Shown here: one piece after another, positions 1 through 64,000 of the stretch
Layout: each line of letters begins with the position of its first letter
Position numbering within the stretch: position 1 is the first letter of the stretch
NCBI GenBank assembly: GCA_903902855.1
Contig: CAIUWK010000068.1
Span: 3,363-67,362, forward strand
Direction of reading: 5' to 3'
Origin: an uncultured Geobacter sp.
GTDB taxonomy: Bacteria > Desulfobacterota > Desulfuromonadia > Geobacterales > CAIOGM01
Length of the DNA: 64,000 bases
Notes under the pieces: model-generated
Told to the model about the DNA's origin: nothing
The model's input: only the letters and a program-made list of their open reading frames with translations
Database searches by the model: none
Program-made: the position numbers and the translations under genes

Positions 1-10
1 CCGTTAAAAT

Positions 11-54
11 CCGTTCTACGTTCTACGTTTCACCCTTCACTCTTCACCATTCCC
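11..54. repeat. 7-nt-period tandem array (CGTTCTA/CCCTTCA type)
   Basis: ccgttcta cgttcta cgtttca cccttca ctcttca ccattcc. Confidence 0.85.
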
Positions 55-279
55 TGATTCACCTTGATCCACCGGCGTGGGTTTTCTGTCCACACGATAC
101 TTCCGGCCATCGGCGGTAATGATAATGAGCACCGTTCCTTCTTCCCGCCAGTTCAGCACATCGTCAGGCGTCAATTCCCGTTCCAGCGGCGCAAAGCGAT
201 TTCCCTCCTCACCCTTCACCACCTGATTCGTCCGGAACGTCAATCCCGCCAGATATTTCTTATTGATCGGTTTCGCCAT
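37..279 (-). CDS. small phage protein (80 aa), unknown function
   Basis: ATG at 279 is preceded by an AAGGAGAG Shine-Dalgarno (SD) sequence and overlaps the stop of the Mu F-like gene by 20 nt. The 117-aa form in the ORF track has no SD. G/E-rich acidic tail. Confidence 0.5.
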   Translation of the reverse strand: MAKPINKKYLAGLTFRTNQVVKGEEGNRFAPLERELTPDDVLNWREEGTVLIIITADGRKYRVDRKPTPVDQGESGNGEE

Positions 280-1198
280 CTGTCTCTCCTTTACTGATGT
301 ATTTTTTACCCTTCCACAACTTATCCTGCCGGTCATCAAACACATTCGCAAAGTCCTGAGCCGTGCCCCAATCCGGGTGGTGCGGAACATGCGTACAGCC
401 GCACCGAATCACCTCGCTTATGGGGGCGTTGGGGTCCCGGGGGAACTGCACCCCATAATCTCCCGGATAAGTCCGGTAAAAAGGTGCATCTATCTCCCTC
501 ACCTGACCATGCATGAGTAAATGAATCTGTCTCCCTACCTTGGGATGACCCGAATGCAGCCACATCTTCTGTAGCCCCGGCACCGACTCGAACCCCGCCT
601 CAAGACTCTTTTGAGCCGCCATGGAGAACGCCCGCCCCAGCTCCGTCCCGGTGATCACCTCGGCTCGCTCCGCCACCGACTTGAAGACGTTGCGCCCCTT
701 GATCATGGGGAGCGTCTCCGGGAGATCGCCCACAATCGCCTGCGCCACCTCTTGTGACGTCTTCTGCCCCAGCATCCCCAGCGTCAACTCCGCCTTGATC
801 TTCGTCGCCGCCTCGCCCGCCACGCCGTTGATCTTCCCCCAGCTGAACGCCTGGAGCTGGTCAAGCACATCGGTGGAAATACCGAATTGCCCCAGGTACA
901 TCCGCGCCGCTCCCGCCAATTCCGGCAACTGCTCCATCCCGGCGCTCCAGGCATCGTTCAGGCCGGAAGAGATGATTGACCGCGCCCCACCGGCCCAGGT
1001 CGCCAGATGCTGATCAATGGCGGCCAGCGTCTGCTGCAGCCGATATGCGGAAAAAGAATCCGTGGGCGCCGTCAACAACTCCATGGCCACCTGTTGCCGG
1101 ACCTCCTCCAGCGTTTGCACCACCGCCGCCTGTCCGGTGATGATTCGGGCCTCCTGATCGGCGATAATGCGCTTGAGTGTGTCGGACACGGTCGGCAT
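260..1198 (-). CDS. head morphogenesis protein, Mu F / SPP1 gp7 family
   Basis: 312 aa. C-terminal HPKVGRQIHLLMHGQ...PRDPNAP...IRCGCT resembles the Phage_Mu_F domain. Follows the portal gene as in Mu (gp29-gp30). Confidence 0.8.
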   Translation of the reverse strand: MPTVSDTLKRIIADQEARIITGQAAVVQTLEEVRQQVAMELLTAPTDSFSAYRLQQTLAAIDQHLATWAGGARSIISSGLNDAWSAGMEQLPELAGAARMYLGQFGISTDVLDQLQAFSWGKINGVAGEAATKIKAELTLGMLGQKTSQEVAQAIVGDLPETLPMIKGRNVFKSVAERAEVITGTELGRAFSMAAQKSLEAGFESVPGLQKMWLHSGHPKVGRQIHLLMHGQVREIDAPFYRTYPGDYGVQFPRDPNAPISEVIRCGCTHVPHHPDWGTAQDFANVFDDRQDKLWKGKKYISKGETDGETDQ

Positions 1199-1310
1199 GG
1201 CTACGGAGTACCCCTTTAAACTGGTTTACAGCTGTTTATAAACCGGGTATTTCTCAAAACTGATACCGTCATAGCCTCATGAACCTTGCAACGCCTTAGA
1301 ACCCGAAAAA

Positions 1311-1412
1311 CCGGGACCTGGGACCGGGGACCGGTTCAAGCCGTTGCCGGTCCCGAGTCCCCGCTTCTCGTTCTGCTTTTGTCTTTACCGGTCCCCGGTC
1401 CCTGGTCCCCGC
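1311..1412. repeat. inverted pair of 7-nt arrays (GGGACCN x3 ... NGGTCCC x3)
   Basis: ccgggacctgggaccggggaccgg at 1311-1334 and ccggtccccggtccctggtccccgc at 1388-1412, spanning the portal stop. Confidence 0.85.
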
Positions 1413-2799
1413 TTTGCGTATAATCCTTCCACCCCGGCTCTTCCTGCGCGATCATCGTCTCCGGATCAATCTCAAACCCGATGAGGGCGATAACGAACGC
1501 GAACAGTTTCGTCGCCGTGGGAGGATCAATCCATCCCTGACTTGCTCCCACCACGATGGCCGCCGTGATCTGCTGCACCGCCGTGGAGATCTTCGTCAGG
1601 TCTCGATTACTCGTCTCCGGCTTCTGGATAGAGAACGAGAATGCCTCTTCCGCCGGTACGTTCAGGTATCGGGCATCCAGGGCCGATTGAATCACATAGG
1701 TGAAGATCGTCTCCAGCATGTACTTCACCAGATTCTGCCGGCTGTCGATGAGCGCCATGATCGGCTCGTTACTCTCCCCCGCCGTAGCCCGGTTCACATC
1801 CCCGCCGCCGCCGTACCAATGCTCCGGAAAACTCTTGTTCCCCAGAATGTGATTCCGGAACACCCCCGCTGCTTCCTTTAACTCCACCGCCGCCAGATTG
1901 GGCGCCACCGCGTTCCAGGTCGTTTTCTCGTTATGGACCCGTATCTCCCCTTCGCCCTTCACTGCGTAGTCGTTGGCGGACTTCCGGCAGGTGGCCTCAT
2001 CGGCTCCCTCCATCTTCACATCCCAGATAAAGGCATTCTGCCGCCTCGCCTTGTCAGCGAAGTTGAAAACAAACTCTTCATATTCGGCCAGCCAGTCAGC
2101 AATTACGAACAGATCAGACGTTCCGTAGGGGTCATTGCTCACCCGATTGATGGCGAACAGAAAGCACTCCCCATCGGTGAAGGTCTCGCGCATGATCCGC
2201 GCATCCTGAGAGATAACCGTTTCCGTCTCGCCGATGAGGATAATCCGCAAGTGCCGCGTTTCCGCCGTATGCAGGCTCTGAATCTTTACCCCGATGAGCA
2301 CCTCGGCGTTCTGCGGGTCGGCATAGATCGTGGAAATCTGCGCCGGGTCCACCATCCCCAGCCGAACCCGTCCCGTCTGCTCCGCCTTGAATATCGGCCA
2401 GCACTGCACGCCGAACAAAAACAGCTCCCGAACCTTCTGCTCCAGTTTGATATCCATCCGATTAATGGCGTCGAACCAGAAATCATCCAGAACCTGATTC
2501 ACATCCGGATTGGCCACCGAATAGGTAAAACCTTTCCCCGCCACGAAGGTCGTAAGTGTCTCGATAATCCAATTCCCCAGGGGATTGGTTTTCCAGAGCC
2601 AGTAACAGATCTCCACCTGGCGTGACCAGGCGGCGATAGGGAGTTCCCGATTGGAAGCTCCGGAGAGCCGACGCCACTGCATATCTTCTTGCGCGCCGGA
2701 ACCCATGGCCGCCTGCAGCGCCACCGTCTTGCTCGCCTCGATCTGTTTATCGATCTCCGCGCCGAACAGCCGCCGGGTTATGTACGAGGTAATGCTCAA
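1336..2799 (-). CDS. portal protein, DUF935 / Mu gp29-like
   Basis: 487 aa, located between the large terminase and the Mu F-like gene. The C-terminal GDQGPGTG...SGDSGPATA tail is encoded by GGGACC/GGTCCC repeat arrays. Confidence 0.75.
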   Translation of the reverse strand: MSITSYITRRLFGAEIDKQIEASKTVALQAAMGSGAQEDMQWRRLSGASNRELPIAAWSRQVEICYWLWKTNPLGNWIIETLTTFVAGKGFTYSVANPDVNQVLDDFWFDAINRMDIKLEQKVRELFLFGVQCWPIFKAEQTGRVRLGMVDPAQISTIYADPQNAEVLIGVKIQSLHTAETRHLRIILIGETETVISQDARIMRETFTDGECFLFAINRVSNDPYGTSDLFVIADWLAEYEEFVFNFADKARRQNAFIWDVKMEGADEATCRKSANDYAVKGEGEIRVHNEKTTWNAVAPNLAAVELKEAAGVFRNHILGNKSFPEHWYGGGGDVNRATAGESNEPIMALIDSRQNLVKYMLETIFTYVIQSALDARYLNVPAEEAFSFSIQKPETSNRDLTKISTAVQQITAAIVVGASQGWIDPPTATKLFAFVIALIGFEIDPETMIAQEEPGWKDYTQSGDQGPGTGKDKSRTRSGDSGPATA

Positions 2800-2815
2800 G
2801 GTTCGCTCCGCTCAC

Positions 2816-2836
2816 AGGTTCTAGGTTCTAGGTTTG
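2816..2836. repeat. 7-nt tandem array AGGTTCT x3
   Basis: aggttct aggttct aggtttg. Confidence 0.85.
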
Positions 2837-2847
2837 CACCCTCTCCC

Positions 2848-2873
2848 GTAGGGGCAAGGCGTGCCGTGCCCGG
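2848..2873. repeat. REP-like palindrome, degenerate
   Basis: gtaggggcaaggcgtgccgtgcccgg, between the portal start and the terminase stop. Confidence 0.6.
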
Positions 2874-2890
2874 TCGGGGTGAGGGGTGGT

Positions 2891-4594
2891 TTATCTCCGT
2901 TGAAACAGCCTTCCAAACTTCCCCACCCGCCCCAACAACGACGTCGTCCGCCGGGTATCTTCCCCTTCACTATCCGGCTTGGCGCAGACCGCCACGACCA
3001 TTCCCGACTCCAGCAGACTCTTCAGCATCTCCAACCCATCCGGTCCGTCATCATGTCCCCCCTTACCCTTGGGACGATAATGAATCAACTGCTTGATCAA
3101 CTCCCCCATGCCGTACCGGCGAAACCGAATCCAGCCGTTCTTGATCCAGGGCTGCAGGGTGACTATCCGGAGATCCTTATCCGTGTTCGGCTTCACCGAC
3201 TTCACGTTGATGGTCAGCCCCAGGGCATGCGCTTCCTTCTGGAAACTCTGACTAAAGAACTCCTGAAACTGGATCTCTTCCATGGCCAGCTCGTCAAAGG
3301 GGTCCCGCTGGTGATAGGTCAGGATGTCCGTCATGATCCGGTCGGGGTGGCGCTTCTCGATATCCGCCACATCCACGTAGAGGATGCCGTCCTTCAGCCT
3401 CCCTCCCATGATCGCCGAAGGGTCGGCGTTCCGGCTCTTCTTCCCCAGGGACGGGTCACACGCCCCGCCATGCTTCACCCCGGAGAGATCCACCTCGTCT
3501 TCATCGTAATACTGAATCCACTCTTCCAGAAAGACCGCGTCCTCCGGGTTGATCGGTTCATTCTGCTTTTCGCTCTCGAAGTACGCCGGGCCGTCACTCA
3601 CCCGCATCTTCATCAGGTAGTAATACGGCTCCATCTCCGGCCAGAGCACCTCCGTGTGCCGGAGCATCTCTTCCCGGTGCGCCTCGAAGTAGGTATCGGC
3701 GGCGATCTCCGCCGCTTCCTTCCCCACGGTCAAATCAGCGTAGAGCCGTTCCCACTCTTCCCACCGCTTGAAGGCCTGCGACCACTTCATCACCGCCTTG
3801 AACTTCTGCCCCTTCCACCCCGGTTTTAGCAACAGCCGCGACAGCAGCGAGTCATAATGGAGAATCGTCCCCACCACGATAAAGACCGTATCCGGCTGGC
3901 CGATCTTCATCAAAGCCTTGAAGAACCAGTTCTCCAGCTTCTTCCGCTGTTCCGGACTCTCCACCGCCTCATCGTTCTCCAGGTCATCCACGACAACCAG
4001 ATCCGGTCGGCTACTCCCGTGACGCAACCCCCGCAGCTTCTGTCCCGCTCCGGCCCCCTGGATCTTCACCCCGTTGCGGGTAATGATCTGATCCGCCGTC
4101 CACTTGGGACCCTCGCCGCAGAGCTCCGGAAAATCCTGTTGCAGCCGCTCGTTGGTCTCCAGCTCCAGCTTGATGAACGAAAGAAAGCTCTCCGCCTGAC
4201 TCCGAGTCTCTGAGACGATCAGCGCATACTTCCGCTTCCGAAAGGCCGCCACCCAGAGCGGCAAACCGAAGGTCCCCCAGGTGGACTTGGCATTACCCCG
4301 GGGAGCGGCGTTGGCCTCCTTATCTCCCTGTCCGACCTCCACCGCCGTCCGGATCATCTCCAGATACCGCTTGGAGAAGTACTGATGCAGTCGACTTGAC
4401 GGCTTATTGAAGTAGTGCGGAAAATAGGTTGTGCAAAAGAAGTCCAGGCTTTGGGAAGCGCGCGCCTTGCGCGCCTTCTGCTCACCCCGCCCTGAATCAT
4501 CGGCAAAAGGTTTGGCCGCCGCCTGGATCATCTGGCGCAGCGCCTCAACCTCCTTGTCGAACACCTTCTGTTTTGCCTGACTCACCGCCGCCAT
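2891..4594 (-). CDS. terminase large subunit, Mu gp28-like
   Basis: 567 aa. Walker A-like PRGNAKST and Walker B-like LVVVDDLEND. Directly upstream of the portal gene. Confidence 0.8.
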   Translation of the reverse strand: MAAVSQAKQKVFDKEVEALRQMIQAAAKPFADDSGRGEQKARKARASQSLDFFCTTYFPHYFNKPSSRLHQYFSKRYLEMIRTAVEVGQGDKEANAAPRGNAKSTWGTFGLPLWVAAFRKRKYALIVSETRSQAESFLSFIKLELETNERLQQDFPELCGEGPKWTADQIITRNGVKIQGAGAGQKLRGLRHGSSRPDLVVVDDLENDEAVESPEQRKKLENWFFKALMKIGQPDTVFIVVGTILHYDSLLSRLLLKPGWKGQKFKAVMKWSQAFKRWEEWERLYADLTVGKEAAEIAADTYFEAHREEMLRHTEVLWPEMEPYYYLMKMRVSDGPAYFESEKQNEPINPEDAVFLEEWIQYYDEDEVDLSGVKHGGACDPSLGKKSRNADPSAIMGGRLKDGILYVDVADIEKRHPDRIMTDILTYHQRDPFDELAMEEIQFQEFFSQSFQKEAHALGLTINVKSVKPNTDKDLRIVTLQPWIKNGWIRFRRYGMGELIKQLIHYRPKGKGGHDDGPDGLEMLKSLLESGMVVAVCAKPDSEGEDTRRTTSLLGRVGKFGRLFQRR

Positions 4595-4606
4595 AATCGC
4601 CTTATC

Positions 4607-4634
4607 GTAGGGGCACGGCGCGCCGTGCCCCTAC
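4607..4634. repeat. REP-like 28-nt perfect palindrome
   Basis: GTAGGGGCACGGCGCGCCGTGCCCCTAC, between the DUF1804 stop and the terminase start. Confidence 0.9.
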
Positions 4635-4635
4635 A

Positions 4636-5094
4636 TCAATACTTTTCCCGTCCCCACTGGATAATGTCGTCAAAATTATCTTGAATCGCCGCCGTCACCT
4701 CCGGCGCATGCTTGCCGCCGTAATCGATGAGATCCTTGATGAACTGCAAAAACATCTCCCCCCGCTGCCGGGCTATGGCGTCCGTCGCTTCCCGGGCCGC
4801 GCGGGTCCGCTTGTCCAGGATCGCTTCGATCTTGCTGAGAGCATCCAGATAGCTCCCTGCCTGCAACGGCGCCGCCGATACCTGCACCATGATCTCGTCG
4901 CGGACCCTGACCAGGTTAGCCTCGTAATTGTCCTTCGCCGCCTTGGCCTTATCCCAGCCACCCCATTCCCGCCACTCGGAGAGTGTCTGCCGGGAGATAT
5001 CAAGGGTATCGGCAATGGCGGTCAGGGTCTGGCCGTCAACGAACAGCTGCCGCGCCACCGGCTCCAGTCGCGCCCGATCACCTTTCGCTGCCAT
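4636..5094 (-). CDS. DUF1804 / Mu gp27-like protein (candidate small terminase)
   Basis: 152 aa. N-terminal HTH-like LTAIADTLDISRQTLSEW. Immediately upstream of the large terminase. Confidence 0.65.
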   Translation of the reverse strand: MAAKGDRARLEPVARQLFVDGQTLTAIADTLDISRQTLSEWREWGGWDKAKAAKDNYEANLVRVRDEIMVQVSAAPLQAGSYLDALSKIEAILDKRTRAAREATDAIARQRGEMFLQFIKDLIDYGGKHAPEVTAAIQDNFDDIIQWGREKY

Positions 5095-5339
5095 CAGGCC
5101 AGCTCCTTCCGCAGTCGTGCGATATCCGCCCTAACCTTGATCAATTCACCCCAGGAGCTTTTCAGGATATCCCACTGCTCATCAAGCTGAGGAATCTCCA
5201 TGTCCCAGACCTCAATCAGAGAGGTATTGAGCCCCTGCCGAATGGCCTTGGCGCCGGATTCCATCCGCATCATCAGCCTGGTCTCGTCCTGATCCAGCCC
5301 GGCCAGCTTCCCCTTCATCGCCGCTCGTTCCAGATTCAT
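5094..5339 (-). CDS. phage protein (81 aa), unknown function
   Basis: ATG at 5339 forms an ATGA overlap with the stop of the upstream gene (plus-strand tcat at 5336-5339). Coiled-coil-like sequence. Confidence 0.5.
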   Translation of the reverse strand: MNLERAAMKGKLAGLDQDETRLMMRMESGAKAIRQGLNTSLIEVWDMEIPQLDEQWDILKSSWGELIKVRADIARLRKELA

Positions 5340-5683
5340 CCTTGTCTCTCCACTCTCTGATCTTTGCGCATCATGGGACAAAAGAGGTTGCTATCGACAC
5401 GTTCCTTTACCTGGGTCATCGTCTGGGTATTCAGCACCAGGATATCCTGCATCCCCGCGGCAAACTTCTCATAGTTCACCACCAGCTTGACGTTATCCTC
5501 GTACATCTTCACCGCCGCCTCGTGGCGCTTTTCGATGGAGCGGGAGATAAACCCCATGGCCACCCACGGCCCGAAGGTAATGGCGATGGCAATCGAACCC
5601 AGTGGCCAGGTTCCCACATTGGACATAAAAGCTGACATCGCTGTAAGTGCGGCAATCTGATCAGGGGTCACAGCGCTCTCCAA
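5336..5683 (-). CDS. phage membrane protein (DUF2730-like position)
   Basis: 115 aa with hydrophobic stretch WPLGSIAIAITFGPWVAMGFI. Lies in the Mu gp25-like slot before the packaging genes. Confidence 0.5.
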   Translation of the reverse strand: MESAVTPDQIAALTAMSAFMSNVGTWPLGSIAIAITFGPWVAMGFISRSIEKRHEAAVKMYEDNVKLVVNYEKFAAGMQDILVLNTQTMTQVKERVDSNLFCPMMRKDQRVERQG

Positions 5684-5883
5684 TTTTCATGCATGGTTTG
5701 ACAATCGATACATCTGAGGCAACCGGGTGACGCCTTGCGACGGGCCTCTGGTATCACTTCATCGCAATCAAGACAGGTGACGCGTGACGCTTGCCCGGTC
5801 CCTGAGCGAAGTCGAAGGGCCAAGGCCCGTTGTATAAACGCCTCATTGATCTCCTGAGCGCAATCGACATCATCCACGGGCAT
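5668..5883 (-). CDS. TraR/DksA-family C4 zinc-finger protein
   Basis: 71 aa. CLDC-x17-CLRCIDC four-cysteine motif, as in phage TraR-like proteins. Confidence 0.7.
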   Translation of the reverse strand: MPVDDVDCAQEINEAFIQRALALRLRSGTGQASRVTCLDCDEVIPEARRKASPGCLRCIDCQTMHENWRAL

Positions 5884-6274
5884 CTGGTCCAGGCGGTTCG
5901 TGTAAGGGCGGTTCGTGTAAGGGCGGTTCGCGAACCGCCCCTACCTCTGTCGGCATTCCTGCAGCGCCTTCAACAGCGCCTCGTTGTCCGAGTAGAGGTT
6001 GTCCACCGTCTGTTTCTGCACCGTGATCGTCTCCCCGCCGGGAATCACTACCGCCGAGGGCGAGGCGCACCCGGTCATGCTGAGCAGCGACAACAGCATC
6101 AACCCCGTGACCATCATTAACGGCGAGCCGCTCCCGTTCGGCCTGGACATACATCGAGACTTCTTCATCTGCTTGCTCCTCCGCCCGTTGGGGCTTGGCC
6201 TTCACCCACGCTCCCAGGATGATGCTCAAAAGTCCCAACAATGCCGTAATCGCGGCGATGATCCCGGCAGCCAT
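5870..6274 (-). CDS. putative i-spanin (Rz-like)
   Basis: N-terminal transmembrane (TM) helix AAGIIAAITALLGLLSIILGAW, then a charged region. Start overlaps the holin stop (TGATG). Contains the o-spanin ORF in another frame. The tail reads through a REP cluster. Confidence 0.45.
   Translation of the reverse strand: MAAGIIAAITALLGLLSIILGAWVKAKPQRAEEQADEEVSMYVQAERERLAVNDGHGVDAVVAAQHDRVRLALGGSDSRRGDDHGAETDGGQPLLGQRGAVEGAAGMPTEVGAVREPPLHEPPLHEPPGPDARG
5891..5944. repeat. REP cluster (two half-units plus one full palindrome)
   Basis: aggcggttcgtgta, agggcggttcgtgta, agggcggttcgcgaaccgcccctac. Confidence 0.9.
5941..6168 (-). CDS. putative o-spanin lipoprotein (Rz1-like), embedded
   Basis: Lipobox LSMTG-C after a hydrophobic signal. 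Short ~41-aa mature part with a Cys near the C-terminus. Lies entirely inside the i-spanin ORF in a different frame. Confidence 0.6.
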   Translation of the reverse strand: MKKSRCMSRPNGSGSPLMMVTGLMLLSLLSMTGCASPSAVVIPGGETITVQKQTVDNLYSDNEALLKALQECRQR

Positions 6275-6561
6275 CAGGGGGTAGGCTGCTTCTGCAAGAG
6301 AAACTTGAGGCTCTTGGTCACGGAATCAACCAGACCGTTCCCCCTGAACCAGGGGGAGGAACCCATCAGTTCCGACAGCGCCAGCCCGATAGCGAGAATC
6401 GCGGAAAGATTCTCCTTTAGCCAGAGCACCAGCGAAGCCGGCGGGACCGTCAACTTCGGCACGATAGGGACCACCGGCAGAGGCTCAGCGCCCCACGCGC
6501 AAATGACCATAGTGAGACAAACGATGAAGAAAACAGCGTTGATAATACGATAACTTTTCAT
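6274..6561 (-). CDS. putative holin / small lysis membrane protein
   Basis: 95 aa with two hydrophobic segments. ATGA overlap with the endolysin stop, and 1-nt overlap with the i-spanin start. Confidence 0.4.
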   Translation of the reverse strand: MKSYRIINAVFFIVCLTMVICAWGAEPLPVVPIVPKLTVPPASLVLWLKENLSAILAIGLALSELMGSSPWFRGNGLVDSVTKSLKFLLQKQPTP

Positions 6562-7043
6562 ACCGGATTCTCCTTGGGTTGGAACTTCATGATATGGTCG
6601 ACGTACTCCTGATTCAGGAACCTACCGGCGGCATCCTTCCTGGGAGTTCCGGCGTTGTAAGCAGCCGCAACCCCTGCCCACCCCAGCGCATCGTAATGCC
6701 GGTCACGGAACCGGGCCAGGTGACGGCAGCCGTACTCCATCCCCGTGGCCGGGTCGCAGAGCTCCGGCAGAAATTCACCCTTGAACCCGTACTCCCGGGC
6801 CACCTGACCCATGATCTGCATCAATCCCCAGGAGCAGGCCCGGGTCGTCCGTTCCGTCTCGTGACTGGCGCCGAATACCTGGCACTGATCCGGCACGTAA
6901 TGAGCACGGAAAGCCGCCTCGAAGCGGACCGCCCACGGATCACCGCCGCTCTCGGTATTGATGACACCGCAGATAAGCCATTCAGGCAAACAGAACCGCG
7001 CCGCGTATTCGGCAATAAGTTTTTGTATCTCGGGAGTAAGCAC
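6558..7043 (-). CDS. lytic transglycosylase (SLT domain) endolysin
   Basis: GVINTESGGDPWAV catalytic-Glu motif. GTG at 7043 has an AAAGGA SD. The longer start at 7094 would place an intrinsic terminator hairpin inside the ORF. Confidence 0.75.
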   Translation of the reverse strand: MLTPEIQKLIAEYAARFCLPEWLICGVINTESGGDPWAVRFEAAFRAHYVPDQCQVFGASHETERTTRACSWGLMQIMGQVAREYGFKGEFLPELCDPATGMEYGCRHLARFRDRHYDALGWAGVAAAYNAGTPRKDAAGRFLNQEYVDHIMKFQPKENPV

Positions 7044-7061
7044 GACAAATCCTTTGGGGGG

Positions 7062-7100
7062 GTAAAACGAAAATCCCCCCGTGGCGATAGCCACGGGGGG
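7062..7100 (-). terminator. intrinsic terminator between the ORF6N-like gene and the lysis cassette
   Basis: On the minus strand: ccccccgtggc-tatc-gccacgggggg followed by ATTTTCGTTTT. Confidence 0.7.
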
Positions 7101-7146
7101 AAGATAACAAATCTATTTTCTCAAGTCCCTTGCGGGATTCACAAAG

Positions 7147-7878
7147 TCAGGGGGTCATTTCAGCCTTTTCATCCTGCTCATTCATCCTGATAAATATCTG
7201 CTTGACTGCCTCCCTCGTCCGGTTGAGTTTGACGCCGATAGCTGCCAGGGACAGCCCTTCCTCTGCCAGTTGCCTCGCCTTCGTCTTTTCCTCTTCTGTC
7301 CAACGGCTCTTTCTCACCCATCCCGCCAGTTTCATCTCGGCAAGCTCCGCCCGACTCTCCAGAAGATTGATGAGGCGGTCCTTGTCGATGGTGGAGCAAT
7401 TAGCCGGCACCCGCTGGTTGAAATAGTTCATCACCAACAGGCGCTGAATATCCCATGACAGATCATCCTTGAATGACTTCACCAGCATCATGTAGCCGGT
7501 CAGTGTTATCATAAATAAATTGCCCCGATATCCCCCCCGAGAATCGCCATTTTCGGATGTTTGAGGGTACGAATTTCGTACCCTCAAACTCTCCTCGTCA
7601 GATATTTGAACCGGTGAATTTCGTACGATCGAACCGTCTCCATATTCTTCGTTTTCCGTTTCTGAATCATCTGACATAAGGTCCGTCCACTCTTCATAGG
7701 GCAGGCTAAAATAATCAACTCCCTCAATGAAGTGTTCCCGATTCTGGTGGAAATTTCGTTTAGCTGTTTTTTCCACCCGCTGATGCAGTTCGTCTATCTC
7801 TCGAAGCGTCAGCACCGGTTCATTGCGATACAGCCGTTTTTCCAGCATCCGGTCATTAATCTTGACAAGTGTTCCCAT
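7147..7878 (-). CDS. ORF6N/KilA-N-like DNA-binding protein with C-terminal Myb/SANT-like HTH
   Basis: LTLREIDELHQR...NFHQNREHFIEGVDYF and ...GYMMLVKSF resemble an ORF6N domain split by an acidic insert. C-terminal WTEEEKTKARQLAEEGLS. AGGAGG SD. Confidence 0.55.
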   Translation of the reverse strand: MGTLVKINDRMLEKRLYRNEPVLTLREIDELHQRVEKTAKRNFHQNREHFIEGVDYFSLPYEEWTDLMSDDSETENEEYGDGSIVRNSPVQISDEESLRVRNSYPQTSENGDSRGGYRGNLFMITLTGYMMLVKSFKDDLSWDIQRLLVMNYFNQRVPANCSTIDKDRLINLLESRAELAEMKLAGWVRKSRWTEEEKTKARQLAEEGLSLAAIGVKLNRTREAVKQIFIRMNEQDEKAEMTP

Positions 7879-7880
7879 GG

Positions 7881-8096
7881 TTAAACCTCCTGTTGGTAGT
7901 AGTCCAGCGCGGTTTTCACGGCCTCTTCGGCGTCGGAGATAAGCCAGTACAGGCCGGTGAGAGTAACATCGGAAAGGTGACCTTTACGGTCATCGGCAGC
8001 AGTGCAGATCAGGGAGGCCAGCAGGGCGAGTTTGTAGCGGGTTTCGTTGAGGAGATCATACGGGTGCTTGTCGCACCGGGGGCAAGGGGTAATCAT
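7881..8096 (-). CDS. small phage protein (71 aa), CxxC-containing
   Basis: ATG at 8096 with an AAGGAGA SD. The 161-aa form in the track is an unsupported upstream extension. Confidence 0.45.
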   Translation of the reverse strand: MITPCPRCDKHPYDLLNETRYKLALLASLICTAADDRKGHLSDVTLTGLYWLISDAEEAVKTALDYYQQEV

Positions 8097-8341
8097 GGTG
8101 GTTCTCCTTATCTTTTCGAAGTTGGCACTTTCGAAGGTGCCGGGTGGTTCGAAACCGTGATAAGGAACGGCACAGGGCTTTCCCCTTTCGGGTATTGTAT
8201 AGCCCTGTCCACCCGACAGTCCTTTCATACTGTGGGCGCAAAAATACCGCAAATCGGTGCGGGTCCGCCTTATCACTCGTGGTTTCGACGCCACTTGTGC
8301 CGACGGTACCGCAAATTTACCTTGTGCGTCAATAACTTTTC

Positions 8342-8638
8342 TCAAAACATATTCCCCTGCTTCCACTTTTCCCGACTCTCCGCCACCAGGTCATACACAT
8401 ATCGCTCGCTCACCCCCACCTCCAAGGCCAACAACCGATGATTACCCCCGGTGAATTTCTCCAAAATCCATTCGTTCTTCGCCGGGAGAAAGAGCTTGTC
8501 AGGATGCTTCAGATACAGATGGACACTCTTCAACTCATTCGCCATCCGCACCGTCGCCTCCATGCCGATAGTCCGGACCAACAGTTGATAATCTTCCGGT
8601 AACTGCTCAATGTTGATCTTGTCGGTCCACGGCATCAC
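8342..8638 (-). CDS. Mor-family transcriptional activator
   Basis: 98 aa. C-terminal HTH LALEVGVSERYVYDLV. Typical size and position (after GemA, before the lysis/late genes). Confidence 0.7.
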   Translation of the reverse strand: MMPWTDKINIEQLPEDYQLLVRTIGMEATVRMANELKSVHLYLKHPDKLFLPAKNEWILEKFTGGNHRLLALEVGVSERYVYDLVAESREKWKQGNMF

Positions 8639-9129
8639 TTATCCCCCATCTTCTTCAATGATTCGATGACATTCGATTTCTCCGCCACGGAGCACCAGGG
8701 GAGAGCATCAAGCCCGGTTTGACGTTTGACGAAGGCCAGCATCGCCGTTGTTGAAGGATCACGGACGATCCCGCAATCATACAACGAGAGCCACATCGCC
8801 CGAATCTTCAGATCCTGCGGTTCATTGCCCACCCGGGGGGATTCACCCTGTAGGGGCGGTTCGCGTAAGGGCGGTTCGCGAACCGCCCCTACAGGACCCG
8901 CCCCGACGGTTTTCGCCCCGACAAGAACAAACCCCTTACGCTGCAATTCCTCGATCAACGCCCCGGCCTGATTGAAGGTCAACTCCTTGCAGCTCTTCGC
9001 CTTGAATCGCTCCTGGAGCATGGTCCGGTAGTCATCATCCGTAATACCCAATTTCCCCTGAGCCATCTTGATCACGGAGATCTGCCCCTTGGTGATAGTC
9101 GACTTGGCGGCGCTCTTATAGTAACTCAT
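8635..9129 (-). CDS. GemA / Mu gp16-like protein (DUF1018) carrying an in-frame REP insertion
   Basis: ISVIKMAQGKLGITDDDYRTMLQERFKAKSCKELTFNQAGALIEELQRKGF is GemA-like. The central VGAGPVGAVREPPLREPPLQGES is encoded by the REP at 8850-8892. Confidence 0.65.
   Translation of the reverse strand: MSYYKSAAKSTITKGQISVIKMAQGKLGITDDDYRTMLQERFKAKSCKELTFNQAGALIEELQRKGFVLVGAKTVGAGPVGAVREPPLREPPLQGESPRVGNEPQDLKIRAMWLSLYDCGIVRDPSTTAMLAFVKRQTGLDALPWCSVAEKSNVIESLKKMGDK
8850..8892. repeat. REP element inside the GemA-like ORF
   Basis: gtaggggcggttcgcgtaagggcggttcgcgaaccgcccctac. Confidence 0.9.
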
Positions 9130-9902
9130 TCCATGGACCTCACTAACTCTCGTAACCGTTCCCGGTTGGCCGCTCGCTCTTCACTGCTGATCTCATTATC
9201 CAACGCCTTTTGCGGCTTGCGTATGGGCATCAACTCCACCAGTTGCGCTGGACCCGGCCACTTGCGCGACTTGGTGAAGAGTTGCCGGAAGGCCGCGGCG
9301 ATCCGGGGCGCGTCCAGATCTTGCACGCTGGCTTTCGGCCTGATCGCCTGCTCCCAGATATCGGCGGTTTTGGTGATGGTATCCGCCGCCGGAGAGTTCT
9401 CCAGGCGCAACGCCAGCAGACCGGCCAGACCGGAAGCAACGGCGATCCTGACCCAATCCCCGCAATGCCACCCATCCAGGCTGTTAATGGCGGCATCGGT
9501 CTTGGAACTGGAAGCTGTTGAACAGTTGAATTGTTGAGGTGTTGAATTGTTCAATCGATTCAACGATTCAACATTTCCACGATTCAACAGCACTTTCTTC
9601 AGGTAATTATGGTTTTTCAGCGGCGCGCCCCCTTTACCCCGGAGCGCCTCCACCGTCTCGGCCATGGCCTCATTCAACGCGCCGCTCCCTGCTCCCTGCT
9701 CGCCGATCGCCAACACCTCCACCGTCAACCGTGTCATCCGGTCCCACGCCAGGGCGCGTTTCTCCGACCGAAACAGCGACAGATAGGCGAACAGAGACGG
9801 CGGAAACTCCCCTTTCATCCCGATCAACCGCCGGGCTTCCTCATCCTGGATGACCGCCTCTATGGAAAACTGCGCATGACAGCACGGGCAATGGAGCATC
9901 AT
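9126..9902 (-). CDS. phage early protein, N-terminal CPCC zinc-finger-like, unknown function
   Basis: 258 aa. Coding-like composition. Contains the in-frame low-complexity stretch NRGNVESLNRLNNSTPQQFNCST, encoded by the TTCAAC repeat array. Confidence 0.5.
   Translation of the reverse strand: MMLHCPCCHAQFSIEAVIQDEEARRLIGMKGEFPPSLFAYLSLFRSEKRALAWDRMTRLTVEVLAIGEQGAGSGALNEAMAETVEALRGKGGAPLKNHNYLKKVLLNRGNVESLNRLNNSTPQQFNCSTASSSKTDAAINSLDGWHCGDWVRIAVASGLAGLLALRLENSPAADTITKTADIWEQAIRPKASVQDLDAPRIAAAFRQLFTKSRKWPGPAQLVELMPIRKPQKALDNEISSEERAANRERLRELVRSME
9514..9591. repeat. inverted 7-8-nt arrays (GTTGAA... / ...TTCAAC) inside an ORF
   Basis: gttgaacagttgaattgttgaggtgttgaattgttcaatcgattcaacgattcaacatttccacgattcaacagc. 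Confidence 0.85.
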
Positions 9903-10252
9903 CCCTTCATCCCCCGTTCCAACTCATTACGGTATCCGTCCCGCTCGGCCCGTGCCTGAGCCAGGGATGCGGTGAGCACCTCATTATCGGCTCTCATCGT
10001 CTCCGCCCGTTGTGCCGCGATAACGTACAACTCAGCGTGCCGTCCGCACGACACGATGAGGTTTTTGTTATCCCGGGTGAGACGCTCCACCTCGGCGGCG
10101 AGAACATCGTACGAGTTCAGAATTCTCTTCATATCTCCGATAGAACACCATGAATTACTCCCGGAAGGGCTCATCCACCAACTATCCGGTGATTCCGGAT
10201 CAATGCGCACGTACGCTTTTTTTCGTGTTTCCATTGCCTCATCAATCGTCAT
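9899..10252 (-). CDS. phage early protein (117 aa), coiled-coil
   Basis: ATG at 10252 with a GGGAGGGA SD. The longer track form starts inside a REP element. Confidence 0.5.
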   Translation of the reverse strand: MTIDEAMETRKKAYVRIDPESPDSWWMSPSGSNSWCSIGDMKRILNSYDVLAAEVERLTRDNKNLIVSCGRHAELYVIAAQRAETMRADNEVLTASLAQARAERDGYRNELERGMKG

Positions 10253-10287
10253 CTCATCCCTCCCACTCAAAACAGCTCTTGTTGTGT

Positions 10288-10325
10288 CGGTTCGCGTAGG
10301 GGCGGTTCGCGAACCGCCCCTGCAG
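10288..10325. repeat. REP element
   Basis: cggttcgcgtaggggcggttcgcgaaccgcccctgcag. Confidence 0.9.
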
Positions 10326-10405
10326 ATGCCCGTTCTTCCGCTTCCGCCCTGGAGATCTTGCACCGATATTCGAGAATAGCGGCCCGCTCCTCCCAGGTGA
10401 TGCGT

Positions 10406-10657
10406 TCATCGCTGGTCATCATTACCAAGGCGGTATTCCCACGTCGGTTGATCGGCGTCCTTCACCCGGCGACAGGCAATGGCGATGCCGTTATCACGGA
10501 TCTCCTTCACCGTGGCCGACACCGCCTGATTGCGCCACCCCCTGGCCGCCGACTTCTCTGCCAGATCCCATGTCGTGTGCCACTGACCATCGGACAGAAT
10601 CGCCATGATGATCTGCAACCGCGTACTGCTGTAGAGTTTTGCAAAATTCCCCGCCAT
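10406..10657 (-). CDS. small winged-helix-like DNA-binding protein
   Basis: 83 aa. TRLQIIMAILSDGQWHTTWDLAEKS resembles a wHTH. Family not identified. Confidence 0.4.
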   Translation of the reverse strand: MAGNFAKLYSSTRLQIIMAILSDGQWHTTWDLAEKSAARGWRNQAVSATVKEIRDNGIAIACRRVKDADQPTWEYRLGNDDQR

Positions 10658-10700
10658 CTCTCATCTCCTCACACAGTGTTGAAGGTTCAAGAGGACTTCC

Positions 10701-10730
10701 GTAGGGGCGACCGGCCGGTCGCCCCTGCAG
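10701..10730. repeat. REP element, variant core
   Basis: gtaggggcgaccggccggtcgcccctgcag. Confidence 0.9.
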
Positions 10731-10738
10731 AAACCCGA

Positions 10739-10767
10739 TCAACATTCAACAACAATTCAACGATTCA
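10739..10767. repeat. 7-nt array TTCAAC type
   Basis: caacattcaacaacaattcaacgattca. Confidence 0.8.
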
Positions 10768-10768
10768 T

Positions 10769-10796
10769 GTACGGGCGGTTCGCGAACCGCCCCTAC
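10769..10796. repeat. REP element overlapping the HU stop codon
   Basis: gtacgggcggttcgcgaaccgcccctac. Confidence 0.9.
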
Positions 10797-11050
10797 ACCG
10801 CCGCCTTGAACACAAACGCCTGCTTCCCCGGAATGGCAAGGGTTTCACCCGTCTTGGGATTCCTCCACGCCCTGGTCGCCCTGGTGACGACCTTGAACGT
10901 CCCGAACCCCTTCAGCGTCACCGGCTCCGTGTGGGCCACCTCCCGGATCAGATCGAAAGCATGGACCAGAGCCTCATCGATCTCCTTCTTCGTGATCGTC
11001 CCGCTGATCATCTGCAACTGTACTTCCTCAACCAACTGTTTCCTGTTCAT
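10793..11050 (-). CDS. HU/IHF-family DNA-binding protein
   Basis: 85 aa. GFGTFKVVTRATRAWRNPKTGETLAIPGKQAFVFKA is the HU beta-arm signature. Confidence 0.85.
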   Translation of the reverse strand: MNRKQLVEEVQLQMISGTITKKEIDEALVHAFDLIREVAHTEPVTLKGFGTFKVVTRATRAWRNPKTGETLAIPGKQAFVFKAAV

Positions 11051-11062
11051 GCGTTATCTCCT

Positions 11063-11224
11063 TTAGTAGTTATCTTGGACTATTTTAAAATCTGACGATG
11101 TCAGCACCTTCCTGGAGCATACGTCGCAAAACGGACAATACACCGTGACTCTCATACCTTCCGGATGCAAATCAATTAGTACTGTGTCGATATCCACATT
11201 CGCCTGACACACCGGGCATTCCAT
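11063..11224 (-). CDS. 53-aa zinc-ribbon mini-protein (below the ORF-track cutoff)
   Basis: My translation: MECPVCQANVDIDTVLIDLHPEGMRVTVYCPFCDVCSRKVLTSSDFKIVQDNY. Two CxxC pairs. Start overlaps the upstream stop (TAATG). Confidence 0.4.
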   Translation of the reverse strand: MECPVCQANVDIDTVLIDLHPEGMRVTVYCPFCDVCSRKVLTSSDFKIVQDNY

Positions 11225-11415
11225 TAGATAAATACCTCCTCAATAAAGATGACTTTTGCCCAGCAGTTGCAAACAGGACAGACAAGATTTTTTCCCGGCT
11301 CAATGGTCCCTGCGCTTGAAAGATAGATTTTCTGCTTTTTATCCTTGGTAAACTTCATGCCGCAGCAACGCGTGCTGTCGCATTTGGCCGTAACCTTGAA
11401 ATACGGTAGTTTCAT
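11224..11415 (-). CDS. 63-aa Cys-rich small protein
   Basis: Contains C-x4-CC and CPVCNC. Start overlaps the upstream gene by 4 nt (11412-11415). Confidence 0.45.
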   Translation of the reverse strand: MKLPYFKVTAKCDSTRCCGMKFTKDKKQKIYLSSAGTIEPGKNLVCPVCNCWAKVIFIEEVFI

Positions 11416-11654
11416 TCCTTCACCTCGCTATCTTCCCTTGCCGCCAGTGCCTTCCCGATAGAGGTTTCATACCCGTAATCTCCCGGTACCCCGAAAGCCC
11501 GAGGCACCGGAGTCCCCTCCAGAATGCGCGCTAGCCCTTTCAATAATTCAACTGCGTCACCGACGATATCATCCGGGTAAAAGTCAACTGTGCCGATATC
11601 TCGTAACTGCTTAGCAGCTTCCCGGACCGCCATTACCATGAGTCGAGTATTCAT
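11412..11654 (-). CDS. phage early protein (80 aa), unknown
   Basis: ORF-track ORF, tightly packed in the early operon. Confidence 0.4.
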   Translation of the reverse strand: MNTRLMVMAVREAAKQLRDIGTVDFYPDDIVGDAVELLKGLARILEGTPVPRAFGVPGDYGYETSIGKALAAREDSEVKE

Positions 11655-11662
11655 AACTCCCC

Positions 11663-12268
11663 CTACGCCGCGATATTCAGATTCAGCTGCTGATAATCCC
11701 CTTTGGCGTCCCGCCGGTAGAACCGGACGTACGCCTTGGAACTCTCCACCTGGATGCTGTCGCTGATAGCCTGCATCGCCTGCTTCCAGGTCTCGTCCTT
11801 GATATCGATCCGGCGCAACGACAGAATCCGCTTGGTGTTGATCCGCCCCGCCTTGTCCACCTGAAAGGCATCATTGATGAGGGTCCGGATCTCCGACCCG
11901 CTGTCTTCCGACCACCGCCGCAGACAGTCGTCAATCAACGCCTTGGCCGCCTGGAGCCGCTCGTCGAACCTCAGGAAATCATCCATGGAGCGCACCAGCT
12001 TGAACTTGCCGTCATAGCTGGTCAGGGTGACGTTGCCTACCTTTCCCCCCAGATTCGCCCCGTACTTCTCGGCGGAGAGCTCCACAAACGCCTGGATATC
12101 CTCCATCACGTTCTTCTTGAACTCCACCAGCAGCTGGGAAATCGTATCCGCCCGTTTCATCAGCTCGATGACCAGGCCGTTTCTCACCAGATCCACCTCC
12201 TTGATCGACGCCACCGGTACCAGCCGTCCCACCCCATCCGCCATGTAACCTGCCACGATCTGCTCCAT
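11663..12268 (-). CDS. DUF3164-family Mu-like phage protein
   Basis: ATG at 12268 with an AAGGAG SD gives a 201-aa protein, the typical size for DUF3164. The 279-aa track form has an R/H/D-rich extension that does not look coding. Confidence 0.6.
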   Translation of the reverse strand: MEQIVAGYMADGVGRLVPVASIKEVDLVRNGLVIELMKRADTISQLLVEFKKNVMEDIQAFVELSAEKYGANLGGKVGNVTLTSYDGKFKLVRSMDDFLRFDERLQAAKALIDDCLRRWSEDSGSEIRTLINDAFQVDKAGRINTKRILSLRRIDIKDETWKQAMQAISDSIQVESSKAYVRFYRRDAKGDYQQLNLNIAA

Positions 12269-12295
12269 CTGTTGCTCCTTGTCGTTGGTAATATC

Positions 12296-12319
12296 GGGCG
12301 CAGCAAGCCGCGCCCCTAC
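12296..12319. repeat. REP-like element, variant and partial
   Basis: cgggcgcagcaagccgcgcccctac, upstream of the DUF3164 start. Confidence 0.6.
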
Positions 12320-12425
12320 GTTAATACCCAAATACCCCGAACGATTGCCCCCGTCAGGATGATGATGACGGTCCCGATGAAGAACCGCCCCACGATCCGC
12401 TCCGTCCTGGTCATCCTCGGCGGGT

Positions 12426-12557
12426 TCATGCAAACGCCTCCGATACCATGTAGGCCAGCCACCCCAGGGCAAAGCCGATGAACATTGCCATGGAGACCGC
12501 AATCATCATGTACCGGGCCAGATGCTCAACATACTGATCTTCGTCGAAATTCTTCAC
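12426..12557 (-). CDS. 43-aa small membrane protein
   Basis: GTG at 12557 with a GGAGGA SD and a GTGA overlap with the upstream mini-ORF. Hydrophobic MMIAVSMAMFIGFALGWLAYMV. Confidence 0.35.
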   Translation of the reverse strand: MKNFDEDQYVEHLARYMMIAVSMAMFIGFALGWLAYMVSEAFA

Positions 12558-12727
12558 ACCATCCTCCCCGGGTAATTCACCTCGCCTCTCTTCCCCCCCC
12601 GCACCGTGAATGCTCCCATCTGCGCCAGGGCGATGTTCAACCGGCAGTTCGCCTTGTAGGCCATGGCCCGTTTCGTCCGGCCGAAGACCCGCCGCCACTT
12701 CAGATGATCAATAATTGCTTGCAACAT
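12554..12727 (-). CDS. 57-aa basic mini-protein (below the ORF-track cutoff)
   Basis: My translation: MLQAIIDHLKWRRVFGRTKRAMAYKANCRLNIALAQMGAFTVRGGKRGEVNYPGRMV. GAGGAG SD 9 nt upstream. Confidence 0.3.
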   Translation of the reverse strand: MLQAIIDHLKWRRVFGRTKRAMAYKANCRLNIALAQMGAFTVRGGKRGEVNYPGRMV

Positions 12728-13268
12728 GGCTCATACTCCTCTCGGTTAGCAGCGGATTCGGTTCCAGCATCCCTTTCAAAAAAGAATGGGGCACAAAGGG
12801 GGGCGGGTTGGTCTGCGGGCCATTCAGCCACTTGGACTGTTTGCGACCGCACGGGCCGCACATCCGGCTGTGACTGTAATACACATGCTTCCCCGTACAA
12901 CCTTCCACACAGCAATCATTGGTCGGGCGCGGGTTTGTAAGCTGCCTCTTCCCCGTATTCCCGCGGGTTACGGCCACCCCCCGCACACTCTCCAGCGGGA
13001 TATCCCGATACCTGGCAAAGTACGTCTCTGCCTGACGTGCCACCCGCCAGCCGCAGATATCACACTTGATTTCATCCTCCACGGCATACCCGGCCCCGTC
13101 GCTGATCATGGTGACGGTATCCCGCCGCAACGGTCCGGAACACTTGGGGCAAACCGGCTTTTTCAATTGAGAATTGACAGTTGATAATTGACAATTGGGG
13201 GTCAATTGTCCCTTGTCCATTGTCAATTGTGCATTGCCGTTCTTGTCCATTGTCACTTGCTGTGTCAT
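12708..13268 (-). CDS. Cys-rich phage early protein (186 aa), unknown
   Basis: GAGAGGGG SD. Several CxxC pairs (CPKC, CDIC, CGPC). The N-terminal MDKNGNAQLTMDKGQLTPNCQLSTVNSQL is encoded by the AATTGAC repeat array. Confidence 0.45.
   Translation of the reverse strand: MTQQVTMDKNGNAQLTMDKGQLTPNCQLSTVNSQLKKPVCPKCSGPLRRDTVTMISDGAGYAVEDEIKCDICGWRVARQAETYFARYRDIPLESVRGVAVTRGNTGKRQLTNPRPTNDCCVEGCTGKHVYYSHSRMCGPCGRKQSKWLNGPQTNPPPFVPHSFLKGMLEPNPLLTERSMSHVASNY
13164..13256. repeat. inverted 7-nt arrays (AATTGAC / GTCAATT type) inside an ORF
   Basis: caattgagaattgacagttgataattgacaattggggg tcaattgtcccttgtccattgtcaattgtgcattg. Confidence 0.85.
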
Positions 13269-13344
13269 AATCCCCTCTCTTGAATTCTTTCCCGTAGTCC
13301 GGCTCCCCTGGTTGCACCCAGAGGGAGCCGTTTTTTACGGTTTT

Positions 13345-13370
13345 TTCACCATTCACCATTCACCATTCAC
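13345..13370. repeat. 7-nt array TTCACCA x3-4
   Basis: ttcaccattcaccattcaccattcac. Confidence 0.9.
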
Positions 13371-13374
13371 GCCT

Positions 13375-14610
13375 TTAAATTGCCCCTACCACTTCCGCCG
13401 TCACCTTCGCCTCCCCCAATTCGCACGCCAGATTCATCGCCCGGGTAGCGTACAGATTCACCGTCAGCGGATACGCCGTGGAAACACTCCGTCCCCGCTC
13501 CCCGGCCACCGTCAGCCGCCGCTGCAACAACGTCATCGCCTCCTCATCAAAGATTGTTTCCACCTTGCCACCCACCAGCCGGATCTTGTGTTCCAGGTAT
13601 TCCCGACAGTTGGTCATCCCGTCGATCCGCGCCACCTGACAGCGCCGGATCACCTCCCGCATCTCCGGATGGAACCGTTCATCCAGCAGATCCCCCAGCT
13701 CCGTTTGACCGATGAGGATGATGCTGATCAGCTTCCGGTACCCCGTGGTGTCCTCCAGCTCGTAGATCTGTTTCAGCGTCTTGAAGGCCGCCACATTCAG
13801 CCGGTGAGCCTCTTCGATGATCAGGCAGCAGCGCGTCCCCTGTTGACTCCGTTCCAGCAGCAGCCGCTTCACCTGCCGGGCCTTGTGCTCGTGCTTCACC
13901 CGCGGCTTCTCGCTGCTGATATCCATGATGATGGCGTCACACAACGATGCCGACGTGATCTTGTCCTTGTCCAGGATCTCCGGATAGACCACCTGAATAT
14001 CCCCTTCCCGCCGGAGCTGCTCCACCACCAGCTTCCGCATGGTGCTCTTGCCGCTCCCCACTTCCCCCACCACGGACAGAAAGCCGCTGTGCATGGCCGA
14101 ATCCATCATGGCCGCCTCGATATAGCGGTGATCATCATCCTTGTAAATGTCCGACGCCTTCTGCACATCGTTGATAAACGGCGACCGAAACAGCTTAAAA
14201 TGCTTCATTGCCCTGGGGTCCAGCATCTCCACCACCTCCACACTCTCTATTTTTTCCGGATCTCCCGGTTGCATCGCCCGTACCGTAGGCGCCCGATGAT
14301 CATGACACCCCACGGGATGAACCCTGTGCCGTGCTTCATCGGCCTTGTTCCAGATATCGACAATCTTCAGATGACGCTCCGTCAGCCACGCCGTCACCTC
14401 GGCGTTTTCGGCAAGAACACTCTGCAATTTTTCCTTGAAACCGCGAATGCTGGGGGGGATTACCCCCCGGTTAACGCAGAGGTTAATAGTTGCCCGGGAA
14501 ACCCCCATCGCATCGGCGATACTCTTTTGCAGAATGGCGCACTCCAGGATCAGGTGTTTCAGGATGATCGGCGCAATCTCCAGATCATAGACTTTCGTAT
14601 GGTGTGTCAT
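13375..14610 (-). CDS. MuB-like AAA+ transposition helper ATPase (ExeA/TniB-like) with N-terminal HTH
   Basis: Walker A GEVGSGKST and Walker B CCLIIEEAH. N-terminal HTH ADAMGVSRATINLCV. Start overlaps the transposase stop by 4 nt (14607-14610). Confidence 0.8.
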   Translation of the reverse strand: MTHHTKVYDLEIAPIILKHLILECAILQKSIADAMGVSRATINLCVNRGVIPPSIRGFKEKLQSVLAENAEVTAWLTERHLKIVDIWNKADEARHRVHPVGCHDHRAPTVRAMQPGDPEKIESVEVVEMLDPRAMKHFKLFRSPFINDVQKASDIYKDDDHRYIEAAMMDSAMHSGFLSVVGEVGSGKSTMRKLVVEQLRREGDIQVVYPEILDKDKITSASLCDAIIMDISSEKPRVKHEHKARQVKRLLLERSQQGTRCCLIIEEAHRLNVAAFKTLKQIYELEDTTGYRKLISIILIGQTELGDLLDERFHPEMREVIRRCQVARIDGMTNCREYLEHKIRLVGGKVETIFDEEAMTLLQRRLTVAGERGRSVSTAYPLTVNLYATRAMNLACELGEAKVTAEVVGAI

Positions 14611-16358
14611 CGCATCCCCCCCGCCGCCTGTAGGGACGGTTCGCGAATCGCCCTTACATTATCCGCCCCTACGGTCACCGGTTCCGGCAACGCCCTCCCG
14701 GCGGCAATGGCCGCAACCACCTCACCCACCAGCCGATTATCAATAGTCTCTCCGTACTTTGCCCGCAGATCCTTGTTCAAAGCCGGCGTCATGGTCACCC
14801 CATCCGCCAAAAGCGCTTTGAACAGCAACACAATGGGGACTTCCGTGGTCACCACACTGCGGGAAATCTCCGCCACCGTCCCCACCTTGGGAAACGCCAC
14901 CACATTCCCCATCTTATCCTCGAACCCTTCAAAGGCATTGAGCCCGGTGAACGGCGCCACCTTCCCGGTTCGCTGCTGCTTGGAACTGAGCGTAGTCGAA
15001 GCGCCGTAAGCGATATCTTCCAACTTCTTCACCGCCGTCTGCGTCGTCGTATCCTTGTGCGACTTGAACGCCTCGCCGATAACCACCGAATCCGCCCGAA
15101 AGCCCCCCAGTTCCGGCGCCAGCTTGCCGATCTCCTTCACCTCGAACAACCGGTTGTCATACCCCACCACCACGATCCCTTCCTTCCACTTGAACAGGTT
15201 CTTGATCACCTTCACCTTGGTCCCGTGGGGGATATTGGCATGCGCCAGATTGAATTCCTTCCCCTGGAAGCTGATCCGGTGACTGTTCACCGTCCGCTCC
15301 TCCTCCGGCCGGTTCAGCAGGTCGCACAGTTCGGCCCGATCCGGCAGAATCCGGAGCTGCTCCTTATTGATGGTCAGCCAGCAGACCAGCCGGGTCATCT
15401 TGGTCCGGCTATGCTCCCGCGAAGCGTTGAACCAAATGCAAAAGCCCCGCGCCTTCCGGTTCAGATCCTCCATCCCCGTGGCCGGATCGAACCGGAGCCG
15501 CGTCTCGAACCACTTCTCCCAGATGTTATGGGTGACTTCCACGCTCCCCTGTCGCCGGCTGTTCCCCGGATTCCCCGGCAGGATGTTGATCTCCAAGCCA
15601 TCCCAGAACCCCATCCCCATGGCCTTCGCCTTGGCCCGACTCCCGCCGTCCATGAGCATGGTTTTCGGCACTCCCTGGAAGGGGAAGTTTTGTTCCGCTT
15701 TCGCCTCCCAGGCGCAGCAACTGAAGTCGAACAGGTTCTCCGCCGTCTCCCCGGCTGCCAGATAATACTTGACGAAAAAGAAGCCGCTGAAATGGTCGGT
15801 CATGATGTACCGCTGCAACGGCTCCTTGATCTTCTTGAAGTTTTCAATCTTGTTCTTGTAGAACTCATCTTCCCGCATGATCTGCATGCCGCCTTCGTTC
15901 AGGTAATACTGAATGCAGGTGGAGACATCCACCAAGTGGCAGTGATTGGGGTGGAGCGACCGGAGCGAGACATGGGGGGTCGGGTTATTCAGCCGTTTCG
16001 AGTCCATCTCCAACTGCCGCAGCTGCTTCTGCACCGTCTCCACGCTGGCCTCGCCCCGGAGCATGATGTTGTTATCGATGGCGAACTCCATGGCGTTTTC
16101 CACCGGCATAAAAGCCCCCTTATTCTCCCGGCGACTGGCCCAGATCGCCGAAGCGATAAACTCGGCGGTTTCCAGCTTCAGACCGCCATTCCCCTTATCC
16201 GCTCGCTCCTTGCGCTCCAGGGCAAAGCCGTGATCCTTGGCGATGCGGTACAACGTAGAAGAAGAAAGACCTCGTAACCCCTGATACCGGGCGATAATTC
16301 CCGCTCGTTCCCGCGCCGGCGCTTCATTCAATTCCCAGGCTAATTCCCGTTGCCACAT
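14607..16358 (-). CDS. Mu-type DDE transposase (MuA-like)
   Basis: 583 aa. N-terminal HTH (SSSTLYRIAKDHG). Candidate DDE residues in HLVDVS, LMDGGS and GSVEVTHN with DD(35)E-like spacing. Followed by the MuB-like gene. Confidence 0.85.
   Translation of the reverse strand: MWQRELAWELNEAPARERAGIIARYQGLRGLSSSTLYRIAKDHGFALERKERADKGNGGLKLETAEFIASAIWASRRENKGAFMPVENAMEFAIDNNIMLRGEASVETVQKQLRQLEMDSKRLNNPTPHVSLRSLHPNHCHLVDVSTCIQYYLNEGGMQIMREDEFYKNKIENFKKIKEPLQRYIMTDHFSGFFFVKYYLAAGETAENLFDFSCCAWEAKAEQNFPFQGVPKTMLMDGGSRAKAKAMGMGFWDGLEINILPGNPGNSRRQGSVEVTHNIWEKWFETRLRFDPATGMEDLNRKARGFCIWFNASREHSRTKMTRLVCWLTINKEQLRILPDRAELCDLLNRPEEERTVNSHRISFQGKEFNLAHANIPHGTKVKVIKNLFKWKEGIVVVGYDNRLFEVKEIGKLAPELGGFRADSVVIGEAFKSHKDTTTQTAVKKLEDIAYGASTTLSSKQQRTGKVAPFTGLNAFEGFEDKMGNVVAFPKVGTVAEISRSVVTTEVPIVLLFKALLADGVTMTPALNKDLRAKYGETIDNRLVGEVVAAIAAGRALPEPVTVGADNVRAIREPSLQAAGGMR
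14630..14672. repeat. REP element inside the 3' end of the transposase gene
   Basis: gtagggacggttcgcgaatcgcccttac followed by attatccgcccctac. Confidence 0.8.
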
Positions 16359-16381
16359 ACCGCACCCCCTAAAAACAATCC

Positions 16382-16431
16382 ATAAACCTTAAACCTTGAA
16401 CCTTTAGCCTTCAGCCTTCAGCCTTTAACCT
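16382..16431. repeat. 7-nt array TTNANCC x7
   Basis: ataaacc ttaaacc ttgaacc tttagcc ttcagcc ttcagcc tttaacc. Confidence 0.9.
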
Positions 16432-17347
16432 GCATGTGTTCTTTCTCCCACTGCTCAAACTCCTCCATCACCTGGGGATTGAGGCCCGGTCCGCCGATAT
16501 CCATGACGGCGCGATCCTGCCAGGCGTTGGCCGTCATCCGCATGTAATCCAGGGTAGAGATCAGCGCCGCCGCTTCCCGTGGCGTATGGTCCCGGTTGGC
16601 CAGCTCCTCAAAGGCGCTTTCCATCTTGAGCATGTAGCCGTCAAAGCCGACCCGCAGGGTAAAGACCTTGTTCAGATAGCCGTCTTCCTCGCCGGTCATC
16701 CCCTTGACGGCGGCGCGTCCTTCCAGCTTGTCCACCTGCTGCTGGAGCTTCTGCACCTCCTTGTGGGTAGCGGTCTGCACCCGGTCAAAGGCTTTCTTTT
16801 GGGCGACGACTTCCGCCTTCGTTTTGGCCTGCTCCTCGATAATCGTTTCGATGGCCGCCTGCAGATCTTCCCGGTGGTCCGAGTCCAGAGGAATCCGTTC
16901 CCCGCCGATCTCCACCGCCTCGGCGTCGATGATCAGGACGCCGTCATGGGTGAGGAGCCGTAGCTTACGAATATCTTTGTGGCTTAGTGAAAACTGGTGG
17001 CACGTATCCAAAAATTGAGGACCTAACACATCGAGTTGCCGCAGGCGTTCATCAGTCGTATGACGATCTAAACCAATGTAATCACAAAATTTTTCCCAAG
17101 TTCCGATAGTCGGAAGGTCGCGGTATATCTTTGTCTCCTTCAACTTTTGCAACTGCACTAAACTGGCGACAGTCACCACTTTTTCAACGAAAGTGAATGC
17201 CTGAATCCGTCCAGCAAACTCGTGGGCCTCGGCAATGCGTGACTGCTTGCACTTCAGCTCCGCGATCTCCAGATCTGCCTGCTCCCGGGCGATACTGGCG
17301 ATGGAATTGACCGTATCCACCTCTGACTCCATCCCTTTTCTACTCAT
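16418..17347 (-). CDS. phage early protein (309 aa), coiled-coil, unknown
   Basis: ORF-track ORF between the Ner-like gene and the transposase. Its last codons run into a TTNANCC repeat array. Confidence 0.5.
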   Translation of the reverse strand: MSRKGMESEVDTVNSIASIAREQADLEIAELKCKQSRIAEAHEFAGRIQAFTFVEKVVTVASLVQLQKLKETKIYRDLPTIGTWEKFCDYIGLDRHTTDERLRQLDVLGPQFLDTCHQFSLSHKDIRKLRLLTHDGVLIIDAEAVEIGGERIPLDSDHREDLQAAIETIIEEQAKTKAEVVAQKKAFDRVQTATHKEVQKLQQQVDKLEGRAAVKGMTGEEDGYLNKVFTLRVGFDGYMLKMESAFEELANRDHTPREAAALISTLDYMRMTANAWQDRAVMDIGGPGLNPQVMEEFEQWEKEHMQVKG

Positions 17348-17651
17348 GATCCGCTCCGATACTGGTCAAATCGCGGCCAATCCGGTCGCGTTTACCTTCC
17401 AGATTCGCCTTCACCCTGGCCCAAAACAGCGCCACCCCCATGCCGATCTCCCACACATCATTCTCCCGCCGGACGAATCCCGCATCCAACGCCGTCATCA
17501 GCCAGCAAAGCACCGTATTCACCGACTCGCCCATTCCCTGAGCAATCTCCGCCGCCGACATCGGCTGTTTCGCCTGAGACATCAGCTTCAACATCTCATA
17601 CCCCTGCGCCTGCGCCTTAATCCGTCGATAACTATCCCCAGCCATACTCAA
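17340..17651 (-). CDS. winged-helix (IclR/MarR-like HTH) small protein
   Basis: 103 aa. MSAAEIAQGMGESVNTVLCWLMTALDAGFV resembles a wHTH. Confidence 0.45.
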   Translation of the reverse strand: MSMAGDSYRRIKAQAQGYEMLKLMSQAKQPMSAAEIAQGMGESVNTVLCWLMTALDAGFVRRENDVWEIGMGVALFWARVKANLEGKRDRIGRDLTSIGADHE

Positions 17652-17673
17652 AAGCTCCCTTTATCCCTGATTT

Positions 17674-17703
17674 TTCAACCTAGAACCTTGAACCTTGAAC
17701 CTG
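17674..17703. repeat. 7-nt array TTGAACC type
   Basis: ttcaacc tagaacc ttgaacc ttgaacc. Confidence 0.9.
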
Positions 17704-17705
17704 TT

Positions 17706-18140
17706 TCACCTTATTCCAACCTTTCCCCTCAGCCCCGCAATCTCCAGATCCAGCTTCCGCTTCTGCTCTTCCAGCCGCGCCAGCCGGAACAGATCCCGGT
17801 CCTCCGGTCCCACCACCTCGCCGCCCAGGGGGTCAAGCAGATAATGAAACGGCTGCAACGAACCCACCACCCGGCACAGCGCCGGCAGAGCCTCGGCCCG
17901 CAACGCATGCGCCAGATCACTCCCCGTATACTTGTCAAGGGTGTCCTTGCTCAGGTCCCGCCGTTGCAGCCGGCTGATCTCCGCCGCCACCTGATACCGG
18001 TCCTTGCCGCTCTGGCTGATGGAGCGACTCAAACATTGACGAAAGCCCAGGGCGATATCCATGGAACCTTCCGTATCGGTGTCGAACAAAGCCTGTTGAC
18101 TGGACAGCAAACTGTCTTTACTACTGCGGACTTTCGACAT
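17706..18140 (-). CDS. phage early protein (144 aa), unknown
   Basis: ATG at 18140 with an AAGAGG SD. The 210-aa track form would overlap the Ner-like gene. Confidence 0.45.
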   Translation of the reverse strand: MSKVRSSKDSLLSSQQALFDTDTEGSMDIALGFRQCLSRSISQSGKDRYQVAAEISRLQRRDLSKDTLDKYTGSDLAHALRAEALPALCRVVGSLQPFHYLLDPLGGEVVGPEDRDLFRLARLEEQKRKLDLEIAGLRGKVGIR

Positions 18141-18190
18141 TGCGCAAACCTCTTTATCTGTCAAAATCAAAGCAAATTTGATAAGATGCT

Positions 18191-18418
18191 TTAAGCGGCG
18201 TGGCGGTATTCTTCCGGCGTATCGGGAAACAACGCTTCCACCGGAACCTGGCACATCTCGGCGATCGTCCGGCGCACTCGGTACCCCGTCCGCTGGCCGG
18301 AGAGGATGTAATGGATGTAGGTCATACTGATCCCACATGCCTGTGAAATGGCCCGATTGGTGACACCTTTCTTCACCATCTCGGATCGTACATGTCGGAA
18401 CTGTTCCTGTGCGGTCAT
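18191..18418 (-). CDS. Ner-like HTH transcriptional regulator
   Basis: 75 aa. HTH NRAISQACGISMTYIHYIL. Size and position near the divergent repressor as in Mu ner. Confidence 0.6.
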   Translation of the reverse strand: MTAQEQFRHVRSEMVKKGVTNRAISQACGISMTYIHYILSGQRTGYRVRRTIAEMCQVPVEALFPDTPEEYRHAA

Positions 18419-18439
18419 GGCTTCTCCTTTACTTTTGCT

Positions 18440-18733
18440 TCAGTCTTCTTTGTAGATCAACAGGTCAACTTTACCCGGAGCGGGGAAATCTATTGTGTAG
18501 TAGTACAATTTCGTCTCAAGATCAGGGAAGATATCGTAAACACATTGCCAGAGTTCCCATTTAGCAAGGGTCAGATAACGACCTTCGTTGTTTGCCCTGA
18601 TGTTTTGATCACTGAGACGAAGCAGTTCGAGTACCCTGCTGCCCGGTACCGATAACCGTAATACAGGGAGTTCTGGTTCACTTTTGATCTCACACCTATC
18701 TTTCAGGAGGGATCCCAAATGGCTTATTTTCAT
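18440..18733 (-). CDS. first gene of the early operon (97 aa), unknown
   Basis: ATG at 18733 with a perfect AAGGAGA SD. Visibly AT-richer than its neighbours. The 182-aa track form extends into the operator region. Confidence 0.45.
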   Translation of the reverse strand: MKISHLGSLLKDRCEIKSEPELPVLRLSVPGSRVLELLRLSDQNIRANNEGRYLTLAKWELWQCVYDIFPDLETKLYYYTIDFPAPGKVDLLIYKED

Positions 18734-19004
18734 GACTGTCTCCTTTACGGGCAAAGTGTTGTTAGTTTGGTTATCCTGGTACTCGTAGCCTGGAACCGAT
18801 ACGAGAAAGTTATGGCCCTTAGAAAAGCTCGTAAAACAAAGGCGGCCTGTTCCAAGCCGGACAATGAACCACCCATCAAACAGCGGCAGAATGGGCTTCA
18901 TAAACGGTAAATTATCGTTACTCTCTTGAACCGGTGAAAAGTGATAACGTGATAGACGGATATTATCCGAATGGATAAGAACTGTCAACAGGAAAATTAT
19001 ACAA
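18734..19004. promoter_or_regulatory. divergent repressor/early-operon control region with repeated GATAA/TTATC motifs
   Basis: AT-rich 271-bp gap between divergent genes. At least six GATAA/TTATC occurrences in 18910-19015, including GGATATTATCC and GTGATAACGTGATAG. Confidence 0.5.
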
Positions 19005-19388
19005 ATGGATAATTTATTGCTTGGTGATCGAATCCTTTTTGCTATCAGGGCTTATGGACATAGCCAAGACGCCATTGCAGCGTCTTTGGACGTGTCTCCA
19101 GTATCCTTGAATCGGTACATAAAAGGTCACCGAGTACCAGATGCGGATTTTCTTATCCGTTTGGTTGCAATAACTGGTTGTGATGCAGGATGGCTATTAA
19201 CCGGGAAAGAACGAGCTGAAGGAGGGAACGAGAGGATTAACCAGCGGCCCATGGATACCATAACGGAGAAGATTCACCAGCACCTGGAGCAAATGTGTGA
19301 GGATCAAAAGCGGGACGTCCTAAAATACGCTGAAGAGAAGAAACTGCTTTCAGAACTGATGTCGGAGCGGCAAAGAAAGACAGGATGA
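19005..19388 (+). CDS. XRE-family phage repressor (Mu c-like role)
   Basis: 127 aa. HTH SQDAIAASLDVSPVSLNRYIKGH. Divergent from the early lytic operon. Confidence 0.75.
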   Translation: MDNLLLGDRILFAIRAYGHSQDAIAASLDVSPVSLNRYIKGHRVPDADFLIRLVAITGCDAGWLLTGKERAEGGNERINQRPMDTITEKIHQHLEQMCEDQKRDVLKYAEEKKLLSELMSERQRKTG

Positions 19389-19822
19389 ATAAGGGGGATA
19401 TTGTGAGTAGGATTGTTTTTCTGTTATTTGTTATTTGTGTGGGAGGGTGCGGTAATATCGAATGGTTTCCATCTACTTCGCAGGGTAATACCACAACTAC
19501 CACGGTAAGCCACACGGCACTTTGCACTGACGGCACCTATAGTGATTCGGCGACTTGTAGCGGTACCTGCTCATCTCACGGCGGTGTAAGCGTATGGTAT
19601 GTCGCGGACTGCGGCACCGCGACTACTCTGGGGAGCGCGACAGCTACTTGTACTGACGGTTTTCTCAGTTATTCTCAGAATTGTTCAGGAACTTGTTCTT
19701 CACATGGTGGAGTTGCAACTTGGCACACAACCGCGTGCGGTGGAACTGTTGCCAAAGCTCTCGCATTTCCACAATATAGTGGAGCCTCTATTGAACTGAC
19801 GACACTTATTACCTCTCAATAA
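19385..19822 (+). CDS. prophage lipoprotein with two DUF3761-like Cys-rich repeats
   Basis: ATGA overlap with the repressor stop. Signal peptide plus lipobox-like CVGG-C. Repeats CTDGTYSDSATCSGTCSSHGGVSVWY and CTDGFLSYSQNCSGTCSSHGGVATWH. Confidence 0.6.
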   Translation: MNKGDIVSRIVFLLFVICVGGCGNIEWFPSTSQGNTTTTTVSHTALCTDGTYSDSATCSGTCSSHGGVSVWYVADCGTATTLGSATATCTDGFLSYSQNCSGTCSSHGGVATWHTTACGGTVAKALAFPQYSGASIELTTLITSQ

Positions 19823-20045
19823 ATTACCGGGGGAAGAACGAGCTGGAAGTAGCGGGGAGGGGATGACGCCGATGCCAGGGCAAAGCCAGTCCCTGGGCGG
19901 GATGGTGCAGCAGCAGGGAGACGCGATCACGGAACAGATCATCCGTCGCCTGGGACAAATGTCAGAAGATCAACGACGGGACGTGCTAAAATACGCCGAA
20001 GAAAAACAACTCCTCGCTCAACTGATGGCCGAACGGCAACGATGA
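19821..20045 (+). pseudogene. second copy of the repressor C-terminal region (remnant, or a small C-terminal-only protein starting at 19863)
   Basis: 19823-19849 matches 19196-19222, and 19967-20043 matches 19300-19376. Encodes EDQRRDVLKYAEEKQLLAQLMAERQR versus the repressor's EDQKRDVLKYAEEKKLLSELMSERQRK. Confidence 0.55.
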
Positions 20046-20098
20046 CCGGATAATGACGGACCTGGGGAACGAGTCTGTACAAGGGAGGATAGTGATAA

Positions 20099-20460
20099 TG
20101 GATATATTTATCAGGAAAGAACGTACTGGAGCTCAGCGTTACTGCCTGTCATGTCAGTTTTACGGTGAAATGAAAACCTGGATTCGTAACTACAATCTGC
20201 CTCAAGTCGTTATGATTTTTCTGCTATTCAGTTACATCCTCCCCGGTTTACTCTTCATTGCCTACTTCTGGAATAAGTACAAGTGTCCCCAGTGCGGTCA
20301 AGTAGGAAAAAACATAGACAAAAAACCCGGACCTAAACCAATTTACGACTTGGATCAGCCCATTCTAAAGCCACCATCAAAAATATGCCCCTATTGCGCT
20401 GAAACCATCAAGCAACAGGCAATCGTCTGTCGTTATTGCGGGAAAGACCTCCACCACTGA
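20099..20460 (+). CDS. zinc-ribbon membrane protein (120 aa), unknown
   Basis: AGGGAGGA SD before the ATG at 20099. CLSC, one TM helix (VVMIFLLFSYILPGLLFIAYFW), CPQC, then C-terminal CPYC-x12-CRYC. Confidence 0.5.
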
Positions 20461-20587
20461 AGAGGCTGATCCGCCCTTCCCTCCCCTACCCCGTTGAAAA
20501 AGTAATTACGTCAGCAGAAAGCAGATGATCCCGAATGAGCATCGCGGGGTAATGAAGAATTTTGTACTACCATGATATGGAGGGAAT

Positions 20588-21577
20588 ATGAATACTGTTC
20601 AGACTACAGAGTTTATCATCGATAGTGACAATTCCGCCTGGGAGCTGCTGGAAAAGACTCTACGGGAAGGTGCACCAGAAGGTTTGCTCGACATCCGGTT
20701 TGATGGCTGGCCCAAGCTAGTATTTTGCCTAAAAGGCGACAAGTTCGATTCATCCCTGACAATCAAAACGATGAATTACTTCGTCGAATTGCAGCGAAAT
20801 ATCAATTGCTCTTATGCCCAATTGAAGTACAATCGGCCTAACGCGATTGGATTATCCAATTCCGAACGGGATAGCCTAGAGCTCATAGTTAAGGTTGATA
20901 AAGGCTCGTCTATTTTCGAGGTCAACTTTCAACAGGCTTTTGAGGGACTTTTAAAGGGGATCGTTGGCAAAATGACTGGCACGGAGATGTTGTATACTAT
21001 TCTCGGCGTTGGGTTAATCTATGGCACGGTCACGGTGCTAAAGAATTACATCGATCAGCAGGGTAAAAACAAACAGATCGATATGATCCAGGCATTAAGC
21101 GTCCAGGAAACTGAGAAAATGAAGTTAATCGTCGAGGCTGCCAAGCGGCAACCGCAACTGGCACCCATCTACGCCGATGCTGAAGAGACTTACAACGATC
21201 TGCTTCGTAGTACCATTGAAGCTGATTATCTGGAAGTGGGTAAATATCGCCTGCAAAGGGATATTGCCGAACAAATGCTCAGGCAGAAGCGGGAAAAGTC
21301 GGTCGAGGTTCAGTTGAACGGCTATTACCGCATCCTCAGTGTGGACAGCTCTAAAAAAGAAGGCTTCACGGTTGGGCTCAGATCGGCAGATGATCAACGC
21401 GAGTTCCAGGCGGTACTTGATGATAATTTTGTATTCAGAAGGGATGCCAATCTGGAACTTATCAAGAATGCAGAATGGGGTAAGACCGATATTCATTTAC
21501 GCATTAATGGCAAAGAGCTCCGCGGGGCAATTCAACAAGCCACAATCATCGAAGTCATTATTGACAACATCAAGTAA
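20588..21577 (+). CDS. orphan 329-aa protein with one central hydrophobic helix and a coiled-coil
   Basis: GGAGGG SD. MLYTILGVGLIYGTVTVL is the only hydrophobic segment. Visibly AT-richer than the phage core. I recognise no family. Confidence 0.55.
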   Translation: MNTVQTTEFIIDSDNSAWELLEKTLREGAPEGLLDIRFDGWPKLVFCLKGDKFDSSLTIKTMNYFVELQRNINCSYAQLKYNRPNAIGLSNSERDSLELIVKVDKGSSIFEVNFQQAFEGLLKGIVGKMTGTEMLYTILGVGLIYGTVTVLKNYIDQQGKNKQIDMIQALSVQETEKMKLIVEAAKRQPQLAPIYADAEETYNDLLRSTIEADYLEVGKYRLQRDIAEQMLRQKREKSVEVQLNGYYRILSVDSSKKEGFTVGLRSADDQREFQAVLDDNFVFRRDANLELIKNAEWGKTDIHLRINGKELRGAIQQATIIEVIIDNIK

Positions 21578-21584
21578 CACAAAA

Positions 21585-21609
21585 ATGAGGGGCAAACATC
21601 GCCCCTCAT
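21585..21609. terminator. GC hairpin after the cargo genes
   Basis: atgaggggc / gcccctcat 9-bp stem with a 7-nt loop. The A5 run upstream reads as a T-run on the minus strand, so the canonical form is for leftward transcription. Confidence 0.5.
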
Positions 21610-21615
21610 CCAGGT

Positions 21616-21672
21616 TCAAACCAACCGAAATTTTCACGGCGCAAATCCATCAAACCAACCTTGAAAACATTC
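21616..21672. repeat. two direct repeats TCAAACCAACC-(1-2 nt)-GAAA near the prophage end (candidate transposase-binding sites)
   Basis: tcaaaccaaccgaaattttc at 21616-21635 and tcaaaccaaccttgaaaacattc at 21650-21672. Confidence 0.4.
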
Positions 21673-21761
21673 CTTCTCCACCCTCCCGTCAACCATTCGC
21701 CAATCATCGTCGCGGTCATTTATCGCATTTCCCCCTACTTGTTTATCCTCCCCCCCTTTAA

Positions 21762-21992
21762 CAGGACGACGGAACTGTTCTGGGCGGTAACGGTCCTTAC
21801 TACGTCTCCAACAACAAGAACGGCAACGCGGGCTACCCTTGGGCGCTGGACATCCCGCAGGGATGGAAGTGGCCGACGGAGACGATCGATATCGTGACGG
21901 CGTATCCGAACTTTGCGGCATGGGTCCAATCGAGCGGCAAGCTGCAAACCACGTGGTATCTCTCGCCAAACAGTGCGAAGGTTTATCCGTAA
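21762..21992 (+). pseudogene. 3' fragment of an LruC/DUF4842-domain gene, 5'-truncated
   Basis: The frame opens right after a stop at 21759-21761, with no start codon. Encodes QDDGTVLGGNGPYYVSNNKNGNAGYPWALDIPQGWKWPTETIDIVTAYPNFAAWVQSSGKLQTTWYLSPNSAKVYP, which resembles the LruC C-terminal motif as I recall it. Confidence 0.55.
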
Positions 21993-22016
21993 GAAGCGCC
22001 CGACAGGTACGACAAC

Positions 22017-22055
22017 GAGAGTGGGCCGCCCGGATATTCCGGGCGGCCCACTCTC
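22017..22055 (+). terminator. 17-bp perfect hairpin after the LruC-like fragment
   Basis: gagagtgggccgcccgg-atatt-ccgggcggcccactctc. Confidence 0.6.
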
Positions 22056-22098
22056 TATATGGGTCGCCTTTATTGACCTTGCAGAGTTTTTCTAATAG

Positions 22099-22123
22099 TC
22101 TTCAGCCTTCAACCTATCAACCT
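22099..22123. repeat. 7-8-nt array TTCAGCC/TTCAACC type
   Basis: tcttcagccttcaacctatcaacc. Confidence 0.75.
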
Positions 22124-22155
22124 GAGTAGTTACTTCTGCTTGCTCTCCCGGATGC

Positions 22156-23745
22156 TCATGATTTACTCCTCTTTGCAGGTTTCAAGGCAGCGGTTTTGAT
22201 TTTAATTGATGTTTTTTGAGCGCCACTGCGACGCTGGTGAAATTTTCGGGACAACTCGTCCCACTCTATGGTCAGGGAGCCATTGGTCGTTTCATGCTGT
22301 TTTTCCCAGTTTGCCAGCAGGTCAAAACAGGCGTGATCGATGTAATCAAGTTTATCAAGGTGCACGTGAACATCTGTTCCGGAGCGTACCTGTTCCAATG
22401 CCGCGGCAAGCATGGGGAGGCGAATCAGGGTGGCGGAACCGGTCAACCGGAGGTGCACTGAGTTTTTGTCCACATCATCTCTGTATTCGATATCGAGTTG
22501 CGAGAAGACATAGAGCAGTTTGAACAGCGATAGCAGCAGTCCCAAGACCACCCCTTTGAGCAGATCGGTGCCGACTATCACAAAAATAGTCACTGCGTAA
22601 ATAGCCACTTCGCTCTTGCCGAACTCGAGAAGCTTCGGCACAGCCTTCGGATACGCAAGCTTATAACCGGTGAAGACCAGCACGGCGGCAAGGCTGGACA
22701 CCGGGATATAGCGGAGCGTGAACGGCAGCACGGCGGCGAACAGCAGCAGCCATAACCCATGAAAAATTGCCGAAGCGCGGGTTTTTGCGCCGGCTTCGAT
22801 GTTGGCGCTGGAGCGAACGATAACTCCTGTCATCGGCAGGACTCCGAGGAGTCCGCAGATGATGTTGCCTACCCCTTGTGCCGACAATTCCTTATCATAC
22901 TTTGTTCGCTCTCCCTGATGCATCTGATCAACAGCGCTGGCGCAGAGCAGCGTTTCGGCGCTGGCGATGAACGCTACCGAGACCGCAGCAATCAGGATCG
23001 GTGTTTCAAACAGATGAGTGAGGCTATCGAGAGTCGGGTATTGTATCACCGACCAGATATTGTCCGGCACAATAACGTAGTTGATCTTGAGTTTGAAATA
23101 GGCCGCAGCTAGTACCGCAATCACAACGGCGATCAGCGGCGCCGGCAATACCTTGAGTTTTTTTGGCGCGTATGCGCCCCACAGGGCCATAACCGAAATA
23201 CTCAAGATGCCGATGTAGAGTGCGTGGAGCGGAGCACCGCCATTAGATACGGCATTGTTCAGTGCATTGGGAATAGCCAGCAGATTGTCGATTCCCTTGC
23301 CGATGGGCTTGCTGTCAAGCATGACATGAAACTGCCCGGTCAGAATCAATAGCCCGATCCCGGCCAGCATGCCGTGAATAACGGCGGGTGAAACTGCACG
23401 AAACCACTGCCCCAGTTTGAGCAGGCCGGCGGTGAGTTGGAGCACTCCTGCCAACAGAATGATCACACCTAGCATCGGCAGGCCGTGCTGCTGTACCAGC
23501 TGCCACACCAGTACCGTCAGACCCGCGGCGGGGCCGCTCACCTGGAACGGTGAACCTGCCAGGAACCCGACAACGAGTCCTCCAACGACACCGGTAATGA
23601 GCCCCGCTGTCGGCGGCACACCGGAGGCGATGGAGACCCCCATACAGAGCGGCAGAGCCACCAGAAAAACGACAACGGAAGCCATCGCATCCTTGCCGAG
23701 CCACGCTTTAATACCTGATTGCACGGACGATACTGCCTTGGACAT
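22156..23745 (-). CDS. SulP-family anion transporter with C-terminal STAS domain
   Basis: ATG at 23745 (AAGGA SD) gives a 529-aa multi-TM protein plus a soluble C-terminal domain. Typical SulP N-terminus SGIKAWLGKDAMASVVVFLVALPLCMG. Confidence 0.8.
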   Translation of the reverse strand: MSKAVSSVQSGIKAWLGKDAMASVVVFLVALPLCMGVSIASGVPPTAGLITGVVGGLVVGFLAGSPFQVSGPAAGLTVLVWQLVQQHGLPMLGVIILLAGVLQLTAGLLKLGQWFRAVSPAVIHGMLAGIGLLILTGQFHVMLDSKPIGKGIDNLLAIPNALNNAVSNGGAPLHALYIGILSISVMALWGAYAPKKLKVLPAPLIAVVIAVLAAAYFKLKINYVIVPDNIWSVIQYPTLDSLTHLFETPILIAAVSVAFIASAETLLCASAVDQMHQGERTKYDKELSAQGVGNIICGLLGVLPMTGVIVRSSANIEAGAKTRASAIFHGLWLLLFAAVLPFTLRYIPVSSLAAVLVFTGYKLAYPKAVPKLLEFGKSEVAIYAVTIFVIVGTDLLKGVVLGLLLSLFKLLYVFSQLDIEYRDDVDKNSVHLRLTGSATLIRLPMLAAALEQVRSGTDVHVHLDKLDYIDHACFDLLANWEKQHETTNGSLTIEWDELSRKFHQRRSGAQKTSIKIKTAALKPAKRSKS

Positions 23746-23998
23746 GCGGTTTATCCTTATATGAGTAATTGAGTTAGGCTTCAGGAGGTTAGGCTCTGAG
23801 CGGTACGTTTTCCATGACCCAGGTTGCGACAGATTCGGTGGAGGTGCCCGGGGGCATTCCGGTGACACTATACATAACTATCCCGGAATTTGCCAGAGAT
23901 AGAGAGGTCAATTGAATCTATTGACTATCACGAATTTGGGGGGAGGCATTATGCCCCCCTCAGAGAGGCTGAGATCAGAAGGTTTTCAAGCCAGCAAT

Positions 23999-26380
23999 TC
24001 ACGGATTCATCGTCGTCACGGTGAATCCGTGGCCACGGGAGCGAAGAATGATGGTGCCGTCCAGATCGGTACGAAAGAGCGCAATCCGCCGAGCATTAAG
24101 CCGCTCCAGGGTCTGGGGCGCCGGGAGGTGGAAGCTGTTGCCGTACCCTGCGGAGATGAGAGCCACCCGGGGAGCAACCGCCTGCAGAAAAGGTTCCGAG
24201 CTGGAGTAGCGGCTGCCGTGGTGCCCGACTTTGAGAATATCCCCCTTCAGCCGTTGAGAATCTTTCAGGAGCAACGCCTCGGTTCGAGTGCCGATGTCTC
24301 CGGTGAAGAGAATTGAGATATCCCGCCAGAGCAGCCGGAATACCAGGGAATCATCATTTACGTCCCCCTTCTCCGCCTGATCGGATACGGGTGCCAGCGG
24401 TTCGATCCTCCCCTCCCCTACCATCAGCGGCAGCGATGAACTGCTGATCCTGACGATGGGAACCTTCCACTTCAGCAACGCAGCACGGAGTGCTCTATAA
24501 TCATCACTCTCCTCGTTCCGGCCGCTCTCCAGGAACTGCCCCACGGGGAAGTTCTCGATGATGAACGTGAGTCCCCGCAGATGATCCGGGTGGGGGTGTG
24601 TCAGCGCCACGACGTCCAGACGGTCCACCCCCAGGGCCCAGAGCGCCGGTGCCAGCAACCGCTCCCCGGTATCCGCTCCCCCCTCCCGCAGGCTCCCGCC
24701 TCCATCCACCAGCAGGGTCTCACCGGCGGGCAACCTGACCAGGGTCGATTCCGCCTGCCCCAGGCTGAAGAACGCCACCTCCAGCTCTTCCCGGGAGACG
24801 CCCCCCCGGAGGAGATGTTCCCCGATTATGAACAGTATCAGGAGGGAGACGGTTACTCCTCTGCTCCTGCGCCCGGACAAAAACGTCACTGCCGCCAGCA
24901 GCAGAAGAGAACAGAGGAGATCCATGCGGGTCGGCGTCCAGTGGGGGAGGAGCGGCAGCTGCGCTAGAGAAATGATGATCCGGTCGGAGAGAAAGACAAG
25001 AAAACCGGCCATATCCAGAATGACTCTCGCCGTTCCCGGCGCCACAAAGACCAGCGGGAGCGCGGCAAAGCCCACCACCACCGCACCATACCCCATGAGC
25101 GGAACGATGAACAGATTGGCGAGAATCCCGGTGGCGGAGCTCCGATGAAAGTAATAGGCCACCGGCACCAGGGTGGCGACGATGGCAGCAAGAGAGGCAG
25201 CCATGAGGAGGAGAAGCGTCCCCACCATCCCCCGCTCCCACCTCTGAATCGGCTTCATGAAAAGTGGGGCCAAGACGATGAGCCCCCAGATGGCGAGGAA
25301 GGAGAGCTGAAAGGAAAGGTCAAAGAGAAGGGGAGGATTGATTCCCAGGAGAAGCGACGCCGCAACGATGAGAAGGTTGATCGGGTCGGTCTCCCGCTGC
25401 ATCCAGAGGGCCAGCGCTCCCAGGACGATCATGATGACGGAGCGGGCCGTGGCCGGGGCTGCCCCGGAAAGGAAGAGATAGAAGAGCACCACCGGCACTC
25501 CCGCCAGGAGCACCCACCGGCGGAGATTGCATCGAAGCGCGAGGGTCTGGGAACAGCGCCCCAGGAGAAAGAGGAGCTGATAGACGGCCAAGGCCACCAC
25601 CGCCACATGAAAGCCGGAGATGGAGAGGATATGATTGACCCCGGACCGGGTATAGGCGGCCTCGATGGCCGGCGTCACATACCCCCGGTCACCCAGGAGA
25701 AGCGCCCGGAGAATTCCCCCCTCTTCTTCGGGAACGGCAGCCGAGATGAAGGCGCCCAGCCGTCGCGCCAACGCATCGATCCCGTGGCGCAGCGGGAAGG
25801 AGGCTTTCCCCCGGATGAGGATCAGGTCGGCGCTCTCCCGGAGATTGCCGGTGACGAAGATCCCCTTCAGCGCCAGGAAGCGGACATGATCGAATTCACC
25901 CGGAAGACCATAGTTGCGGGGACGCCGGAGTTTCGTGACGAAGCGGACCCGATCTCCGGTTACCCAAGGGGTCCGTCCCTCCCGGACGTACAGGAGGAGT
26001 CGGCCGGCCACCGGGATGACCGTACCGTCCGCCGAGAGCCACTCGGTCCGGACCGTTACCCGGCAGCCGGTTTCGGTGCTCTCCGGCCGCTCATCGATGA
26101 TCCCTTCCACGGTCCGTTCCCGGTCGCAGGCATACCATGCCGGGGTATGAAGAGTTATTTCCGGGGTCAGAACCGGCTGAAGGGCACGAATCCCCCAAAA
26201 AAGGGTAGAAAAGAAGAGGAGGAGAAAGAAGAGGGGACGTGTGGGGGTGAAGATTGCGGCAAAGGTCAGGAGAAGAAGCGCCGTCATCCCCCACAGGGGG
26301 ACCGTTACCGGATAGAGCGCGGCCAGGGAGAGGCCAAGGATCGCACCCAGCAGGGGAATGAAGAGCGGCCGGGAGTTCAT
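23999..26380 (-). CDS. comEC: DNA internalization competence protein ComEC/Rec2
   Basis: 793 aa. Polytopic membrane core plus a C-terminal metallo-beta-lactamase fold (LTHPHPDHLRG ... KVGHHGS). Confidence 0.85.
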   Translation of the reverse strand: MNSRPLFIPLLGAILGLSLAALYPVTVPLWGMTALLLLTFAAIFTPTRPLFFLLLFFSTLFWGIRALQPVLTPEITLHTPAWYACDRERTVEGIIDERPESTETGCRVTVRTEWLSADGTVIPVAGRLLLYVREGRTPWVTGDRVRFVTKLRRPRNYGLPGEFDHVRFLALKGIFVTGNLRESADLILIRGKASFPLRHGIDALARRLGAFISAAVPEEEGGILRALLLGDRGYVTPAIEAAYTRSGVNHILSISGFHVAVVALAVYQLLFLLGRCSQTLALRCNLRRWVLLAGVPVVLFYLFLSGAAPATARSVIMIVLGALALWMQRETDPINLLIVAASLLLGINPPLLFDLSFQLSFLAIWGLIVLAPLFMKPIQRWERGMVGTLLLLMAASLAAIVATLVPVAYYFHRSSATGILANLFIVPLMGYGAVVVGFAALPLVFVAPGTARVILDMAGFLVFLSDRIIISLAQLPLLPHWTPTRMDLLCSLLLLAAVTFLSGRRSRGVTVSLLILFIIGEHLLRGGVSREELEVAFFSLGQAESTLVRLPAGETLLVDGGGSLREGGADTGERLLAPALWALGVDRLDVVALTHPHPDHLRGLTFIIENFPVGQFLESGRNEESDDYRALRAALLKWKVPIVRISSSSLPLMVGEGRIEPLAPVSDQAEKGDVNDDSLVFRLLWRDISILFTGDIGTRTEALLLKDSQRLKGDILKVGHHGSRYSSSEPFLQAVAPRVALISAGYGNSFHLPAPQTLERLNARRIALFRTDLDGTIILRSRGHGFTVTTMNP

Positions 26381-26387
26381 ATCATGT

Positions 26388-26450
26388 ACCCTTCACTTTT
26401 CACCATTCACTTTTCACCATTCACCCTTCACAATTCACAATTTACAATGT
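26388..26450. repeat. 7-nt array (CCCTTCA/CTTTTCA/CCATTCA) x9
   Basis: cccttca cttttca ccattca cttttca ccattca cccttca caattca caattta caatgta. Confidence 0.9.
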
Positions 26451-27313
26451 ACCCCTATTCTGCCGCAGAGGTCATCCACGAACTGGCGGGCCGCACGACC
26501 CGAGCGATGCCCCCGCTGGGTAGCCCACCGGAGCGCGGAGAGGCGCAGGGTCTCCGGTGCCACCTTCACCCCGGCCTGAGCCGCATACCCCGCCACGATG
26601 GCCAGATACGTCTCCTGATCAAAGGGGTAGAAGCTGAGCTGCAGCCCGAAGCGGTCAGCCAGAGAGAGCCGGTCGGAGATCGCCTCTTCCGGGTGAATCT
26701 CTTCCCCCCGGGTATCCGCCGTCTGCTCCGGCATGAGGTGGCGCCGGTTGGAGGTGGCATAAATGAGGGTATTGGCGGGGCGTTCCTCCAGACCACCGTC
26801 CAGGAGGGACTTGAGCTCCTGGTACGAGGCGTCCCCCTGGGCAAAGGAGAGGTCATCGCAGAAGACGATGAAACGCCGGGGGTCATCCCGGAGGAGTTCC
26901 AACAGTTGCGGCAGGGTGGAGAGATCGGAACGCTCCACCTCAACGAGGCGCAACCCCCGTTCAGCGAACCGCTTGAGCAGACCCTTCACGCAGGAGGATT
27001 TGCCGGTCCCCCGCTCACCCCAGAGAAGGACGTTGTTGGCCGGGAATCCCGCCACGAACTGCTCCGTGTTCCGGAGCAGATCATCCAGCGAAGAGTCGAT
27101 CCCCACCAGATCATTCAGCTCCACCAGATGGGGATGGCGCACCGGTGTGAGCACTCCCCCCCTCCCCCGCCGTTCCCAGCGGAAGGCGATCCATTGGGCA
27201 AAACAGGCGGGGTCGAAGTGAGTCGCCGGCTGGAACACCTCCAGCAACCCCTCAGCCCGGGCCAGTAGCGACTCCAGCCGCTCTGCCACGTTCTCCCACG
27301 ATTTTTCGGCCAT
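26435..27313 (-). CDS. DUF815-family AAA ATPase
   Basis: 292 aa. Walker A GERGTGKSS and Walker B FIVFCDDLSF. Confidence 0.7.
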   Translation of the reverse strand: MAEKSWENVAERLESLLARAEGLLEVFQPATHFDPACFAQWIAFRWERRGRGGVLTPVRHPHLVELNDLVGIDSSLDDLLRNTEQFVAGFPANNVLLWGERGTGKSSCVKGLLKRFAERGLRLVEVERSDLSTLPQLLELLRDDPRRFIVFCDDLSFAQGDASYQELKSLLDGGLEERPANTLIYATSNRRHLMPEQTADTRGEEIHPEEAISDRLSLADRFGLQLSFYPFDQETYLAIVAGYAAQAGVKVAPETLRLSALRWATQRGHRSGRAARQFVDDLCGRIGVHCKL

Positions 27314-27317
27314 GACG

Positions 27318-27809
27318 TCAGATCCCCCTCAGCGAACAGCTCCGCTCCCACTCGTAGTAGCCGTCTCCGGAGATCGCCCAGAAGCTGCTGATCCGCTCTT
27401 CGTAGAAGAGGTGGTCGTCGCACTCCGCCTCGATCCGTTTCAGGAGGGAGCCGGAGATCAGCTCATGAAGGTTCAGGAACCGGTAAAAAGAGCGTATCCC
27501 GGCAAGATGCCTGGTCAGCTCCTCTATGGTGGGTTCCAGGGTGTTGACGATATACCAGTTAGCGGCAAAGGGCTTCACCGGCGATCGCACCTCGTCGAAG
27601 AGGTGCCACTGCTTGTACCCCACCACGAAGTCACGGATGAAATAGTCGGCGCTTCGGGCCAGTTCCGTGGCTATCTCCGGGTCCCCCCCCTCCGCCTGAA
27701 GCTCTTCGTAGAAGGTCATGAGCAGGTCCCGGCAGAGGCCGTCCACCCGGATTTCATCTTCGATGGTGGCTATGGCAAAATCGACTGGCTGTACATTCAG
27801 AGCGTTCAT
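27318..27809 (-). CDS. hypothetical protein (163 aa)
   Basis: ORF-track ORF 4 nt upstream of the DUF815 gene. No family recognised. Confidence 0.45.
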   Translation of the reverse strand: MNALNVQPVDFAIATIEDEIRVDGLCRDLLMTFYEELQAEGGDPEIATELARSADYFIRDFVVGYKQWHLFDEVRSPVKPFAANWYIVNTLEPTIEELTRHLAGIRSFYRFLNLHELISGSLLKRIEAECDDHLFYEERISSFWAISGDGYYEWERSCSLRGI

Positions 27810-27899
27810 GAAACCTCACGTTCAATGTTGAGACAAAAACAACGCCCCGCGTCCTGGAGTGGATACGGGGCAAAACGAGACTCAGGGAGGGGGGAAATA

Positions 27900-28145
27900 C
27901 TATGCGGCCAACCGCTGCTCTTCGTTACTTAACATCGCGGCTATGCTCAGATGATAATCCAGGTCAGGCCACTCAATGCCGGTTCCCCTGCAGATAAAAC
28001 GATAATTCGACAGTTGCTTGAGTGAGGAGTTACGCAACTCCGGGTACCACTCCATGGGTGTGGATATGATCCGTTTATCGGCTAATTCCACATGCAGATA
28101 GGATTCATCGAAATGGACCTTTTTACCTTTCAGAGAAGAATTCAT
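27900..28145 (-). CDS. DUF2442-family small protein
   Basis: ATG at 28145 with a GGAGA SD. YLHVELADKRIISTPMEWYPEL...IEWPDLDYHLS is DUF2442-like. Confidence 0.55.
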   Translation of the reverse strand: MNSSLKGKKVHFDESYLHVELADKRIISTPMEWYPELRNSSLKQLSNYRFICRGTGIEWPDLDYHLSIAAMLSNEEQRLAA

Positions 28146-28356
28146 ACCATTTCTCCACAAATAGATCTCGATGTATCTTGACCAGTGCCATAACTTTCTT
28201 CAAATCAGCCGGTTTGAAAAAATTCTCCGTCACCGTAAGGGTAGCCAATTCAATCCGGGCGTAGCCGTTGCCCTTTTCCACATGGATATGCAGAGGAAGA
28301 TGTTCATTGGCATAGAAGAAAAATTTGAACCCAGCGTGAACAAGCAGCGTCGGCAT
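28123..28356 (-). CDS. DUF4160-family small protein
   Basis: 77 aa. FKFFFYANEHLPLHIHVEKG is the DUF4160 signature. Overlaps its DUF2442 partner. Confidence 0.6.
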   Translation of the reverse strand: MPTLLVHAGFKFFFYANEHLPLHIHVEKGNGYARIELATLTVTENFFKPADLKKVMALVKIHRDLFVEKWYEFFSER

Positions 28357-28417
28357 GGAGTGAGAGTACGTAATTTATCCCAACGCGTCAAGAACTATGC
28401 CTGCACAAGGAGAAAAG

Positions 28418-29269
28418 TTACCGATTCAGCCTGGGGTCAAGGGCGTCCCGCAACCCTTCCCCCAGGAGATTATAGGCGAGAACCGTCAGGAGAATGGCAA
28501 GACCGGGGAAGAGGGAGAGCCACCAGGCGAACTCGATGTAATCTTTCCCGGCGGTGAGAATATTGCCCCAACTGGGGGTGGGGGGCTGGACCCCGATCCC
28601 CAGAAAGGAGAGGGCCGACTCGGTGAGGATGGCGCCGGCAACCCCCAGGGTGGCGGTCACCAGCACCGGGGAGAGGGCGTTGGGGAGGATATGATGCACG
28701 ATGATCCGGAGATCCGAGGCCCCAAGACCTCGGGCCGCCAGAACGAACTCCCGCTCCCGGAGGGTGAGGACTTCGGCCCGAACCAGCCGCGCCACCCCCA
28801 TCCAACCGGTGAGGCCGATGATGATCATGATGTACCAGATGGAAGGCTCCAGCATGGCGATGACCGCCAGGATCAGGAAGAAGGTGGGAAAGCAGAGCAT
28901 GATATCCACCAACCGCATGAGGAGGGAATCCAGCCAGCCGCCGTAAAAACCGGCCACAAGACCGACGGAAGTCCCGATGAGGACCGCTATCCCCACCGCC
29001 ACGAAGCCGACCTTGAGAGAAACCCGGGCACCGTAGATAACCCGAGTCAGGACATCCCGCCCCAGTTCGTCGGTGCCGAACCAATGCTGGGACGACGGCG
29101 CCAGCAGCACATGCCAGGCGTCCAGGTGGGACGGGTCATAGGGGGTGATGAACGGCGCCAGAAACGAGAGGAGAAAGAGGAACCCCACGACCACCCCCCC
29201 GGCCAGGGCCGGCCGGTTCCGGCAAAATCGTTTCCAGACGACGGATATGAAGTAGCTGTTACGAAACAT
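28418..29269 (-). CDS. peptide/nickel ABC transporter permease (OppC/DppC-like)
   Basis: ATG at 29269, 2 nt after the OppB-like stop. 283 aa with a binding-protein-dependent permease core. Confidence 0.85.
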   Translation of the reverse strand: MFRNSYFISVVWKRFCRNRPALAGGVVVGFLFLLSFLAPFITPYDPSHLDAWHVLLAPSSQHWFGTDELGRDVLTRVIYGARVSLKVGFVAVGIAVLIGTSVGLVAGFYGGWLDSLLMRLVDIMLCFPTFFLILAVIAMLEPSIWYIMIIIGLTGWMGVARLVRAEVLTLREREFVLAARGLGASDLRIIVHHILPNALSPVLVTATLGVAGAILTESALSFLGIGVQPPTPSWGNILTAGKDYIEFAWWLSLFPGLAILLTVLAYNLLGEGLRDALDPRLNR

Positions 29270-29271
29270 AC

Positions 29272-30252
29272 TTATCCCCCCCCATGCCGGATGCGCGGGT
29301 CGGCCAGGGCATAACAGAGGTCGGCCAGCAGGTTCCCCACCAGGGTCAGTCCGGCGCCGATGACCAGGATTCCCATGACCAGCGGATAGTCCCGGGCCAT
29401 GACCCCCATGAAGAAGAGCTGCCCCATGCCGGGGATGGCAAAGATGGTCTCGAAGATGACGCTCCCGCCGATGAGACCGGGAAGGGAAAAACCGAGGAGG
29501 GTGATGATGGGGAGGAGCGCGTTGCGCAGGGCGTGCTTGAGGATCACGGTCCGCTCGCTCAGCCCCTTGGCCCGGGCCGTGGTGATGTAATCCTGACCGA
29601 TGACCTCCAGCATGGTGGAGCGCATGTAGCGGGAGAGTCCGGCCAGGCTGCCGAAGGAGGCCACCCCCAGGGGAAGGATGAGATGCCGCGCCAGGTCCAG
29701 GAGCCAGGGAAACGGCGCCAGCCGTTCGCTCCCCAGGGAGTGGAGCCCGGAGATGGGGAGCCACTCCAGCTTAACCCCGAAGAGGTACATGAGAAGCAGC
29801 GCCAGCCAGAAGGTGGGCATGGCAAACCCCAGGAAGACGAAGAGGGTGAGCCCCTTGTCCAGCAGGGTACTGCGCCGCACCGCCGCCAGGATGCCGATGG
29901 GGAGCGCCAGACCGAATTCCAGAACCAGGGCGATGAGGTTCAGGGAGAGGGTAACCGGAATCCGTTCCCTGATCTTGTCCATGACCGGCCGGTTGTCCGG
30001 AGCAAAGGAGCGACCGAAATCCAGCCGGGCGATTCGCCCCAACCAGAGGCCATACTGGACATGGAGCGGCTTGTCCAGCCCATAGAACTCCCGAAGCCGC
30101 TGGCGAGTCTCGGCGGTGATCTTGGGACTCATGGCGGTCTGCATCTCCACCGGCTCGCCGGGGGCCAGATGGATCACCGTGAAGGTAATCAGGGTGATCC
30201 CCAGGAGCAGCGGGAAGAGCATGGCGATCCGTTTGAGAAGATAGGCTGCCAT
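29272..30252 (-). CDS. peptide/nickel ABC transporter permease (OppB/DppB-like)
   Basis: 326 aa. [34 protein letters not shown] is the canonical OppB N-terminus. Confidence 0.85.
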
Positions 30253-30274
30253 AAAACAGATTTACCCCTTCATA

Positions 30275-31018
30275 TTACGGACAGACGGGATGTCCCAGTA
30301 TCGTTGAATCGAGGTACGTGGTCAGATTGCCGACCAGGATCGGTTCCGGCCGCTCTGCGGCAACAACTCTCTCAGGTTGCGCCGGATACGTCCGCTTCAC
30401 CGCTACCTTGCGGCGGCGGGCCATGGTTGCGGTCACGGCACGCCGGTGCCGGGGCACGACCCTGCGGCAATTTGCAGGCTGAGACTCTTCAATTTTCCGT
30501 GGCGGCGGGAGGAGGGTCGGTGGAGCCTCTTTGTGCGGGGCTTCTTCCCGCTTGCGGGCCGTCTCTTCTCCCTTTCTCCGGGGTGGATCCATCTGCAGCC
30601 GTTGGGCTTCCACCTCCTTGCGGGCCTCGGCCAACAGCTCCTTGTCGGCCACGATCTTCACGGAGAGCTCGTCCAGGGCCGTTCCCACAACCTTAAAAGA
30701 GTCGTCCTGGTTCTCTCCCGGCTTCAGCGTAATCCGGGCGGTTTTTTCCCTGACTCCGTTTCCGGTTTTCCAGGCAATGGTGTATTCAACGGTCACCTCC
30801 CCCTCATACTTGCTGGAAAAGCGCCAGATATGGTCACAATTCACGGCGCCGGCAGGGGGGCAATTGTCGGCAAAACTGAACTCGATGCCGTTCAAGGCCC
30901 CGTCATCCGGCGTCTGCCAGGGGGACCAGTCACGGGCATGAGAGAGTCCCGACGACCCGCATACCAGCAGTGCCAACAGAGATGGCGTCAGGAAGCATTT
31001 CAGAGGGTTATTGCGCAT
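30275..31018 (-). CDS. secreted protein with a basic Pro/Arg-rich C-terminal half, unknown
   Basis: Signal peptide MRNNPLKCFLTPSLLALLVCGSSGLSHA. Inserted between the binding-protein and permease genes. Confidence 0.45.
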   Translation of the reverse strand: MRNNPLKCFLTPSLLALLVCGSSGLSHARDWSPWQTPDDGALNGIEFSFADNCPPAGAVNCDHIWRFSSKYEGEVTVEYTIAWKTGNGVREKTARITLKPGENQDDSFKVVGTALDELSVKIVADKELLAEARKEVEAQRLQMDPPRRKGEETARKREEAPHKEAPPTLLPPPRKIEESQPANCRRVVPRHRRAVTATMARRRKVAVKRTYPAQPERVVAAERPEPILVGNLTTYLDSTILGHPVCP

Positions 31019-32633
31019 ATCTCTGCTCTTTCTTGGGGACATACCACCTGATGAAATCATAGCTGATCCCGGCCGGGGCCGGCACGATCCCCCGGACCCG
31101 GGCGCTCACGGTGGGGAGGGCGTCGGGGACGTACAGGAAAGTATAGGGTTGCTCTTGGGCCAGGATCTCCTGAATCCGCCAGTAGCAGCGCTGTCGCTCT
31201 TTCTGATCGAAGGTTCCCCGTCCCGCCACGATGAGCCGGTCCACCTCCTCGTTCTTGTAGCCGATGAAATTCAGCTCCTTCTTGCCGCTCTTGCTGGAGT
31301 GCCAGACATCGAAGATATCCGGGTCCTGTCCCAGGGTCCACCCCAGGATCACCGCCTCGAAGTTTCGCGTATCGATGAAGTGGGTAATGAAGGAGGCCCA
31401 CTCGATGACCCGGATCTTCATGTCGATCCCCACGGACCGGAGCCGCTGCTGGATGATCTGTGCGCTCTTCAATCGCTCGGCATTCCCCTGGTTGGTCAGG
31501 ACCGTAAACTGAAACGGTTTCCCCCCCTTGTCCAGAATGCCGTCACCGTCCGTGTCGCGCCACCCGGCCTGGGCCAGGAGTCGGCGCGCCTCGGCCGGAT
31601 CATAGGCCGGGTCGATGATGTGGGGATTCCAGGCCCAAGTTCCCGGTTTGTACGGCCCCTTGGCTGTCTGTCCCATCCCCAGGAGCACCCCCTGGATGAG
31701 CTCCTCCTTGTTGATGGCATGGGTCAGGGCGCGCCGTACCCGGAGGTCACTGAAGAGGGGATTCCGGAGATTGTACCCCATATAGACATAGGATGAGGCG
31801 GGATAGCGGTACTTGTTAAAGTGCTCCAGGAAGCTCGCGCCTACGGTCTGACGCTGGTACTGCACCGGGGTCAGATTCATCATGTCGATGCCGCCGGCCT
31901 TCAACTCCAGGTACATGGTGGAGCTATCCGGGATGAGCCTGTCCACCACCCGGTCCAGGTACGGCCTCCCCTCGAAGTAACCGTCAAAGGACTCCAGGGT
32001 GATCTGCTGCCCCGCCACCCACTCCTTCAGCCGGTACGGCCCGGTACCCACCGGTCGCCGCGCCAGGTCGGTGCGGGTGATATCCTTCCCCTCCAGCAGG
32101 TGGGCAGGAAGGATACTGCTTCCCCAGGAGGCCAGGGCCGGGGCAAAGGGGTGATCATAGGTGACCCGGACGGTGTAGGGGTCCGGACACTCCACCTTCT
32201 TGACCTGCTTGAAATCCTCGGCATAGGAGGTGGGGGTCTTGGGGTCGATGGTGACCCCATAGGTATAGAGGACGTCACGGCCGGTAAATTCGTGACCGTC
32301 CTGCCACTTGACCCCTTGACGGAGGTGAAAGGTGATGACGAGCCCGTCGGGGGAGACCTCCCAGGAGCGAGCCAGATCCCCCACAAGATTCAGCTCCTTG
32401 TCGTACTTGACGAGCCCGTTATAGATGTAGCCGGCAATGGAGTGGGAGGCGGCGTCGGAGGCCAGCAGGGGGATGAGGGTGGACGCCTCGCCGATGGAAC
32501 CGGTGACGAGAGTGTCACCGGTGGCCGGAATACCGGCGCTCCGCTGCCGGGGGATACCAGGGGGATCAGGCTGATTACAGCCGGAGAGGAGCAGCAAAGA
32601 GCAGAGGAGCAGGCGGACCAGCCGCACGCTCAT
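31008..32633 (-). CDS. ABC transporter substrate-binding lipoprotein, family 5 (OppA/DppA-like)
   Basis: 541 aa. Lipobox LLSG-C. Typical SBP_bac_5 length and motifs. Confidence 0.85.
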   Translation of the reverse strand: MSVRLVRLLLCSLLLLSGCNQPDPPGIPRQRSAGIPATGDTLVTGSIGEASTLIPLLASDAASHSIAGYIYNGLVKYDKELNLVGDLARSWEVSPDGLVITFHLRQGVKWQDGHEFTGRDVLYTYGVTIDPKTPTSYAEDFKQVKKVECPDPYTVRVTYDHPFAPALASWGSSILPAHLLEGKDITRTDLARRPVGTGPYRLKEWVAGQQITLESFDGYFEGRPYLDRVVDRLIPDSSTMYLELKAGGIDMMNLTPVQYQRQTVGASFLEHFNKYRYPASSYVYMGYNLRNPLFSDLRVRRALTHAINKEELIQGVLLGMGQTAKGPYKPGTWAWNPHIIDPAYDPAEARRLLAQAGWRDTDGDGILDKGGKPFQFTVLTNQGNAERLKSAQIIQQRLRSVGIDMKIRVIEWASFITHFIDTRNFEAVILGWTLGQDPDIFDVWHSSKSGKKELNFIGYKNEEVDRLIVAGRGTFDQKERQRCYWRIQEILAQEQPYTFLYVPDALPTVSARVRGIVPAPAGISYDFIRWYVPKKEQRYAQ

Positions 32634-34354
32634 CGATCTCCGCTCTCGGAGTGGATCTTTTTCAACCGTTCCAGATACTCCTTCTTCTCCGGCTCCTGTT
32701 TAATGAGTTTGCGGTAGGTTGCGATGGCGTTATCATATTCCCGGCTGGCGTAGTACGCCTCGGCCAAATGCTCCAGGATCGCAGGATCGTCGGCAACCAC
32801 CGTGAGGGCTCGCTGCAGGTTGACGATGGCCAGGTCGTACTTCTTCATCTTGTAATAGACCCACCCCAGGCTATCCAGGATGAAGCCGTCACCGGGAGTC
32901 ACCTCCAGGGCGTGATTGATGTACCCCAGAGCCTCGGTGAGATGAACCCCCATATCGGCATAGGTGTACCCCAGGTAGTTCAGAGCCTGGGCATCGTCGG
33001 GGACCATGGCAATGACCTTTTTCATCATGGCGATGGACTCCTCTCTCTTCCCGGTCTTATCGTAGAGTATCCCGATATTGAAGAAGAGCCGGGGCTCCTT
33101 GGGAAAATCATCCGCCACCCTCAACAGGACCTCCACCCCTTTCTGCTGCTCCCCCAGGGAGTCAAGGTACCGGGAGAGGAGCAGATACGGTTCCACCCCC
33201 CCTGTTTTAGCCTCCGCAGCCCTCGTGAGGAGGGCCAGCCCCGCCTGGGGGTTCCCCTGCTCCTTATAGAGGTAGGCGATATGGCTGAGAGCCTCCAGAT
33301 AGACCGGCGCGGTGGGGGGAATTTTCAGAAACTCCTCCAGAGCCTTGGCATTTAGTTCCTTCCCCTCGTAGGCCGATGCCAGATAGAAGCGGAGTTGCCA
33401 GGAATCGGGCTCCTTTTCCAGAAGCGATGCGAAGAGCGCCACGGCGTCGTCATACCGTTCAAGCTCCAGGTAGAGAAGGCCGATTTTTCGCTGGATGTCG
33501 TTGCTCCCATGCCCGGATACCACCAACTCCTTGAGCATTGTCAAGGCATCCTCGTATCGCTGCTGCTGGATGAAGAGCTGAATGAGATGCTGACGGACAA
33601 CGGCGTTGTCCGGATTGTTTTCCAGAAGGGTCCGGTAGGTGACAACGGCGTCGTCGGTGAGCCCCTGGGATTCCTGGGAAATCCCCAGATCGATGAGCGC
33701 CTGCTCGAAGTCGGGCTTGGAAACCAGTGCCCGCTTGTAATAGACGATGGCCTCCTTGGAGAGCTTCATCTGCTCGTAGCTCTTCCCCAGGTAGTAGTTT
33801 ACCAAGGTGGAATCGGGGTCCCGCTCCAGGTATGATTTCAGGATTTTCACCGCCTTGTCATACTCCAACAGTTTGACGTAGGCGACGGAGAGATGCAGAT
33901 AGGCGTCTTCCTTGGCAGGGTCCAGCTCGATGGCCTTGAGATAGTGAGGCACCGACTCTTCATTGCGCCGGACCATGGTGAAGAGATTTGCCAAGAGGAG
34001 CTGGGCCTGACGACTCTCCGGGTCCAGTACCACCGATTTTTCAGTGGCAACGATGGCCTCCTGAATCCGGCTGCTCTTCATATGGATACCGGCGGCGGCC
34101 AGATAGAGATACGCCGCATCAGGGTCATCTTCCATGGCGGTTCCGATGAGCTGGAGCGCCCCGTCCGGGTCCCCCTCCAGAAGCCGCAGACGCGCCCGGG
34201 AGTACTGATAGAGCGCCCTGCTCTTCAGCTCCCGGGGAGTAACGATCTCATCCTGAGCGGCGGAGAGGGGGATCGTTTCCGTGGTTGCGCACGAGGTCAG
34301 GGTAACGGTAAAACAGAGAGTAAGGAGGAGGTGAAGAATAAGTTGCCTATCCAT
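32630..34354 (-). CDS. TPR-repeat lipoprotein
   Basis: ATG at 34354 and lipobox LTS-C. Many A..Y..AL..DP TPR-like repeats. Confidence 0.7.
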   Translation of the reverse strand: MDRQLILHLLLTLCFTVTLTSCATTETIPLSAAQDEIVTPRELKSRALYQYSRARLRLLEGDPDGALQLIGTAMEDDPDAAYLYLAAAGIHMKSSRIQEAIVATEKSVVLDPESRQAQLLLANLFTMVRRNEESVPHYLKAIELDPAKEDAYLHLSVAYVKLLEYDKAVKILKSYLERDPDSTLVNYYLGKSYEQMKLSKEAIVYYKRALVSKPDFEQALIDLGISQESQGLTDDAVVTYRTLLENNPDNAVVRQHLIQLFIQQQRYEDALTMLKELVVSGHGSNDIQRKIGLLYLELERYDDAVALFASLLEKEPDSWQLRFYLASAYEGKELNAKALEEFLKIPPTAPVYLEALSHIAYLYKEQGNPQAGLALLTRAAEAKTGGVEPYLLLSRYLDSLGEQQKGVEVLLRVADDFPKEPRLFFNIGILYDKTGKREESIAMMKKVIAMVPDDAQALNYLGYTYADMGVHLTEALGYINHALEVTPGDGFILDSLGWVYYKMKKYDLAIVNLQRALTVVADDPAILEHLAEAYYASREYDNAIATYRKLIKQEPEKKEYLERLKKIHSESGDR

Positions 34355-34524
34355 GGGAAATCCGTTAATAAAATAGCACCCCTTGAGATGAAGGGGCGCA
34401 GGAGAAAAGGTGCCGGTCAAACGACCAGATGCAAGCGGTAAGGTCCGGAGGGCTCTTTGCCGTCACGTTAGGCAACGTAGCACAAAAAAGCGGAACCGGT
34501 CAAATAAAGAAACAGGAAAGTTCA

Positions 34525-36102
34525 ATGATCGAAAACGTGATCGACTCTCTGCTGAAACCGGCCGCCTACCCCGATCCGACGCCGGACGTCCGACTGATCC
34601 AGACCCACGTCTCCTTCATCTTTGTCACCAAGCAGTTCGTCTACAAGGTCAAGAAGCCGGTGGAGCTGGGTTTCCTAAACTTCACGACCCTGGAACGCCG
34701 ACAGTTTTACTGTCACGAAGAGCTCCGCCTGAACCGCCGCCTGGCCCCGGAGATCTACCTGGAGGTGGTTCCTGTTCGGCTGACACCCCGCGGCGCCTCG
34801 TTGTGCGGTGACGGCGAGGTCATCGACTATGCCGTCAAGATGCTCCGTCTTCCCGAAGAGCTGATGATGAGCCGGCTCCTGGCAGAGGGGGGAGTTACCG
34901 CCACTCAGGTCAGATGCTTGGCAAGGATCGTGGCCCGCTTCCACCTGGCTGCGGCCACCGGGCCGGAGATTGCCCGTTATGGCGAACCAGAAGCGATCCT
35001 CGCCAACTGGGAGGAAAATTTCACCATCGTAGCGCCGTTTGTGGGGCGGACCATAAGCCGGGAAGATTTCCGTCTCATCCGCGGGTGGGTCCGGGAGTTC
35101 CTTGACGGAAACATGCTCCTCTTCCAGCGCCGGGTTACCGATGGGTTCATCCGCGAAGGGGACGGAGATCTTCATGGCGGGAACATCTGCCTCACCGACC
35201 CGCCGGTGATCTTCGACTGCATCGAGTTCAACGAGCGATTTCGCTGCCTGGACACGGCGGCGGACATCGCCTTCCTCCTCATGGATCTGGAGTATTACGG
35301 CGCGGGGCGCCTGGTTAAGGAGTTCGTGGCAGAGTACTGCGCCATCACCAAAGATCCCGGCGCCGGGGAACTCCTCCCCTTCTATGAGCTCTACCGGACC
35401 GTTATCCGGGGAGAGGTGGAGAGCATCAAGTCGGGGCAACAAGAGCTCTCACCGGAAGAGCGGGAAGAGGCAGGGGAGAGTGCCCGGCGGCACTTCCGTC
35501 TGGCCCGTGGCCTGATCATCCGAGAAAACCTTTCCCCGACCCTCTTCATCACCTGCGGTCTCAGCGGCAGCGGCAAGAGTGCCCTGGCCTCTGAGCTCTC
35601 CCTGCAACTGGGGCTGGATCATTTTTCTTCGGACCGGCTGCGCAAGCAGCTTGCCGGCCTCACACCCACGGAGCGCTGCAGCGATGACCAGCGTGACGCT
35701 CTCTACGGTCACTCCTTCACCCGCAAGACCTACGACCGACTCCTGGAGGCGGCCCAAGAGGCCCTGCGTGAAGGGAGGAATGTCATCGTGGACGCCACCT
35801 TCCGGGAACGACGGGAGCGGATGGCGTTTCACCATCTGGCTGCCACCCATGGGGTCCGCTTCGTGATCCTCCGGCTCCGCGCTCCTGAAACAGTGATTCT
35901 GGAGCGTCTCCAGGCCCGGGAACAGCAGCGGGACGTGATCTCCGATGCCCGTGAGTCGGTCTATTTCAGTCAGAAAAACGAATTCGAGCCCCCCGAAACC
36001 TTCGAGGGAGAACTAATGGTTGTCGACACGACGCAAACTTTATTGCATACTGTGGATGCGCTACTGACCTCACTGGGAGTTCTGCCATGTGGCCACAACT
36101 GA
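34525..36102 (+). CDS. fusion of an APH-like phosphotransferase domain and a P-loop (AAA_33-like) kinase domain
   Basis: ATG at 34525. N-terminal part has DLHGGN and the FDCIEFN kinase-like motif. C-terminal part has Walker A GLSGSGKS. Confidence 0.65.
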   Translation: MIENVIDSLLKPAAYPDPTPDVRLIQTHVSFIFVTKQFVYKVKKPVELGFLNFTTLERRQFYCHEELRLNRRLAPEIYLEVVPVRLTPRGASLCGDGEVIDYAVKMLRLPEELMMSRLLAEGGVTATQVRCLARIVARFHLAAATGPEIARYGEPEAILANWEENFTIVAPFVGRTISREDFRLIRGWVREFLDGNMLLFQRRVTDGFIREGDGDLHGGNICLTDPPVIFDCIEFNERFRCLDTAADIAFLLMDLEYYGAGRLVKEFVAEYCAITKDPGAGELLPFYELYRTVIRGEVESIKSGQQELSPEEREEAGESARRHFRLARGLIIRENLSPTLFITCGLSGSGKSALASELSLQLGLDHFSSDRLRKQLAGLTPTERCSDDQRDALYGHSFTRKTYDRLLEAAQEALREGRNVIVDATFRERRERMAFHHLAATHGVRFVILRLRAPETVILERLQAREQQRDVISDARESVYFSQKNEFEPPETFEGELMVVDTTQTLLHTVDALLTSLGVLPCGHN

Positions 36103-36344
36103 AACAACTCCTCCTGACACGTCTCCGATTCCGTGAATCGTGGATTTTGTTCTTCGTGTTCGGTCTGATCATGATGAATTACCCCTTCATCAGCATCTTC
36201 AACAAGCCGACGCAACTCTTCCAGATCCCGATCCTCTATCTCTACCTCCAGGTCGGCTGGGCTGTCTCCATTTTCGTCATCTGGCTCTTCAACAAGGCCA
36301 ATAATGAAGACGACCGCGACGGCGCCCCGAAAGAAGGACCTTGA
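36087..36344 (+). CDS. small two-TM membrane protein (DUF4212-like solute-symporter small subunit?)
   Basis: 85 aa with two hydrophobic helices. Overlaps both neighbours (16 nt upstream, ATGA downstream). Confidence 0.45.
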   Translation: MWPQLKQLLLTRLRFRESWILFFVFGLIMMNYPFISIFNKPTQLFQIPILYLYLQVGWAVSIFVIWLFNKANNEDDRDGAPKEGP

Positions 36345-39300
36345 TGCTCCAGCCGGAACTGGTTATCGGAGTATCCCTCCTCTATATTCTGCTGTTGTTC
36401 ATCATCGCCGCCTGGGCCGACAAGCGCCAGGCGTCCGGGCGAAGCGTTGTCGCCAATCCCCATATCTACTCCCTTTCCATCGCCGTGTTCGCCACCGCCT
36501 GGACCTACTACGGCAGCGTGGGGAAGGCCGCCACCACCGGACTCGACTATCTCCTCATCTATCTGGGCCCCTCCCTCACCGCCTTTTCCTGGTGGTTCAT
36601 GCTGCGCAAGACGGTGCGGATCTGCCGCGAGAACAATATAACCTCCATCGCCGACTTCATCGGCTCCCGCTACGGCAAGTCCCAGCGCCTGGGGGGGCTG
36701 GTGACTCTCATCGCCGTGCTGGGGATCATGCCGTACATCGCCCTCCAGTTGAAAGCGGTCTCCACCTCCTTCGAGATTCTCTGCGGCCAACCTCATGTCT
36801 CCATCCCGCTCCCCGGGGGAGGTGACGTCCCCGTGGGGAGCAGCGCCCTGGCGGCGGGGATACTGGCGCTCTTTGCCGTCCTCTTCGGCGCTCGGCGACT
36901 CTCTTCCACCGAGCGGCACGAAGGGCTGGTGGCGGCCATCGCCCTGGAGTCGGTGGTCAAGCTCTGCGCCTTCCTGGTGGTGGGGATTTATGTCACCTTC
37001 TTCCTCTTCGACGGCTTTCACGACATCTTCGGCCGAATGGCCGCCGCATATCCGGAACGACTGGACCACCTGACTACCCTGGGAGATCCCGGTGAGGTCT
37101 CCTACGCCTCCATCTTTTCCATGCTGGCCATCTCCATGGGGGCGATCATGCTCCTCCCCCGCCAGTTTCATATCATGGTCATCGAAAACGCCGACGAACG
37201 CCATATCAGGAAGGCCATGTGGCTCTTCCCCGCCTACCTCTTTCTCATCAATCTCTTTGTCATGCCCATAGCCTTGGCCGGTATCCTCTTCACCGACTCC
37301 GGCGCCGGCGCCGACTTCTACCTCCTCTCCCTCCCCCTGAAGGCGGGACACCCCTGGCTGGCGCTCCTGGCCTTCCTGGGAGGGTTCTCCGCCGCCGCCG
37401 GAATGGTGATGGTGGAATCCATCGCCGTCAGCACCATGCTGCTGGATCACCTCCTCATGCCGCTTTTGGTCCGGATCGCCCCCAACGGCTGGTTTCCCGG
37501 ACTGTTCCTGAACCTGAAGCGGTGCGGCATCGTCCTTGTGGTCTTTTTGGGGTATCTCTACCTCAACGTGGTGGCTGATAAGTACATGCTCGTGAACATG
37601 GGGATCATCTCCTTCGTGGCCGCGGCCCAGTTCGCCCCCGCCTTCATCGGCGGACTCTACTGGCGTCGCGGGAACAAGTCCGGCGCCCTGGTGGGGATGT
37701 CCCTGGGGTTCATCCTCTGGTTCTACACCCTGCTCCTCCCCTCTCTCATCCAGAGCGGGTGGTGGAAGAGCCGTCTCCTGGAGGAAGGGCTCTTCGGCAT
37801 CCCCCTCCTCCGCCCCACCGCCCTCTTCGGCCTTGAGGAGTTCGACCTGAATACCCATGCCGTCTTCTGGACTCTCCTCTTCAATCTGGGGGGGTATCTG
37901 ATTTTCTCCATCCTCATGCCCCAGGGGGAGCGGGAGCAGGAACCGGCAGAGAAATTCGTGAATGTGTTCAAGCCCCGGGAAGAAGAGTCCTGGGAGCGAA
38001 AACGTTTTTCCAAGCCGGTCACCATCATCCAGTTCGCCGACCTCATGGCCAAATTTGTGGGGGACGAGCAGGCCAACAGCGCCATTGCCGCCTATCTGGG
38101 AAACCGGGAGATCGACAAGAACGGCCGGGTCTCCGAGTTCGAACTCCCGACGCTCAAACGGTTCATCGAAAAGACCCTGGCCGGGGCGGTGGGGGCCGCG
38201 GCGGCGGGAGCCATCGTGGAGAGTTACCTCTCCGACATCGGTTCCCGGATGGAGTCCTTTTACGATGTCTTCCGCACGGTCCGGACTTCTCTGGAGGAGA
38301 GCCGCGAATCACTCTATTTCCGACTGCGCGCCTCGGAGATCATGAGCCGGACGCTCGATCTCCAGATCATCATCGACGACCTCCTGGAGCTGATCCGGAC
38401 CGATTTCGGCTTCAACCTGGTGCTGGTCAGACTCGCCACCGCAGGGGGGGTCCTGAAGGTCAGAGGGTTCCGTGGGATCGATATCCGGAAGATTACCCGC
38501 ACCGACTGGGTGGCTGCGGTGGACACCTACGTGGGGGAAGCCTTTCTCACCAACAAGATCCAGTTCGAGAACGACGTGAACCACGCCACCAAGCAGGTGA
38601 GCCGCGACCTCATGGAAACGGCGGGGGTCCGCTCCTTCGCTCATATCCCCATCGCCCGCCAGGGTGAATCCCCCATCGGCATCCTGTCGGTCTTTTCCCA
38701 GGATATCGTCGGTCTCTTCACCGAGGATTTTCTCAAGCTGCTGGCCAGCCTGGCGGGGCAACTAGCCCAGGCCGTCACCATCGTCTTCGAGATGGAGGCC
38801 CGGGAGCGGGAGCGCAAGGCCAAGGAACAGGCCCTTCTGGAGAATGCCCGGGTCCTGCGTGACATGGAGATCGCCAAGCAGATTCAGCGCTCCCTCCTCC
38901 CCACCACCCCGCCGAACCTGCCTGGATTGCAGATCGCCGGGAGCTGTCTTCCCGCAGCCCATGTGGGGGGAGACTACTTCGACTACTTCCTCAGGGAAGA
39001 CGACACTCTGGATGTGGTCATAGCCGATGTCTCCGGACACAATGTGGGGGCCGCCCTCATCATGACCGAGACCCGCAGCGTGCTCCGTGCCCATGTGCAG
39101 CAGGCGGTCTACCCCGGCGAGCTGATGCGGCGTCTCAACGAAGTCCTGTACGAGGATCTGAGCCGCTCCGAACTCTTCATCAGCATGTTCTATGTGAGCT
39201 ACACTTTCGAGAGCAGCCTGCTCCGCTACGCCAACGCCGGACACAACCGGCCGCTCCTGCTGAAACGGGAGGAGACGGAGTGCAGCGATCTGGACGCGGA

Positions 39301-39586
39301 GGGGCTGATTCTGGGAGTACTGCCGGACGTCACCTTCGAGGAGAAAACTGTACAGCTGGGGCCGGGGGACCTCCTTCTGCTCTACACCGACGGGATCATC
39401 GAATCCCAGAACAGCAGCGGGGAATTTTTCGGCATCCAGCGACTCAGCCGGACCCTGAAACTCCGCCGCGACGACACACCCGACGCCATTATCTCTGCGT
39501 TGTTCGAGGACCTCGACGAGTTTCTCGGAGACGCTCCGCCCGACGACGATATCACCCTGGTCGCACTGAAACTGGCAAAAAACTGA
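36341..39586 (+). CDS. SLC5/SSS transporter-like domain fused to GAF and PP2C (SpoIIE/RsbU-type) phosphatase
   Basis: 1081 aa. About 500-aa polytopic N-terminus, a linker, a GAF-like region, then PP2C motifs GGDYFDY, DVSGHNVGAAL, NAGH, LYTDGIIE and DDDITLV. Confidence 0.8.
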   Translation: MMLQPELVIGVSLLYILLLFIIAAWADKRQASGRSVVANPHIYSLSIAVFATAWTYYGSVGKAATTGLDYLLIYLGPSLTAFSWWFMLRKTVRICRENNITSIADFIGSRYGKSQRLGGLVTLIAVLGIMPYIALQLKAVSTSFEILCGQPHVSIPLPGGGDVPVGSSALAAGILALFAVLFGARRLSSTERHEGLVAAIALESVVKLCAFLVVGIYVTFFLFDGFHDIFGRMAAAYPERLDHLTTLGDPGEVSYASIFSMLAISMGAIMLLPRQFHIMVIENADERHIRKAMWLFPAYLFLINLFVMPIALAGILFTDSGAGADFYLLSLPLKAGHPWLALLAFLGGFSAAAGMVMVESIAVSTMLLDHLLMPLLVRIAPNGWFPGLFLNLKRCGIVLVVFLGYLYLNVVADKYMLVNMGIISFVAAAQFAPAFIGGLYWRRGNKSGALVGMSLGFILWFYTLLLPSLIQSGWWKSRLLEEGLFGIPLLRPTALFGLEEFDLNTHAVFWTLLFNLGGYLIFSILMPQGEREQEPAEKFVNVFKPREEESWERKRFSKPVTIIQFADLMAKFVGDEQANSAIAAYLGNREIDKNGRVSEFELPTLKRFIEKTLAGAVGAAAAGAIVESYLSDIGSRMESFYDVFRTVRTSLEESRESLYFRLRASEIMSRTLDLQIIIDDLLELIRTDFGFNLVLVRLATAGGVLKVRGFRGIDIRKITRTDWVAAVDTYVGEAFLTNKIQFENDVNHATKQVSRDLMETAGVRSFAHIPIARQGESPIGILSVFSQDIVGLFTEDFLKLLASLAGQLAQAVTIVFEMEARERERKAKEQALLENARVLRDMEIAKQIQRSLLPTTPPNLPGLQIAGSCLPAAHVGGDYFDYFLREDDTLDVVIADVSGHNVGAALIMTETRSVLRAHVQQAVYPGELMRRLNEVLYEDLSRSELFISMFYVSYTFESSLLRYANAGHNRPLLLKREETECSDLDAEGLILGVLPDVTFEEKTVQLGPGDLLLLYTDGIIESQNSSGEFFGIQRLSRTLKLRRDDTPDAIISALFEDLDEFLGDAPPDDDITLVALKLAKN

Positions 39587-39619
39587 CCCTGCGACCATTA
39601 CCAATCCCAGGAGGAAACC

Positions 39620-39955
39620 ATGAATCTGGACATCGCCGAACCAAAAAAGCTGGTGGTCATAACCATCAAGGAAGAGCGTCTCGACGCCCACAACGCCGCT
39701 GACCTGAAGGCCGAACTCCTGGCGCTCTTCGAACAGGGAAAGAAGAACATCCTCATCAACCTCCAGGACGTCCGGTTCATCGACAGCTCCGGTCTCGGCG
39801 CCCTGGTTTCAGGCTTCAAAAACGCCATTACCAACCAGGGGAGCCTGAAACTGGCGGGGCTGCAACCCCAGGTCAAATCCATGTTCGAACTGACCCGGCT
39901 GCACCGGGTGTTCGATATCTATCCCACCACTGCGGACGTCCCGGAACTCCCCTGA
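39620..39955 (+). CDS. STAS-domain anti-sigma-factor antagonist (RsbV/SpoIIAA-like)
   Basis: 111 aa. DLQDVRFIDSSGLGALV contains the phosphorylatable Ser motif. Confidence 0.8.
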   Translation: MNLDIAEPKKLVVITIKEERLDAHNAADLKAELLALFEQGKKNILINLQDVRFIDSSGLGALVSGFKNAITNQGSLKLAGLQPQVKSMFELTRLHRVFDIYPTTADVPELP

Positions 39956-39966
39956 GCGAGGACCCC

Positions 39967-40404
39967 ATGGAGAAGAACCGGATCGAAATCGATATCAAGA
40001 TTCCGAATCAGACCCGGTATCTGCGCCTCATCGGCAAGATCGGAGAAGAGTTGGCCATCGGGCTGGACGAGTACGCGGGGAATCGGAATACCCTGGCGTA
40101 CTACATCAACCTGGTGCTCACCGAATCGGTGATCAATACCATAACCCATGCCAATGCCTGCGACCCGAACAAGATCGTGCACCTCAGCATCGGTATCGAA
40201 CAGGATGATCTCGTAATCAGGGTTTTTGACGAGGGAAAGGGGTTCGATATCAACGAGGTGCCCCCTCCGGATTTTGAAGACCTGGCGGAGGGAGGACGGG
40301 GGGTCTTCCTCATCCGCTCCATCATGGATTCGGTGAACTACCGAAAAAAAGGGTCCGAAAACGTGCTGGAGATGAGGAAGAGTCTGGTAAAAGGTGAGAA
40401 GTGA
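39967..40404 (+). CDS. RsbW/SpoIIAB-like anti-sigma Ser kinase (HATPase_c)
   Basis: 145 aa. N-box ESVINTITHA and G-box DEGKGF...GGRGVFLI. Confidence 0.75.
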   Translation: MEKNRIEIDIKIPNQTRYLRLIGKIGEELAIGLDEYAGNRNTLAYYINLVLTESVINTITHANACDPNKIVHLSIGIEQDDLVIRVFDEGKGFDINEVPPPDFEDLAEGGRGVFLIRSIMDSVNYRKKGSENVLEMRKSLVKGEK

Positions 40405-40590
40405 AAGGCTGACTGAAGGTGAATGGTGAATAGCAGGAAGTGAATGGTGAATAGTGAATGGTGAAAAGTGCAACGGCACGAGAGGCTCTTTTCACCATTC
40501 ACGTTTCACCATTCACGTTTTAGACGTTTCACCATTCACCATTCACCATTCACCATTCACATGTTAGACGTTTCACCGTTGACGTTTCTC
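40395..40590. repeat. large inverted pair of TTCACCA-type arrays forming a long imperfect hairpin between convergent genes
   Basis: gtgaatggtgaatag...gtgaatggtgaaaagtg, a ~20-nt loop, then ttttcaccattcacgtttcaccattcacg...ttcaccattcaccattcaccattcac. Confidence 0.9.
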
Positions 40591-41349
40591 AGTAATAAGC
40601 ACCATCGTTACCCCGAGGATGAACATGGGGAGGCTCAGGAGTTGCCCCATGGAGAGGGAGCCGAAGAGGAGGCCGATCTGGGCGTCCGGCTCCCGGAACA
40701 GCTCCACGAAGGAGCGGAACAGACCGTACCCGGCGATAAAGCTCCAGAAGACGACACCGTCGGGAGGATTCCTTCGCGAGGTGAGCCAGAGAATGAGGAG
40801 CAGGAGCGGTCCCTCCAGGAGCGCCTCGTAGAGTTGCGAAGGATGCCGGGGAGAAGGACCGCCGCCGGGGAAGATCATCCCCCAGCGGACCGTGGTGGTT
40901 CTGCCGTAGAGCTCCCCGTTGATGAAGTTGCCGATCCTACCGAAGAAGAGCCCCACCGGTCCCGCCATGAAGCCGATATCCGCCATCCGGAAGAAGGGGA
41001 TTTTTTTCTTCCGGGCATACAGCACCCCCCCGATGATGGCTCCGGTTACCCCGCCGTGAAACGACATCCCCCCTTCCCAGATGGCAATGGCCTTCAGGGG
41101 ATGCTCCAGATAAAATGAAAAGTTATAAAAAAGGACATACCCCAGCCGTCCCCCCAGGATAATCCCCAGGGCCACGGTGAAGATCAGATCGGCCACGTCA
41201 TCCCGGGTGAGGGGGAGGTTGCGCCGCTTTACCCCGGCGGAGATGATGAAATACGCTGAGACGAAACCTAGAATGTACATGAGCCCATACCAACGGAACG
41301 CCAGGGGACCGATCTGGAGGAATATGGGGTCGATTTCAGGGAACTGCAT
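40573..41349 (-). CDS. lgt: prolipoprotein diacylglyceryl transferase
   Basis: 258 aa. IGPLAFRWYGLMYILGF ... GRIGNFINGELYGR are typical Lgt motifs. Confidence 0.85.
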   Translation of the reverse strand: MQFPEIDPIFLQIGPLAFRWYGLMYILGFVSAYFIISAGVKRRNLPLTRDDVADLIFTVALGIILGGRLGYVLFYNFSFYLEHPLKAIAIWEGGMSFHGGVTGAIIGGVLYARKKKIPFFRMADIGFMAGPVGLFFGRIGNFINGELYGRTTTVRWGMIFPGGGPSPRHPSQLYEALLEGPLLLLILWLTSRRNPPDGVVFWSFIAGYGLFRSFVELFREPDAQIGLLFGSLSMGQLLSLPMFILGVTMVLITEKRQR

Positions 41350-41456
41350 GGAAGCTACCTCGGGAGTGATTTTTCGCTAACCTACCAGTAAAGCTCAGGG
41401 GAGTCAACGGCAGTTGAACCACGGAGACACGGAGAAAAATCGGGTTGTACCTTCGT

Positions 41457-42038
41457 CTATTCCACAAAGACCACTGAAAGATCAATCTCCAGATCCGGGA
41501 AAATCCCTACACGCAATCGATCCGTATCCGGATATTCCGATGGTGGACCATACAAGCCGACGGCTTCAAGGGAAAAGACCGTCACGGTCCGTGCTGACGG
41601 ATCAACGAGCCAGTATTCCCGAACCCCTGCCCTCTCATATCGAACAAATTTGATCTTCTGATCCTTCTGATAGGTCCCCGGGGAAAGAATCTCGATCACC
41701 AAATCCGGAGCCCCACGATATCCGCTGTTATCCAGCTTGCTTCGATCACAAATCACCGACAGGTCGGGTTGCACTACCGTCGCCACCTGATCATCATCTT
41801 CATCGGCTTCCGGCAGGCGAACATCGAACGGAGCCGGAATGGCAAGGCATGGCTTCCCATCCAGATAGTTGGTGAACCGGCGCACCAGTTGCGCAAGAAT
41901 GAGTTGATGCCGTGGCGAAGGCGCCGGAGACATGTCATAGGGAATACCATCTATCAACTCCCACCGGTCGACATCCGTCCAGGTGCGATAGTCGCCATAG
42001 GTAAAGAGCTCTTGCTGCTTGTACGCCAAAGGTCCCAT
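41457..42038 (-). CDS. Uma2-family (DUF820) restriction-endonuclease-like protein
   Basis: ATG at 42038 with a GGGGAG SD. ELIDGIPYDMSPAPSPRHQ ... PDLVIEILSP is Uma2-like. Confidence 0.7.
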   Translation of the reverse strand: MGPLAYKQQELFTYGDYRTWTDVDRWELIDGIPYDMSPAPSPRHQLILAQLVRRFTNYLDGKPCLAIPAPFDVRLPEADEDDDQVATVVQPDLSVICDRSKLDNSGYRGAPDLVIEILSPGTYQKDQKIKFVRYERAGVREYWLVDPSARTVTVFSLEAVGLYGPPSEYPDTDRLRVGIFPDLEIDLSVVFVE

Positions 42039-42225
42039 GAGAGTCTCCCCGCCCGCATTCACTACCACTCATCAGCCGTGTGAATCTAGCACGCACTCAA
42101 GGAAATAACAAGATTTCCGCCGCAGAGATTCACTCCTTCAGGACACACCGCGTACAGTTCCGTCTATTGGCTGGCCGCTTCTTGCCCCGGGCTGCTCCCG
42201 CGGATTCACGTTTTCAAGGTTTCCA

Positions 42226-42255
42226 TTGACCTGAAGGGCGAACATCGTCTATTAT
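42226..42255 (+). promoter_or_regulatory. near-consensus sigma70-type promoter upstream of the ParA-like gene
   Basis: TTGACC (42226-42231), 18-nt spacer, TATTAT (42250-42255). Implies a ~100-nt leader. Confidence 0.5.
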
Positions 42256-42363
42256 CCGGTGCGGTAAGCGAAGGTCAATCCTCGCCGCTACTGCTCCCAC
42301 CGCGAACAACTCCGCTTCACGTCACTGCCGCTCAGGCAGCATTTTTTCAGGATCAGGACACTC

Positions 42364-43755
42364 ATGAACCAGTATCCCTATGTCATCACCGTCTCCTCGG
42401 AAAAGGGAGGGGTCGGCAAGACTACCCTCGCCACCAACCTGGCCGTCTATCTCAAAGCCCTGGGGGAGGACCTGCCGGTCTCCATCTTCTCCTTCGACAA
42501 CCACTTCACCGTGGACAAGATGTTCGGCTTTGCCGGACAGCCGCTCAGCGGAAACGTCGAGGATCTCCTGGCCGGCGCCCCCATCAAGGAGCTCCTCCAT
42601 ACGGGGCAGTTCGGGGTGGAATACATCCCCTCGTCGGGGCAGCTCTCCCTGCTCAAGAGCGGCATCCGCGGCGCCATGCTCCTGGCCAAGATCTTCGCCC
42701 AATCGGATCTCCCCGGCATCCTGATCATCGATACCCGACCGGAACTGGATATCCTCACCCAGAACGCCCTCTACGCCGCGGATCGGGTCATCATCCCGGT
42801 GAAGGACACCCCCAGTCTGGAAAACTGCAAGAACATCTTCGACCTCTTCGAACAGAAGGGGATGAACCGAAAAAGCCTCAGCCTGATCCCCTGCCTCATA
42901 GATTCCCGGGTCAAGTTCGAAGGGATCTTCAAGGACCAGAAGTCCCTCCTCAAGGGGTACGCCGTGAACCGCGGTTTCCGCTGTTTCGACAGTTTCATCC
43001 CCAAGAGTCCCAAGGTGGACAGCCTCAATACCAACCCCGACGGCCGGGTCTATCCGATCCTCACCAACGCCCGGGGAACCGAGGTCCACAACCAGTTTTC
43101 CCAATTTGCCCGGACCATCCTGGCTGAATATCGCGAAACCGCCGAACCCCGCTCACTCCTCTACCACCAGTGGCTCATGGAAGAAGATGAGCGGAAGCGG
43201 GCTGAGTACGAAACACGGCTCACCGGTCTCCAGAGCCATTGCCTCCTCTGCGGTGAGTCGTTCAGCCGGGATGGGGCCGACTCCCGGGGCTTCTATTTCG
43301 AGGCATCCGACGGCGGCTCCTGCGGACATCTGGATGAGCGCTGTTTTGTGAAATTTCTCCTGGCCACCGTTCACAATCTGGATCAGGAGTTCACGGAAGA
43401 CGACCCCACTTGGATCATGTTTAAAAATGCCAACCGCGAATCAGCCTTCGCCTTCCGCCCCCATGAAAACGGCGCCGGTAAGGTTGTCGAATTCAGCAGA
43501 TTCACTCTCCAGGGTGAACTCCTGAGTAAAAAGAGTTATCCTCTGAAGGAAAAGAGTGGAGGGATTTTCTCCCGGGAAAAGAACCCGCTCCATTCCCTCA
43601 TGATCGACACCCTGGAAGAGCAGGACGGCAGGTTTCGTGACGCCTTCCTCTTCATTCAACCGGTCAATCCGGAGCGACCAGAGGCGATACTCGCCGAAGA
43701 GAACTACCGCCGCTTCAGCCGGCTCAAACAACAGGTATCCGAACAGCTTTCCTGA
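42364..43755 (+). CDS. ParA/MinD-family ATPase with a ~200-aa Cys-containing C-terminal extension
   Basis: Deviant Walker A SSEKGGVGKTT. The C-terminal half (HCLLCGESF...SCGHLDERCF) is outside the ParA fold. Confidence 0.7.
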   Translation: MNQYPYVITVSSEKGGVGKTTLATNLAVYLKALGEDLPVSIFSFDNHFTVDKMFGFAGQPLSGNVEDLLAGAPIKELLHTGQFGVEYIPSSGQLSLLKSGIRGAMLLAKIFAQSDLPGILIIDTRPELDILTQNALYAADRVIIPVKDTPSLENCKNIFDLFEQKGMNRKSLSLIPCLIDSRVKFEGIFKDQKSLLKGYAVNRGFRCFDSFIPKSPKVDSLNTNPDGRVYPILTNARGTEVHNQFSQFARTILAEYRETAEPRSLLYHQWLMEEDERKRAEYETRLTGLQSHCLLCGESFSRDGADSRGFYFEASDGGSCGHLDERCFVKFLLATVHNLDQEFTEDDPTWIMFKNANRESAFAFRPHENGAGKVVEFSRFTLQGELLSKKSYPLKEKSGGIFSREKNPLHSLMIDTLEEQDGRFRDAFLFIQPVNPERPEAILAEENYRRFSRLKQQVSEQLS

Positions 43756-43790
43756 CTGTCATTTCGACCAACAAGAGAAATCTTGTAACT

Positions 43791-43815
43791 GTTAGCCTTC
43801 AGCCTTCAGTCTTAA
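43791..43815. repeat. 7-nt array TTCAGCC type
   Basis: gttagcc ttcagcc ttcagtc ttaatac. Confidence 0.8.
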
Positions 43816-43821
43816 TACGAG

Positions 43822-43864
43822 AAACGGCCTCCCCTGAATAGTGGGGGAGGCCGTTTTGCTTTTC
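43822..43864. terminator. bidirectional intrinsic terminator between the ParA-like gene and glgC
   Basis: acggcctcccc / ggggaggccgt 11-bp stem, with an A-run upstream and a T-run downstream. Confidence 0.8.
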
Positions 43865-43890
43865 ATACCGGATTATTTTTGTCGTCAGGA

Positions 43891-45123
43891 TCAGATGGAT
43901 ACCACGACGATCCCCGATTCAGTAATGGTGTACCCTCTGGCCAAGTCTTCGGCCCGATCATACCCGATTTTCGTCTCGTCCGGAATGATGATGTTCTTGT
44001 CGATGATCGCCTTTCTGATCTTCACATTCCGGCCGACGGCGACGTTTTCGAAGAGGATGGAATCCTCGATGAGGCTGTAGCTGTTGATCTTGCACAAGGG
44101 GCCGACGATGGAACGACGGACGGTGGCCCCGCTGGTGATGCAGCCGGCGCAGACATAGGAATCGATATTCTGGCCCCGCCGCTCCTTGTCGTCGAACACG
44201 GTCTTGGCCGGCGGATAGTTCCCCTGATTGGTGAGAATGGGCCATTTGTAGTTGTAGAGATTCAACTGAGGGGAGACATGGATGAGATCCATGTTGGCCT
44301 CGTAGTAGGAATCGATGGTCCCCACATCCTTCCAGTACCCCTTTTCCTCGGGTTTCATCCCGGGGATCAGGTTGTCGTTGAAGTTGTAGGCAAAGACCCG
44401 GTCATTCTTCTCCAGCATCATGGGAATCACATGCTTGCCGAAATCCAGGTCTTCATAAAGCTTCTTCCCCTCCTGCAGGATCTCGATGAGCTTTTTGGTG
44501 GAAAAGATGTAATTCCCCATGGAGGCAAAACAGGTTTCCCTTCCCGGGATAGTCTCCGGGGTGTCCGGTTTCTCGGCAAAGGCGGTGACCCGGTTGTCAT
44601 CGTTTACGGAGAAGACCCCGAACCGCCGGGCCTCGTCCACCGGCACTTCCAGAGCAGCCAGGGTGATATCCGCATTGTTGGCCCGGTGATAGTCAACCAA
44701 CTGGCTGATATCCATCCGGTAGATATGGTCCCCGCCGAAAATCGCCACGTAATCGGCATCGGTGGCTTCGATGAACCTCAGGTAGTGATAGATGGCGTCG
44801 GCAGTACCCTTGAACCACTCCTCCCGGTCACTGCTGGTCTCCGGGGTAATGGCCACAAAAAACTCCCCCAGACCGGTCCATTTACCCCACGATTCTCTGA
44901 TATGTTTCATGAGTGAGTATGACCGATACTGGGTCAGGATATAAACCTTCTTGATGCCGGAGTTGAAGAGGTTGCTCAGGACGAAATCGATAATCTTATA
45001 TTTTCCGCCGAAGGCGACGCCGGGCTTGGGCCTCTTCAGGGTCAGGGGACTGAGCCGCTCTCCCTTACCTCCAGCCAACACCATTGCAATGGTACTTCTT
45101 CCGATATTTCCCGGCGTATACAT
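43891..45123 (-). CDS. glgC: glucose-1-phosphate adenylyltransferase
   Basis: 410 aa. MVLAGGKGERLSPLT...PKPGVAFGGKYKIIDF is the GlgC signature. Confidence 0.9.
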   Translation of the reverse strand: MYTPGNIGRSTIAMVLAGGKGERLSPLTLKRPKPGVAFGGKYKIIDFVLSNLFNSGIKKVYILTQYRSYSLMKHIRESWGKWTGLGEFFVAITPETSSDREEWFKGTADAIYHYLRFIEATDADYVAIFGGDHIYRMDISQLVDYHRANNADITLAALEVPVDEARRFGVFSVNDDNRVTAFAEKPDTPETIPGRETCFASMGNYIFSTKKLIEILQEGKKLYEDLDFGKHVIPMMLEKNDRVFAYNFNDNLIPGMKPEEKGYWKDVGTIDSYYEANMDLIHVSPQLNLYNYKWPILTNQGNYPPAKTVFDDKERRGQNIDSYVCAGCITSGATVRRSIVGPLCKINSYSLIEDSILFENVAVGRNVKIRKAIIDKNIIIPDETKIGYDRAEDLARGYTITESGIVVVSI

Positions 45124-45232
45124 TTATGCTCTCCTCAATCGTTTAGTGAATTGTCTCTACTCACTTACCACATTATGAAATACACGACAAAGGGTTAATT
45201 TAGTTTTCCGTAAAATAGTTATCCCATCACGG

Positions 45233-45808
45233 CTATCTGAAGGAGGCTTCCGTGCAGGGTCCGGTGATTCCGGCATCCTTGCATGCCGCGTTCATCCGCT
45301 TTTGAATCTCATCCAGGGAGATCCCCAGGCTCTGCAGCACCTTGGCATCGGCCTTCTTCTCCCACGAATCCTGGAGCTCACCCAAGGCTGCCCGGTTGTA
45401 CTTGTGCCCCCAGACGGTGGTGTATTCATCAAAGAGCCTGCTCAATTCATCTTCACGGATCTGAACAGCTTTCTTATGGCTTTCCGCCAACTCAGCTCCT
45501 CGACGTTTTACCGGATCGGCAGGGAGCGGCGCCTTGACGACAGCACTTCCCGGGGCAACGGGAAGAGGCTTGACCAGGAGCAGGAGCCGGTCATTGGCCT
45601 TGACGGCAAATTCTGTGGCGGGATAGTTCTCGATGATAGCGTCATAGAGTTCCTTTGCCTGGACGATCTCCCCCTGCCGTTCCAGCTTTCCTGCCTTGAG
45701 ATAGAGAGCCTGGACCGATTCGCCGGGAGCCGGGGAGGCGGCCCAGAGGGGAGATGTCATGGTGCAGAGAAGAAGCGCGGCCGCAACGGGGAGAGAGCTT
45801 TTTTTCAT
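45233..45808 (-). CDS. secreted protein (191 aa), unknown
   Basis: ATG at 45808 (AAGGA SD). Signal peptide MKKSSLPVAAALLLCTMTSPLWA. Confidence 0.5.
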   Translation of the reverse strand: MKKSSLPVAAALLLCTMTSPLWAASPAPGESVQALYLKAGKLERQGEIVQAKELYDAIIENYPATEFAVKANDRLLLLVKPLPVAPGSAVVKAPLPADPVKRRGAELAESHKKAVQIREDELSRLFDEYTTVWGHKYNRAALGELQDSWEKKADAKVLQSLGISLDEIQKRMNAACKDAGITGPCTEASFR

Positions 45809-45860
45809 AATCTGATTCCTTTCCATACATGATGTCGGTTAATGAAGTGAAGGGCAAAAG

Positions 45861-46778
45861 TCAGAGTTCTCCGATATGTTCATCCACGAAAGCGGCTGCG
45901 GTGGGGACCATAGCAGAATTCTGTTGTTTTGGGAACAGTTCAGAGACGAGCATCCCCGCCATGATCAGCGCCGCGCCGGAGAAGCCGATGACCCCCAACC
46001 GTTCACCGGCGGCGTACCAGGCATAGATGGCGGCAAAGACCGGTTCGGTGCAGAAGATGAGGGCCGTGTTGGCCGGAGAGATGAACCGCTGCATGGAAGT
46101 CTGCACCAGGAAGGCAAAGACCGTGGCGCAGAGGGCACAGATGAGGAGCGCCCAGGTAATCTCCGGATGGTACTGCAACACCGCCTCCCCTCTGGCCAGG
46201 GAGAAGATGGTACTCAACAGCGCCACGGTGCCGATCTGGATGGTGGTCAGCCAGTAGATGTCGCTCCCCTCCTTCCGGGCGTAGAAGCTGGTGAGGAGCA
46301 GATGCAGCGCCACGCTGACGGCGCAGATGAGAGCCAGGATGTCGCCGCGATTGAACTGCCACGTCCCGTTGGTGCAAAGGAGGAAGAGACCGATCACGGC
46401 GCAGGTCACGGCCACCAACAGGTTCAGCGGGATCGTCTGACGGAACCAGATCAGGCCGATCAACGGGACAAAGACCACATTCATCCCGGTGAGAAAGCCG
46501 GTATTGGAGGCGGAGGTATACTGGAGCGCCACGGTCTGAAAGGCGTAGGCGGAAAAAAGGAATACCCCCATGGCCGTGCCGTGGCGGAGCGTGGCGCTTT
46601 TGAGTCTGCCACCCCGCAGCAGGGAGATGACCACCAGCAGGAGAAACGCAATCACGAACCGCTGGGCAAGAAAAACAAAGACGTCAACCCGGGCCACGGC
46701 ATCCTTGACAATGGTGAAGGTGAGTCCCCAGAAAAAAGTGGTCAAGAGAAGCATGACAAAGGCTGCAAATTTTTTCAT
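45861..46778 (-). CDS. EamA/DMT-family transporter
   Basis: ATG at 46778 gives a 305-aa protein with about 10 TM helices and a WGLTF motif. Confidence 0.75.
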   Translation of the reverse strand: MKKFAAFVMLLLTTFFWGLTFTIVKDAVARVDVFVFLAQRFVIAFLLLVVISLLRGGRLKSATLRHGTAMGVFLFSAYAFQTVALQYTSASNTGFLTGMNVVFVPLIGLIWFRQTIPLNLLVAVTCAVIGLFLLCTNGTWQFNRGDILALICAVSVALHLLLTSFYARKEGSDIYWLTTIQIGTVALLSTIFSLARGEAVLQYHPEITWALLICALCATVFAFLVQTSMQRFISPANTALIFCTEPVFAAIYAWYAAGERLGVIGFSGAALIMAGMLVSELFPKQQNSAMVPTAAAFVDEHIGEL

Positions 46779-46854
46779 ACGACTAAAGTGCCTCTTTTGA
46801 TTACAAGATCCAGCATGGTGACATGGTTTAAAGTTTATTTCAAATAAATTTGCA

Positions 46855-46867
46855 AATGGTTTAACCA
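46855..46867. promoter_or_regulatory. AATGGTTTAACCA motif upstream of the polar amino-acid ABC operon (same 13-mer as in the putA operator)
   Basis: Exact 13-nt match to 60308-60320. Lies just upstream of a TTGACA hexamer at 46872-46877. Confidence 0.45.
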
Positions 46868-46950
46868 ACAGTTGACATCTATACGTATACATACTAAAAC
46901 GCGTATCGCGTCACATGGACAGTAGTAATCACTACCAAAGGAGAAACAAC

Positions 46951-47694
46951 ATGAAGATGAAACAGGTCATTTCCTCCCTTACCCTGCTGCTGACAATGGC
47001 CGTTGCCGGCCAAGCCCTCGCCGCCCCCAAGGTCGTCAAGGTAGCCACTGACGCCACCTGGCCCCCCATGGAGATGGTGGATGCCAACAAAAACATCGTT
47101 GGTTTCGACATCGATTTCATGAAAGCGGTCGCCAAAGAGGGCGGATTTGCGGTGGAGTTCAAAAACAGCGCCTGGGACGGCATCTTCGCCGGCGTTGAGT
47201 CCGGCCAGTACGACGCCATCATCTCTTCCGTGACCATCACCGAAGAGCGGCAGAAGAAGTATGATTTCTCCCTTCCCTACCTGGATGCCGGTCAGATCCT
47301 GGTGGTTCCCAAGGGTGAAAAAGCAGGCAAGCTGGCCGAATTGGTCGGCAAGAAAGTCGGCGCTCAGATCGGCACCACCGGCGCCTTTGAAGTCAAGAAA
47401 AACAAAGGGGTCGAGTTGAAGACCTATGACGAAGTCGGGCTGGCCTTTGAGGACATGGTTGCCGGTCGTATCGGCGGCGTAGTCTGCGACGAGCCCACCG
47501 CCATCATCTACGCCCTGAAGAAGAAAGAGTATGCCGACAAGTTCAAGATCGTCGGTAAAGCCTTTACCAAAGAGGCCTACGGCATCGTGGTGAAGAAAGG
47601 GGACAAGGAACTTCTGGCCCTGATCAACAAGGGAATCAAGGCGGTCAAGGCAAAAAAACAGGACGGCGCCATGAAGGCCCAGTGGCTCAAGTAG
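46951..47694 (+). CDS. polar amino-acid ABC transporter substrate-binding protein (family 3)
   Basis: AAGGAG SD, signal peptide, and ATDATWPPMEM...GFDIDFMKAV is SBP_bac_3-like. Confidence 0.85.
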   Translation: MKMKQVISSLTLLLTMAVAGQALAAPKVVKVATDATWPPMEMVDANKNIVGFDIDFMKAVAKEGGFAVEFKNSAWDGIFAGVESGQYDAIISSVTITEERQKKYDFSLPYLDAGQILVVPKGEKAGKLAELVGKKVGAQIGTTGAFEVKKNKGVELKTYDEVGLAFEDMVAGRIGGVVCDEPTAIIYALKKKEYADKFKIVGKAFTKEAYGIVVKKGDKELLALINKGIKAVKAKKQDGAMKAQWLK

Positions 47695-47701
47695 TATCAT
47701 C

Positions 47702-48481
47702 ATGACGCAGAAACCCCATACCATTGAAGTCGGAGACGGCGCCGCCATTCCGCTGAAGAGTGACAAAGGACTCTTCACCGCCTGGCGGCTCGCCTTTGTG
47801 GGAGCCCTGGCGACCCTCACCTGGCTGGCGTTCACCCGGCCTGATCCCTACATGAAGATCATCACGTTCGTTCCCGACGGGATACTGGTGACCTTCAAGG
47901 TGACGGTGGGGGCCATCCTGCTGGCACTGATCATCGGGCTCATCACCGGTCTGGGGAGGATCTCCAGCAACCGCTTCATCAACGGCCTGGCCTCGCTCTA
48001 TGTGGAAGTCATCAGGGGTATCCCGCTCCTGGTGCAGATCTTCTACATCTATTACGCCCTGGGGAGAATTATCAAAGTCCCGGACATCCTCAGCGCCATC
48101 ATCGCCATGGCGGTCTGCTACGGCGCGTATATGGGAGAGGTCTTCCGGGCCGGCATCCAGTCCATCCCCAAGGGGCAGGCCGAGGCGGCGCTCTCTCTGG
48201 GGATGACCCGCAGTCAGACCATGTGGCACGTCATCCTCCCCCAGGCGTTCCGGGTGGTACTCCCCCCCGTGGGGAACGAGTTCATCGCCCTGCTCAAGGA
48301 CTCTTCCCTGGTCTCCATCCTGGCAGTGGCCGACCTGCTCCGGCGGGGGAGGGAGTTCGCATCGGAATCCTTTACCTACTTCGAGACCTACACGGTGATT
48401 GCCCTGATCTACCTGATCCTGACCCTGTTCTTCTCGAAAATTATCGGCATCATGGAGGAGCGGATCAATGTCGACCGGTGA
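47702..48481 (+). CDS. polar amino-acid ABC transporter permease
   Basis: 259 aa. [10 protein letters not shown]....VILPQA is the HisM/GlnP-type EAA loop. Confidence 0.85.
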
Positions 48482-49214
48482 GCGTCGCACCATGGTGCAG
48501 GCCCGTGACGTGGTCAAATTTTACGGCCAGTTCAAGGCCCTTGATCGGGTCTCCCTGACGGTCTACGAAGGGGAAAAGGTCGTCATCATCGGCCCGTCGG
48601 GCTCGGGCAAGAGCACCCTCCTCCGCTCCATCAACCGGCTGGAGAATATCGACGGCGGCTCCATGGTAGTGAACGGCATGGACCTCTACGATCCGAAAAC
48701 CGACCTAACCAAGGTCCGGGAAGAGGTGGGAATGGTCTTCCAATCCTTCAACCTCTTCCCCCACCGCACCGTACTGGAAAATCTCACCATGGCGCAGACC
48801 GTGGTCAGGCGGCGACCAAAGAAAGAGGCGACGGAAAAGGCCCGGTATCTGCTGGAGAAGGTGGGACTCTCGGAAAAAGCCGACGCCTACCCCGGCAAGC
48901 TCTCCGGCGGTCAGCAGCAGCGGGTGGCCATCGCCCGCTCCCTGGCCATGGACCCCAAGCTGATGCTCTTCGACGAGCCGACCTCGGCCCTGGACCCGGA
49001 GATGATCGGCGAAGTTTTGGATGTCATGAAGGATTTGGCCCATGAAGGGATGACCATGGTGGTGGTTACCCACGAGATGGGATTTGCCCGGGAAGTGGCG
49101 GACAAGGTCATCTTCATGGATCACGGCGCCGTGGTGGAAGATGGGACCCCCGAGCATTTCTTCACCAACCCGACCCACGAGCGGGCCAAGCTGTTTTTGA
49201 GTCAGATTCTGTAA
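48468..49214 (+). CDS. polar amino-acid ABC transporter ATP-binding protein
   Basis: [34 protein letters not shown]. Confidence 0.9.
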
Positions 49215-49291
49215 GGGGAACGACTCCTGGACGGTTTTTTGTTATTTTCACGCGGAGTTGCTCCGCACTACATCAATGAAGGAGGTTTCAG

Positions 49292-50782
49292 ATGCAACGA
49301 GGAAAGAAACTGAAGTCGCTTATCGCAGCAGGGCTCCTCATGGCCGCCACGGCAGCCACGGCGGCGCCGGCAATGGCCGTGGAGTACAGTTTCAGCGGGA
49401 TGTTCCGCAACTACTACGACGTCTCCAACGTCAATGTGGTCCGTAACGAGGATGTTTACGGGTATATGTACCTGGACAACGGCGCCCCCACCGCCAACGT
49501 CTTCGAGACCAGGCTTCGAACCAACTTCACCATGAAATTCAGTGAAGATCTCAAACTGGTCACCCGGGAAGAGATCAACTACGGCTTCTGGGGTAACAGT
49601 TCCTACACGGCTGGTCGCTCCTCAGGTGGCGCCATCGGATCAAGGGGGGTCAACATCGAAACCAAACGTCTCTATATCGACGCCAACTTCCCTACCTATA
49701 ACCTCAACACAAAACTGGGGATGCAGCCCTTTGATGATGCCTACAAGGGGATCTTCGTCTCCGATGATATGCCCGGTTTTTCTATCAGTAACACCACAAA
49801 GAATCTGACGACCACCATCGGTGCTTACCGCTGGAATGACGGCACACTCTCTACAAAACCAAACACAGCCTACGGGAAGATGACCAAGGATCTCATCTCC
49901 CTGGATGGTAAATACGAAATCAACAAAGATGTCAAGGTCGGTGCTGCCTACTACTTTATGAGCAGCGACAACATCACTGGAACGTTACCGGATGGCACTG
50001 CGACACTTCCGAACTGGAACAATATTTACGGACTCTATAACGGTAATGAAAACATTACACTGCATATGTTCGGGATCAATGGCGAAGCGACTATGGGCCC
50101 ACTTACCCTGGACGGTTTTTTTGTCTATCAGTGCGGCAGTAACTACCTGAACAAACAGCATGTGAGCGCCTTCGCCACCAACGTAGGGGGACGGATGAAA
50201 ATCGGCCCAGGAACACTCCGTTCCGAATTCCTCTTCGTCTCCGGCGGCGGAAATCCTAATACCCCTTCCAGCAGCAACGACAACGGCTTCATCGACACCG
50301 GTATCTACAACGGTTTCTACAACAATGAAATGGTCATCCTTGGCCGCGACAAGTATGCCCAGATCAATGACAATGCCATCGTCTACAACGTGAACAACTT
50401 CAACCAAGGGGTCATCTTCGGCTCCTTCGGCTACGATCTCCCCATCACCGAAAAGTTCAAGGGGAGCGCGAACATGGGCTTTGCCGCCGTTGCCAAGGAT
50501 TGGGGCGCACCGCTTATCGGTAATTCAACGACTAATGACCCCACGAACGGTTCCTATGGTTATAAAGTTAACGGTCCCCTTGCCGGCGGAAAACATCACA
50601 GCAATTACCTTGGCACCGAGATCAATGCCGAGGTCGACTACCTGCTCTTCCCGCAGCTCGAAATTGGGCTTCGCGGCGGCTATGTCTTCCTGGGCGACTA
50701 CTTCAAAGGGACTGCCAGCAACAATACGGCTGACCCTGACAACCCCTTCGCCATGAAAGTCATCGCAACCCTGACGTTCTGA
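49292..50782 (+). CDS. outer-membrane porin-like beta-barrel protein
   Basis: Signal peptide ending AMA. Alternating aromatic/Gly-rich strands. C-terminal ...IATLTF ends in Phe. Confidence 0.55.
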   Translation: MQRGKKLKSLIAAGLLMAATAATAAPAMAVEYSFSGMFRNYYDVSNVNVVRNEDVYGYMYLDNGAPTANVFETRLRTNFTMKFSEDLKLVTREEINYGFWGNSSYTAGRSSGGAIGSRGVNIETKRLYIDANFPTYNLNTKLGMQPFDDAYKGIFVSDDMPGFSISNTTKNLTTTIGAYRWNDGTLSTKPNTAYGKMTKDLISLDGKYEINKDVKVGAAYYFMSSDNITGTLPDGTATLPNWNNIYGLYNGNENITLHMFGINGEATMGPLTLDGFFVYQCGSNYLNKQHVSAFATNVGGRMKIGPGTLRSEFLFVSGGGNPNTPSSSNDNGFIDTGIYNGFYNNEMVILGRDKYAQINDNAIVYNVNNFNQGVIFGSFGYDLPITEKFKGSANMGFAAVAKDWGAPLIGNSTTNDPTNGSYGYKVNGPLAGGKHHSNYLGTEINAEVDYLLFPQLEIGLRGGYVFLGDYFKGTASNNTADPDNPFAMKVIATLTF

Positions 50783-50792
50783 TCCAAACATC

Positions 50793-50826
50793 GTAGAGAC
50801 GCAAGATTTTGCGTCTCTACTTTTTT
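50793..50826 (+). terminator. intrinsic terminator after the porin gene
   Basis: gtagagacgca / tgcgtctctac 11-bp stem, 6-nt loop, then TTTTTT. Confidence 0.85.
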
Positions 50827-50865
50827 ATCACCCACAGAGAAAAACAACCAACAAGGAGACAACGG

Positions 50866-52053
50866 ATGAATTTCAAGAAAACGACGACGCTGCTGCTGAC
50901 CGGCATGCTGGCCCTCTCCATGACCGCCGGCTGCAAGAAGAAGGAAGAAGGGGCTCCGGCTGAAGCACCCAAGGCCGCCGCCGATACCATCAAGATCGGC
51001 TTTCTGGGAGCACTCACCGGTGACGTGGCCATGTTCGGCAAGCCGACCCTGGAAGGGATGAAGATGGCCGCCGAAGAGCTCAACGCCGCCGGCGGTCTGT
51101 TGGGCAAGAAGATCGAAATCATCGAGGCTGACGATCGTGGCGACAAGCAGGAAGGGGCCTCGGTAACCCAGAAGCTCATCAGCCGCGACAACGTCATCGC
51201 CATCGTCGGTGACCCCACCACCGGCATCACCAAAGTGGCGGCTCCCATCGCCCAGAAGGCACAGGTGGTCCTTCTCTCCGCCGGCGCCACCGGCCCCGGC
51301 GTCGTGGAAAACGGCGACTTCATCTTCCGCGATACCCTCCTTGACAGCGTGGCCATCCCGGCCTGCATCGACTTTTTCGCCAAGGATATGGGCTACAAGA
51401 AGGTTGCGGTCATCACCTCCGACAACAACGATTACAGCGTCGGCCTCTCCCAGACCTTCCTGGCCGCCGCCAAGACCAAGGGGATTCAGATCGTAGCCGA
51501 CGAAAAAGTAAAAGACGGCGACAAGGACTTCAGCGCCCAGCTCACCAACATCAAGGCCAAGAAACCTGATGTTATCTTCTTCTCCGGTTACTACACCGAA
51601 GCCGCCCTGATCATGAAGGAAGCCCGCAAGCAGGGGCTCAAGGCCAACATGTTCGGCGGAGACGGACTCTACTCTCCCAAACTCATCGAACTGGGTGGCA
51701 CCGCCGTGGAAGGGGCCATGTCCGCTCTCGGCTTCTCCCCCGAGCAGGCTACCCCGGTAACCGCCAAGTTCGTGGAAGCGTTCAAGAAAAAGTTCAGCGG
51801 CGCAGAGCCGGGACTCTTCGATGCCCAGGGGTATGACGCCATCATGTTGCTGGCCGATGCCATGAAACGCGCCAACAGCGCCGACCCCAAGGTTTTCAAG
51901 ACTGCCCTGGCCCAGACCAAGAAATTTGAAGGGGTTTCCGGGACCATCAGCATGCAGGCGAACCGCGAGCCGATCAAATCCCCCCTGGCCCTGCTGGAAG
52001 TCAAAGGTGGCAAGTTCACCCTGAAGGCCAAGGTTCCGGTAAAGATCGACTAA
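50866..52053 (+). CDS. branched-chain amino-acid ABC substrate-binding lipoprotein (LivK-like)
   Basis: ATG at 50866, lipobox MTAG-C. IKIGFLGALTGDVAMFG...GDPTTG is Peripla_BP_6-like. Confidence 0.85.
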   Translation: MNFKKTTTLLLTGMLALSMTAGCKKKEEGAPAEAPKAAADTIKIGFLGALTGDVAMFGKPTLEGMKMAAEELNAAGGLLGKKIEIIEADDRGDKQEGASVTQKLISRDNVIAIVGDPTTGITKVAAPIAQKAQVVLLSAGATGPGVVENGDFIFRDTLLDSVAIPACIDFFAKDMGYKKVAVITSDNNDYSVGLSQTFLAAAKTKGIQIVADEKVKDGDKDFSAQLTNIKAKKPDVIFFSGYYTEAALIMKEARKQGLKANMFGGDGLYSPKLIELGGTAVEGAMSALGFSPEQATPVTAKFVEAFKKKFSGAEPGLFDAQGYDAIMLLADAMKRANSADPKVFKTALAQTKKFEGVSGTISMQANREPIKSPLALLEVKGGKFTLKAKVPVKID

Positions 52054-52080
52054 TCGAACAGCTGCCCCCCCTCACCCTAA

Positions 52081-52103
52081 CCCTCCCCCACCAAGGGGGA
52101 GGG
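52081..52103 (+). terminator. hairpin after the LivK-like gene
   Basis: ccctccccc-accaa-gggggaggg 9-bp stem. Weak T-tract. Confidence 0.45.
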
Positions 52104-52121
52104 AACTTTGTAACGTAACTA

Positions 52122-52330
52122 TTCAGCTCAATGCAGATGCGCGACTATCGTAACCGCTCTTGTCCTCCCCCCTTCGGCTCCCTTCGACTTCGCTCAGGGC
52201 AGGTCGCTCAGGGCAGGCTTAGCCCAAGGGGAGGGAGTTTATACGAATTCCGTTGGTAGAACGTTCCCCCTCTTGAGACAAGAGGGGGACAGGGGGAGTT
52301 ATGATGACAAGGTTGCAGGTTAGCTGAAGT
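52122..52330 (+). repeat. structured intergenic repeat, copy A (with a ~50-nt internal insert)
   Basis: Aligns with 57866-58027: shared ttcagctcaatgcagatg...cccaaggggaggga...ccccctcttgagacaagaggggg...gggggagttatgatgac. Mini-ORF at 52301-52327. Confidence 0.85.
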
Positions 52331-52347
52331 AACACAGATACAAACGC

Positions 52348-52396
52348 TTCAACAGTTCAACGTTTCAACAGTTCAACGATTCAACGTTTCAACAGC
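52348..52396. repeat. 8-nt array TTCAACNN x6
   Basis: ttcaacag ttcaacgt ttcaacag ttcaacga ttcaacgt ttcaacag. Overlaps the EamA stop. Confidence 0.9.
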
Positions 52397-53277
52397 CTCC
52401 CCGGCAGCGAAACCAGGAGCACGCCACCCAGCACCAGGCTTCCTCCCACAAAGAACGAGAGACGTAACTGCTCCCCCAGGACGAGCCACCCCAGCAGGGA
52501 ACCGACCAGCGGCTGCAGAAAAAAGAAGACAGATCCGACCCCGGCCTCCACCAGCTGCATCCCCTTGTTCCAGAGGAAGAAGGCCCCGGCGGTGGAGATG
52601 ACCCCGATATAAAAGAGCGCCAGCCAGACCTCCGGCCGCTCCAGACCGCTCACCGGAAGATACTGCAGTTCGATGAGCATGGCCGGGGTGGTGAAGAGCC
52701 ACCCCCAGAAGATGGCGTAGGTGGTTATGACCAGCGGCGGATAGGTGGCGGCGGCCTTGCGAGCCAGAACGGAGAGGAGCGCCCAGGTGACTGCGGCCCC
52801 CACCAGGAAGAGATTGCCGGTCATGACCTCCCCTCCCCTGCTCCCCCCCTGGTCCCACCCCACGATGATCAGTACCCCCAGGGTGGCCAGGATAATGGAA
52901 AGGAGCTTGCGCGTGGTGATCCGCTCACCCAGCATGCTCCTGGCAAAGATGACGATAAAGGCCGGACTGGCGGCGGTGAGCACCGATCCCATATGAGCCG
53001 ATGAGAGCTTGGTGCCGATGAACTGACAGCCGATGGAGAGGAAGTACCCCACCACCCCGATGGTCATGAAGGTTTTCCAGTCACGGGAAAAGGGCTGTCT
53101 GAGACCGGTCCGGAGCAGCAGGAGCCAGAGGACGCTGAAGGCGATGAGGTAACGGAGCCAGACCAGGGTGAAGGGAGGGATGTAGTCAAGGAGAACCTTG
53201 CTGACCACGTAGAGCCCCCCCCAGATGGCGGCGGCTCCACTGAGGGCAAGGCAACCCGCCCAGTGCCGATTTTTCAT
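52381..53277 (-). CDS. EamA/DMT-family transporter
   Basis: ATG at 53277 (GAGGAG SD 10 nt upstream) gives a 298-aa polytopic protein. Confidence 0.75.
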   Translation of the reverse strand: MKNRHWAGCLALSGAAAIWGGLYVVSKVLLDYIPPFTLVWLRYLIAFSVLWLLLLRTGLRQPFSRDWKTFMTIGVVGYFLSIGCQFIGTKLSSAHMGSVLTAASPAFIVIFARSMLGERITTRKLLSIILATLGVLIIVGWDQGGSRGGEVMTGNLFLVGAAVTWALLSVLARKAAATYPPLVITTYAIFWGWLFTTPAMLIELQYLPVSGLERPEVWLALFYIGVISTAGAFFLWNKGMQLVEAGVGSVFFFLQPLVGSLLGWLVLGEQLRLSFFVGGSLVLGGVLLVSLPGRLLKR

Positions 53278-53437
53278 AATGCGCATGCTCCTCGGAAAAA
53301 TGAACTGCGCGCACTGTAGACGCCCCCCCCCGGTTTCACAAGTTGTAATTTTCTTAGACGAATCAGTTTGCACCCGATGTTTAAATCATGCTAAGTTCCC
53401 AGAACCTTACCGGTTACGTCACTCAAGAGGGGCCATC

Positions 53438-54313
53438 ATGCTCTTACAGCAGCTCATCAACGGCATCGCCCTTGGCTCCACCTACGCACTCATCGCCCTG
53501 GGCTACACCATGGTCTACGGGATCATCACCCTGATCAACTTCGCCCATGGCGAGATCTTCATGGCCGGGGCGTTCGTGGGGCTCCTGATGGTGGCCAAGT
53601 TCAAGATGAACTTCTTTCTGGCCATGCTCGTCGCCATGATCACCTGCATGGTGCTGGGGGTGGTGATCGAGCGGATCGCCTATCGCCCCTTGAGGAAATC
53701 GTCGCGACTGTCGGCGCTCATCTCGGCCATCGGCGTCTCCATCTTCCTCTCCTCCCTGGCCCAGATGATCTTCGGCGCCGACGCCAAGGGGTTCCCGGAA
53801 ACCGCCTTTCCCGTGCAGCAGATCCACATCGGTGAGGCCGACATCTCCACCTTGCAGCTCCTCATCATCGGTGTCTCCGCCTGCCTCATGCTCGCCCTGG
53901 AGTTCATCGTCAAGAAGACCAAGATCGGCAAGGCCATGCGGGCCACCTCCGAGGATTACAACACCGCGGCCCTGATGGGGATCAACGTCAACATGATCAT
54001 CTCCTTCACCTTCGCCCTGGGGTCGGCCCTGGCCGCCGCAGGGGGGGTACTGGTGGGGCTCCTCTTCAACGCGGTCTCCTTCAACATGGGGCTCATGGCC
54101 GGTCTGAAAGCCTTTGCCGCCGCCGTGCTGGGGGGGATCGGCTCCATACCGGGGGCCATGCTGGGGGGGCTGCTCCTGGGAGTTACCGAGGTCTTCGGCG
54201 TCGCCGCCGGATATTCCTCCTACCGCGACGCCATCGCCTTTGCCATCCTGGTCTTTGTGCTGATGGTAAAACCCACCGGTCTTCTGGGAAAGAAGATTCA
54301 GAAGAAAGTCTGA
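53438..54313 (+). CDS. livH: branched-chain amino-acid ABC permease
   Basis: ATG at 53438 (AAGAGGGG SD). MLLQQLINGIALGSTYALIALGYTMVYG is the canonical LivH N-terminus. Confidence 0.85.
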   Translation: MLLQQLINGIALGSTYALIALGYTMVYGIITLINFAHGEIFMAGAFVGLLMVAKFKMNFFLAMLVAMITCMVLGVVIERIAYRPLRKSSRLSALISAIGVSIFLSSLAQMIFGADAKGFPETAFPVQQIHIGEADISTLQLLIIGVSACLMLALEFIVKKTKIGKAMRATSEDYNTAALMGINVNMIISFTFALGSALAAAGGVLVGLLFNAVSFNMGLMAGLKAFAAAVLGGIGSIPGAMLGGLLLGVTEVFGVAAGYSSYRDAIAFAILVFVLMVKPTGLLGKKIQKKV

Positions 54314-54327
54314 AGGGAACGTGCCTT

Positions 54328-55254
54328 ATGGGTGACACATTGCAATCTCTGCTGGGGCATATCAACCCCTATCTGCTGCAGATCATCGTGAACATCGGCA
54401 TCGGCATCGTTTTGGCCCTGGGTCTGAACGTGATCACCGGCCTCACCGGTCAGCTCTCCCTGGGGCATGCCGCCTTCATGAGCATTGGCGCCTTTACCAG
54501 CGCCCTGCTCACCATCAAGCTGGGGCTCCCCTTCAGCGTCAATCTCCTCATTACCGGCGTGGTCTCCGCCGGGGTGGGGGCGCTCATCGGCTACCCGATC
54601 CTCCGCCTCACCGGGGATTATCTGGCCATCTGCACCCTGGGTTTCGCCGAGATCGTCAAGGTCATCTTTCTCAACCTGGAGATCACCAACAAGGCCTTCG
54701 GGCTGTCGGTCCCCCCTCCCAAAAGCAGCATCCCCCTCCCCATCATGGTCTGGGTGGTGGTTATTCTCGCCGTGGTTGTCGTCTCCTTCATCCACAACTC
54801 ACGCTTCGGCCGGGCACTCAAGGCGATCCGCGGCGACGAGATCGCCGCCGAGGCCATGGGAATCAACGTGGCCCGCTACAAGGTCCAATCCTTCGCCATC
54901 GGCACTTTTCTGGCCGGGGTGGGTGGCGGACTCTATGCCCATTTCATCAGCTTCATCAACCCTTCCGATTTCGGCTTTCTCAAATCCATCGACATCCTCA
55001 GCATGATCGTCCTGGGGGGGTTGGGGAGCATCCCGGGGAGCATCATCGGCGCGGCGGTCCTGTCGGCGGCGCCGGAGTTCCTCCGGTTCATGGCCAACTA
55101 CCGGATGCTGGTCTACGGCGGCTTGCTGGTCTTCATGATGATTTTCCGCCCCAACGGCCTCATGGGGGGGATCAACTTCACGGAAGTTTTCCTCAAGGCC
55201 CTGGGACGCAAGCCCCACATGAAGGAGCTCAAGGGAAAAGAGGAACTCCCCTGA
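54328..55254 (+). CDS. livM: branched-chain amino-acid ABC permease
   Basis: 308 aa. GQLSLGHAAFMSIGAF is a LivM motif. Confidence 0.85.
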   Translation: MGDTLQSLLGHINPYLLQIIVNIGIGIVLALGLNVITGLTGQLSLGHAAFMSIGAFTSALLTIKLGLPFSVNLLITGVVSAGVGALIGYPILRLTGDYLAICTLGFAEIVKVIFLNLEITNKAFGLSVPPPKSSIPLPIMVWVVVILAVVVVSFIHNSRFGRALKAIRGDEIAAEAMGINVARYKVQSFAIGTFLAGVGGGLYAHFISFINPSDFGFLKSIDILSMIVLGGLGSIPGSIIGAAVLSAAPEFLRFMANYRMLVYGGLLVFMMIFRPNGLMGGINFTEVFLKALGRKPHMKELKGKEELP

Positions 55255-55312
55255 CCTTGCCCCACCGCGCGAACTCTCTTTTTATATCTGCACTTTCAGC
55301 GAGAATAGAGCC

Positions 55313-56077
55313 ATGTCCCTGCTAAAACTTGAGAATGTGACGATCCGGTTCGGCGGCCTGGTGGCGGTGAACAACGTCAACCTGAGCGTGGAAAAGGGGA
55401 GCATCCATGCCCTGATCGGCCCCAACGGCGCCGGCAAGAGCACGATCTTCAATCTGATCACCGGCATCTACACCCCCACCGCCGGCAAGATCTCCTTCCT
55501 TGACCGCCCCATCCAGGGGATGCCGACCTACCAGATCGCCGGGAGAGGGATCGGCAGAACTTTTCAGAACATCCGGCTCTTCGCCGACCTCCCGGTGGTG
55601 GATAACGTCCTCATCGGCGCCCATACCCAGGGGAAATGGGATCTCGCCGGTTCCATCATGAAGTTCACCCCTTGGGTAAAACGGGAAGAGGGTGAGCTGC
55701 TGGATCTGGCCACCAGCTGCCTGCATATGGTGGATCTGGCCTATCGGGCCTTCGAGCTGGCGGGAAATCTCCCCTATGGCGAGCAGCGCCGTCTGGAGAT
55801 CGCCCGGGCCCTGGCGCTGAAACCGGAACTCCTTCTGCTGGATGAGCCTGCTGCCGGCATGAACCCCCAGGAGAAGGGGGCGCTCATGGAGATGGTCCAG
55901 CGGATTCGCGCCACCGGCATTACCGTTTTTCTGGTGGAGCATGACATGAAGTTCGTCATGGGGCTCTCCGACCGGATCGCCGTGCTGGACTACGGCGAGA
56001 AGATCGCCGAGGGGATTCCCCATGAGGTCCGGAATAATCCCAAGGTGATCGAGGCCTATCTGGGAAAAACCAAGTAG
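55313..56077 (+). CDS. livG: branched-chain amino-acid ABC ATP-binding protein
   Basis: GPNGAGKST, YGEQRRLEIARAL, LLLLDEPAAGM. Confidence 0.9.
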   Translation: MSLLKLENVTIRFGGLVAVNNVNLSVEKGSIHALIGPNGAGKSTIFNLITGIYTPTAGKISFLDRPIQGMPTYQIAGRGIGRTFQNIRLFADLPVVDNVLIGAHTQGKWDLAGSIMKFTPWVKREEGELLDLATSCLHMVDLAYRAFELAGNLPYGEQRRLEIARALALKPELLLLDEPAAGMNPQEKGALMEMVQRIRATGITVFLVEHDMKFVMGLSDRIAVLDYGEKIAEGIPHEVRNNPKVIEAYLGKTK

Positions 56078-56108
56078 CAAAGAGTTCGTGATTCGAGGTG
56101 TATCCCCC

Positions 56109-56813
56109 ATGCTTGTCGTCGCTAATCTGTTTGTAAACTACAATGTCATCAAGGCGTTGAAGGATATCTCCTGTCGGGTGGAGCAGGGGGAGATCGTGGC
56201 GCTCATCGGCGCCAACGGGGCGGGGAAGACCACCATCCTCAATGCCATCTCGGGCATCGTCCCCTCGCTCTCCGGCAAGATCTCCTTCCTGGGCAAGGAA
56301 ATTACCGGCGTCGCTCCGCATCTCATCGTCAGACAGGGGATCTCCCAGGTTCCCGAGGGACGCCGCGTTTTCGCCAACATGTCCGTTCTGGAAAATCTGG
56401 AGATGGGGGCCTACATCCGGAGTGACGGCAGGGCGATCAAGGATGAGATCGAGCAGGTCTTTGAGCGTTTCCCCCGCCTGCGGGAGCGGATCAAGCAGCC
56501 GGCCAAGACCCTCTCCGGCGGCGAACAGCAGATGCTGGCCATGGGGCGGGCTCTCATGTCCCGTCCCAAACTCCTCCTCCTGGACGAACCTTCCATGGGG
56601 CTGGCCCCCATGCTGGTGGAACAGATCTTCTCCATCATCCAGGAGATCAACAAGAGCGGCACCACCATCATGCTGGTGGAGCAGAACGCCAACATGGCCC
56701 TTTCCATCGCCCATCGCGCCTATGTGCTGGAAACCGGCGAGGTGGTCCTCTCCGGTGAGGCGAAGCAGCTGGCTGAAAATCCGGAAGTCCGGAAAGCTTA
56801 TCTGGGAGAATAA
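56109..56813 (+). CDS. livF: branched-chain amino-acid ABC ATP-binding protein
   Basis: GANGAGKTT, LSGGEQQMLAMGRAL, LLLLDEPSMGL. Confidence 0.9.
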   Translation: MLVVANLFVNYNVIKALKDISCRVEQGEIVALIGANGAGKTTILNAISGIVPSLSGKISFLGKEITGVAPHLIVRQGISQVPEGRRVFANMSVLENLEMGAYIRSDGRAIKDEIEQVFERFPRLRERIKQPAKTLSGGEQQMLAMGRALMSRPKLLLLDEPSMGLAPMLVEQIFSIIQEINKSGTTIMLVEQNANMALSIAHRAYVLETGEVVLSGEAKQLAENPEVRKAYLGE

Positions 56814-56827
56814 CTGCAGGAGAAGTC

Positions 56828-56880
56828 AACTTCACAACCTATGAACCGCAAAGACGCAAAGTACGCAAAGAAAAGCAAGG
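56828..56880. repeat. short-period array (TTCACAACC, then CGCAAAG x3)
   Basis: ttcacaacctatgaaccgcaaagacgcaaagtacgcaaagaaaagcaagg. Confidence 0.7.
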
Positions 56881-56889
56881 ATTAAGTCC

Positions 56890-57771
56890 GTGAACAACAG
56901 ACCATTTGTGAACCCCTACCTGGCGGTGCTGGTAGGGGTTTTTGCCGTTTCCTTCTCCGCCCTCTTCGTCCGGCTCTCATCGGCTCCGGCCATGATCATC
57001 GCCACCTACCGGCTCCTCTTCACTTTTCTCCTGCTGGCCCCCTTCACCCTGATCCGTCATGGGGGGGAGCTTCGCACGGTTTCTCCACGGCAGCGGGGGC
57101 TGGCCGCGGCCAGCGGGGGATGCCTGGCGCTCCACCTGGTAACCTGGTTCATCTCGCTCCGTTATACCAGCGTGGCCAGCTCGGTGGTGCTGGTCACCAC
57201 GCAACCGCTCTTTGTGGTCATCGGCTCCTGGCTCTTCTTCCGGGAGCGGGTCAGCCGCCTGGCCCTGATGGGGGGAGCCTTGGCGCTCTGCGGGAGCTTC
57301 ATCATCGGGGCCAGCGATTTTCAGCTGGATCTGCGCGCCTTCTGGGGAGACCTGCTGGCCCTGGCCGCGGCACTCTTCGTCTCCGGCTACCTCCTTCTGG
57401 GACGGCGTCTGCGAGGGGGGATGAGCCTCCCCTCCTACACCTTCTTCACCTACGGCAGCAGCGCCCTGCTCCTGATTCTGGCCAGCCTCGCCACCGGGGT
57501 CCCCTTCGCCCCCTATGCGCCCCGGGAATGGCTCCTCTTTCTGGCCCTGGCCGTGGTCTGTACCATCGTGGGGCATACCCTCTTCAACTGGGTGCTGGGG
57601 TATGTGCAGGCGTCGGTGGTATCGGTAAGTGTTTTGGGGGAACCGCTGGGCGCCATCGTCTGGGCCTCCATCTTTCTGAAAGAGTATCCCACCGGGCGGC
57701 AGATGCTGGGGGGCGGCTTCATCTTTGCCGGACTCTTCCTCTTTACCCGCGCTTCCATGCGAAAGGGATAA
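56890..57771 (+). CDS. EamA/DMT-family transporter
   Basis: GTG start. 293 aa with about 10 TM helices. Confidence 0.7.
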   Translation: MNNRPFVNPYLAVLVGVFAVSFSALFVRLSSAPAMIIATYRLLFTFLLLAPFTLIRHGGELRTVSPRQRGLAAASGGCLALHLVTWFISLRYTSVASSVVLVTTQPLFVVIGSWLFFRERVSRLALMGGALALCGSFIIGASDFQLDLRAFWGDLLALAAALFVSGYLLLGRRLRGGMSLPSYTFFTYGSSALLLILASLATGVPFAPYAPREWLLFLALAVVCTIVGHTLFNWVLGYVQASVVSVSVLGEPLGAIVWASIFLKEYPTGRQMLGGGFIFAGLFLFTRASMRKG

Positions 57772-57865
57772 ACCTGAAAAAAATCAGTTAACCGCCGATA
57801 GACGCCGAAAAGTCAAAGAGTTGAGACTTATTTGAATCAGCCTGAAATATATGAATACGGATAAC

Positions 57866-58027
57866 TTCAGCTCAATGCAGATGTGCAACTATCGTAACCC
57901 CTCCTGTCCTCCCCTTAACCCAAGGGGAGGGACGTTTATGCGAATTCCGTTGGCAGAACGTTCCCCCTCTTGAGACAAGAGGGGGACAGGGGGAGTTATG
58001 ATGACCGGGTCGCAGAAGAGCTGAATT
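57866..58027 (+). repeat. structured intergenic repeat, copy B
   Basis: Same orientation as copy A. Two stable hairpins (gtcctcccctt/aaggggagggac and ccccctcttg/caagaggggg), then a GGGGGAG SD and mini-ORF at 57998-58024. Confidence 0.85.
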
Positions 58028-58060
58028 GTTTCCAGATTTTGAATGCGGAAAGGATCTATC

Positions 58061-58549
58061 ATGTCGAAGAAGACGAGCGGGAGTGTGCAGCGGGTGCGGG
58101 ATGCCCTGACAACGGCAGGGCTGGACAACGAGGTGCAGGAGCTTGCGGTGAGCACCCGCAGCGCCCTTGAGGCGGCCGACGCCGTGGGGTGCCGGGTGGA
58201 GCAGATAGTAAAATCCCTGGCCATCAAGGGGGTCGGCAGCGGTGAGCTGTTCATGGTGCTGGTCAACGGCAGGAACCGGCTCTCCCTGGAACGGATGGCG
58301 GAACTGGTCGGGGAGGAGGTTGCCATGGCCGATGCGGCTTTGGTGCGGCAACGGACCGGCTTCGCCATCGGCGGGGTCCCCCCCCTGGGGCATCTGGAGC
58401 CGCTGAAAATTTTCATCGATGAAAAGCTCATGGCCCATAACGTCATATGGGCCGCGGCCGGCTCACCCAATGCCCTGTTTCATCTGGCCCCGGACGACCT
58501 GCTCCGGATCACCAACGGCATGGTGGCCTTCGTTGTCCAGGGTGAGTAA
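58061..58549 (+). CDS. YbaK/EbsC-family aminoacyl-tRNA deacylase domain protein
   Basis: 162 aa from the ATG at 58061. ...VKSLA.K......LVLV.G..R..L...A and GFAIGGVPP are YbaK-like. Confidence 0.7.
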   Translation: MSKKTSGSVQRVRDALTTAGLDNEVQELAVSTRSALEAADAVGCRVEQIVKSLAIKGVGSGELFMVLVNGRNRLSLERMAELVGEEVAMADAALVRQRTGFAIGGVPPLGHLEPLKIFIDEKLMAHNVIWAAAGSPNALFHLAPDDLLRITNGMVAFVVQGE

Positions 58550-59468
58550 CCTGCCCGAAGGGGAAAAACAGCACCCCGAAGCTGGAACCGGCCTCTGTTT
58601 CGGTATCATCGCCTATCTGGTCTGGGGTTTCTTCCCCGTCTATTTCAAGGCGATCGCCTCGGTGCCGCCGCTTCAGGTGGTCTCCCACCGGATCGTCTGG
58701 TCGGTGCTCTTCCTCTGCCTGCTCATCACCCTGCGCCGGAGCTGGAGCGATATCCGCGTCGTCATGGCAGACCGGAAATCGCTGCTCATCCTCATCGCCA
58801 CGGCACTCCTCATCGCCACCAACTGGCTGGTCTTCATCATCGCCGTGGAGCATGGGGAGGTGCTTCAGTCCAGCCTGGGGTATTTCATTACCCCCTTTGT
58901 CAGCGTCCTGTTGGGGTTCCTCTTTCTTAAGGAGCGTCTGCGACGGCTGCAACTGGCAGGACTCTTTTGTGCCGCTGCCGGGGTCATCATCCTCACCCTG
59001 CGCAACGGAAGTTTCCCCTGGACCGCCCTGATCCTCGCCCTGACCTTCGGCTCCTATGGACTTCTGCGCAAGGTGGTGGCTGCGGATTCCCTCAGCGGCC
59101 TCTTCGTGGAGACGCTTCTTTTGGCGCCGCTAGCCTTTGGCTATCTTCTCTTTGTGGGGATCAAGGGGGTAGGGGCTTTTCCCGCGGCAGGGATGCGTCT
59201 GGATCTCCTTCTGGCAGCGGCCGGATTCGTTACCGCCATACCGCTCCTTCTCTTCTCCGCCGCGGCCCGGCGGCTCCGGCTGGCCACCATCGGCTTTCTC
59301 CAGTACCTCACCCCCACCCTCCACTTCCTGCTGGCGGTGCTCCTCTATTGCGAGCCGTTCAACAGCACGCATCTGGCAGGTTTTCTGCTCATCTGGACGG
59401 GGCTGGTGGCCTATTCGTGGGATGCGTACCGGGCAGTGACCGGCGCCCGGCGGTACCAGATGGAATAA
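58542..59468 (+). CDS. rarD: RarD-like EamA-family transporter
   Basis: GTG at 58542 overlaps the YbaK stop. GIIAYLVWGFFPVYFK is the RarD N-terminal signature. Confidence 0.7.
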   Translation: MSNLPEGEKQHPEAGTGLCFGIIAYLVWGFFPVYFKAIASVPPLQVVSHRIVWSVLFLCLLITLRRSWSDIRVVMADRKSLLILIATALLIATNWLVFIIAVEHGEVLQSSLGYFITPFVSVLLGFLFLKERLRRLQLAGLFCAAAGVIILTLRNGSFPWTALILALTFGSYGLLRKVVAADSLSGLFVETLLLAPLAFGYLLFVGIKGVGAFPAAGMRLDLLLAAAGFVTAIPLLLFSAAARRLRLATIGFLQYLTPTLHFLLAVLLYCEPFNSTHLAGFLLIWTGLVAYSWDAYRAVTGARRYQME

Positions 59469-59477
59469 TCGTAAAAT

Positions 59478-60194
59478 TCAGGAGCTGCTTTTCTTCTCCA
59501 TGTAGGCGTTGAACCGCCCCACATGCCCCTGGGCCAGTTCCCGGGCGGAGACGCCGTCTCCGATGACAACGGCGCCGACAATATTCTTCAGATCGTCATA
59601 GTTCTCCTGCATGATCTCCTCCCCCTGGGGGAGAAATTTTTCATAATACGTATGAATATTGAGGTAGACGCTCTCCAGTACGGCAATGAAGAGCTGATTG
59701 GCGCTGATCCGCGCTAGGGCCAGATGCAGCTTCTCGTCGGTGCGAATAAAGGGGTCCCACCCCGCTATCCCCTCTTCCAGATGGAGCCGCGCCTCACCCA
59801 ACAACCCCTGCAGCAGCTCCCGATCCCGGTCACCGGCTCTCCGGGCCGCCAGGGCCGCCACCGCCCCCTCGATCCCCTCGCGAAAATCCGCCAGATCCCC
59901 CAGTGAAACGGTACGGTTGCGGAGCAGGAGCCCCAGGTTCTCACTGAGCTGCTCGCTGTTGGCCTCCCTGATGATGGAACCGCCGGCCACGCCGGTGCGG
60001 ATTTCAATCAACCCCTTCTGCTCCAGGACCCGTAACGCCTCACGCAGCGTTCCCCGGCTGATGCCGAACTGTTCCTTCAGCTCCCGCTCGGCGGGCAACT
60101 GACTCCCCGGCTTGAGGCTCCCCTCCATGATGGCTTCCTGGATCTGCTCCACCACGTCCTGATACACCTTGTTCTGTTTAACTTGTTTGAACAT
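59478..60194 (-). CDS. GntR-family (FadR subfamily) transcriptional regulator
   Basis: ATG at 60194. wHTH LPAERELKEQFGISRGTLREALRVLEQKGLI plus an all-helical FCD-like C-terminal domain. Confidence 0.8.
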   Translation of the reverse strand: MFKQVKQNKVYQDVVEQIQEAIMEGSLKPGSQLPAERELKEQFGISRGTLREALRVLEQKGLIEIRTGVAGGSIIREANSEQLSENLGLLLRNRTVSLGDLADFREGIEGAVAALAARRAGDRDRELLQGLLGEARLHLEEGIAGWDPFIRTDEKLHLALARISANQLFIAVLESVYLNIHTYYEKFLPQGEEIMQENYDDLKNIVGAVVIGDGVSARELAQGHVGRFNAYMEKKSSS

Positions 60195-60307
60195 CTGTCG
60201 TCCTTTCCAATGGTTGGGCGAATATACCATCTCGCTTCTCCGGTGACAAGGTTGCAGGAAACTTCCGGCTCAAGAATATCTTGACACTCCTGAAAAACTA
60301 TACTACC

Positions 60308-60322
60308 AATGGTTTAACCATT
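60308..60322. promoter_or_regulatory. FadR-type operator palindrome AATGGT-TTA-ACCATT between the GntR gene and putA
   Basis: Perfect 6-3-6 inverted repeat. Fits the GntR/FadR tGGT-N-ACCa operator pattern. Confidence 0.6.
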
Positions 60323-60358
60323 CACAAAAACCCGTAGACCATTCAACAAGGAGACGCC

Positions 60359-63343
60359 ATGGAGAGAGCAGTGAACAACAAGATCATCGCTCGGGGGAAA
60401 GAATTTTTTTCCACCATTTCCGGAGAAAAGCCCTCCATTTTCAACAAGGGGGCCTGGATGGGCAAGGCCATGGAATGGAGCATGCAAAACGAGCAGTTCA
60501 AGATCCAGATGTTTCGCTTCGTGGATGTCTTCCCGGCCCTCACCAGCAGCAAGCTCCTCACCGAACATATCAGGGAGTATTTCGGTGATGAAAAGGAGAT
60601 GCCCCCCTTCCTTGCCACCGGGGCCAGGGTGGCGGGGATGTTCGGCTCCCTGGGAGGAGCGCTGCTGAACAAGGCTATCTCCACCAACATCAGGGAAATG
60701 GCCCGTCAGTTTATCGTGGGGGAGAACAGCAAAGAGGCGGTAAAAAACCTGGAACGACTCCGGAAGGACGGCTTCGCCGCCGTGGTGGACGTGCTGGGGG
60801 AGGCGACCCTTTCGGAAGAAGAAGCGGAGAGCTATGTGGCGACCTACCTGGAACTGCTGGAGGCGCTAAAGAGTGAACAAAAGAACTGGGGCGGACTCCC
60901 CGGCAAAGGTGGTGACGGTCAGCTGGATTGGGGGCATTCCCCCAAGGTAAACATCGCCGTGAAGCCCACTGCCCTCTACTGCCTGGCCAACCCCCAGGAT
61001 TTCGAGGGATCGGTTCTGGCCATCATGGCCCGGCTGGAGCGAATCCTGCTCAAGACCATGGAGCTCAACGGCTATCTCTGCATCGACATGGAATCCTACC
61101 GTCACAAGGAGATCATCCTGGAGGTGTACCGCCGGTTGCGCCTGCGCCACCGTGACTACCCGCACCTGGGAATCGTGCTCCAGTCCTACCTGCGCGACAC
61201 CGACCAGGACCTGGCAGAGCTGCTGGCCTGGGGACGTGACCACCAGCTGCAGCTCTCCATCCGTCTGGTTAAGGGGGCCTACTGGGATTACGAGACGGTG
61301 AAGGCCCGGCAGAACGATTGGGAGATTCCGGTCTGGACCATCAAGGCCGAATCCGACGCAGCCTTCGAACGCCATGCGCGGCTGATCCTGGAAAACCAGG
61401 AGATCTGTCACTTTGCCTGCGCCTCCCATAACATCCGGAGCATCTCGGCAGTGCTGGAGATGGCCAAGGAGCTGAATGTTCCGGAAGAGCGTTACGAATT
61501 TCAACTTCTCTACGGTATGGCAGAACCGGTGCGCAAGGGGATTCTCAAGATCGCCGGCCGGGTCCGCCTCTACTCCCCTTACGGCGACATGGTTCCCGGC
61601 ATGGGATATCTGGTCCGCCGCCTGCTGGAAAACACCGCTAACGAGTCGTTCCTCCGGCAGAGTTTCGCCCAGGACGCGGAGATCGAGCGGCTGCTGGAAG
61701 ATCCGGAGGATACCGCAAAGCGCCAGCGGGACGCACTCAAACCCCAGGGGGAAAAGGACGTCCTGGAAACTCTCCCCCGCTTCGAGAACATGGCCATGGT
61801 GGACTTCACCAGGGGGGACCATCGCGCCGCCTTTCCCGCCGCCATCGCCCGGGTCCGGACGGAGTTGGGCAAAACCTATCCGCTCTTCATCAACGGTCAG
61901 GAGATCGTCACCGGCGACACCATCCCCACGGTGAATCCTGCCAAGCCATCGGAACTGCTGGGGAACATCTGTCAGGCAGGCATCCCCCAGGTGGAGCAGG
62001 CCATTGCCGCGGCCAAGCGGGCCTTTCCGGCATGGCGGGATACCCTACCGGAAGAACGGGCCGCGTACCTGCTCAAGGCCGCCGCCATTGCCCGGAAACG
62101 GATCTTCCAACTCTGCGCCTGGCAGGTCCTTGAGATCGGCAAACAGTGGGACCAGGCCTATGGCGATGTGGCCGAAGCTATCGATTTCCTGGAATATTAC
62201 GCCAGGGAGATGAACCGGCTGGGGAAACCCCGGCGCATGGGACATGCTCCGGGTGAATTGAACCACTATTTTTACGAGCCCAAGGGGGTGGCGGCAATCA
62301 TCGCCCCCTGGAACTTCCCCCTGGCCATCAGCATGGGGATGGCGTCGGCGGCCATGGTCACCGGCAACCCGGTCATCTTCAAACCGTCGGCCCTCACCGG
62401 GATCATCGGTCACCACCTGGTGGAAATCTTCCGCGAGGCAGGTCTCCCCGCCGGAGTCTTCAACTTCACCCCGGGGCGCGGCGCCGTCATGGGAGATTTC
62501 CTGGTGGATCACCCGGACATCTCCCTCATCGCCTTCACCGGCTCCATGGAGGTCGGCCTCCGGATTGTTGAGCGGGCCGCCAGGGTCCATCCTGGCCAGC
62601 CCAACGTGAAGAAGATCATCGCGGAGATGGGGGGGAAGAACGCCGTCATTATTGACGACGATGCCGACCTGGACGAAGCGGTCCCCCACCTCCTCTACTC
62701 CGCCTTCGGTTTTCAGGGGCAGAAATGCTCGGCCTGCTCCCGGGTCATCGTGCTGGACGCGGTCTATGACCGTTTCATGGCGCGCCTCCTGGCCATGGCC
62801 AAGGCCACCAGCGTGGGTCCGTCGGAGAATCCCGGCCACTACATGGGGGCGGTGGCCGATGACAAGGCCATGAAGAGTATACTGGAGTATATCGAGATCG
62901 GCAGGAAGGAAGGGGAGGTTCTCTACATGAGTCCGGTTCCCCAGGGGGAAGGGTACTGGGTCCCCATGACCATCATCGGCGGCATTCGCCCGGAACATCG
63001 GCTGGCCCAGGAAGAGATCTTCGGTCCGGTGCTGGCGGTGATGCGGGCCAGGGATTTCAGTCAGGCCCTGGAGTGGGCCAACTCTACCCGCTTCGCCCTT
63101 ACCGGCGGCATCTTCAGCCGGTCACCGGAACATCTGGCCCGGGCGCGGCGCGAATTCCGGGTGGGAAATCTCTACATCAACCGTAACAACACCGGCGCCC
63201 TGGTGGAGCGTCAACCCTTCGGCGGCGCGCGCATGTCCGGGGTCGGCACCAAGGCCGGCGGACCGGATTATCTCCTGCACTTCATGGACCCGCGCGTGGT
63301 GACTGAAAACACCATGCGCCGGGGATTTGCGCCAACAGAGTAA
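60359..63343 (+). CDS. putA: bifunctional proline dehydrogenase / L-glutamate-gamma-semialdehyde dehydrogenase
   Basis: 994 aa. N-terminal PRODH barrel region and C-terminal ALDH domain (FTGS, EMGGKNA, FGFQGQKCSA catalytic Cys). No N-terminal DNA-binding domain. Confidence 0.85.
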   Translation: MERAVNNKIIARGKEFFSTISGEKPSIFNKGAWMGKAMEWSMQNEQFKIQMFRFVDVFPALTSSKLLTEHIREYFGDEKEMPPFLATGARVAGMFGSLGGALLNKAISTNIREMARQFIVGENSKEAVKNLERLRKDGFAAVVDVLGEATLSEEEAESYVATYLELLEALKSEQKNWGGLPGKGGDGQLDWGHSPKVNIAVKPTALYCLANPQDFEGSVLAIMARLERILLKTMELNGYLCIDMESYRHKEIILEVYRRLRLRHRDYPHLGIVLQSYLRDTDQDLAELLAWGRDHQLQLSIRLVKGAYWDYETVKARQNDWEIPVWTIKAESDAAFERHARLILENQEICHFACASHNIRSISAVLEMAKELNVPEERYEFQLLYGMAEPVRKGILKIAGRVRLYSPYGDMVPGMGYLVRRLLENTANESFLRQSFAQDAEIERLLEDPEDTAKRQRDALKPQGEKDVLETLPRFENMAMVDFTRGDHRAAFPAAIARVRTELGKTYPLFINGQEIVTGDTIPTVNPAKPSELLGNICQAGIPQVEQAIAAAKRAFPAWRDTLPEERAAYLLKAAAIARKRIFQLCAWQVLEIGKQWDQAYGDVAEAIDFLEYYAREMNRLGKPRRMGHAPGELNHYFYEPKGVAAIIAPWNFPLAISMGMASAAMVTGNPVIFKPSALTGIIGHHLVEIFREAGLPAGVFNFTPGRGAVMGDFLVDHPDISLIAFTGSMEVGLRIVERAARVHPGQPNVKKIIAEMGGKNAVIIDDDADLDEAVPHLLYSAFGFQGQKCSACSRVIVLDAVYDRFMARLLAMAKATSVGPSENPGHYMGAVADDKAMKSILEYIEIGRKEGEVLYMSPVPQGEGYWVPMTIIGGIRPEHRLAQEEIFGPVLAVMRARDFSQALEWANSTRFALTGGIFSRSPEHLARARREFRVGNLYINRNNTGALVERQPFGGARMSGVGTKAGGPDYLLHFMDPRVVTENTMRRGFAPTE

Positions 63344-63372
63344 CGGCTGAAGGCTGAAGACTGAAGGGTGAG
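63344..63372. repeat. 7-nt array GGCTGAA x3-4 (complement of the TTCAGCC type)
   Basis: ggctgaa ggctgaa gactgaa gggtgag, between convergent putA and DUF2917. Confidence 0.85.
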
Positions 63373-63375
63373 TCT

Positions 63376-63639
63376 CTAACAGGGAACCACGCGAATGATC
63401 GGCCTCTGTACGGCGTTGCAGGCGGGGAGCGGTTTCATGACAGCGCATTCCGCCGCCTGCAGCGCCTCAACCACGGCAAGAATGCCGGCGGGGAGCGACA
63501 GGCTCTTTCCGGCGGAGAGGAGATAATCCCGTCCGTCACCAGTGGTAACCCAGATCCTGCCGCTCACACAGCGCAGGTTGATACCATCCTTCGTGCAGTC
63601 CAACCGCACCACTTCTCCCCGTTCAAGACAACAGTCCAT
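63376..63639 (-). CDS. DUF2917-like small protein
   Basis: 87 aa. LRCVSGRIWVTTGDGRDYLLSAGKSL is DUF2917-like. Divergent from a MocR-type regulator. Confidence 0.5.
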   Translation of the reverse strand: MDCCLERGEVVRLDCTKDGINLRCVSGRIWVTTGDGRDYLLSAGKSLSLPAGILAVVEALQAAECAVMKPLPACNAVQRPIIRVVPC

Positions 63640-63794
63640 GAGTGATTCCTCCCGTCAGTGATGGTGACAGAGTACACCCTCTCTGCCGCAAAAAACAGAT
63701 ACAGAGAATCTGTTTTGTAACCATAACAGTTCCATGCTATACAGACTGTACCCATCAAAAAAGGGGACAACTGTACTGCATCAGGGGGTGCGGC

Positions 63795-64000
63795 ATGATC
63801 GGCATAACCTCGGAGATGAGCAAGGGGGGTTCTCTCCTCTACGAACGGGTGGCCGGGGAGATAACCGGATTGGTGGAGCAGGGGACCTTCAGGGCGGGGG
63901 ACAAGCTCCCCTCCCTGCGGCAACTGAGCCGACGCTTTGATGTGAGCATCAACACGGTGATGCAGGCGTATGCCCTGCTGGAAGACAAACGCCTTATCCA
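63795..64000 (+). CDS. MocR/GabR-type GntR regulator, N-terminal part (runs off the window)
   Basis: My translation from the ATG at 63795: MIGITSEMSKGGSLLYERVAGEITGLVEQGTFRAGDKLPSLRQLSRRFDVSINTVMQAYALLEDKRLI. Not in the ORF track because there is no stop. Confidence 0.65.
   Translation, partial: MIGITSEMSKGGSLLYERVAGEITGLVEQGTFRAGDKLPSLRQLSRRFDVSINTVMQAYALLEDKRLI

Follow-up and report, generated by a model that had tools for sequence, protein, structure and literature searches.

The present view of REPs and their RAYT enzymes is that the two are partners that stay on the chromosome and are passed on vertically. In vitro, the TnpAREP of E. coli, a Y1 HuH enzyme, reportedly recognises the foot and hairpin of a REP on single-stranded DNA, cuts it and rejoins it; to our knowledge, cutting and rejoining of REPs by a RAYT on single-stranded DNA has been described for this enzyme only. 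Abundant GTAG REP families are reported to be restricted to core genome regions (PMC3733652), and RAYTs to be mainly vertically inherited (PMC5581495). The "double-foot" REPs of TnpAREP subclass 2.4, which corresponds to RAYT group 4, have been described with exactly the features reported below (Quentin et al. 2018, PMC6006769). A link between REP arrays and Mu-like phages is provided by the saltoviruses of Pseudomonas, through BIME-adjacent transposition hotspots (Vergnaud et al. 2018, PMC5977238). Here, we describe double-foot REPs within a Mu-like prophage in a 64-kb stretch of DNA, the whole of which is referred to as the window.

Anatomy and folding of the repeats

Nine sites between positions 2848 and 14672 hold 28-bp palindromes of the form GTAG-GGGC-N12-GCCC-CTAC or remnants thereof (Table 1). 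All nine lie in the Mu-like prophage (1-21761), which bears out the original prediction of REP-like palindromes there, and the three cores that it named are correct. Its pattern for the ends fits, in strict form, the copy at 4607-4634 alone and, with up to one mismatch allowed per end, seven copies (4607, 5917, 8865, 10296, 10701, 10769 and 14630). The copies at 2848 and 12296 are degenerate or one-footed. Some elements had also been called tandem; repeats are indeed present, at 5892-5930 and 8850-8880, and the repeated units are 15-nt half-arms. The sequence GTAGGGGC occurs 13 times in the 64-kb window compared to 1.8 expected, a count reached in 0 of 100 shuffles. Twelve of the 13 occurrences fall within 2848-14672, and the remaining one, at 59169 in host DNA, has no partner. 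The exact 20-mer GGGCGGTTCGCGAACCGCCC is found at 5921, 8869, 10300 and 10773 (0 expected in the window) and, with 2 mismatches, at 14634. A lone GCCCCTAC at 13382, within a MuB-like ORF, is probably not an element.

Table 1. Coordinates of the prophage, its REP copies and the host DNA in the window
Feature	Coordinates	Strand	Location or basis
Mu-like (transposable) prophage, left part	1-21761	-	phage gene content; homology to prophage-free L344 ends at 21762
Degenerate REP GTAGGGGC-AAGGCGTGCCGT-GCCCGGTC	2848-2875		between terminase stop and portal start
Perfect 28-bp double-foot REP, core ACGGCGCGCCGT	4607-4634		between DUF1804-like gene stop and terminase start
Complete REP 5917-5944 (core GGTTCGCGAACC) + 15-nt half-arm repeats	5892-5944		
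Composite REP: complete copy 8865-8892 + extra arms	8850-8907		in-frame in GemA-like gene linker (...VGAGPVGAVREPPLREPPLQ...)
REP 10296-10323 (core GGTTCGCGAACC) + partial arm	10288-10323		polymorphic site
REP, core GACCGGCCGGTC	10701-10728		upstream of gene starting at 10657
REP, core GGTTCGCGAACC	10769-10796		foot gives TAG stop of phage HU-like gene (10793-11050)
One-footed REP GGGCGCAGCAAGCCGCGCCC-CTAC	12296-12319		upstream of DUF3164 gene
Decayed REP + extra foot	14630-14672		last ~20 codons of transposase ORF (...VTVGADNVRAIREPSLQAAGGMR, stop)
Host chromosome, no REP of double-foot family	21762-64000		

[quoted passage not shown] The GGG/CCC at the base of the stem supplies three consecutive G-C pairs and is invariant in sequence. 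The copies are single palindromes or arrays of arms, and not the inverted REP pairs with a spacer that define a REPIN. They are located at gene boundaries, with folds of -16 to -46 kcal/mol (-22.5 kcal/mol for the mRNA-sense fold of 2840-2885). Within coding sequence, copies are found in the linker of GemA, at the tail of the transposase and in a small ORF, towards its 3' end (10296-10323). The gene that ends at 5941 has its TAG stop from the foot of the REP at 5917-5944.

Variation in the cores preserves the hairpin. In an independent sample chosen by the ends only, 79 of 146 cores are perfect palindromes, and double-sided changes number 151 compared to 47.7 in shuffles, a total that none of 500 shuffles reached, which confirms the compensatory variation noticed at the outset. 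G-U pairs are no commoner in the cores than other mismatches.

Several other identities were rejected. A T-run is absent 3' of every window copy and none was called as an intrinsic terminator, which leaves the earlier suggestion that the hairpins serve as terminators unsupported; the sole true terminator on the phage coding strand lies at 7101-7074. A MITE would have terminal inverted repeats around 70-300 bp and a target-site duplication, whereas the unit here is 28 bp long without an internal segment. No target-site duplication was visible between filled and unfilled sites, in an alignment that is not clean, the spacers being filled with other repeats. Nor is the anatomy that of a CRISPR.

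Assignment to the double-foot family

Of 131 copies of the 20-nt hairpin in other genomes, from many phyla, 116 have at least one GTAG foot and 45 have both, which shows that the element is no invention of the phage. In four cases, one each in loci L012 and L052 and two in L067, the same element lies in-frame inside a RAYT gene. These genes, which were found with a looser pattern after a strict HuH/Y pattern gave no match, match Y1_Tnp and REP_Tyr_transpos. The in-frame copies and the match to the published double-foot REPs mean that this kind of element is already known. As judged by their sequence features, the window elements are double-foot REPs, the predicted cognate repeats of subclass 2.4 (group 4) RAYTs, and the REP/RAYT assignment proposed at the outset was right and can be refined to that subclass. 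The identity of copies across phyla does not require gene transfer: because the ends are fixed and only some 4096 palindromic cores are possible, a given core should turn up repeatedly when many genomes are compared.

Neither the window nor any of the phage loci examined contains a RAYT motif, these being the ground covered by the RAYT gene search that had been proposed, and no HuH domain was found among the phage ORFs. In IMG/VR, 2 RAYT relatives were found, compared to at least 120 stretches with the REP motif, and clustering of the ORFs of 120 such loci revealed no frequent neighbour gene. A literature search with the string GGTTCGCGAACC returned unrelated matches only, GTAGGGGC being too short to be useful, and neither string occurs in the supplements of PMC3733652. 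No GenBank phage record contains the 28-mer with core GGTTCGCGAACC, and a search of IMG/VR with a late phage gene found no relative.

Prophage, host DNA and sister phages

The phage genes, which are on the minus strand, include transposase phrog_310, transposition protein B phrog_296, GemA, Mor, DUF3164, HU-like, SLT, terminase, portal and MuF-like genes. MuA/MuB-type transposition genes, GemA/Mor, a Mu-type head module, a left end at 21761 that begins 5'-TG and an insertion absent in relatives identify a Mu-like transposable prophage, of which 1-21761 was read, about 9 kb of its far end being outside the window. The prophage is absent from a conspecific genome that is 98.9% identical (contig L344; homology ends at 21762). 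This comparison indicates that the prophage is a strain-specific, recently acquired insertion and that the REPs travel with the phage.

No double-foot REP occurs in the 42.2 kb of host DNA in the window (21762-64000), in L135, a host extension of 9.6 kb, or in L344, which adds another 7.8 kb, in agreement with the original prediction that host DNA has none. Their density is thus 0.41 per kb in the prophage (9 in 21.8 kb) compared to 0 in a host sample that amounts to about 60 kb of the genome. REP-bearing genomes have only about 0.07 per kb near the seed copy, with the seed excluded. The original view that a concentration of such repeats in a prophage runs opposite to expectation stands, given the published core-genome location, the reported vertical inheritance of RAYTs, the densities in prophage and host flank and the recurrence of the enrichment in sister phages, at 0.64-0.93 per kb, and in Mu-like IMG/VR contigs. 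An unrepresentative host sample, one of three explanations that had been offered with no preference among them, is weakened by the about 60 kb without a copy, though not removed.

Comparison with related Mu-like phages, a check proposed for the prophage, showed sister phages that are loaded with REPs at partly different sites and in which cores have been swapped. For example, all 13 differences between the window and the otherwise identical phage contig L125 over 12.8 kb fall within 10304-10335 and represent one core swap, with ACGGCGCGCCGT at the 10288-10323 site where the window has GGTTCGCGAACC. Five sites have different cores in different relatives, and the swapped-in cores are already present elsewhere in the same phage. 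The 10701-10728 site has core ACGGCGCGCCGT in the relative L259, the 12296-12319 site has two other cores in L259 and in sister phage L130, and the position in the GemA linker has other cores in close homologues and none in distant ones. The REP at 10769-10796 is common to L259, and L130 has an unrelated hairpin there; L130 also has another decayed copy at the same position in the transposase tail. Heptamer arrays take the place of the 4607-4634 REP in relatives. The number of arms varies as well, as at 5892-5944 (about 5.6 versus 2.6), where L259 differs. An assembly artefact was rejected for the core swap by an argument from how assemblers work, because in contigs built with k=141 a 28-nt core within identical flanks is not exchanged without read support. 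Palindromes do break contigs. These alignments indicate that the REPs turn over fast within the phage lineage.

Origin and significance of phage-borne REPs

We think it reasonably probable that the copies are non-autonomous REPs that hitch-hike and turn over in a transposable-phage lineage and are mobilised in trans. The proposed unit is a 28-bp palindrome in which a GTAG foot and its mirror image, CTAC, flank a stem; the stem opens with three G-C pairs, and its core varies freely while staying self-complementary. Movement would have to be in trans because the window encodes no Y1 HuH enzyme, and the enzyme could belong to the present or an earlier host; subclass 2.4 enzymes are the putative movers of the 28-mers. 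The copies would have settled in spacers between co-directional phage genes and in three tolerant coding places. Whole cores would be exchanged at fixed sites, and 15-nt arms gained by duplication or lost, likely when one copy replaces another or when the template is switched at the hairpin. Transcribed in long phage operons, the REPs are predicted to fold as stable hairpins without a U-tract, so any effect on the phage would be protection of mRNA ends or uncoupling of neighbouring cistrons and not termination. A hairpin could be wanted in these spacers, since those without a GTAG REP often hold another hairpin-forming repeat in relatives. A sparse host population of double-foot REPs, or a host RAYT, may lie outside the ~60 kb sampled.

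Passive hitch-hiking alone does not explain the strong association of the REPs with Mu-like phages, which counts against this reading. Mu-like hallmark genes were found in 39 of 120 IMG/VR motif loci compared to 1 of 82 control loci (p=1.6e-9; the control is not matched for host taxon or temperate lifestyle) and, after de-replication, in 35 of 89 clusters of motif loci. Of the portal types in the element loci, Portal_Mu leads with 7 of 16, and it does not figure in the control's list of the 25 most frequent families. The contig with the highest density, L244 (10 copies in 14.8 kb), is Mu-like. Lambda-like contigs also bear the REPs. One possible interpretation, about which we are doubtful, is that Mu-like phages are both a preferred niche and a horizontal vehicle for RAYT group-4 REPs, either because the phage exploits the hairpins or because host RAYTs preferentially seed or mark DNA that is replicated by transposition. 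If this is true, REP-RAYT systems are not purely vertical residents of the core genome, and phage carriage helps explain the presence of the same 28-mer in many phyla.

We consider it unlikely that the phage keeps the hairpins for its own use, as operon punctuation (protection of mRNA 3' ends, cistron uncoupling) or as gyrase or HU/IHF-type sites that organise the transposing genome, with REPs being the most available hairpin module. The Mu-like excess in IMG/VR, including the portal types and L244, favours such a use, as do the gene-boundary positions with their stable folds and the other hairpins or inverted heptamer arrays in the same spacers of relatives. The phage encodes an HU-like protein; one REP overlaps the stop codon of its gene, and another follows 40 nt downstream of the first. 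In E. coli, REP/BIMEs are bound by gyrase and IHF and make the mRNA upstream of them more stable, which also speaks for a use. However, no site is conserved among phages that are 85% identical, copies also fall within ORFs and decay there, every copy lacks a U-tract, Lambda-like contigs are carriers too, and the control behind the excess is corrected neither for host taxon nor for temperate lifestyle.

Local making and remodelling without a transposase seems improbable as a full account. In this reading, slippage and hairpin-driven template switching, as the phage replicates, would turn quasi-palindromes into perfect ones, add arms and carry cores from site to site. It would explain why the 79 perfect cores are palindromic even in the middle, which the loop of a hairpin need not be, as well as the variable arm arrays and the presence of swapped-in cores elsewhere in the same phage; that G-U pairs are not in excess points to a process at the DNA level. 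The invariant GTAG-GGGC ends across phyla and the copies within RAYT genes are unexplained by it, and it covers turnover but not origin or arrival at new sites. Ordinary host colonisation, in which the host would have REPs of this family and a RAYT in other parts of its genome and the 60 kb sampled would be unrepresentative, is very improbable: REPs are patchy along chromosomes, a density of about 0.07 per kb makes zero in 60 kb possible and heptamer arrays common to phage and host suggest a long association, but the copies are confined to the prophage among the sequences sampled, its absence from the 98.9%-identical genome means that they predate insertion, and sister phages from other samples are equally loaded.

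The REP density of this phage lineage is 5-10 times that around copies in REP-bearing genomes, and the lineage has no RAYT of its own in the parts read; together with core replacement in otherwise identical phages, this makes it a natural system for watching REP movement on short time scales. If the Mu-like link holds up under proper controls, it has a bearing on the way REPs pass from host to host, on the role of RAYT group 4 and on whether transposing phages benefit from these hairpins or are targeted through them. If it fails them, this is an ordinary REP family in an unusual place.

The closest known relatives are the subclass 2.4 double-foot REPs, which share the 5' GT[AG]G foot with its 3' reverse complement, three G-C pairs at the base of a long stem and occurrence in many phyla (PMC6006769). 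Those REPs lie beside or inside chromosomal tnpAREP genes, whereas the ones described here are dense in a transposable phage without such a gene in view and are absent from the sampled host flank. As in the GTAG REP superfamily (Di Nocera et al. 2013, PMC3733652) and the E. coli REP/BIMEs, a GTAG tag adjoins a GC-rich hairpin placed between co-directional genes and downstream of ORFs, and the TAG stops supplied by feet and occasional in-frame linker insertions of that superfamily are both found here. In classical REPs, however, the tag is at one end only and the stems are imperfect. The REPINs of Pseudomonas (Bertels and Rainey 2011) are likewise non-autonomous units, served by a single-copy RAYT. 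They differ in that REPIN-RAYT systems are described as vertically inherited and the window units are single 28-bp palindromes without a spacer; REPIN-like inverted pairs of the double-foot family were seen only in other genomes (L015, L080 and L109). Rickettsia palindromic elements also insert in-frame in functional genes, but they are 100-150 bp long, with no GTAG foot and no link to RAYTs. In the saltovirus hotspots, host REPs are targets beside which the phage inserts (PMC5977238), whereas the REPs described above form part of the phage's own genome.

Structure and family of the palindromic elements

For the motif GTAGGGGC, we counted 13 copies in the window compared to 1.8 expected, 12 of them within 2848-14672; the 20-mer palindrome GGGCGGTTCGCGAACCGCCC is present in four exact copies and one with two mismatches, compared to none expected. 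When up to one mismatch is allowed at each end, seven units fit GTAG-GGGC-N12-GCCC-CTAC, and two additional copies are degenerate or one-footed (table), bearing out the original prediction of REP-like palindromes in the prophage. A solitary, coding half-site at 13382 is kept in a sister phage. The core GGTTCGCGAACC is found in five copies, the one at 14630 with a mismatch; other cores are ACGGCGCGCCGT and GACCGGCCGGTC. Repeats are indeed present where some copies had been described as tandem, but the repeated part is a 15-nt half-arm adjoining a complete unit. In mRNA sense, the REP sites have folding energies of -16 to -46 kcal/mol. Among 146 IMG/VR units chosen by their ends only, 79 have perfect palindromic cores (among the matches listed), and the four variable stem pairs carry 151 double-sided changes compared to 47.7 in shuffles, as anticipated for conserved ends and compensatory cores.

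The exact 20-mer is found in more than 120 genome stretches spanning many phyla; the flanks of these stretches are unrelated, and no neighbouring gene recurs among them. Among the matches listed, a GTAG foot adjoins 116 of 131 copies on one side or both, and 45 of these on both. The decisive evidence for the identity of the elements comes from four cases in other genomes (L012, L052 and two genes in L067), where the element is embedded in frame within a coding sequence and translated as GRGGSRTAPT; these genes contain the motifs MPNHLHG...WQ...YIxxNP and match Y1_Tnp and the NCBIfam "REP-associated tyrosine transposase" (RAYT). REPs of TnpAREP subclass 2.4, equivalent to RAYT group 4 (Quentin et al. 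2018, PMC6006769), have a stem base of three G-C pairs and a "double foot" of 5' GT[AG]G and 3' C[TC]AC, and are scattered across many phyla (PMC6006769). The elements described here resemble them in all three respects, and the sequence comparison shows them to be assignable to this subclass, which sharpens the REP/RAYT assignment first proposed. Foot-derived TAG stops and in-frame insertions are also known for GTAG REPs generally (PMC3733652). Because these features match published descriptions, the kind of element is already known; its setting is what is new. In other phyla, a REPIN-like form occurs as inverted hairpin pairs with feet outward and a 30-230-nt spacer.

Coordinates of the elements and associated features (window positions unless a contig is named)
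Feature	Position	Description
Double-footed units	4607, 5917, 8865, 10296, 10701, 10769, 14630	at most one mismatch per end
Degenerate or one-footed copies	2848, 12296	
Prophage-host junction	21761/21762	...TTTAACA|GGACGACGG...; phage end 5'-TG; empty site at L344 14609
Intrinsic terminator	7101-7074 (window 7074-7101, minus)	12-bp stem then TTTTCGTTTT
Low-GC block	18000-21761	47-49% vs 55-60% elsewhere
Inverted repeat	22017-22055	perfect, 18 bp; GAGAGTGGGCCGCCCGGA / TCCGGGCGGCCCACTCTC
Rejected candidate	56912-56939	ACCCCTAC-N12-GTAGGGGT, feet reversed
Tandem arrays, host	26388-26452, 40414-40588, 43794-43813, 52343-52395, 63345-63371	
Tandem arrays, prophage	12-52, 1304-1411, 2816-2834, 9516-9589, 13164-13259, 13345-13370, 16383-16431, 17677-17702	
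REPIN-like inverted pairs	L015 3239-3382; L080 6243-6509; L109 1036-1105	other phyla

Distribution between prophage and host

Positions 1-21761 of the window cover the left part of a transposable, Mu-like prophage; transcription is on the minus strand, and the genes present code for transposase, transposition protein B, GemA, Mor, DUF3164, an HU-like protein, lytic transglycosylase, terminase, portal and a MuF-like protein. Since the prophage is missing from a conspecific contig (L344, 98.9% identical over 14.6 kb), whose homology ends at 21762, the alignment identifies the prophage as a strain-specific insertion, and shows that it was acquired recently. The low-GC block at its left end, probably a repressor and accessory region, carries genes on the plus strand, one of them being 20588-21577 (phrog_6191, function unknown).

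Using a detector for one- or two-footed units, we counted nine copies in the 21.8 kb of prophage (0.41 per kb) and none in the 42.2 kb of host DNA, confirming that the host part is free of elements. Densities were also 0 per kb in a host extension contig (15 kb, adding 9.6 kb beyond the window), in L344 (22.4 kb, adding 7.8 kb on the far side of the insertion site) and in 709 kb of control viral DNA. From these counts, the probability of all seven to ten sites landing in the phage share is approximately 1e-4 to 2e-6. Within the DNA available (the window and the two host contigs), the REPs are restricted to the phage. The late region past the window, in the near-identical phage contig L125, has one additional REP only. 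A host candidate within the N-terminus of an EamA-type transporter ORF was judged to be chance coding sequence. An inverted repeat in host DNA lies approximately 250 bp beyond the prophage end and is not related to the GTAG elements.

The REPs occupy four kinds of position. Some lie in spacers separating co-directional genes. In two cases the upstream gene takes its TAG stop from a REP (at 5941 and 10793); others are read in frame within the GemA linker (VGAVREPPL...) and over the final ~20 codons of the transposase ORF, and the REP at 10296-10323 lies in the 3' portion of a small ORF, which is 51 aa long in the relative L259. No copy in the window has a T-run 3' of it. Only one canonical intrinsic terminator is present on the coding strand of the phage; it separates an ORF6N-domain gene from the lysis genes, and its conservation extends to sister phages.

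Tandem 7-8-nt arrays are a second repeat system beside the GTAG REPs, filling intergenic spacers in host and prophage alike. Their units include TTCACCA/GTGAATG, GGGACCG, AGGTTCT, CAATTGA and TGTTGAAT, among others, with TTCACCA common to phage and host, and frequent inverted arrangement gives hairpins. Sister phages have such arrays in spacers where the window phage has GTAG REPs.

Turnover of the elements and their proposed mobilisation

Comparison of related Mu-like phages, as originally suggested, revealed that cores, arm number and spacer contents differ between relatives. L125 represents the same phage in a different sample (99.9% identity over 12,800 aligned bases), and all 13 differences fall in one REP, with core GGTTCGCGAACC in the window and ACGGCGCGCCGT in L125 and an identical trailing arm remnant. 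GemA homologues that are 90-94% identical have another core at the equivalent codon position (VGARRAVPLQ, VGANNHSPVR), and those at 59-71% identity have no core there. In two further lineages (L128-130 and L259), the density is 0.64-0.93 units per kb and ~10 core types are present; orthologous spacers have other cores, 15-nt arms in unequal number (2.6 vs ~5.6), or heptamer arrays in place of the REP. At the sequence level, these comparisons show fast turnover of cores and arms. Because palindromy spans the unit centre and G-U pairs are not favoured, a DNA-level copying process is suggested rather than selection on the RNA stem alone. Cores would be replaced by copy-to-copy transfer or template switching, and the REPs may have an effect at the RNA level. 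One metagenome contig (L126) opens with a 64-nt fold-back copy (1-64 = window 4571-4634) at the perfect REP. Since assemblers break or invert at these palindromes, short-read assemblies may give skewed numbers of REPs.

The suggested search for a RAYT gene found such genes, with the element, in other genomes, but no HuH/Y1 motif in the window or any phage locus by motif search, and no domain match among phage ORFs. A profile-guided search of IMG/VR recovered only two relatives of these RAYTs, compared to at least 120 stretches in which the REP motif occurs. The phage copies are therefore non-autonomous and, as far as visible, orphaned. Host RAYTs would mobilise them in trans.

REPs on transposable phages

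The element motif (16 fixed bases) was found in at least 120 IMG/VR stretches, and a composition-matched control motif, with only 14 fixed bases, in 82 across the whole collection. Mu-like hallmark genes were present at 39 of 120 element loci among the matches listed, compared to 1 of 82 control loci (Fisher p=1.6e-9), with the control dominated by lytic-type replication genes so that lifestyle and host taxon are uncontrolled. After de-replication, 35 of 89 element clusters among the matches listed contained Mu-like loci. A Pfam tally is a more neutral check because it is independent of queries taken from element loci: Portal_Mu accounted for 7 of 16 portal-family hits at element loci (among the matches listed) and 0 in the 25 control families listed. 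The densest contig, L244, has 10 copies in 14.8 kb of a Mu-like late region; copies also occur in lambda-like contigs, and none of 120 chromosomal element loci among the matches listed was Mu-like. Mu-like phages are thus over-represented among the viral carriers, with lifestyle and host taxon uncontrolled.

Abundant GTAG REP families are reported to lie in core genome regions (PMC3733652) and RAYTs have been treated as mainly vertical (PMC5581495), so a transposable phage with a dense and changing set of REPs is unexpected, as the original prediction held of prophage enrichment; what is new is the setting and not the kind of element. A connection between Mu-like phages and REPs has been published for host BIMEs that act as transposition hotspots (PMC5977238). 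In that system the REPs are targets in the host, whereas here they reside inside the phage.

Follow-up and report, generated by a model that had tools for sequence, protein, structure and literature searches.

Genes that are co-transcribed with a prophage repressor, as in lambda cI-rexA-rexB, are expressed in the lysogen and typically serve exclusion or defence. Time and again, genes found behind a prophage repressor, among them rexAB and BstA, have proved to be defence systems. RexA has also been reported to influence the lambda switch. Small lipoprotein genes for superinfection exclusion are found beside repressors as well, such as Ltp of the Streptococcus phage TP-J34 and Llp of T5. BstA is a prophage abortive-infection protein encoded downstream of the repressor in diverse Gram-negative bacteria (Owen et al. 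2021, PMC8585504). In addition, the machine-learning screen DefensePredictor lists two E. coli proteins, WP_001272876.1 (log-odds 6.9) and WP_000357056.1 (log-odds 6.5), as 'Predicted novel defense gene' (Table S10, PMC13092281).

In this study, a stretch of 64,000 nucleotides from an uncultured Geobacter sp. (the window) was analysed. Positions 19005-21577 were read directly and contained a co-oriented, AT-rich string of plus-strand genes, which ran from an XRE repressor to the end of a prophage. An earlier note on this DNA had proposed that these genes form an exclusion module, and all the features it described were found where it had placed them. The last gene of the string encodes a 329-aa protein, and the family and position of this protein make it a good candidate for a hitherto undescribed defence against phages.

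Organization of the repressor-to-end region

The following features were located in the region.

18962..19012, no strand: putative operator-like palindromes ATTATCCGAATGGATAA and ATTATACAAATGGATAA, with a spacing of 34 bp, from a repeat search
19005..19388, plus strand: XRE/CI-type repressor, 127 aa, GC 0.466 (HTH_3, E 1e-8; Phage_CI_repr, E 3e-5)
19403..19822, plus strand: lipoprotein with two DUF3761 repeats, 139 aa from GTG, or 145 aa from ATG 19385 (PF12587, E 3.6e-17)
19823..20045, plus strand: remnant of an ancestral repressor C-terminus, with an ORF of 60 aa at 19863-20045, GC 0.568
20098..20460, plus strand: Zn-ribbon membrane protein, 120 aa (Zn_ribbon_3, E 4.6e-7)
20461..20587, plus strand: 127-nt spacer upstream of the 329-aa gene, which travels with that gene
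20588..21577, plus strand: 329-aa protein of PHROG 6191 (phrog_6191, E 1.4e-77)
21581..21760, no strand: conserved terminal 180 bp of the prophage, from four insertions, with TCAAACCAACC at 21616 and again at 21650 (direct repeat)
21583..21611, minus strand: GC-rich, terminator-like hairpin of 13 bp, with its T-run on the minus strand
21762..21989, plus strand: 3' part of a DUF4842 gene of the host (PF16130, E 2.4e-18, covering just 156-208 of the 208 profile positions)

The element was a Mu-like transposable prophage with transposase A/B, a divergent Ner/repressor control region and identical ends at different sites. Window genes matched the PHROG profiles of a transposase (phrog_310, E 2e-57), a transposition protein (phrog_296, E 4e-47) and, for the repressor, a transcriptional repressor (phrog_2328, E 6e-12). 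Terminase, portal and MuF-like genes were also present. The transposase A, transposase B and Ner-like genes were on the minus strand, which agreed with the claim that the cargo string was oriented opposite to the lytic genes.

The cargo had been placed between the repressor and an apparent prophage end, and this end proved to be real. Its last base was 21760, where ...CCCTTTA was common to four independent insertions and was followed by four different flanks. The end was compared in the same prophage elsewhere (99.9% identity over 10098-21760) and in two relatives. The DUF4842 fragment indicated that a host gene is cut by the prophage insertion, with the last 53 domain positions remaining in the flank. 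Positions 21581-21760 were 96% conserved in the related loci L092 and L093, which were without 20043-21580 at the nucleotide level. Since these loci keep the terminal region without the 329-aa gene, the hairpin at 21583..21611 was assigned to the conserved prophage end and not to the 329-aa cassette.

The palindromes overlapped divergent promoter-like sites on both strands (18960-19013) and the repressor start codon, and we infer that they have an operator role. No promoter-like site for the plus-strand genes was found beyond the repressor region, and an Rfam scan of 18300-21900 gave no match. The gaps between the lipoprotein, Zn-ribbon and 329-aa genes were short, in the range of 14-127 nt.

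The GC content was 0.471 for 19005-21577, compared with 0.569 in the phage core and 0.586 in the host. That of the newcomer genes was 0.43-0.48, against 0.57 in the core and the remnant. The string was AT-richer than the core as a whole, as had been noticed, but the remnant (0.568) was core-like. These results were consistent with a cargo slot behind the repressor, co-oriented with it and compositionally foreign.

Comparison with described systems

The locus resembled lambda rexAB in its arrangement. In E. coli lambdoid prophages, the member of the 329-aa family was located between cI and N/PL and co-oriented with cI, and the window gene was located downstream of its repressor as dispensable, probably lysogen-expressed cargo. 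The proposed sensor and membrane-acting step would, by analogy, also resemble Rex. However, there is one 329-aa protein in place of two Rex proteins. RexB is a four-helix membrane protein, and no RexB-like protein was found here. Rex combines a cytoplasmic sensor with a polytopic membrane protein, whereas the 329-aa protein has a single marginal helix and its family had no conserved partner gene. Homology to RexA (279 aa) and RexB (144 aa) was rejected using hhalign with a 136-sequence profile, which gave probabilities of 0.1% and 0.2%, respectively.

Like the 329-aa protein, BstA is one protein (about 300 aa) whose gene lies directly downstream of prophage repressors. It differed in its N-terminal KilA-N/Bro-type domain, whereas the 329-aa protein had no Pfam match (E <= 0.1) and a predicted architecture of an alpha/beta domain, a hydrophobic helix and an OB fold. 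The 329-aa protein also had no PADLOC match, in a release that may or may not include a BstA model.

The nearest listing was that of PHROG 6191 and the 'uncharacterized clusters' of DefensePredictor: the window protein was a full-length member of the former, and its E. coli relatives were listed by the latter as predicted defence genes. The DefensePredictor listing was not independent of the positional argument because the tool uses gene neighbourhood. In PADLOC-DB 2.0 (E <= 0.1), the lipoprotein, the remnant, the Zn-ribbon protein and the 329-aa protein had no match, and only the repressor HTH gave weak matches to HTH-containing models.

Two further candidates were not of the 329-aa family. 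Tab (PMC10884400) acts on the tape-measure protein and has its gene close to those of the terminase, and GiPD474 of Gifsy-1 (PMC12724215) has an ATPase domain. No functional study was found in the literature for the accession numbers of the family or for phi458.

Family and predicted structure of the 329-aa protein

The earlier note could name no family for the 329-aa protein, and this was not wholly correct. Residues 6-323 aligned to positions 5-331 of the 338 positions of the PHROG 6191 profile, so that the protein is a full-length member of a family whose entry is annotated without function. The lipoprotein likewise had a family, DUF3761. PHROG 6191 contained 763 cluster representatives at 50% identity, all of about 320-350 aa. 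It spanned at least four distant host groups and was present in about 2% of complete E. coli genomes. The window copy had at most 66% identity to any database protein outside its own prophage. Among the members of PHROG 6191 encountered here, it was the first from a Mu-like element in a host of Geobacter type.

No match to the 329-aa protein was obtained from Pfam (E <= 0.1), NCBIfam or PADLOC. A profile search of all PDB sequences with the family gave chance-level matches only, and the longer members of PHROG 6191 had no informative domain fusions. A scan of the Genome_contigs collection with a closer alignment gave no relative.

The structure was predicted by AlphaFold with high confidence (pLDDT 95.4, pTM 0.83). 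The model showed an alpha/beta domain (1-127), a Gly-rich hydrophobic helix (131-152), a helical hairpin (172-211) and a putative OB fold (239-324). The central hydrophobic helix of the earlier description was thus retained, but the coiled-coil was a helical hairpin in the model. Foldseek found no whole-protein match to the full model in PDB and BFVD, and only the putative OB fold gave partial matches. A separate model of the N-terminal domain (pLDDT 88.9) gave nothing in PDB, with a best probability of 0.21.

In an OB fold, the helix lies between the third and fourth of five barrel strands. Residues 239-324 were arranged as four strands, a helix and two strands, forming an OB-like barrel with the helix before the last two strands. 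The partial matches were weak (probability 0.9-1.0, E 0.03-0.2, target TM-scores 0.4-0.7) and included the LysRS anticodon-binding domain, the Rim1 SSB, LEF-3 and ligase OB domains. OB folds bind proteins and sugars too. In the family alignment, aromatic and basic residues of the OB domain were conserved and no catalytic set was conserved. Because no catalytic motif was conserved, a non-enzymatic mechanism was suggested.

The position of the hydrophobic helix was conserved across 136 members. Its Hessa value, as a simple sum, was +0.8 kcal/mol; the family median was +0.7, and 27% of the members were below 0. The best 19-mer had a Kyte-Doolittle value of 1.54, with a family mean of 1.71 and 62% of the members at or above 1.6. 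More K+R residues were located on the C-terminal flank, and the charges did not fit an N-in topology. These values suggested that the helix is only marginally membrane-like. The high pTM suggests that it is packed inside the fold.

Genomic position of the family

The genomic context was surveyed in 32 sequence clusters from IMG/VR loci, which are viral by construction and comprised top matches only; 7 of the 32 were not placeable. The family was located in a CI/XRE repressor operon in 14-15 of the 32 clusters, directly after S24/HTH repressors in 9 and within the repressor operon in 5-6 more. In another 10 clusters it was antisense between the antiterminator Q and the holin/endolysin (lysis) genes. 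No conserved partner gene was found in the 32 clusters.

In an E. coli prophage, the order was cro / cI - X - N - ral, where X is a family member that was related to the window protein over its full length (hhalign probability 99.45%). The E. coli allele WP_001272876.1 was in this rexAB position, and WP_000357056.1 was in the Q-lysis position. Repressor-adjacent relatives were likewise found in Moraxella Mcat17, in phi458 and in a Pseudomonas prophage. In Mu-like elements, including those of Geobacter, relatives formed part of the repressor operon. The tie between the 329-aa gene and prophage repressors was independent and repeated in unrelated phages. The survey showed a family that, by its gene contexts, is stand-alone and phage-borne, in classic cargo positions of many unrelated temperate phages.

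This position could also mean that the 329-aa protein is an accessory regulator of the phage's own cycle, with an OB fold that binds DNA and modulates the lysis-lysogeny switch, induction or replication/transposition. In many phages the gene adjoins, and is probably co-transcribed with, a CI-type repressor. The conserved basic and aromatic residues of the predicted OB fold would fit DNA binding, and the repressor, whose old C-terminal piece is retained in the window, might have that piece as an interaction partner. However, close sibling prophages lacked the 329-aa gene, and in a third of the clusters it was far from the immunity region, at the antisense site between Q and the lysis genes. The family was also very rare among isolated phages (3 of 50,697), and it is not homologous to RexA or RexB. 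We considered such a role improbable.

Another explanation is lysogenic conversion, in which the cargo benefits the host apart from phage defence through envelope remodelling, stress tolerance or host-environment interaction, and the 329-aa protein serves the envelope or nucleoid in a structural or binding capacity. Two of the three products belong to the envelope (the DUF3761 lipoprotein and the Zn-ribbon membrane protein), and iss/bor-type conversion genes share the E. coli Q-lysis region with the 329-aa family. It was also consistent with this explanation that no known defence model matched any slot gene in the window or the siblings, and that catalytic residues were not conserved in the 329-aa family. 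In contrast, the family was almost confined to prophage cargo slots, and DefensePredictor predicts defence. The exact rexAB position recurred across E. coli, Pseudomonas, Moraxella and Geobacter, which fits poorly with a host-specific benefit. We considered conversion rather unlikely, though it deserved more weight than a regulatory role.

Origin of the cargo genes

The earlier note had treated the lipoprotein, the Zn-ribbon protein and the 329-aa protein as one exclusion or abortive-infection module. The genes were adjacent, co-oriented and AT-rich with gaps of 14-127 nt, and the Zn-ribbon and 329-aa genes occurred together in at least three contigs of the same prophage. However, one sibling contig had the order repressor (132 aa)-Zn-ribbon-329-aa without the lipoprotein gene, although its Zn-ribbon and 329-aa genes were identical to those of the window. 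Other siblings had the order repressor-121-aa secreted protein-Zn-ribbon (60% identity)-end, without the 329-aa gene. Among 89 other loci of the 329-aa family, none had a Zn-ribbon or DUF3761 homologue beside it. Since the Zn-ribbon and 329-aa genes were paired only within one near-identical prophage, their pairing reflects shared descent and not conserved linkage. The distribution of the genes largely refuted a single module, which we regarded as very improbable.

A further 22 Mu-like relatives had one or two different unannotated genes behind the repressor. The cargo genes of the sibling Mu-like phages gave no match in Pfam and PADLOC.

The remnant behind the lipoprotein gene, which the earlier note had recognized as a repressor C-terminus, was supported by two repeats. 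It had 77% nucleotide identity over 91 nt to repressor positions 19283-19373 (blastn), and a second repeat of 27 nt at 19196/19823 showed that a copy of the repressor linker precedes the remnant ORF. In addition, it was 91.6% identical to the 3' end of the repressor of L092 and L093. On these identities, the remnant is the C-terminal end of the repressor that the lineage originally carried, and the present repressor and lipoprotein are newcomers. The sibling contig carried the other repressor of 132 aa, relative to which the window repressor is, by the same comparison, a replacement immunity gene.

Comparison with the siblings showed that recombination within the old repressor gene had brought in the present repressor and the DUF3761 lipoprotein gene as a pair, leaving the old C-terminus as a remnant. 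It also showed the Zn-ribbon gene to be the lineage-typical last gene, and the 329-aa gene with its 127-nt spacer to be a separate cassette, flanked by the Zn-ribbon gene on one side and the conserved hairpin of the prophage end on the other. The spacer may hold the promoter and ribosome-binding site of the 329-aa gene; it contained no consensus plus-strand promoter and no Rfam match. The locus is a clean example of cassette build-up and exchange in the Mu-like repressor-to-end slot, and the exchange here includes a swap of immunity, with a piece of the old repressor still in place.

Proposed function of the cargo

Our leading explanation, held with slightly less than even confidence, was that the locus contains stacked, independently acquired and probably lysogen-expressed cargo genes, of which the last, the 329-aa gene, encodes a candidate for a phage exclusion factor that acts as a single protein. 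The stretch from the repressor to the left end of the prophage is a cargo slot holding three unrelated accessory genes. These would most likely be transcribed with or just after the repressor, leading to expression in the lysogen. The 329-aa protein might then act as a single-protein exclusion or abortive-infection factor. Through the C-terminal OB fold it would detect a product of the infecting phage, either a nucleic acid or a protein, and the helix, which is strongly conserved, rich in Gly and marginally hydrophobic, would then cause it to oligomerise or to enter the membrane, stopping the infection. The membrane step is speculative because the high pTM points to a helix packed inside the fold. 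The other two products, the lipoprotein and the Zn-ribbon protein, would have separate roles at the envelope; they might, for instance, counter adsorption or the entry of DNA.

Several observations were counted against exclusion. No cargo protein matched PADLOC, and no plus-strand promoter-like site was found beyond the repressor region. The hairpin after the 329-aa gene was oriented for the other strand. The OB matches were weak (E 0.03-0.2) and the helix was marginal (+0.8).

A bolder version, which we judged distinctly unlikely, is that PHROG 6191 represents a new abortive-infection system of wide distribution, in which a single protein takes on the roles of both RexA and RexB. The OB fold would sense a phage replication or recombination intermediate or a protein, the latent Gly-rich helix would be released and oligomerise in the inner membrane, and the membrane potential would collapse. 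If so, the Mu-like repressor-to-end slot and the lambdoid cI-N and Q-S slots would be interchangeable docking sites for such cassettes.

PHROG 6191 combines a confidently predicted fold without a solved relative with a large family in known defence slots. It is directly testable because the two E. coli alleles (WP_001272876.1 and WP_000357056.1) exist. If defence is borne out, both the defence family, encoded by a single gene, and the protein architecture would be new. If it is not, repressor adjacency alone would predict defence less well than is often assumed.

Lipoprotein and Zn-ribbon protein

The lipoprotein matched PF12587 with 63 bits, compared with a gathering cut-off of 29, over two repeats, and carried a signal peptide with a VGGC lipobox. 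It had been noticed that the repressor stop overlaps a lipoprotein start at 19385-19388. The letters ATGA are present there, but GTG 19403 was the likelier start; it sits behind a strong Shine-Dalgarno sequence, AAGGGGGA, and database versions are called at 139 aa. With this start, the repressor and lipoprotein genes are 14 nt apart and do not overlap. No close relative was found in IMG/VR. The likeness to Ltp and Llp was positional only, as a small lipoprotein gene adjoining an immunity repressor; the window lipoprotein has DUF3761 repeats and is not similar to either family. Other secreted proteins and lipoproteins occupied the same slot in sibling Mu-like prophages.

For the Zn-ribbon protein, ATG 20098 was the most probable start, and the product from there was identical to the database protein P0161. 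Only four full-length homologues were found among 5.8 billion proteins. It was the last gene before the end in sibling Mu-like prophages, with or without the 329-aa gene. The order CxxC (Cys 16/19), hydrophobic segment (37-55), CxxC (Cys 63/66) was present as described earlier, but the last pairs, in the C-terminal Zn_ribbon_3, were CxxC-x10-CxxC and not x12. The hydrophobic segment comprised 19-23 residues with a Hessa sum of -1.6 kcal/mol. The arrangement of CxxC, a hydrophobic segment of about 22 residues and CxxC was similar to the LITAF/SIMPLE-like zinc ribbon (PF10601), to which the match was weak (E 0.078; 13.6 bits vs a cut-off of 23.8), and the Zn-ribbon protein differed from it by the extra C-terminal Zn_ribbon_3.

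Gene organization between the repressor and the prophage end

PHROG matches identified the early half of a transposable, Mu-like prophage on the minus strand of the window. ORFs and domain matches placed the genes at 19005-21577 on the plus strand, oriented opposite to the lytic genes, just as the earlier note had described.

Features of the prophage in the window (coordinates, strand, description)
260-4594, minus, head-morphogenesis (MuF-like) gene, portal and large terminase (PHROG matches)
13375-14610, minus, transposition protein B (phrog_296, E 4e-47)
14607-16358, minus, transposase A (phrog_310, E 2e-57)
18191-18418, minus, Ner-like regulator (PHROG match)
19005-19388, plus, XRE/CI-type repressor (HTH_3 E 1e-8, Phage_CI_repr E 3e-5)
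likelier start GTG 19403, plus, lipoprotein with two DUF3761 repeats (63 bits, cut-off 29)
19863-20045, plus, remnant ORF of 60 codons repeating the repressor C-terminus (77% nucleotide identity over 91 nt)
start 20098, plus, zinc-ribbon membrane protein of 120 aa (identical to database protein P0161)
20588-21577, plus, ORF of 329 codons (PHROG 6191)

A 27-nt repeat of the repressor linker was present at 19196 and 19823. The GC content of 19005-21577 was 0.471, lower than in the phage core (0.569) and the host (0.586), and the five ORFs all lay inside the prophage end at 21760. Both the AT-richness and the placement between repressor and prophage end were thus correctly noted before. The ATGA overlap of the repressor and lipoprotein genes is probably not used. 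GTG 19403, behind a strong Shine-Dalgarno sequence, was the likelier start, 139-aa versions were present in the database, and a gap of 14 nt would separate the genes instead. The zinc-ribbon protein was a Cys-pair protein as described, with its last motif corrected from x12 to CxxC-x10-CxxC.

Two operator-like palindromes (TTATCC-N4-GGATAA type), 34 bp apart at 18962-19012, overlapped divergent promoter-like hexamers. The second covered the repressor ATG at 19005, and given this position the repressor mRNA may be leaderless or have a very short leader. Between the Ner-like gene and the repressor, a 97-aa ORF (182 aa from the farthest start; 18440-18733, minus strand, GC 0.446) lay inside an AT-rich block at 18445-18841 and gave no match in Pfam, PHROG, NCBIfam or PADLOC. 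The block was absent in two related prophages, L092 and L093, which carried a 72-aa ORF there. The early-operon side seems to have a variable cargo position of its own, the second in this prophage.

Prophage end and flanking DNA

The prophage ended at 21760. The metagenomic contig L090, carrying the same prophage, matched the window at 99.9% over 10098-21760 and then diverged, and L091 showed the same pattern. L092 and L093 had the final 180 bp in common with the window at 96% identity. All four insertions terminated in ...CCCTTTA, with different DNA beyond each. Past 21760, the DNA (21762-21989) encoded only profile positions 156-208 of the 208-position DUF4842 domain, which meant that a host gene was cut by the insertion there. 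Only the last 53 profile positions are on this side; the remainder of the gene must be located past the opposite end of the prophage, which the window does not reach.

A strong hairpin was found 3' of the 329-aa gene (21583-21660 region). With its T-run on the minus strand, it would terminate transcripts that run from the host DNA into the prophage. Beyond the hairpin, the conserved terminal 180 bp contain two perfect copies of TCAAACCAACC with a spacing of 34 bp, which may be transposase-binding sites. The otherwise identical prophage copies of the window (10298-10335) and L090 (201-238) differed at only 13 positions, all inside a single GC-rich palindrome that reads GGGGCGGTTCGCGAACCGCCCC in the window and GGGGCACGGCGCGCCGTGCCCC in L090. 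Since self-complementarity was perfect in both versions, the differences were compensatory changes in a hairpin. The host flank of L092 (6728-9244, minus strand) encoded a very large protein full of CxxCH motifs (multihaem cytochrome type). This protein and a Geobacter anodireducens match suggested Geobacter/Desulfuromonas-type hosts for the phage lineage.

Independent cassettes in the cargo slot

The earlier note had proposed that the lipoprotein, the zinc-ribbon protein and the 329-aa protein act together as an exclusion or abortive-infection module. However, one contig carried an intact 132-aa repressor directly before identical zinc-ribbon and 329-aa genes, without the lipoprotein. In L092, L093 and two long contigs, the repressor was followed by another secreted protein, of 121 aa, or by an ORF of 63 aa, then by a zinc-ribbon protein (60% identity) and the prophage end, without the 329-aa gene. 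The 89 family loci examined elsewhere also lacked a zinc-ribbon or DUF3761 homologue. These results showed that the three genes were distributed independently, as a stack of cassettes, and made joint action of the three highly improbable.

Nucleotide matches of L092 and L093 to the window covered 18842-18953 (operator region), 19840-20042 (remnant, 91.6%) and the terminal 180 bp, whereas 18954-19839 and 20043-21580 were unmatched. The GC content of the remnant was core-like (0.568), whereas that of the present repressor (0.466) and lipoprotein (0.482) was not. In the simplest history, an immunity swap took place in which a foreign segment carrying repressor and lipoprotein recombined into the old repressor gene. 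A separate insertion, between the zinc-ribbon gene and the conserved terminal hairpin, would have brought the 329-aa gene together with its 127-nt leader.

In 22 further Mu-like relatives (transposase identity 28-63%), the repressor was followed by one or two genes of other kinds, including secreted proteins and lipoproteins. None of these genes resembled the zinc-ribbon or 329-aa protein, and none was matched by Pfam or PADLOC. The stretch from the repressor to the left end of the Mu-like element was shown to be a variable cargo slot.

The 329-aa protein family and its genomic position

The earlier note could name no family for the zinc-ribbon and 329-aa proteins. The target was worthwhile and accurately described; the orphan status of the 329-aa protein, like the module, did not hold. 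Its full length matched PHROG 6191 (E 1.4e-77), a group of unknown function, and Pfam, NCBIfam and PADLOC gave no match. A filter-free search of 1.84 billion representatives gave 763 relatives with E <= 0.001, of which 137 reached E <= 1e-30; nearly all were of 320-350 aa and matched end to end. The longer members inspected had no informative extra domain. Among 136 members, columns conserved at 90% or more were mostly structural (A17, W41, P42, G50, Q69, L89, G106, S107, M129, G245, A318). The conserved polar positions (E14, Q69, E93, R94, S107, S108, E174, R177, R207, R235, K299) formed no recognised catalytic motif. Only 3 of 50,697 isolated phage genomes carried the family.

Grouping of 89 family loci at 90% identity gave 32 clusters. 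In nine, the family gene was co-oriented and at most 300 nt downstream of a CI-type repressor, assigned by Pfam to Peptidase_S24 with or without HTH_3 in eight and to an XRE/CI HTH in one. In five to six more, the family member was separated from an XRE repressor by one or two other genes. Ten had the gene in antisense orientation in the interval from antiterminator Q to the holin/endolysin genes, and seven were unplaced.

Examples of repressor-linked family genes
E. coli phage phi458: CI, a 25-nt gap, family gene
E. coli prophages: cro / cI - X - N - ral, X being the family gene, at the lambda rexA-rexB position
Pseudomonas lambdoid prophage: family gene directly behind the repressor
Moraxella phage Mcat17: family gene directly behind the repressor
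Geobacter anodireducens Mu-like remnant: two lipoproteins between XRE repressor and family member

A divergent E. coli cI-adjacent protein was confirmed as a true full-length member (hhalign probability 99.45%). Neither the trio nor its last two genes, whose co-occurrence the earlier note had asked about, recurred in the 89 loci: the family gene had no zinc-ribbon or DUF3761 homologue beside it, nor any other recurrent partner. The loci showed a large family, carried by phages, that strongly favours repressor operons and the cargo-gene position between Q and the lysis genes.

In the loci L085 (4517-5317) and L089 (5016-5858), XRE-repressor operons ending in the family, the intervening gene was assigned to phrog_6521, annotated in PHROGs as a membrane protein of the category 'moron, auxiliary metabolic gene and host takeover'. 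In an E. coli ST540 prophage (L095, 609-902 and 2275-3327), a DNA methyltransferase shared the Q-to-lysis region with the family member, and the iss serum-survival lipoprotein gene lay beyond the lysis genes; several cargo genes were therefore stacked there too.

Predicted structure of the 329-aa protein

AlphaFold2 with a 136-sequence alignment gave a model with pLDDT 95.4 and pTM 0.83.

Regions of the AlphaFold2 model
residues 1-127, alpha/beta domain
residues 131-161, long hydrophobic helix
residues 172-211, helical hairpin
residues 239-324, C-terminal barrel with a helix before the last two strands

Foldseek against PDB and BFVD gave no whole-protein match. The sole consistent partial matches were OB folds (E 0.03-0.2, probability up to 1.0), namely the LysRS anticodon-binding domain, Rim1 SSB, LEF-3, the DNA ligase and DnaE OB domains and ribosomal uS12. 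Residues 1-127 modelled separately (pLDDT 88.9) had no Foldseek match, the best probability being 0.21. The predicted fold was confident and unmatched, with an OB-like C-terminal domain.

The hydrophobic helix kept its position across the family, had a high content of Gly, Ala, Ser and Thr, and was flanked by more K+R on the C-terminal side. The family mean of the best 19-mer Kyte-Doolittle value was 1.71. The simple Hessa sum was +0.8 for the window protein, with a family median of +0.7 and 27% of members below 0. The helix is only marginal as a membrane span. These marginal scores and the high pTM suggested that it is packed in the fold and may conditionally oligomerise or insert.

Relation to known systems and possible function

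In position, the family resembled lambda cI-rexA-rexB and BstA (PMC8585504), where an exclusion function lies behind the repressor. The family profile showed no relationship to RexA or RexB (hhalign probability 0.1-0.2%). The 329-aa protein had no KilA-N-type domain and no PADLOC model match, so it was not assigned to the BstA type. Tab (PMC10884400) and GiPD474 (PMC12724215) were different proteins.

The cargo genes are probably expressed in the lysogen, and an exclusion or abortive-infection role is suggested. We tentatively consider the 329-aa protein an anti-phage factor of some kind. A non-defence conversion function seems rather unlikely, and involvement in the switch or replication of the phage itself still less probable. 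Within the anti-phage reading, the OB domain could sense the invader and the hydrophobic helix could then act on or in the membrane, although this specific mechanism is doubtful.

The family is large, unnamed and flagged computationally by others. In Table S10 of PMC13092281 (DefensePredictor), where 1,041 'uncharacterized clusters' are listed, WP_001272876.1 and WP_000357056.1 carry the label 'Predicted novel defense gene', with mean log-odds of 6.86 and 6.55, respectively, and without HHblits or Foldseek matches to known defence proteins. Neither was found in the accessible tables of tested systems in that paper, and Table S10 was the only trace of the family found in the accessible literature. 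Since the model uses gene context, its evidence overlaps the positional argument. The family is of moderate to high interest, as its role is open to direct testing in E. coli, where 93 + 18 of 5,426 complete genomes carried it.

Follow-up and report, generated by a model that had tools for sequence, protein, structure and literature searches.

The last gene at the repressor-side end of a Mu-like prophage in an uncultured Geobacter sp. encodes a 329-aa protein of PHROG 6191, which is a large, unnamed, almost entirely phage-borne family without assigned function. Our analysis of the window (the whole 64,000-nt stretch of contig CAIUWK010000068.1, to which all positions refer) supports the view that the gene, located at 20588–21577 on the forward strand, is optional prophage cargo (a moron), and we rate the chances as somewhat better than even that its product is a lysogen-expressed, membrane-anchored phage-exclusion or abortive-infection protein.

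The first-pass annotation, made from the letters of the window, had described the protein as an orphan without a recognised family. This description has to be given up, because the protein matches the phrog_6191 profile over its full length (E = 1.4e-77, residues 6–323 on positions 5–331 of the 338-position profile). An exhaustive HMMER search, which covered 1.84 billion cluster representatives (clusters at 50% identity), recovered 763 related clusters at E ≤ 1e-3, 491 at E ≤ 1e-10 and 137 at E ≤ 1e-30, and nearly all of the 763 relatives are 320–350 aa long and align over the whole length. A word-indexed search returned 10 relatives with 29–66% identity, including proteins from Geobacter anodireducens (49%) and Pseudomonas (37%). 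The family has the same length and domain order as the 329-aa protein. The E. coli member, WP_000357056.1, matches phrog_6191 with E = 1.6e-152 and is ~33–34% identical to the window protein. Across 44 diverse members, G50, Q69 and G106 are invariant, and I11, E14, A17, F38, W41, P42, M62, L89, S107, R177, R235 and A318 are nearly so.

Remote homology, proposed at the outset as a check, has led to a family but not to a Pfam, NCBIfam or PADLOC model. Neither the 329-aa protein nor its relatives match any Pfam or NCBIfam model, none of the families in PADLOC-DB v2.0.0 was matched at E ≤ 0.1, and no annotated PHROG, Pfam or PADLOC family was hit by the 329-aa protein. Every family member whose name was seen is called “hypothetical protein” in its source. 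A sequence profile search of the PDB returned nothing meaningful (best match titin Ig, E = 0.06), and in the literature on phi458 Orf11 and on repressor-adjacent transmembrane defence genes nothing on the PHROG 6191 family was found. For the source genome alone, the assignment amounts to an annotation improvement, from orphan to uncharacterised member of a known family.

The element that carries the gene is Mu-like. It encodes a phrog_310 transposase (14607–16358, reverse strand), preceded in window coordinates by a B-like gene (Pfam and PHROG matches), and its early operon holds a Ner-like HTH gene (18191–18418, reverse strand). Divergent from these genes lies the gene for the prophage repressor (19005–19388, forward strand), a 127-aa HTH protein that matches Pfam HTH_3 (E = 1.1e-8) and Phage_CI_repr (E = 2.8e-5) as well as PHROG transcriptional repressor families. 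The repressor gene opens a rightward string of genes on the lysogeny side, which is closed by the 329-aa gene. In between follow, all on the forward strand, a lipoprotein-like DUF3761 cargo gene that overlaps the repressor stop (19385–19822; Pfam DUF3761, E = 3.6e-17), a duplicated 3′ part of the repressor gene (19822–20045), an adjacent cargo gene for a zinc-ribbon protein of 135 aa (20053–20460; Pfam Zn_ribbon_3, E = 4.6e-7) and a gap of 127 nt. The duplicate is 74–78% identical to positions 19195–19376 (repeat search, families D1–D3), contains an ORF (19863–20045) that is paralogous to the repressor C-terminus and is the scar of a cassette insertion.

The reading frame of the 329-aa gene is intact, and a Shine-Dalgarno sequence, GGAGGG, was read on the forward strand at 20579–20584, 3 nt 5′ of the ATG. 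The GC content of the gene is 45.5%, compared with 57.8% for the genome and 56.9% for the prophage body (window positions 1–18400), and the block 18400–21600 has 46.6%; the good Shine-Dalgarno sequence and the low GC content noted at first sight are thereby borne out. A promoter scan found no sigma-70-like promoter in the 127-nt gap 5′ of the gene. Directly 3′ of the stop, a terminator scan detected a hairpin with a 13-bp stem (21583–21611) and a T-run on the minus strand only; the alignment with the G. anodireducens locus shows that it is kept there, and it is probably a terminator or insulator. As the string reads with the repressor gene, the lysogen most likely expresses the 329-aa gene, a reading drawn from the gene orientation together with the absence of an intervening strong terminator.

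Behind the gene, ~185 nt 3′ of the stop, hairpin included, align with the DNA behind the homologous gene in a G. anodireducens contig, and the similarity ends at ~21763. The stretch from 21612 to 21763 is the terminal non-coding segment at the repressor-side end of the prophage; it contains the direct repeat CAAACCAACC, read in the sequence, and is presumed to be the end to which the transposase binds. At 21762–21992 on the forward strand, translation reveals a start-less, 76-codon C-terminal fragment of a host DUF4842/LruC-like gene (Pfam DUF4842, E = 2.4e-18, profile positions 156–208 of 208), which forms the host side of the prophage junction and is the sole DUF4842 match in the assembly; in a profile search of the assembly the N-terminal part of this gene was absent. 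Because the alignment behind the stop ends at ~21763 and the DUF4842 fragment runs from 21762, the 329-aa gene is the terminal gene at this prophage end, as the first-pass annotation had placed it, last before truncated host DNA. The second prophage end and a target-site duplication were not found; the contig itself begins within phage DNA, 3362 nt ahead of the first window position.

The gene is not a fixed part of the Mu-like lineage. It was found in none of 22 viral contigs whose transposase is related (28–63% identity), including 12 that have the ner-g210-g103-g309-A-B early operon in common, and homologues of the lipoprotein and zinc-ribbon genes were likewise absent from these 22 contigs. 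None of three genomes of the same genus carries it, and among 300 other genomes sampled from the class it occurs in nine. The only other Mu-like copy seen lies in a G. anodireducens remnant whose early operon is interrupted by an ISL3 element; here, too, an intact gene occupies the terminal position, behind three genes that are not related to those upstream of the window gene. In a Geobacter-like host, the family is present as the terminal gene of Mu-like prophages. Since the 329-aa gene is absent from related Mu-like phages, sparse in the class and accompanied by varied upstream genes, we regard it as a stand-alone, horizontally moving cassette. The earlier proposal of a moron at the prophage end is supported by this distribution, by a GC content 12 points below that of the genome, by the distance of ~185 nt from the phage end and by the strand shared with the repressor.

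The survey of homologue neighbourhoods that had been suggested as a check was carried out on ~90 loci and showed an almost entirely phage-borne family that lies behind CI repressors and beside integrases. The hosts are Geobacter-like bacteria, Pseudomonas, Moraxella, Enterobacteriaceae, Vibrio and Lysobacteraceae, and plasmid homologues are confined to 5 of 72,556 plasmid records. Directly 3′ of a CI-type repressor and on the same strand, members were found in the E. coli phage phi458, in the Moraxella phage Mcat17, in a Pseudomonas lambdoid prophage and at one further locus (L106); the phi458 member occupies the position of lambda rexAB, and the Pseudomonas prophage copy is divergent from cro. 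Among 33 non-redundant upstream neighbours on the same strand (IMG/VR and genome loci), 12 carry Peptidase_S24 and 12 carry HTH_3, so that at least 12 of the 33 are S24 or HTH proteins. Other copies adjoin integrases or recombinases (L094, L100 and L101) or Mrr_cat or HSDR_N-like nucleases (L104 and L105), and a few adjoin tail or lysis genes. A version of at least 90% identity is present in 40 viral contigs of E. coli/Enterobacteriaceae, where it occupies the interval between antiterminator Q (phrog_79) and the holin in antisense orientation; it has ~300 nt of upstream DNA of its own, and the genes upstream of it differ between contigs. At an identity of at least 99%, the E. coli version occurs in 86 of 5426 complete genomes.

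Across the ~90 loci the family has no conserved partner gene. The zinc-ribbon gene, which the first-pass annotation had suggested including in or leaving out of functional assays, is lacking beside all but one to three of these loci, and the related Geobacter locus has other upstream genes. What was found near family members were matches to a 25-aa motif only, 1–2 kb away, at two of the ~90 loci, and one unrelated zinc-ribbon gene at L101; for the DUF3761 lipoprotein gene, no homologue was found near any other family member examined. A system formed by the 329-aa gene with either the zinc-ribbon or the lipoprotein gene was rejected, because neither of the two co-occurs with the 329-aa gene elsewhere.

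An AlphaFold2 model built from 11 sequences (mean pLDDT 82.7, pTM 0.64) divides the protein into four parts. An acidic N-terminal alpha/beta domain (residues 1–125, positions 20588–20962; pI ~4.9) is followed by a hydrophobic, glycine-rich helix (residues 131–151, 20978–21040), by a helical hairpin or coiled-coil linker with a small beta hairpin (residues 152–234, 21041–21289; helices 148–161, 172–187, 191–209 and 224–231, strands 214–223) and by a C-terminal OB-fold-like barrel (residues 235–324, 21290–21559). The same layout, with a hydrophobic helix between the N-terminal domain and a coiled-coil plus C-terminal domain, had been read from the sequence at first sight, and the hydrophobic segment, MLYTILGVGLIYGTVTVL, corresponds to residues 134–151. 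Conservation analysis places most of the invariant residues in the N-terminal domain (GWP 40–42, G50, Q69 and KGSS 105–108). The structure prediction proposed earlier was informative for one end of the protein, giving an OB-like fold at the C-terminus, and left the N-terminal domain without a fold match: modelled alone (31 sequences, pLDDT 77), this domain had no credible counterpart (best Foldseek probability against the PDB 0.20).

The predicted barrel has the elements b1 (239–253), b2 (261–266), b3 (272–277), a helix (282–298), b4 (301–311) and b5 (314–324), and this b1-b2-b3-alpha-b4-b5 sequence is the canonical OB order. A Foldseek search of the PDB with the full model gave matches only in the C-terminal ~95 residues, and all of these are OB folds, including the SSB Rim1, the anticodon-binding domain of LysRS, IF1, Teb1, LT-B and SilF; the probabilities reach 0.99 and the target-normalised TM scores are 0.4–0.6, but the E-values are 0.04–0.2, and no match of the full model to the PDB was found at E ≤ 1e-3. 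The BFVD added further viral OB proteins such as LEF-3. Also in the BFVD, two uncharacterised phage proteins, one of them DUF6575, resemble the model in overall layout over ~315 columns (E = 3e-6 and 5e-5, TM ~0.3). The median pI is 4.9 for the N-terminal domain and 8.3 for the OB domain in the family, compared with 5.8 for the OB domain of the window protein. Because the OB domain is only mildly basic, support for nucleic-acid binding by it is weak. No catalytic or pore-forming signature was seen in the protein.

The glycine-rich helix is probably an inner-membrane anchor. It is delimited by Kyte-Doolittle hydropathy over 152 relatives, by the AlphaFold2 helices 131–146 and 148–161 and by the charge bias of its flanks, and close relatives share the motif LGxGLIxGG. 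The median start of the segment among the 152 relatives is residue 130, and the median 19-residue Kyte-Doolittle score of the family is 1.68. The cues to topology conflict. Neither a signal peptide nor a lipobox was found and a 130-aa N-terminal domain precedes the helix, so the missing signal peptide suggests N-in, whereas the C-terminal flank of the helix is the richer one in K+R (3.6 versus 2.0 on the N-terminal side; richer in 109 and poorer in 25 of 153 proteins) and therefore suggests C-in.

Position and architecture invite comparison with known exclusion systems. The lambda genes rexA and rexB are abortive-infection exclusion genes co-transcribed with cI, and RexB is a polytopic membrane protein. 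In many members of the present family, likewise, the gene is the immediate same-strand neighbour downstream of a CI-type repressor gene, and the window gene is encoded on the strand of its repressor gene, from which two cargo genes separate it. A membrane component is expected in both cases. In contrast to Rex, a two-component arrangement of sensor and ion channel, the 329-aa system consists of a single gene with a single hydrophobic helix. Homology to RexA or RexB was rejected (hhalign probabilities 0.09% and 0.27%, respectively). The Sie proteins (lactococcal Sie2009, P22 SieA, HK97 gp15) are prophage-encoded, membrane-associated, expected to be made in the lysogen and often located between repressor and integrase; they are smaller and are not known to possess an OB fold or a large N-terminal domain. 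The family copies at L094, L100 and L101 occupy the same kind of position. Tab of JBD26, a protein of 83 aa encoded in the late operon, was also considered as a counterpart and rejected.

In design, the nearest analogues are AbiP of Lactococcus and PdpSau of S. aureus prophages. Both are abortive-infection proteins that combine a membrane anchor with an OB-like nucleic-acid-binding domain, and PdpSau, an accessory cargo protein of prophages, permeabilises the membrane when the cell is infected (PMC10127798). In common with these, the 329-aa protein would combine a membrane anchor and a following OB-fold domain in one polypeptide. The anchor of PdpSau lies N-terminally, at residues 5–27 (PMC10127798), whereas that of the 329-aa protein is central (~131–151, behind the 130-aa N-terminal domain), the N-terminal domain is extra and new, and the OB domain is not clearly basic. 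Since the AbiP/PdpSau anchor is N-terminal and the extra N-terminal domain is absent there, the 329-aa protein falls outside this group, and homology to PdpSau was rejected as well (hhalign probability 0.05% for the family profile versus phage 53 ORF016).

A separate pointer to function comes from DefensePredictor, whose Table S10 lists predictions for uncharacterised clusters from 3,000 E. coli strains (Science 2026, PMC13092281). The E. coli family member WP_000357056.1 is entered there as “Predicted novel defense gene” with a mean log-odds of 6.55 (range 4.5–9.7; strict cutoff 4) and is absent from the tables of cloned (S6) and validated (S8) genes (PMC13092281). The part of the supplementary files that was accessible contains no peptide strings of WP_000357056.1 (PMC13092281). 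The listing is a prediction and concerns a protein with about one-third identity to that of the window. A 339-aa entry with log-odds 13.2, WP_001176391.1, may also be a family member.

Taken together, we infer membrane insertion, topology and anti-phage activity of the 329-aa protein from its predicted architecture and its genomic positions. The gene is a moron at the string end of a Mu-like transposable prophage, most likely made in the lysogen, and its product is predicted to join a new acidic N-terminal alpha/beta domain, a glycine-rich helix, a helical hairpin and a C-terminal OB barrel. Its function would be the protection of the lysogen against other phages, for which two routes are conceivable. 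One is superinfection exclusion, in which DNA entry would be blocked at the membrane. In the other, abortive infection, either the OB or the N-terminal domain would sense a phage component, upon which oligomerised helices would collapse the membrane, as proposed for AbiP and PdpSau. Membrane exclusion and abortive infection are equally good readings of the protein; the latter is plausible on the basis of the cargo slots and the published machine-learning prediction. A more detailed version, which we put forward tentatively and with a low degree of belief, is a new anti-phage system made of one protein, with signalling across the inner membrane: an external acidic N-terminal domain would detect the phage, the glycine-rich helix would oligomerise, and the OB domain would bind phage nucleic acid or protein inside, so that entry is closed or the cell depolarised, with a sequence unrelated to Rex, AbiP/PdpSau and Sie.

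The best placed of the competing explanations, though an unlikely one, is a lysogenic-conversion membrane protein that alters the envelope physiology or fitness of the host (stress tolerance, surface, colonisation) and does not block phages. Such a role would suit a probable membrane protein that is encoded in the window beside the genes for an envelope lipoprotein and for a membrane protein with a zinc ribbon, and both the cargo slots and the fold would allow it, as the slots also hold non-defence morons and OB folds also bind sugars, metals and proteins (as LT-B and SilF among the matches illustrate). However, the hosts and habitats of the family are very diverse, which is easier to reconcile with a phage-directed than with a niche-specific function, some of its copies adjoin restriction nucleases, the E. 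coli member is rated as defensive by DefensePredictor, and the 329-aa protein carries no signal peptide or lipobox.

Somewhat less probable again is a soluble, cytoplasmic OB protein, which would act on nucleic acid without a membrane step and whose hydrophobic helix would be buried or oligomerising. The hydropathy of the segment is marginal in the window protein, with a score of 1.54, and 38% of the 152 relatives remain below 1.6; in 62%, however, the score is at least 1.6 and in 25% at least 1.9, the segment is the most hydrophobic stretch with a conserved position in nearly all relatives, and charged residues flank it as they would a membrane span. Whereas the missing signal peptide, the conflicting topology cues and OB matches that are mainly nucleic-acid binders (SSB, LysRS, IF1, LEF-3) would agree with a soluble protein, an OB domain that is not strongly basic speaks against it.

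There is a slim chance that the gene serves as an accessory control of the lysis-lysogeny decision tied to the repressor, for example as a membrane-tethered sensor that modulates repressor cleavage or induction. The attraction of this idea is that members from several unrelated types of phage are same-strand neighbours of CI/S24 repressors and that the window gene is part of the repressor string. Yet the adjoining repressors differ in type (short HTH in the window, HTH plus S24 elsewhere), the protein with at least 90% identity between Q and the holin in the 40 E. coli prophage contigs is far from the repressor and antisense, other copies adjoin integrases, nucleases, tail or lysis genes, and the gene is absent from the 22 related Mu-like phages with the same early operon. 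That it is a decaying, non-functional leftover is very improbable, for although it lies at the extreme end of the element in a fragmented assembly and its G. anodireducens relative belongs to a decayed remnant disrupted by an ISL3 element, the window frame is intact and full length with a good Shine-Dalgarno sequence, an end-to-end profile match and all family-invariant residues, neither frameshifts nor loss of invariant residues nor relaxed selection were seen in it, and even the copy in the decayed remnant is intact.

If phage exclusion is indeed the function of the 329-aa protein, the family would represent a widespread defence or exclusion protein with hundreds of clusters, ranging from Geobacter-like bacteria to E. 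coli, Salmonella, Pseudomonas, Moraxella and Vibrio. It would be missing from current defence catalogues, because the family sits in prophages and not in defence islands. Among the PHROG families without a known function this is one of the larger, and it would thereby gain one; the protein would also provide a second, non-homologous “membrane anchor plus OB fold” design beside AbiP and PdpSau.

Of the repressor gene (window 19005–19388, +), the 3′ part (19195–19376) is present twice, the second copy (19822–20045, 74–78% identity) sitting directly 3′ of the DUF3761 lipoprotein gene (19385–19822, +) and containing a 60-aa ORF (19863–20045), a leftover alternative repressor C-terminus. Since the duplicated sequence reappears beyond the lipoprotein gene, the latter looks like a cassette that was inserted into, or exchanged at, the repressor 3′ end.

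Upstream of the repressor, a 17-nt near-palindrome occurs twice in the divergent control region, as ATTATCCGAATGGATAA (18962–18978) and as ATTATACAAATGGATAA (18996–19012), the latter overlapping the repressor start codon; the pair likely represents operators. The AT-rich control region between the repressor and the Ner-like gene (18191–18418, −) is also overlapped by a 182-aa ORF (18440–18988, −) for which no family match was found and which, whole or in part, may be the first gene of the early operon.

Beyond the prophage's last gene, the terminal 150 nt of prophage DNA (21612–21763) are non-coding and harbour two copies of the direct repeat CAAACCAACC (at about 21616 and about 21651), candidate transposase-binding end sites. 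This segment is partially conserved in the remnant in Geobacter anodireducens (locus L003, about 10991–11200). There and in metagenome contigs (L003–L006) a decayed Mu-like left end retains the Ner-like gene and the beginning of the next early gene before an ISL3 transposase breaks the operon; still intact are the homologue of the 329-aa gene (20588–21577, + in the window) and three unrelated cargo genes.

DefensePredictor further lists WP_001176391.1, an E. coli hypothetical protein (339 aa, 1020 nt) and possible second member of the family, with a defence score of 13.2, far above that of the E. coli family member WP_000357056.1 (Table S10, PMC13092281). In two same-order genomes (G119 and G072; loci L104 and L105), the homologue of the 329-aa gene lies two genes 3′ of a gene for a restriction-endonuclease-like protein of 327–337 aa (HSDR_N-like at one locus, Mrr_cat at the other), separated from it by a small ORF, and these gene groups could constitute a small defence islet.
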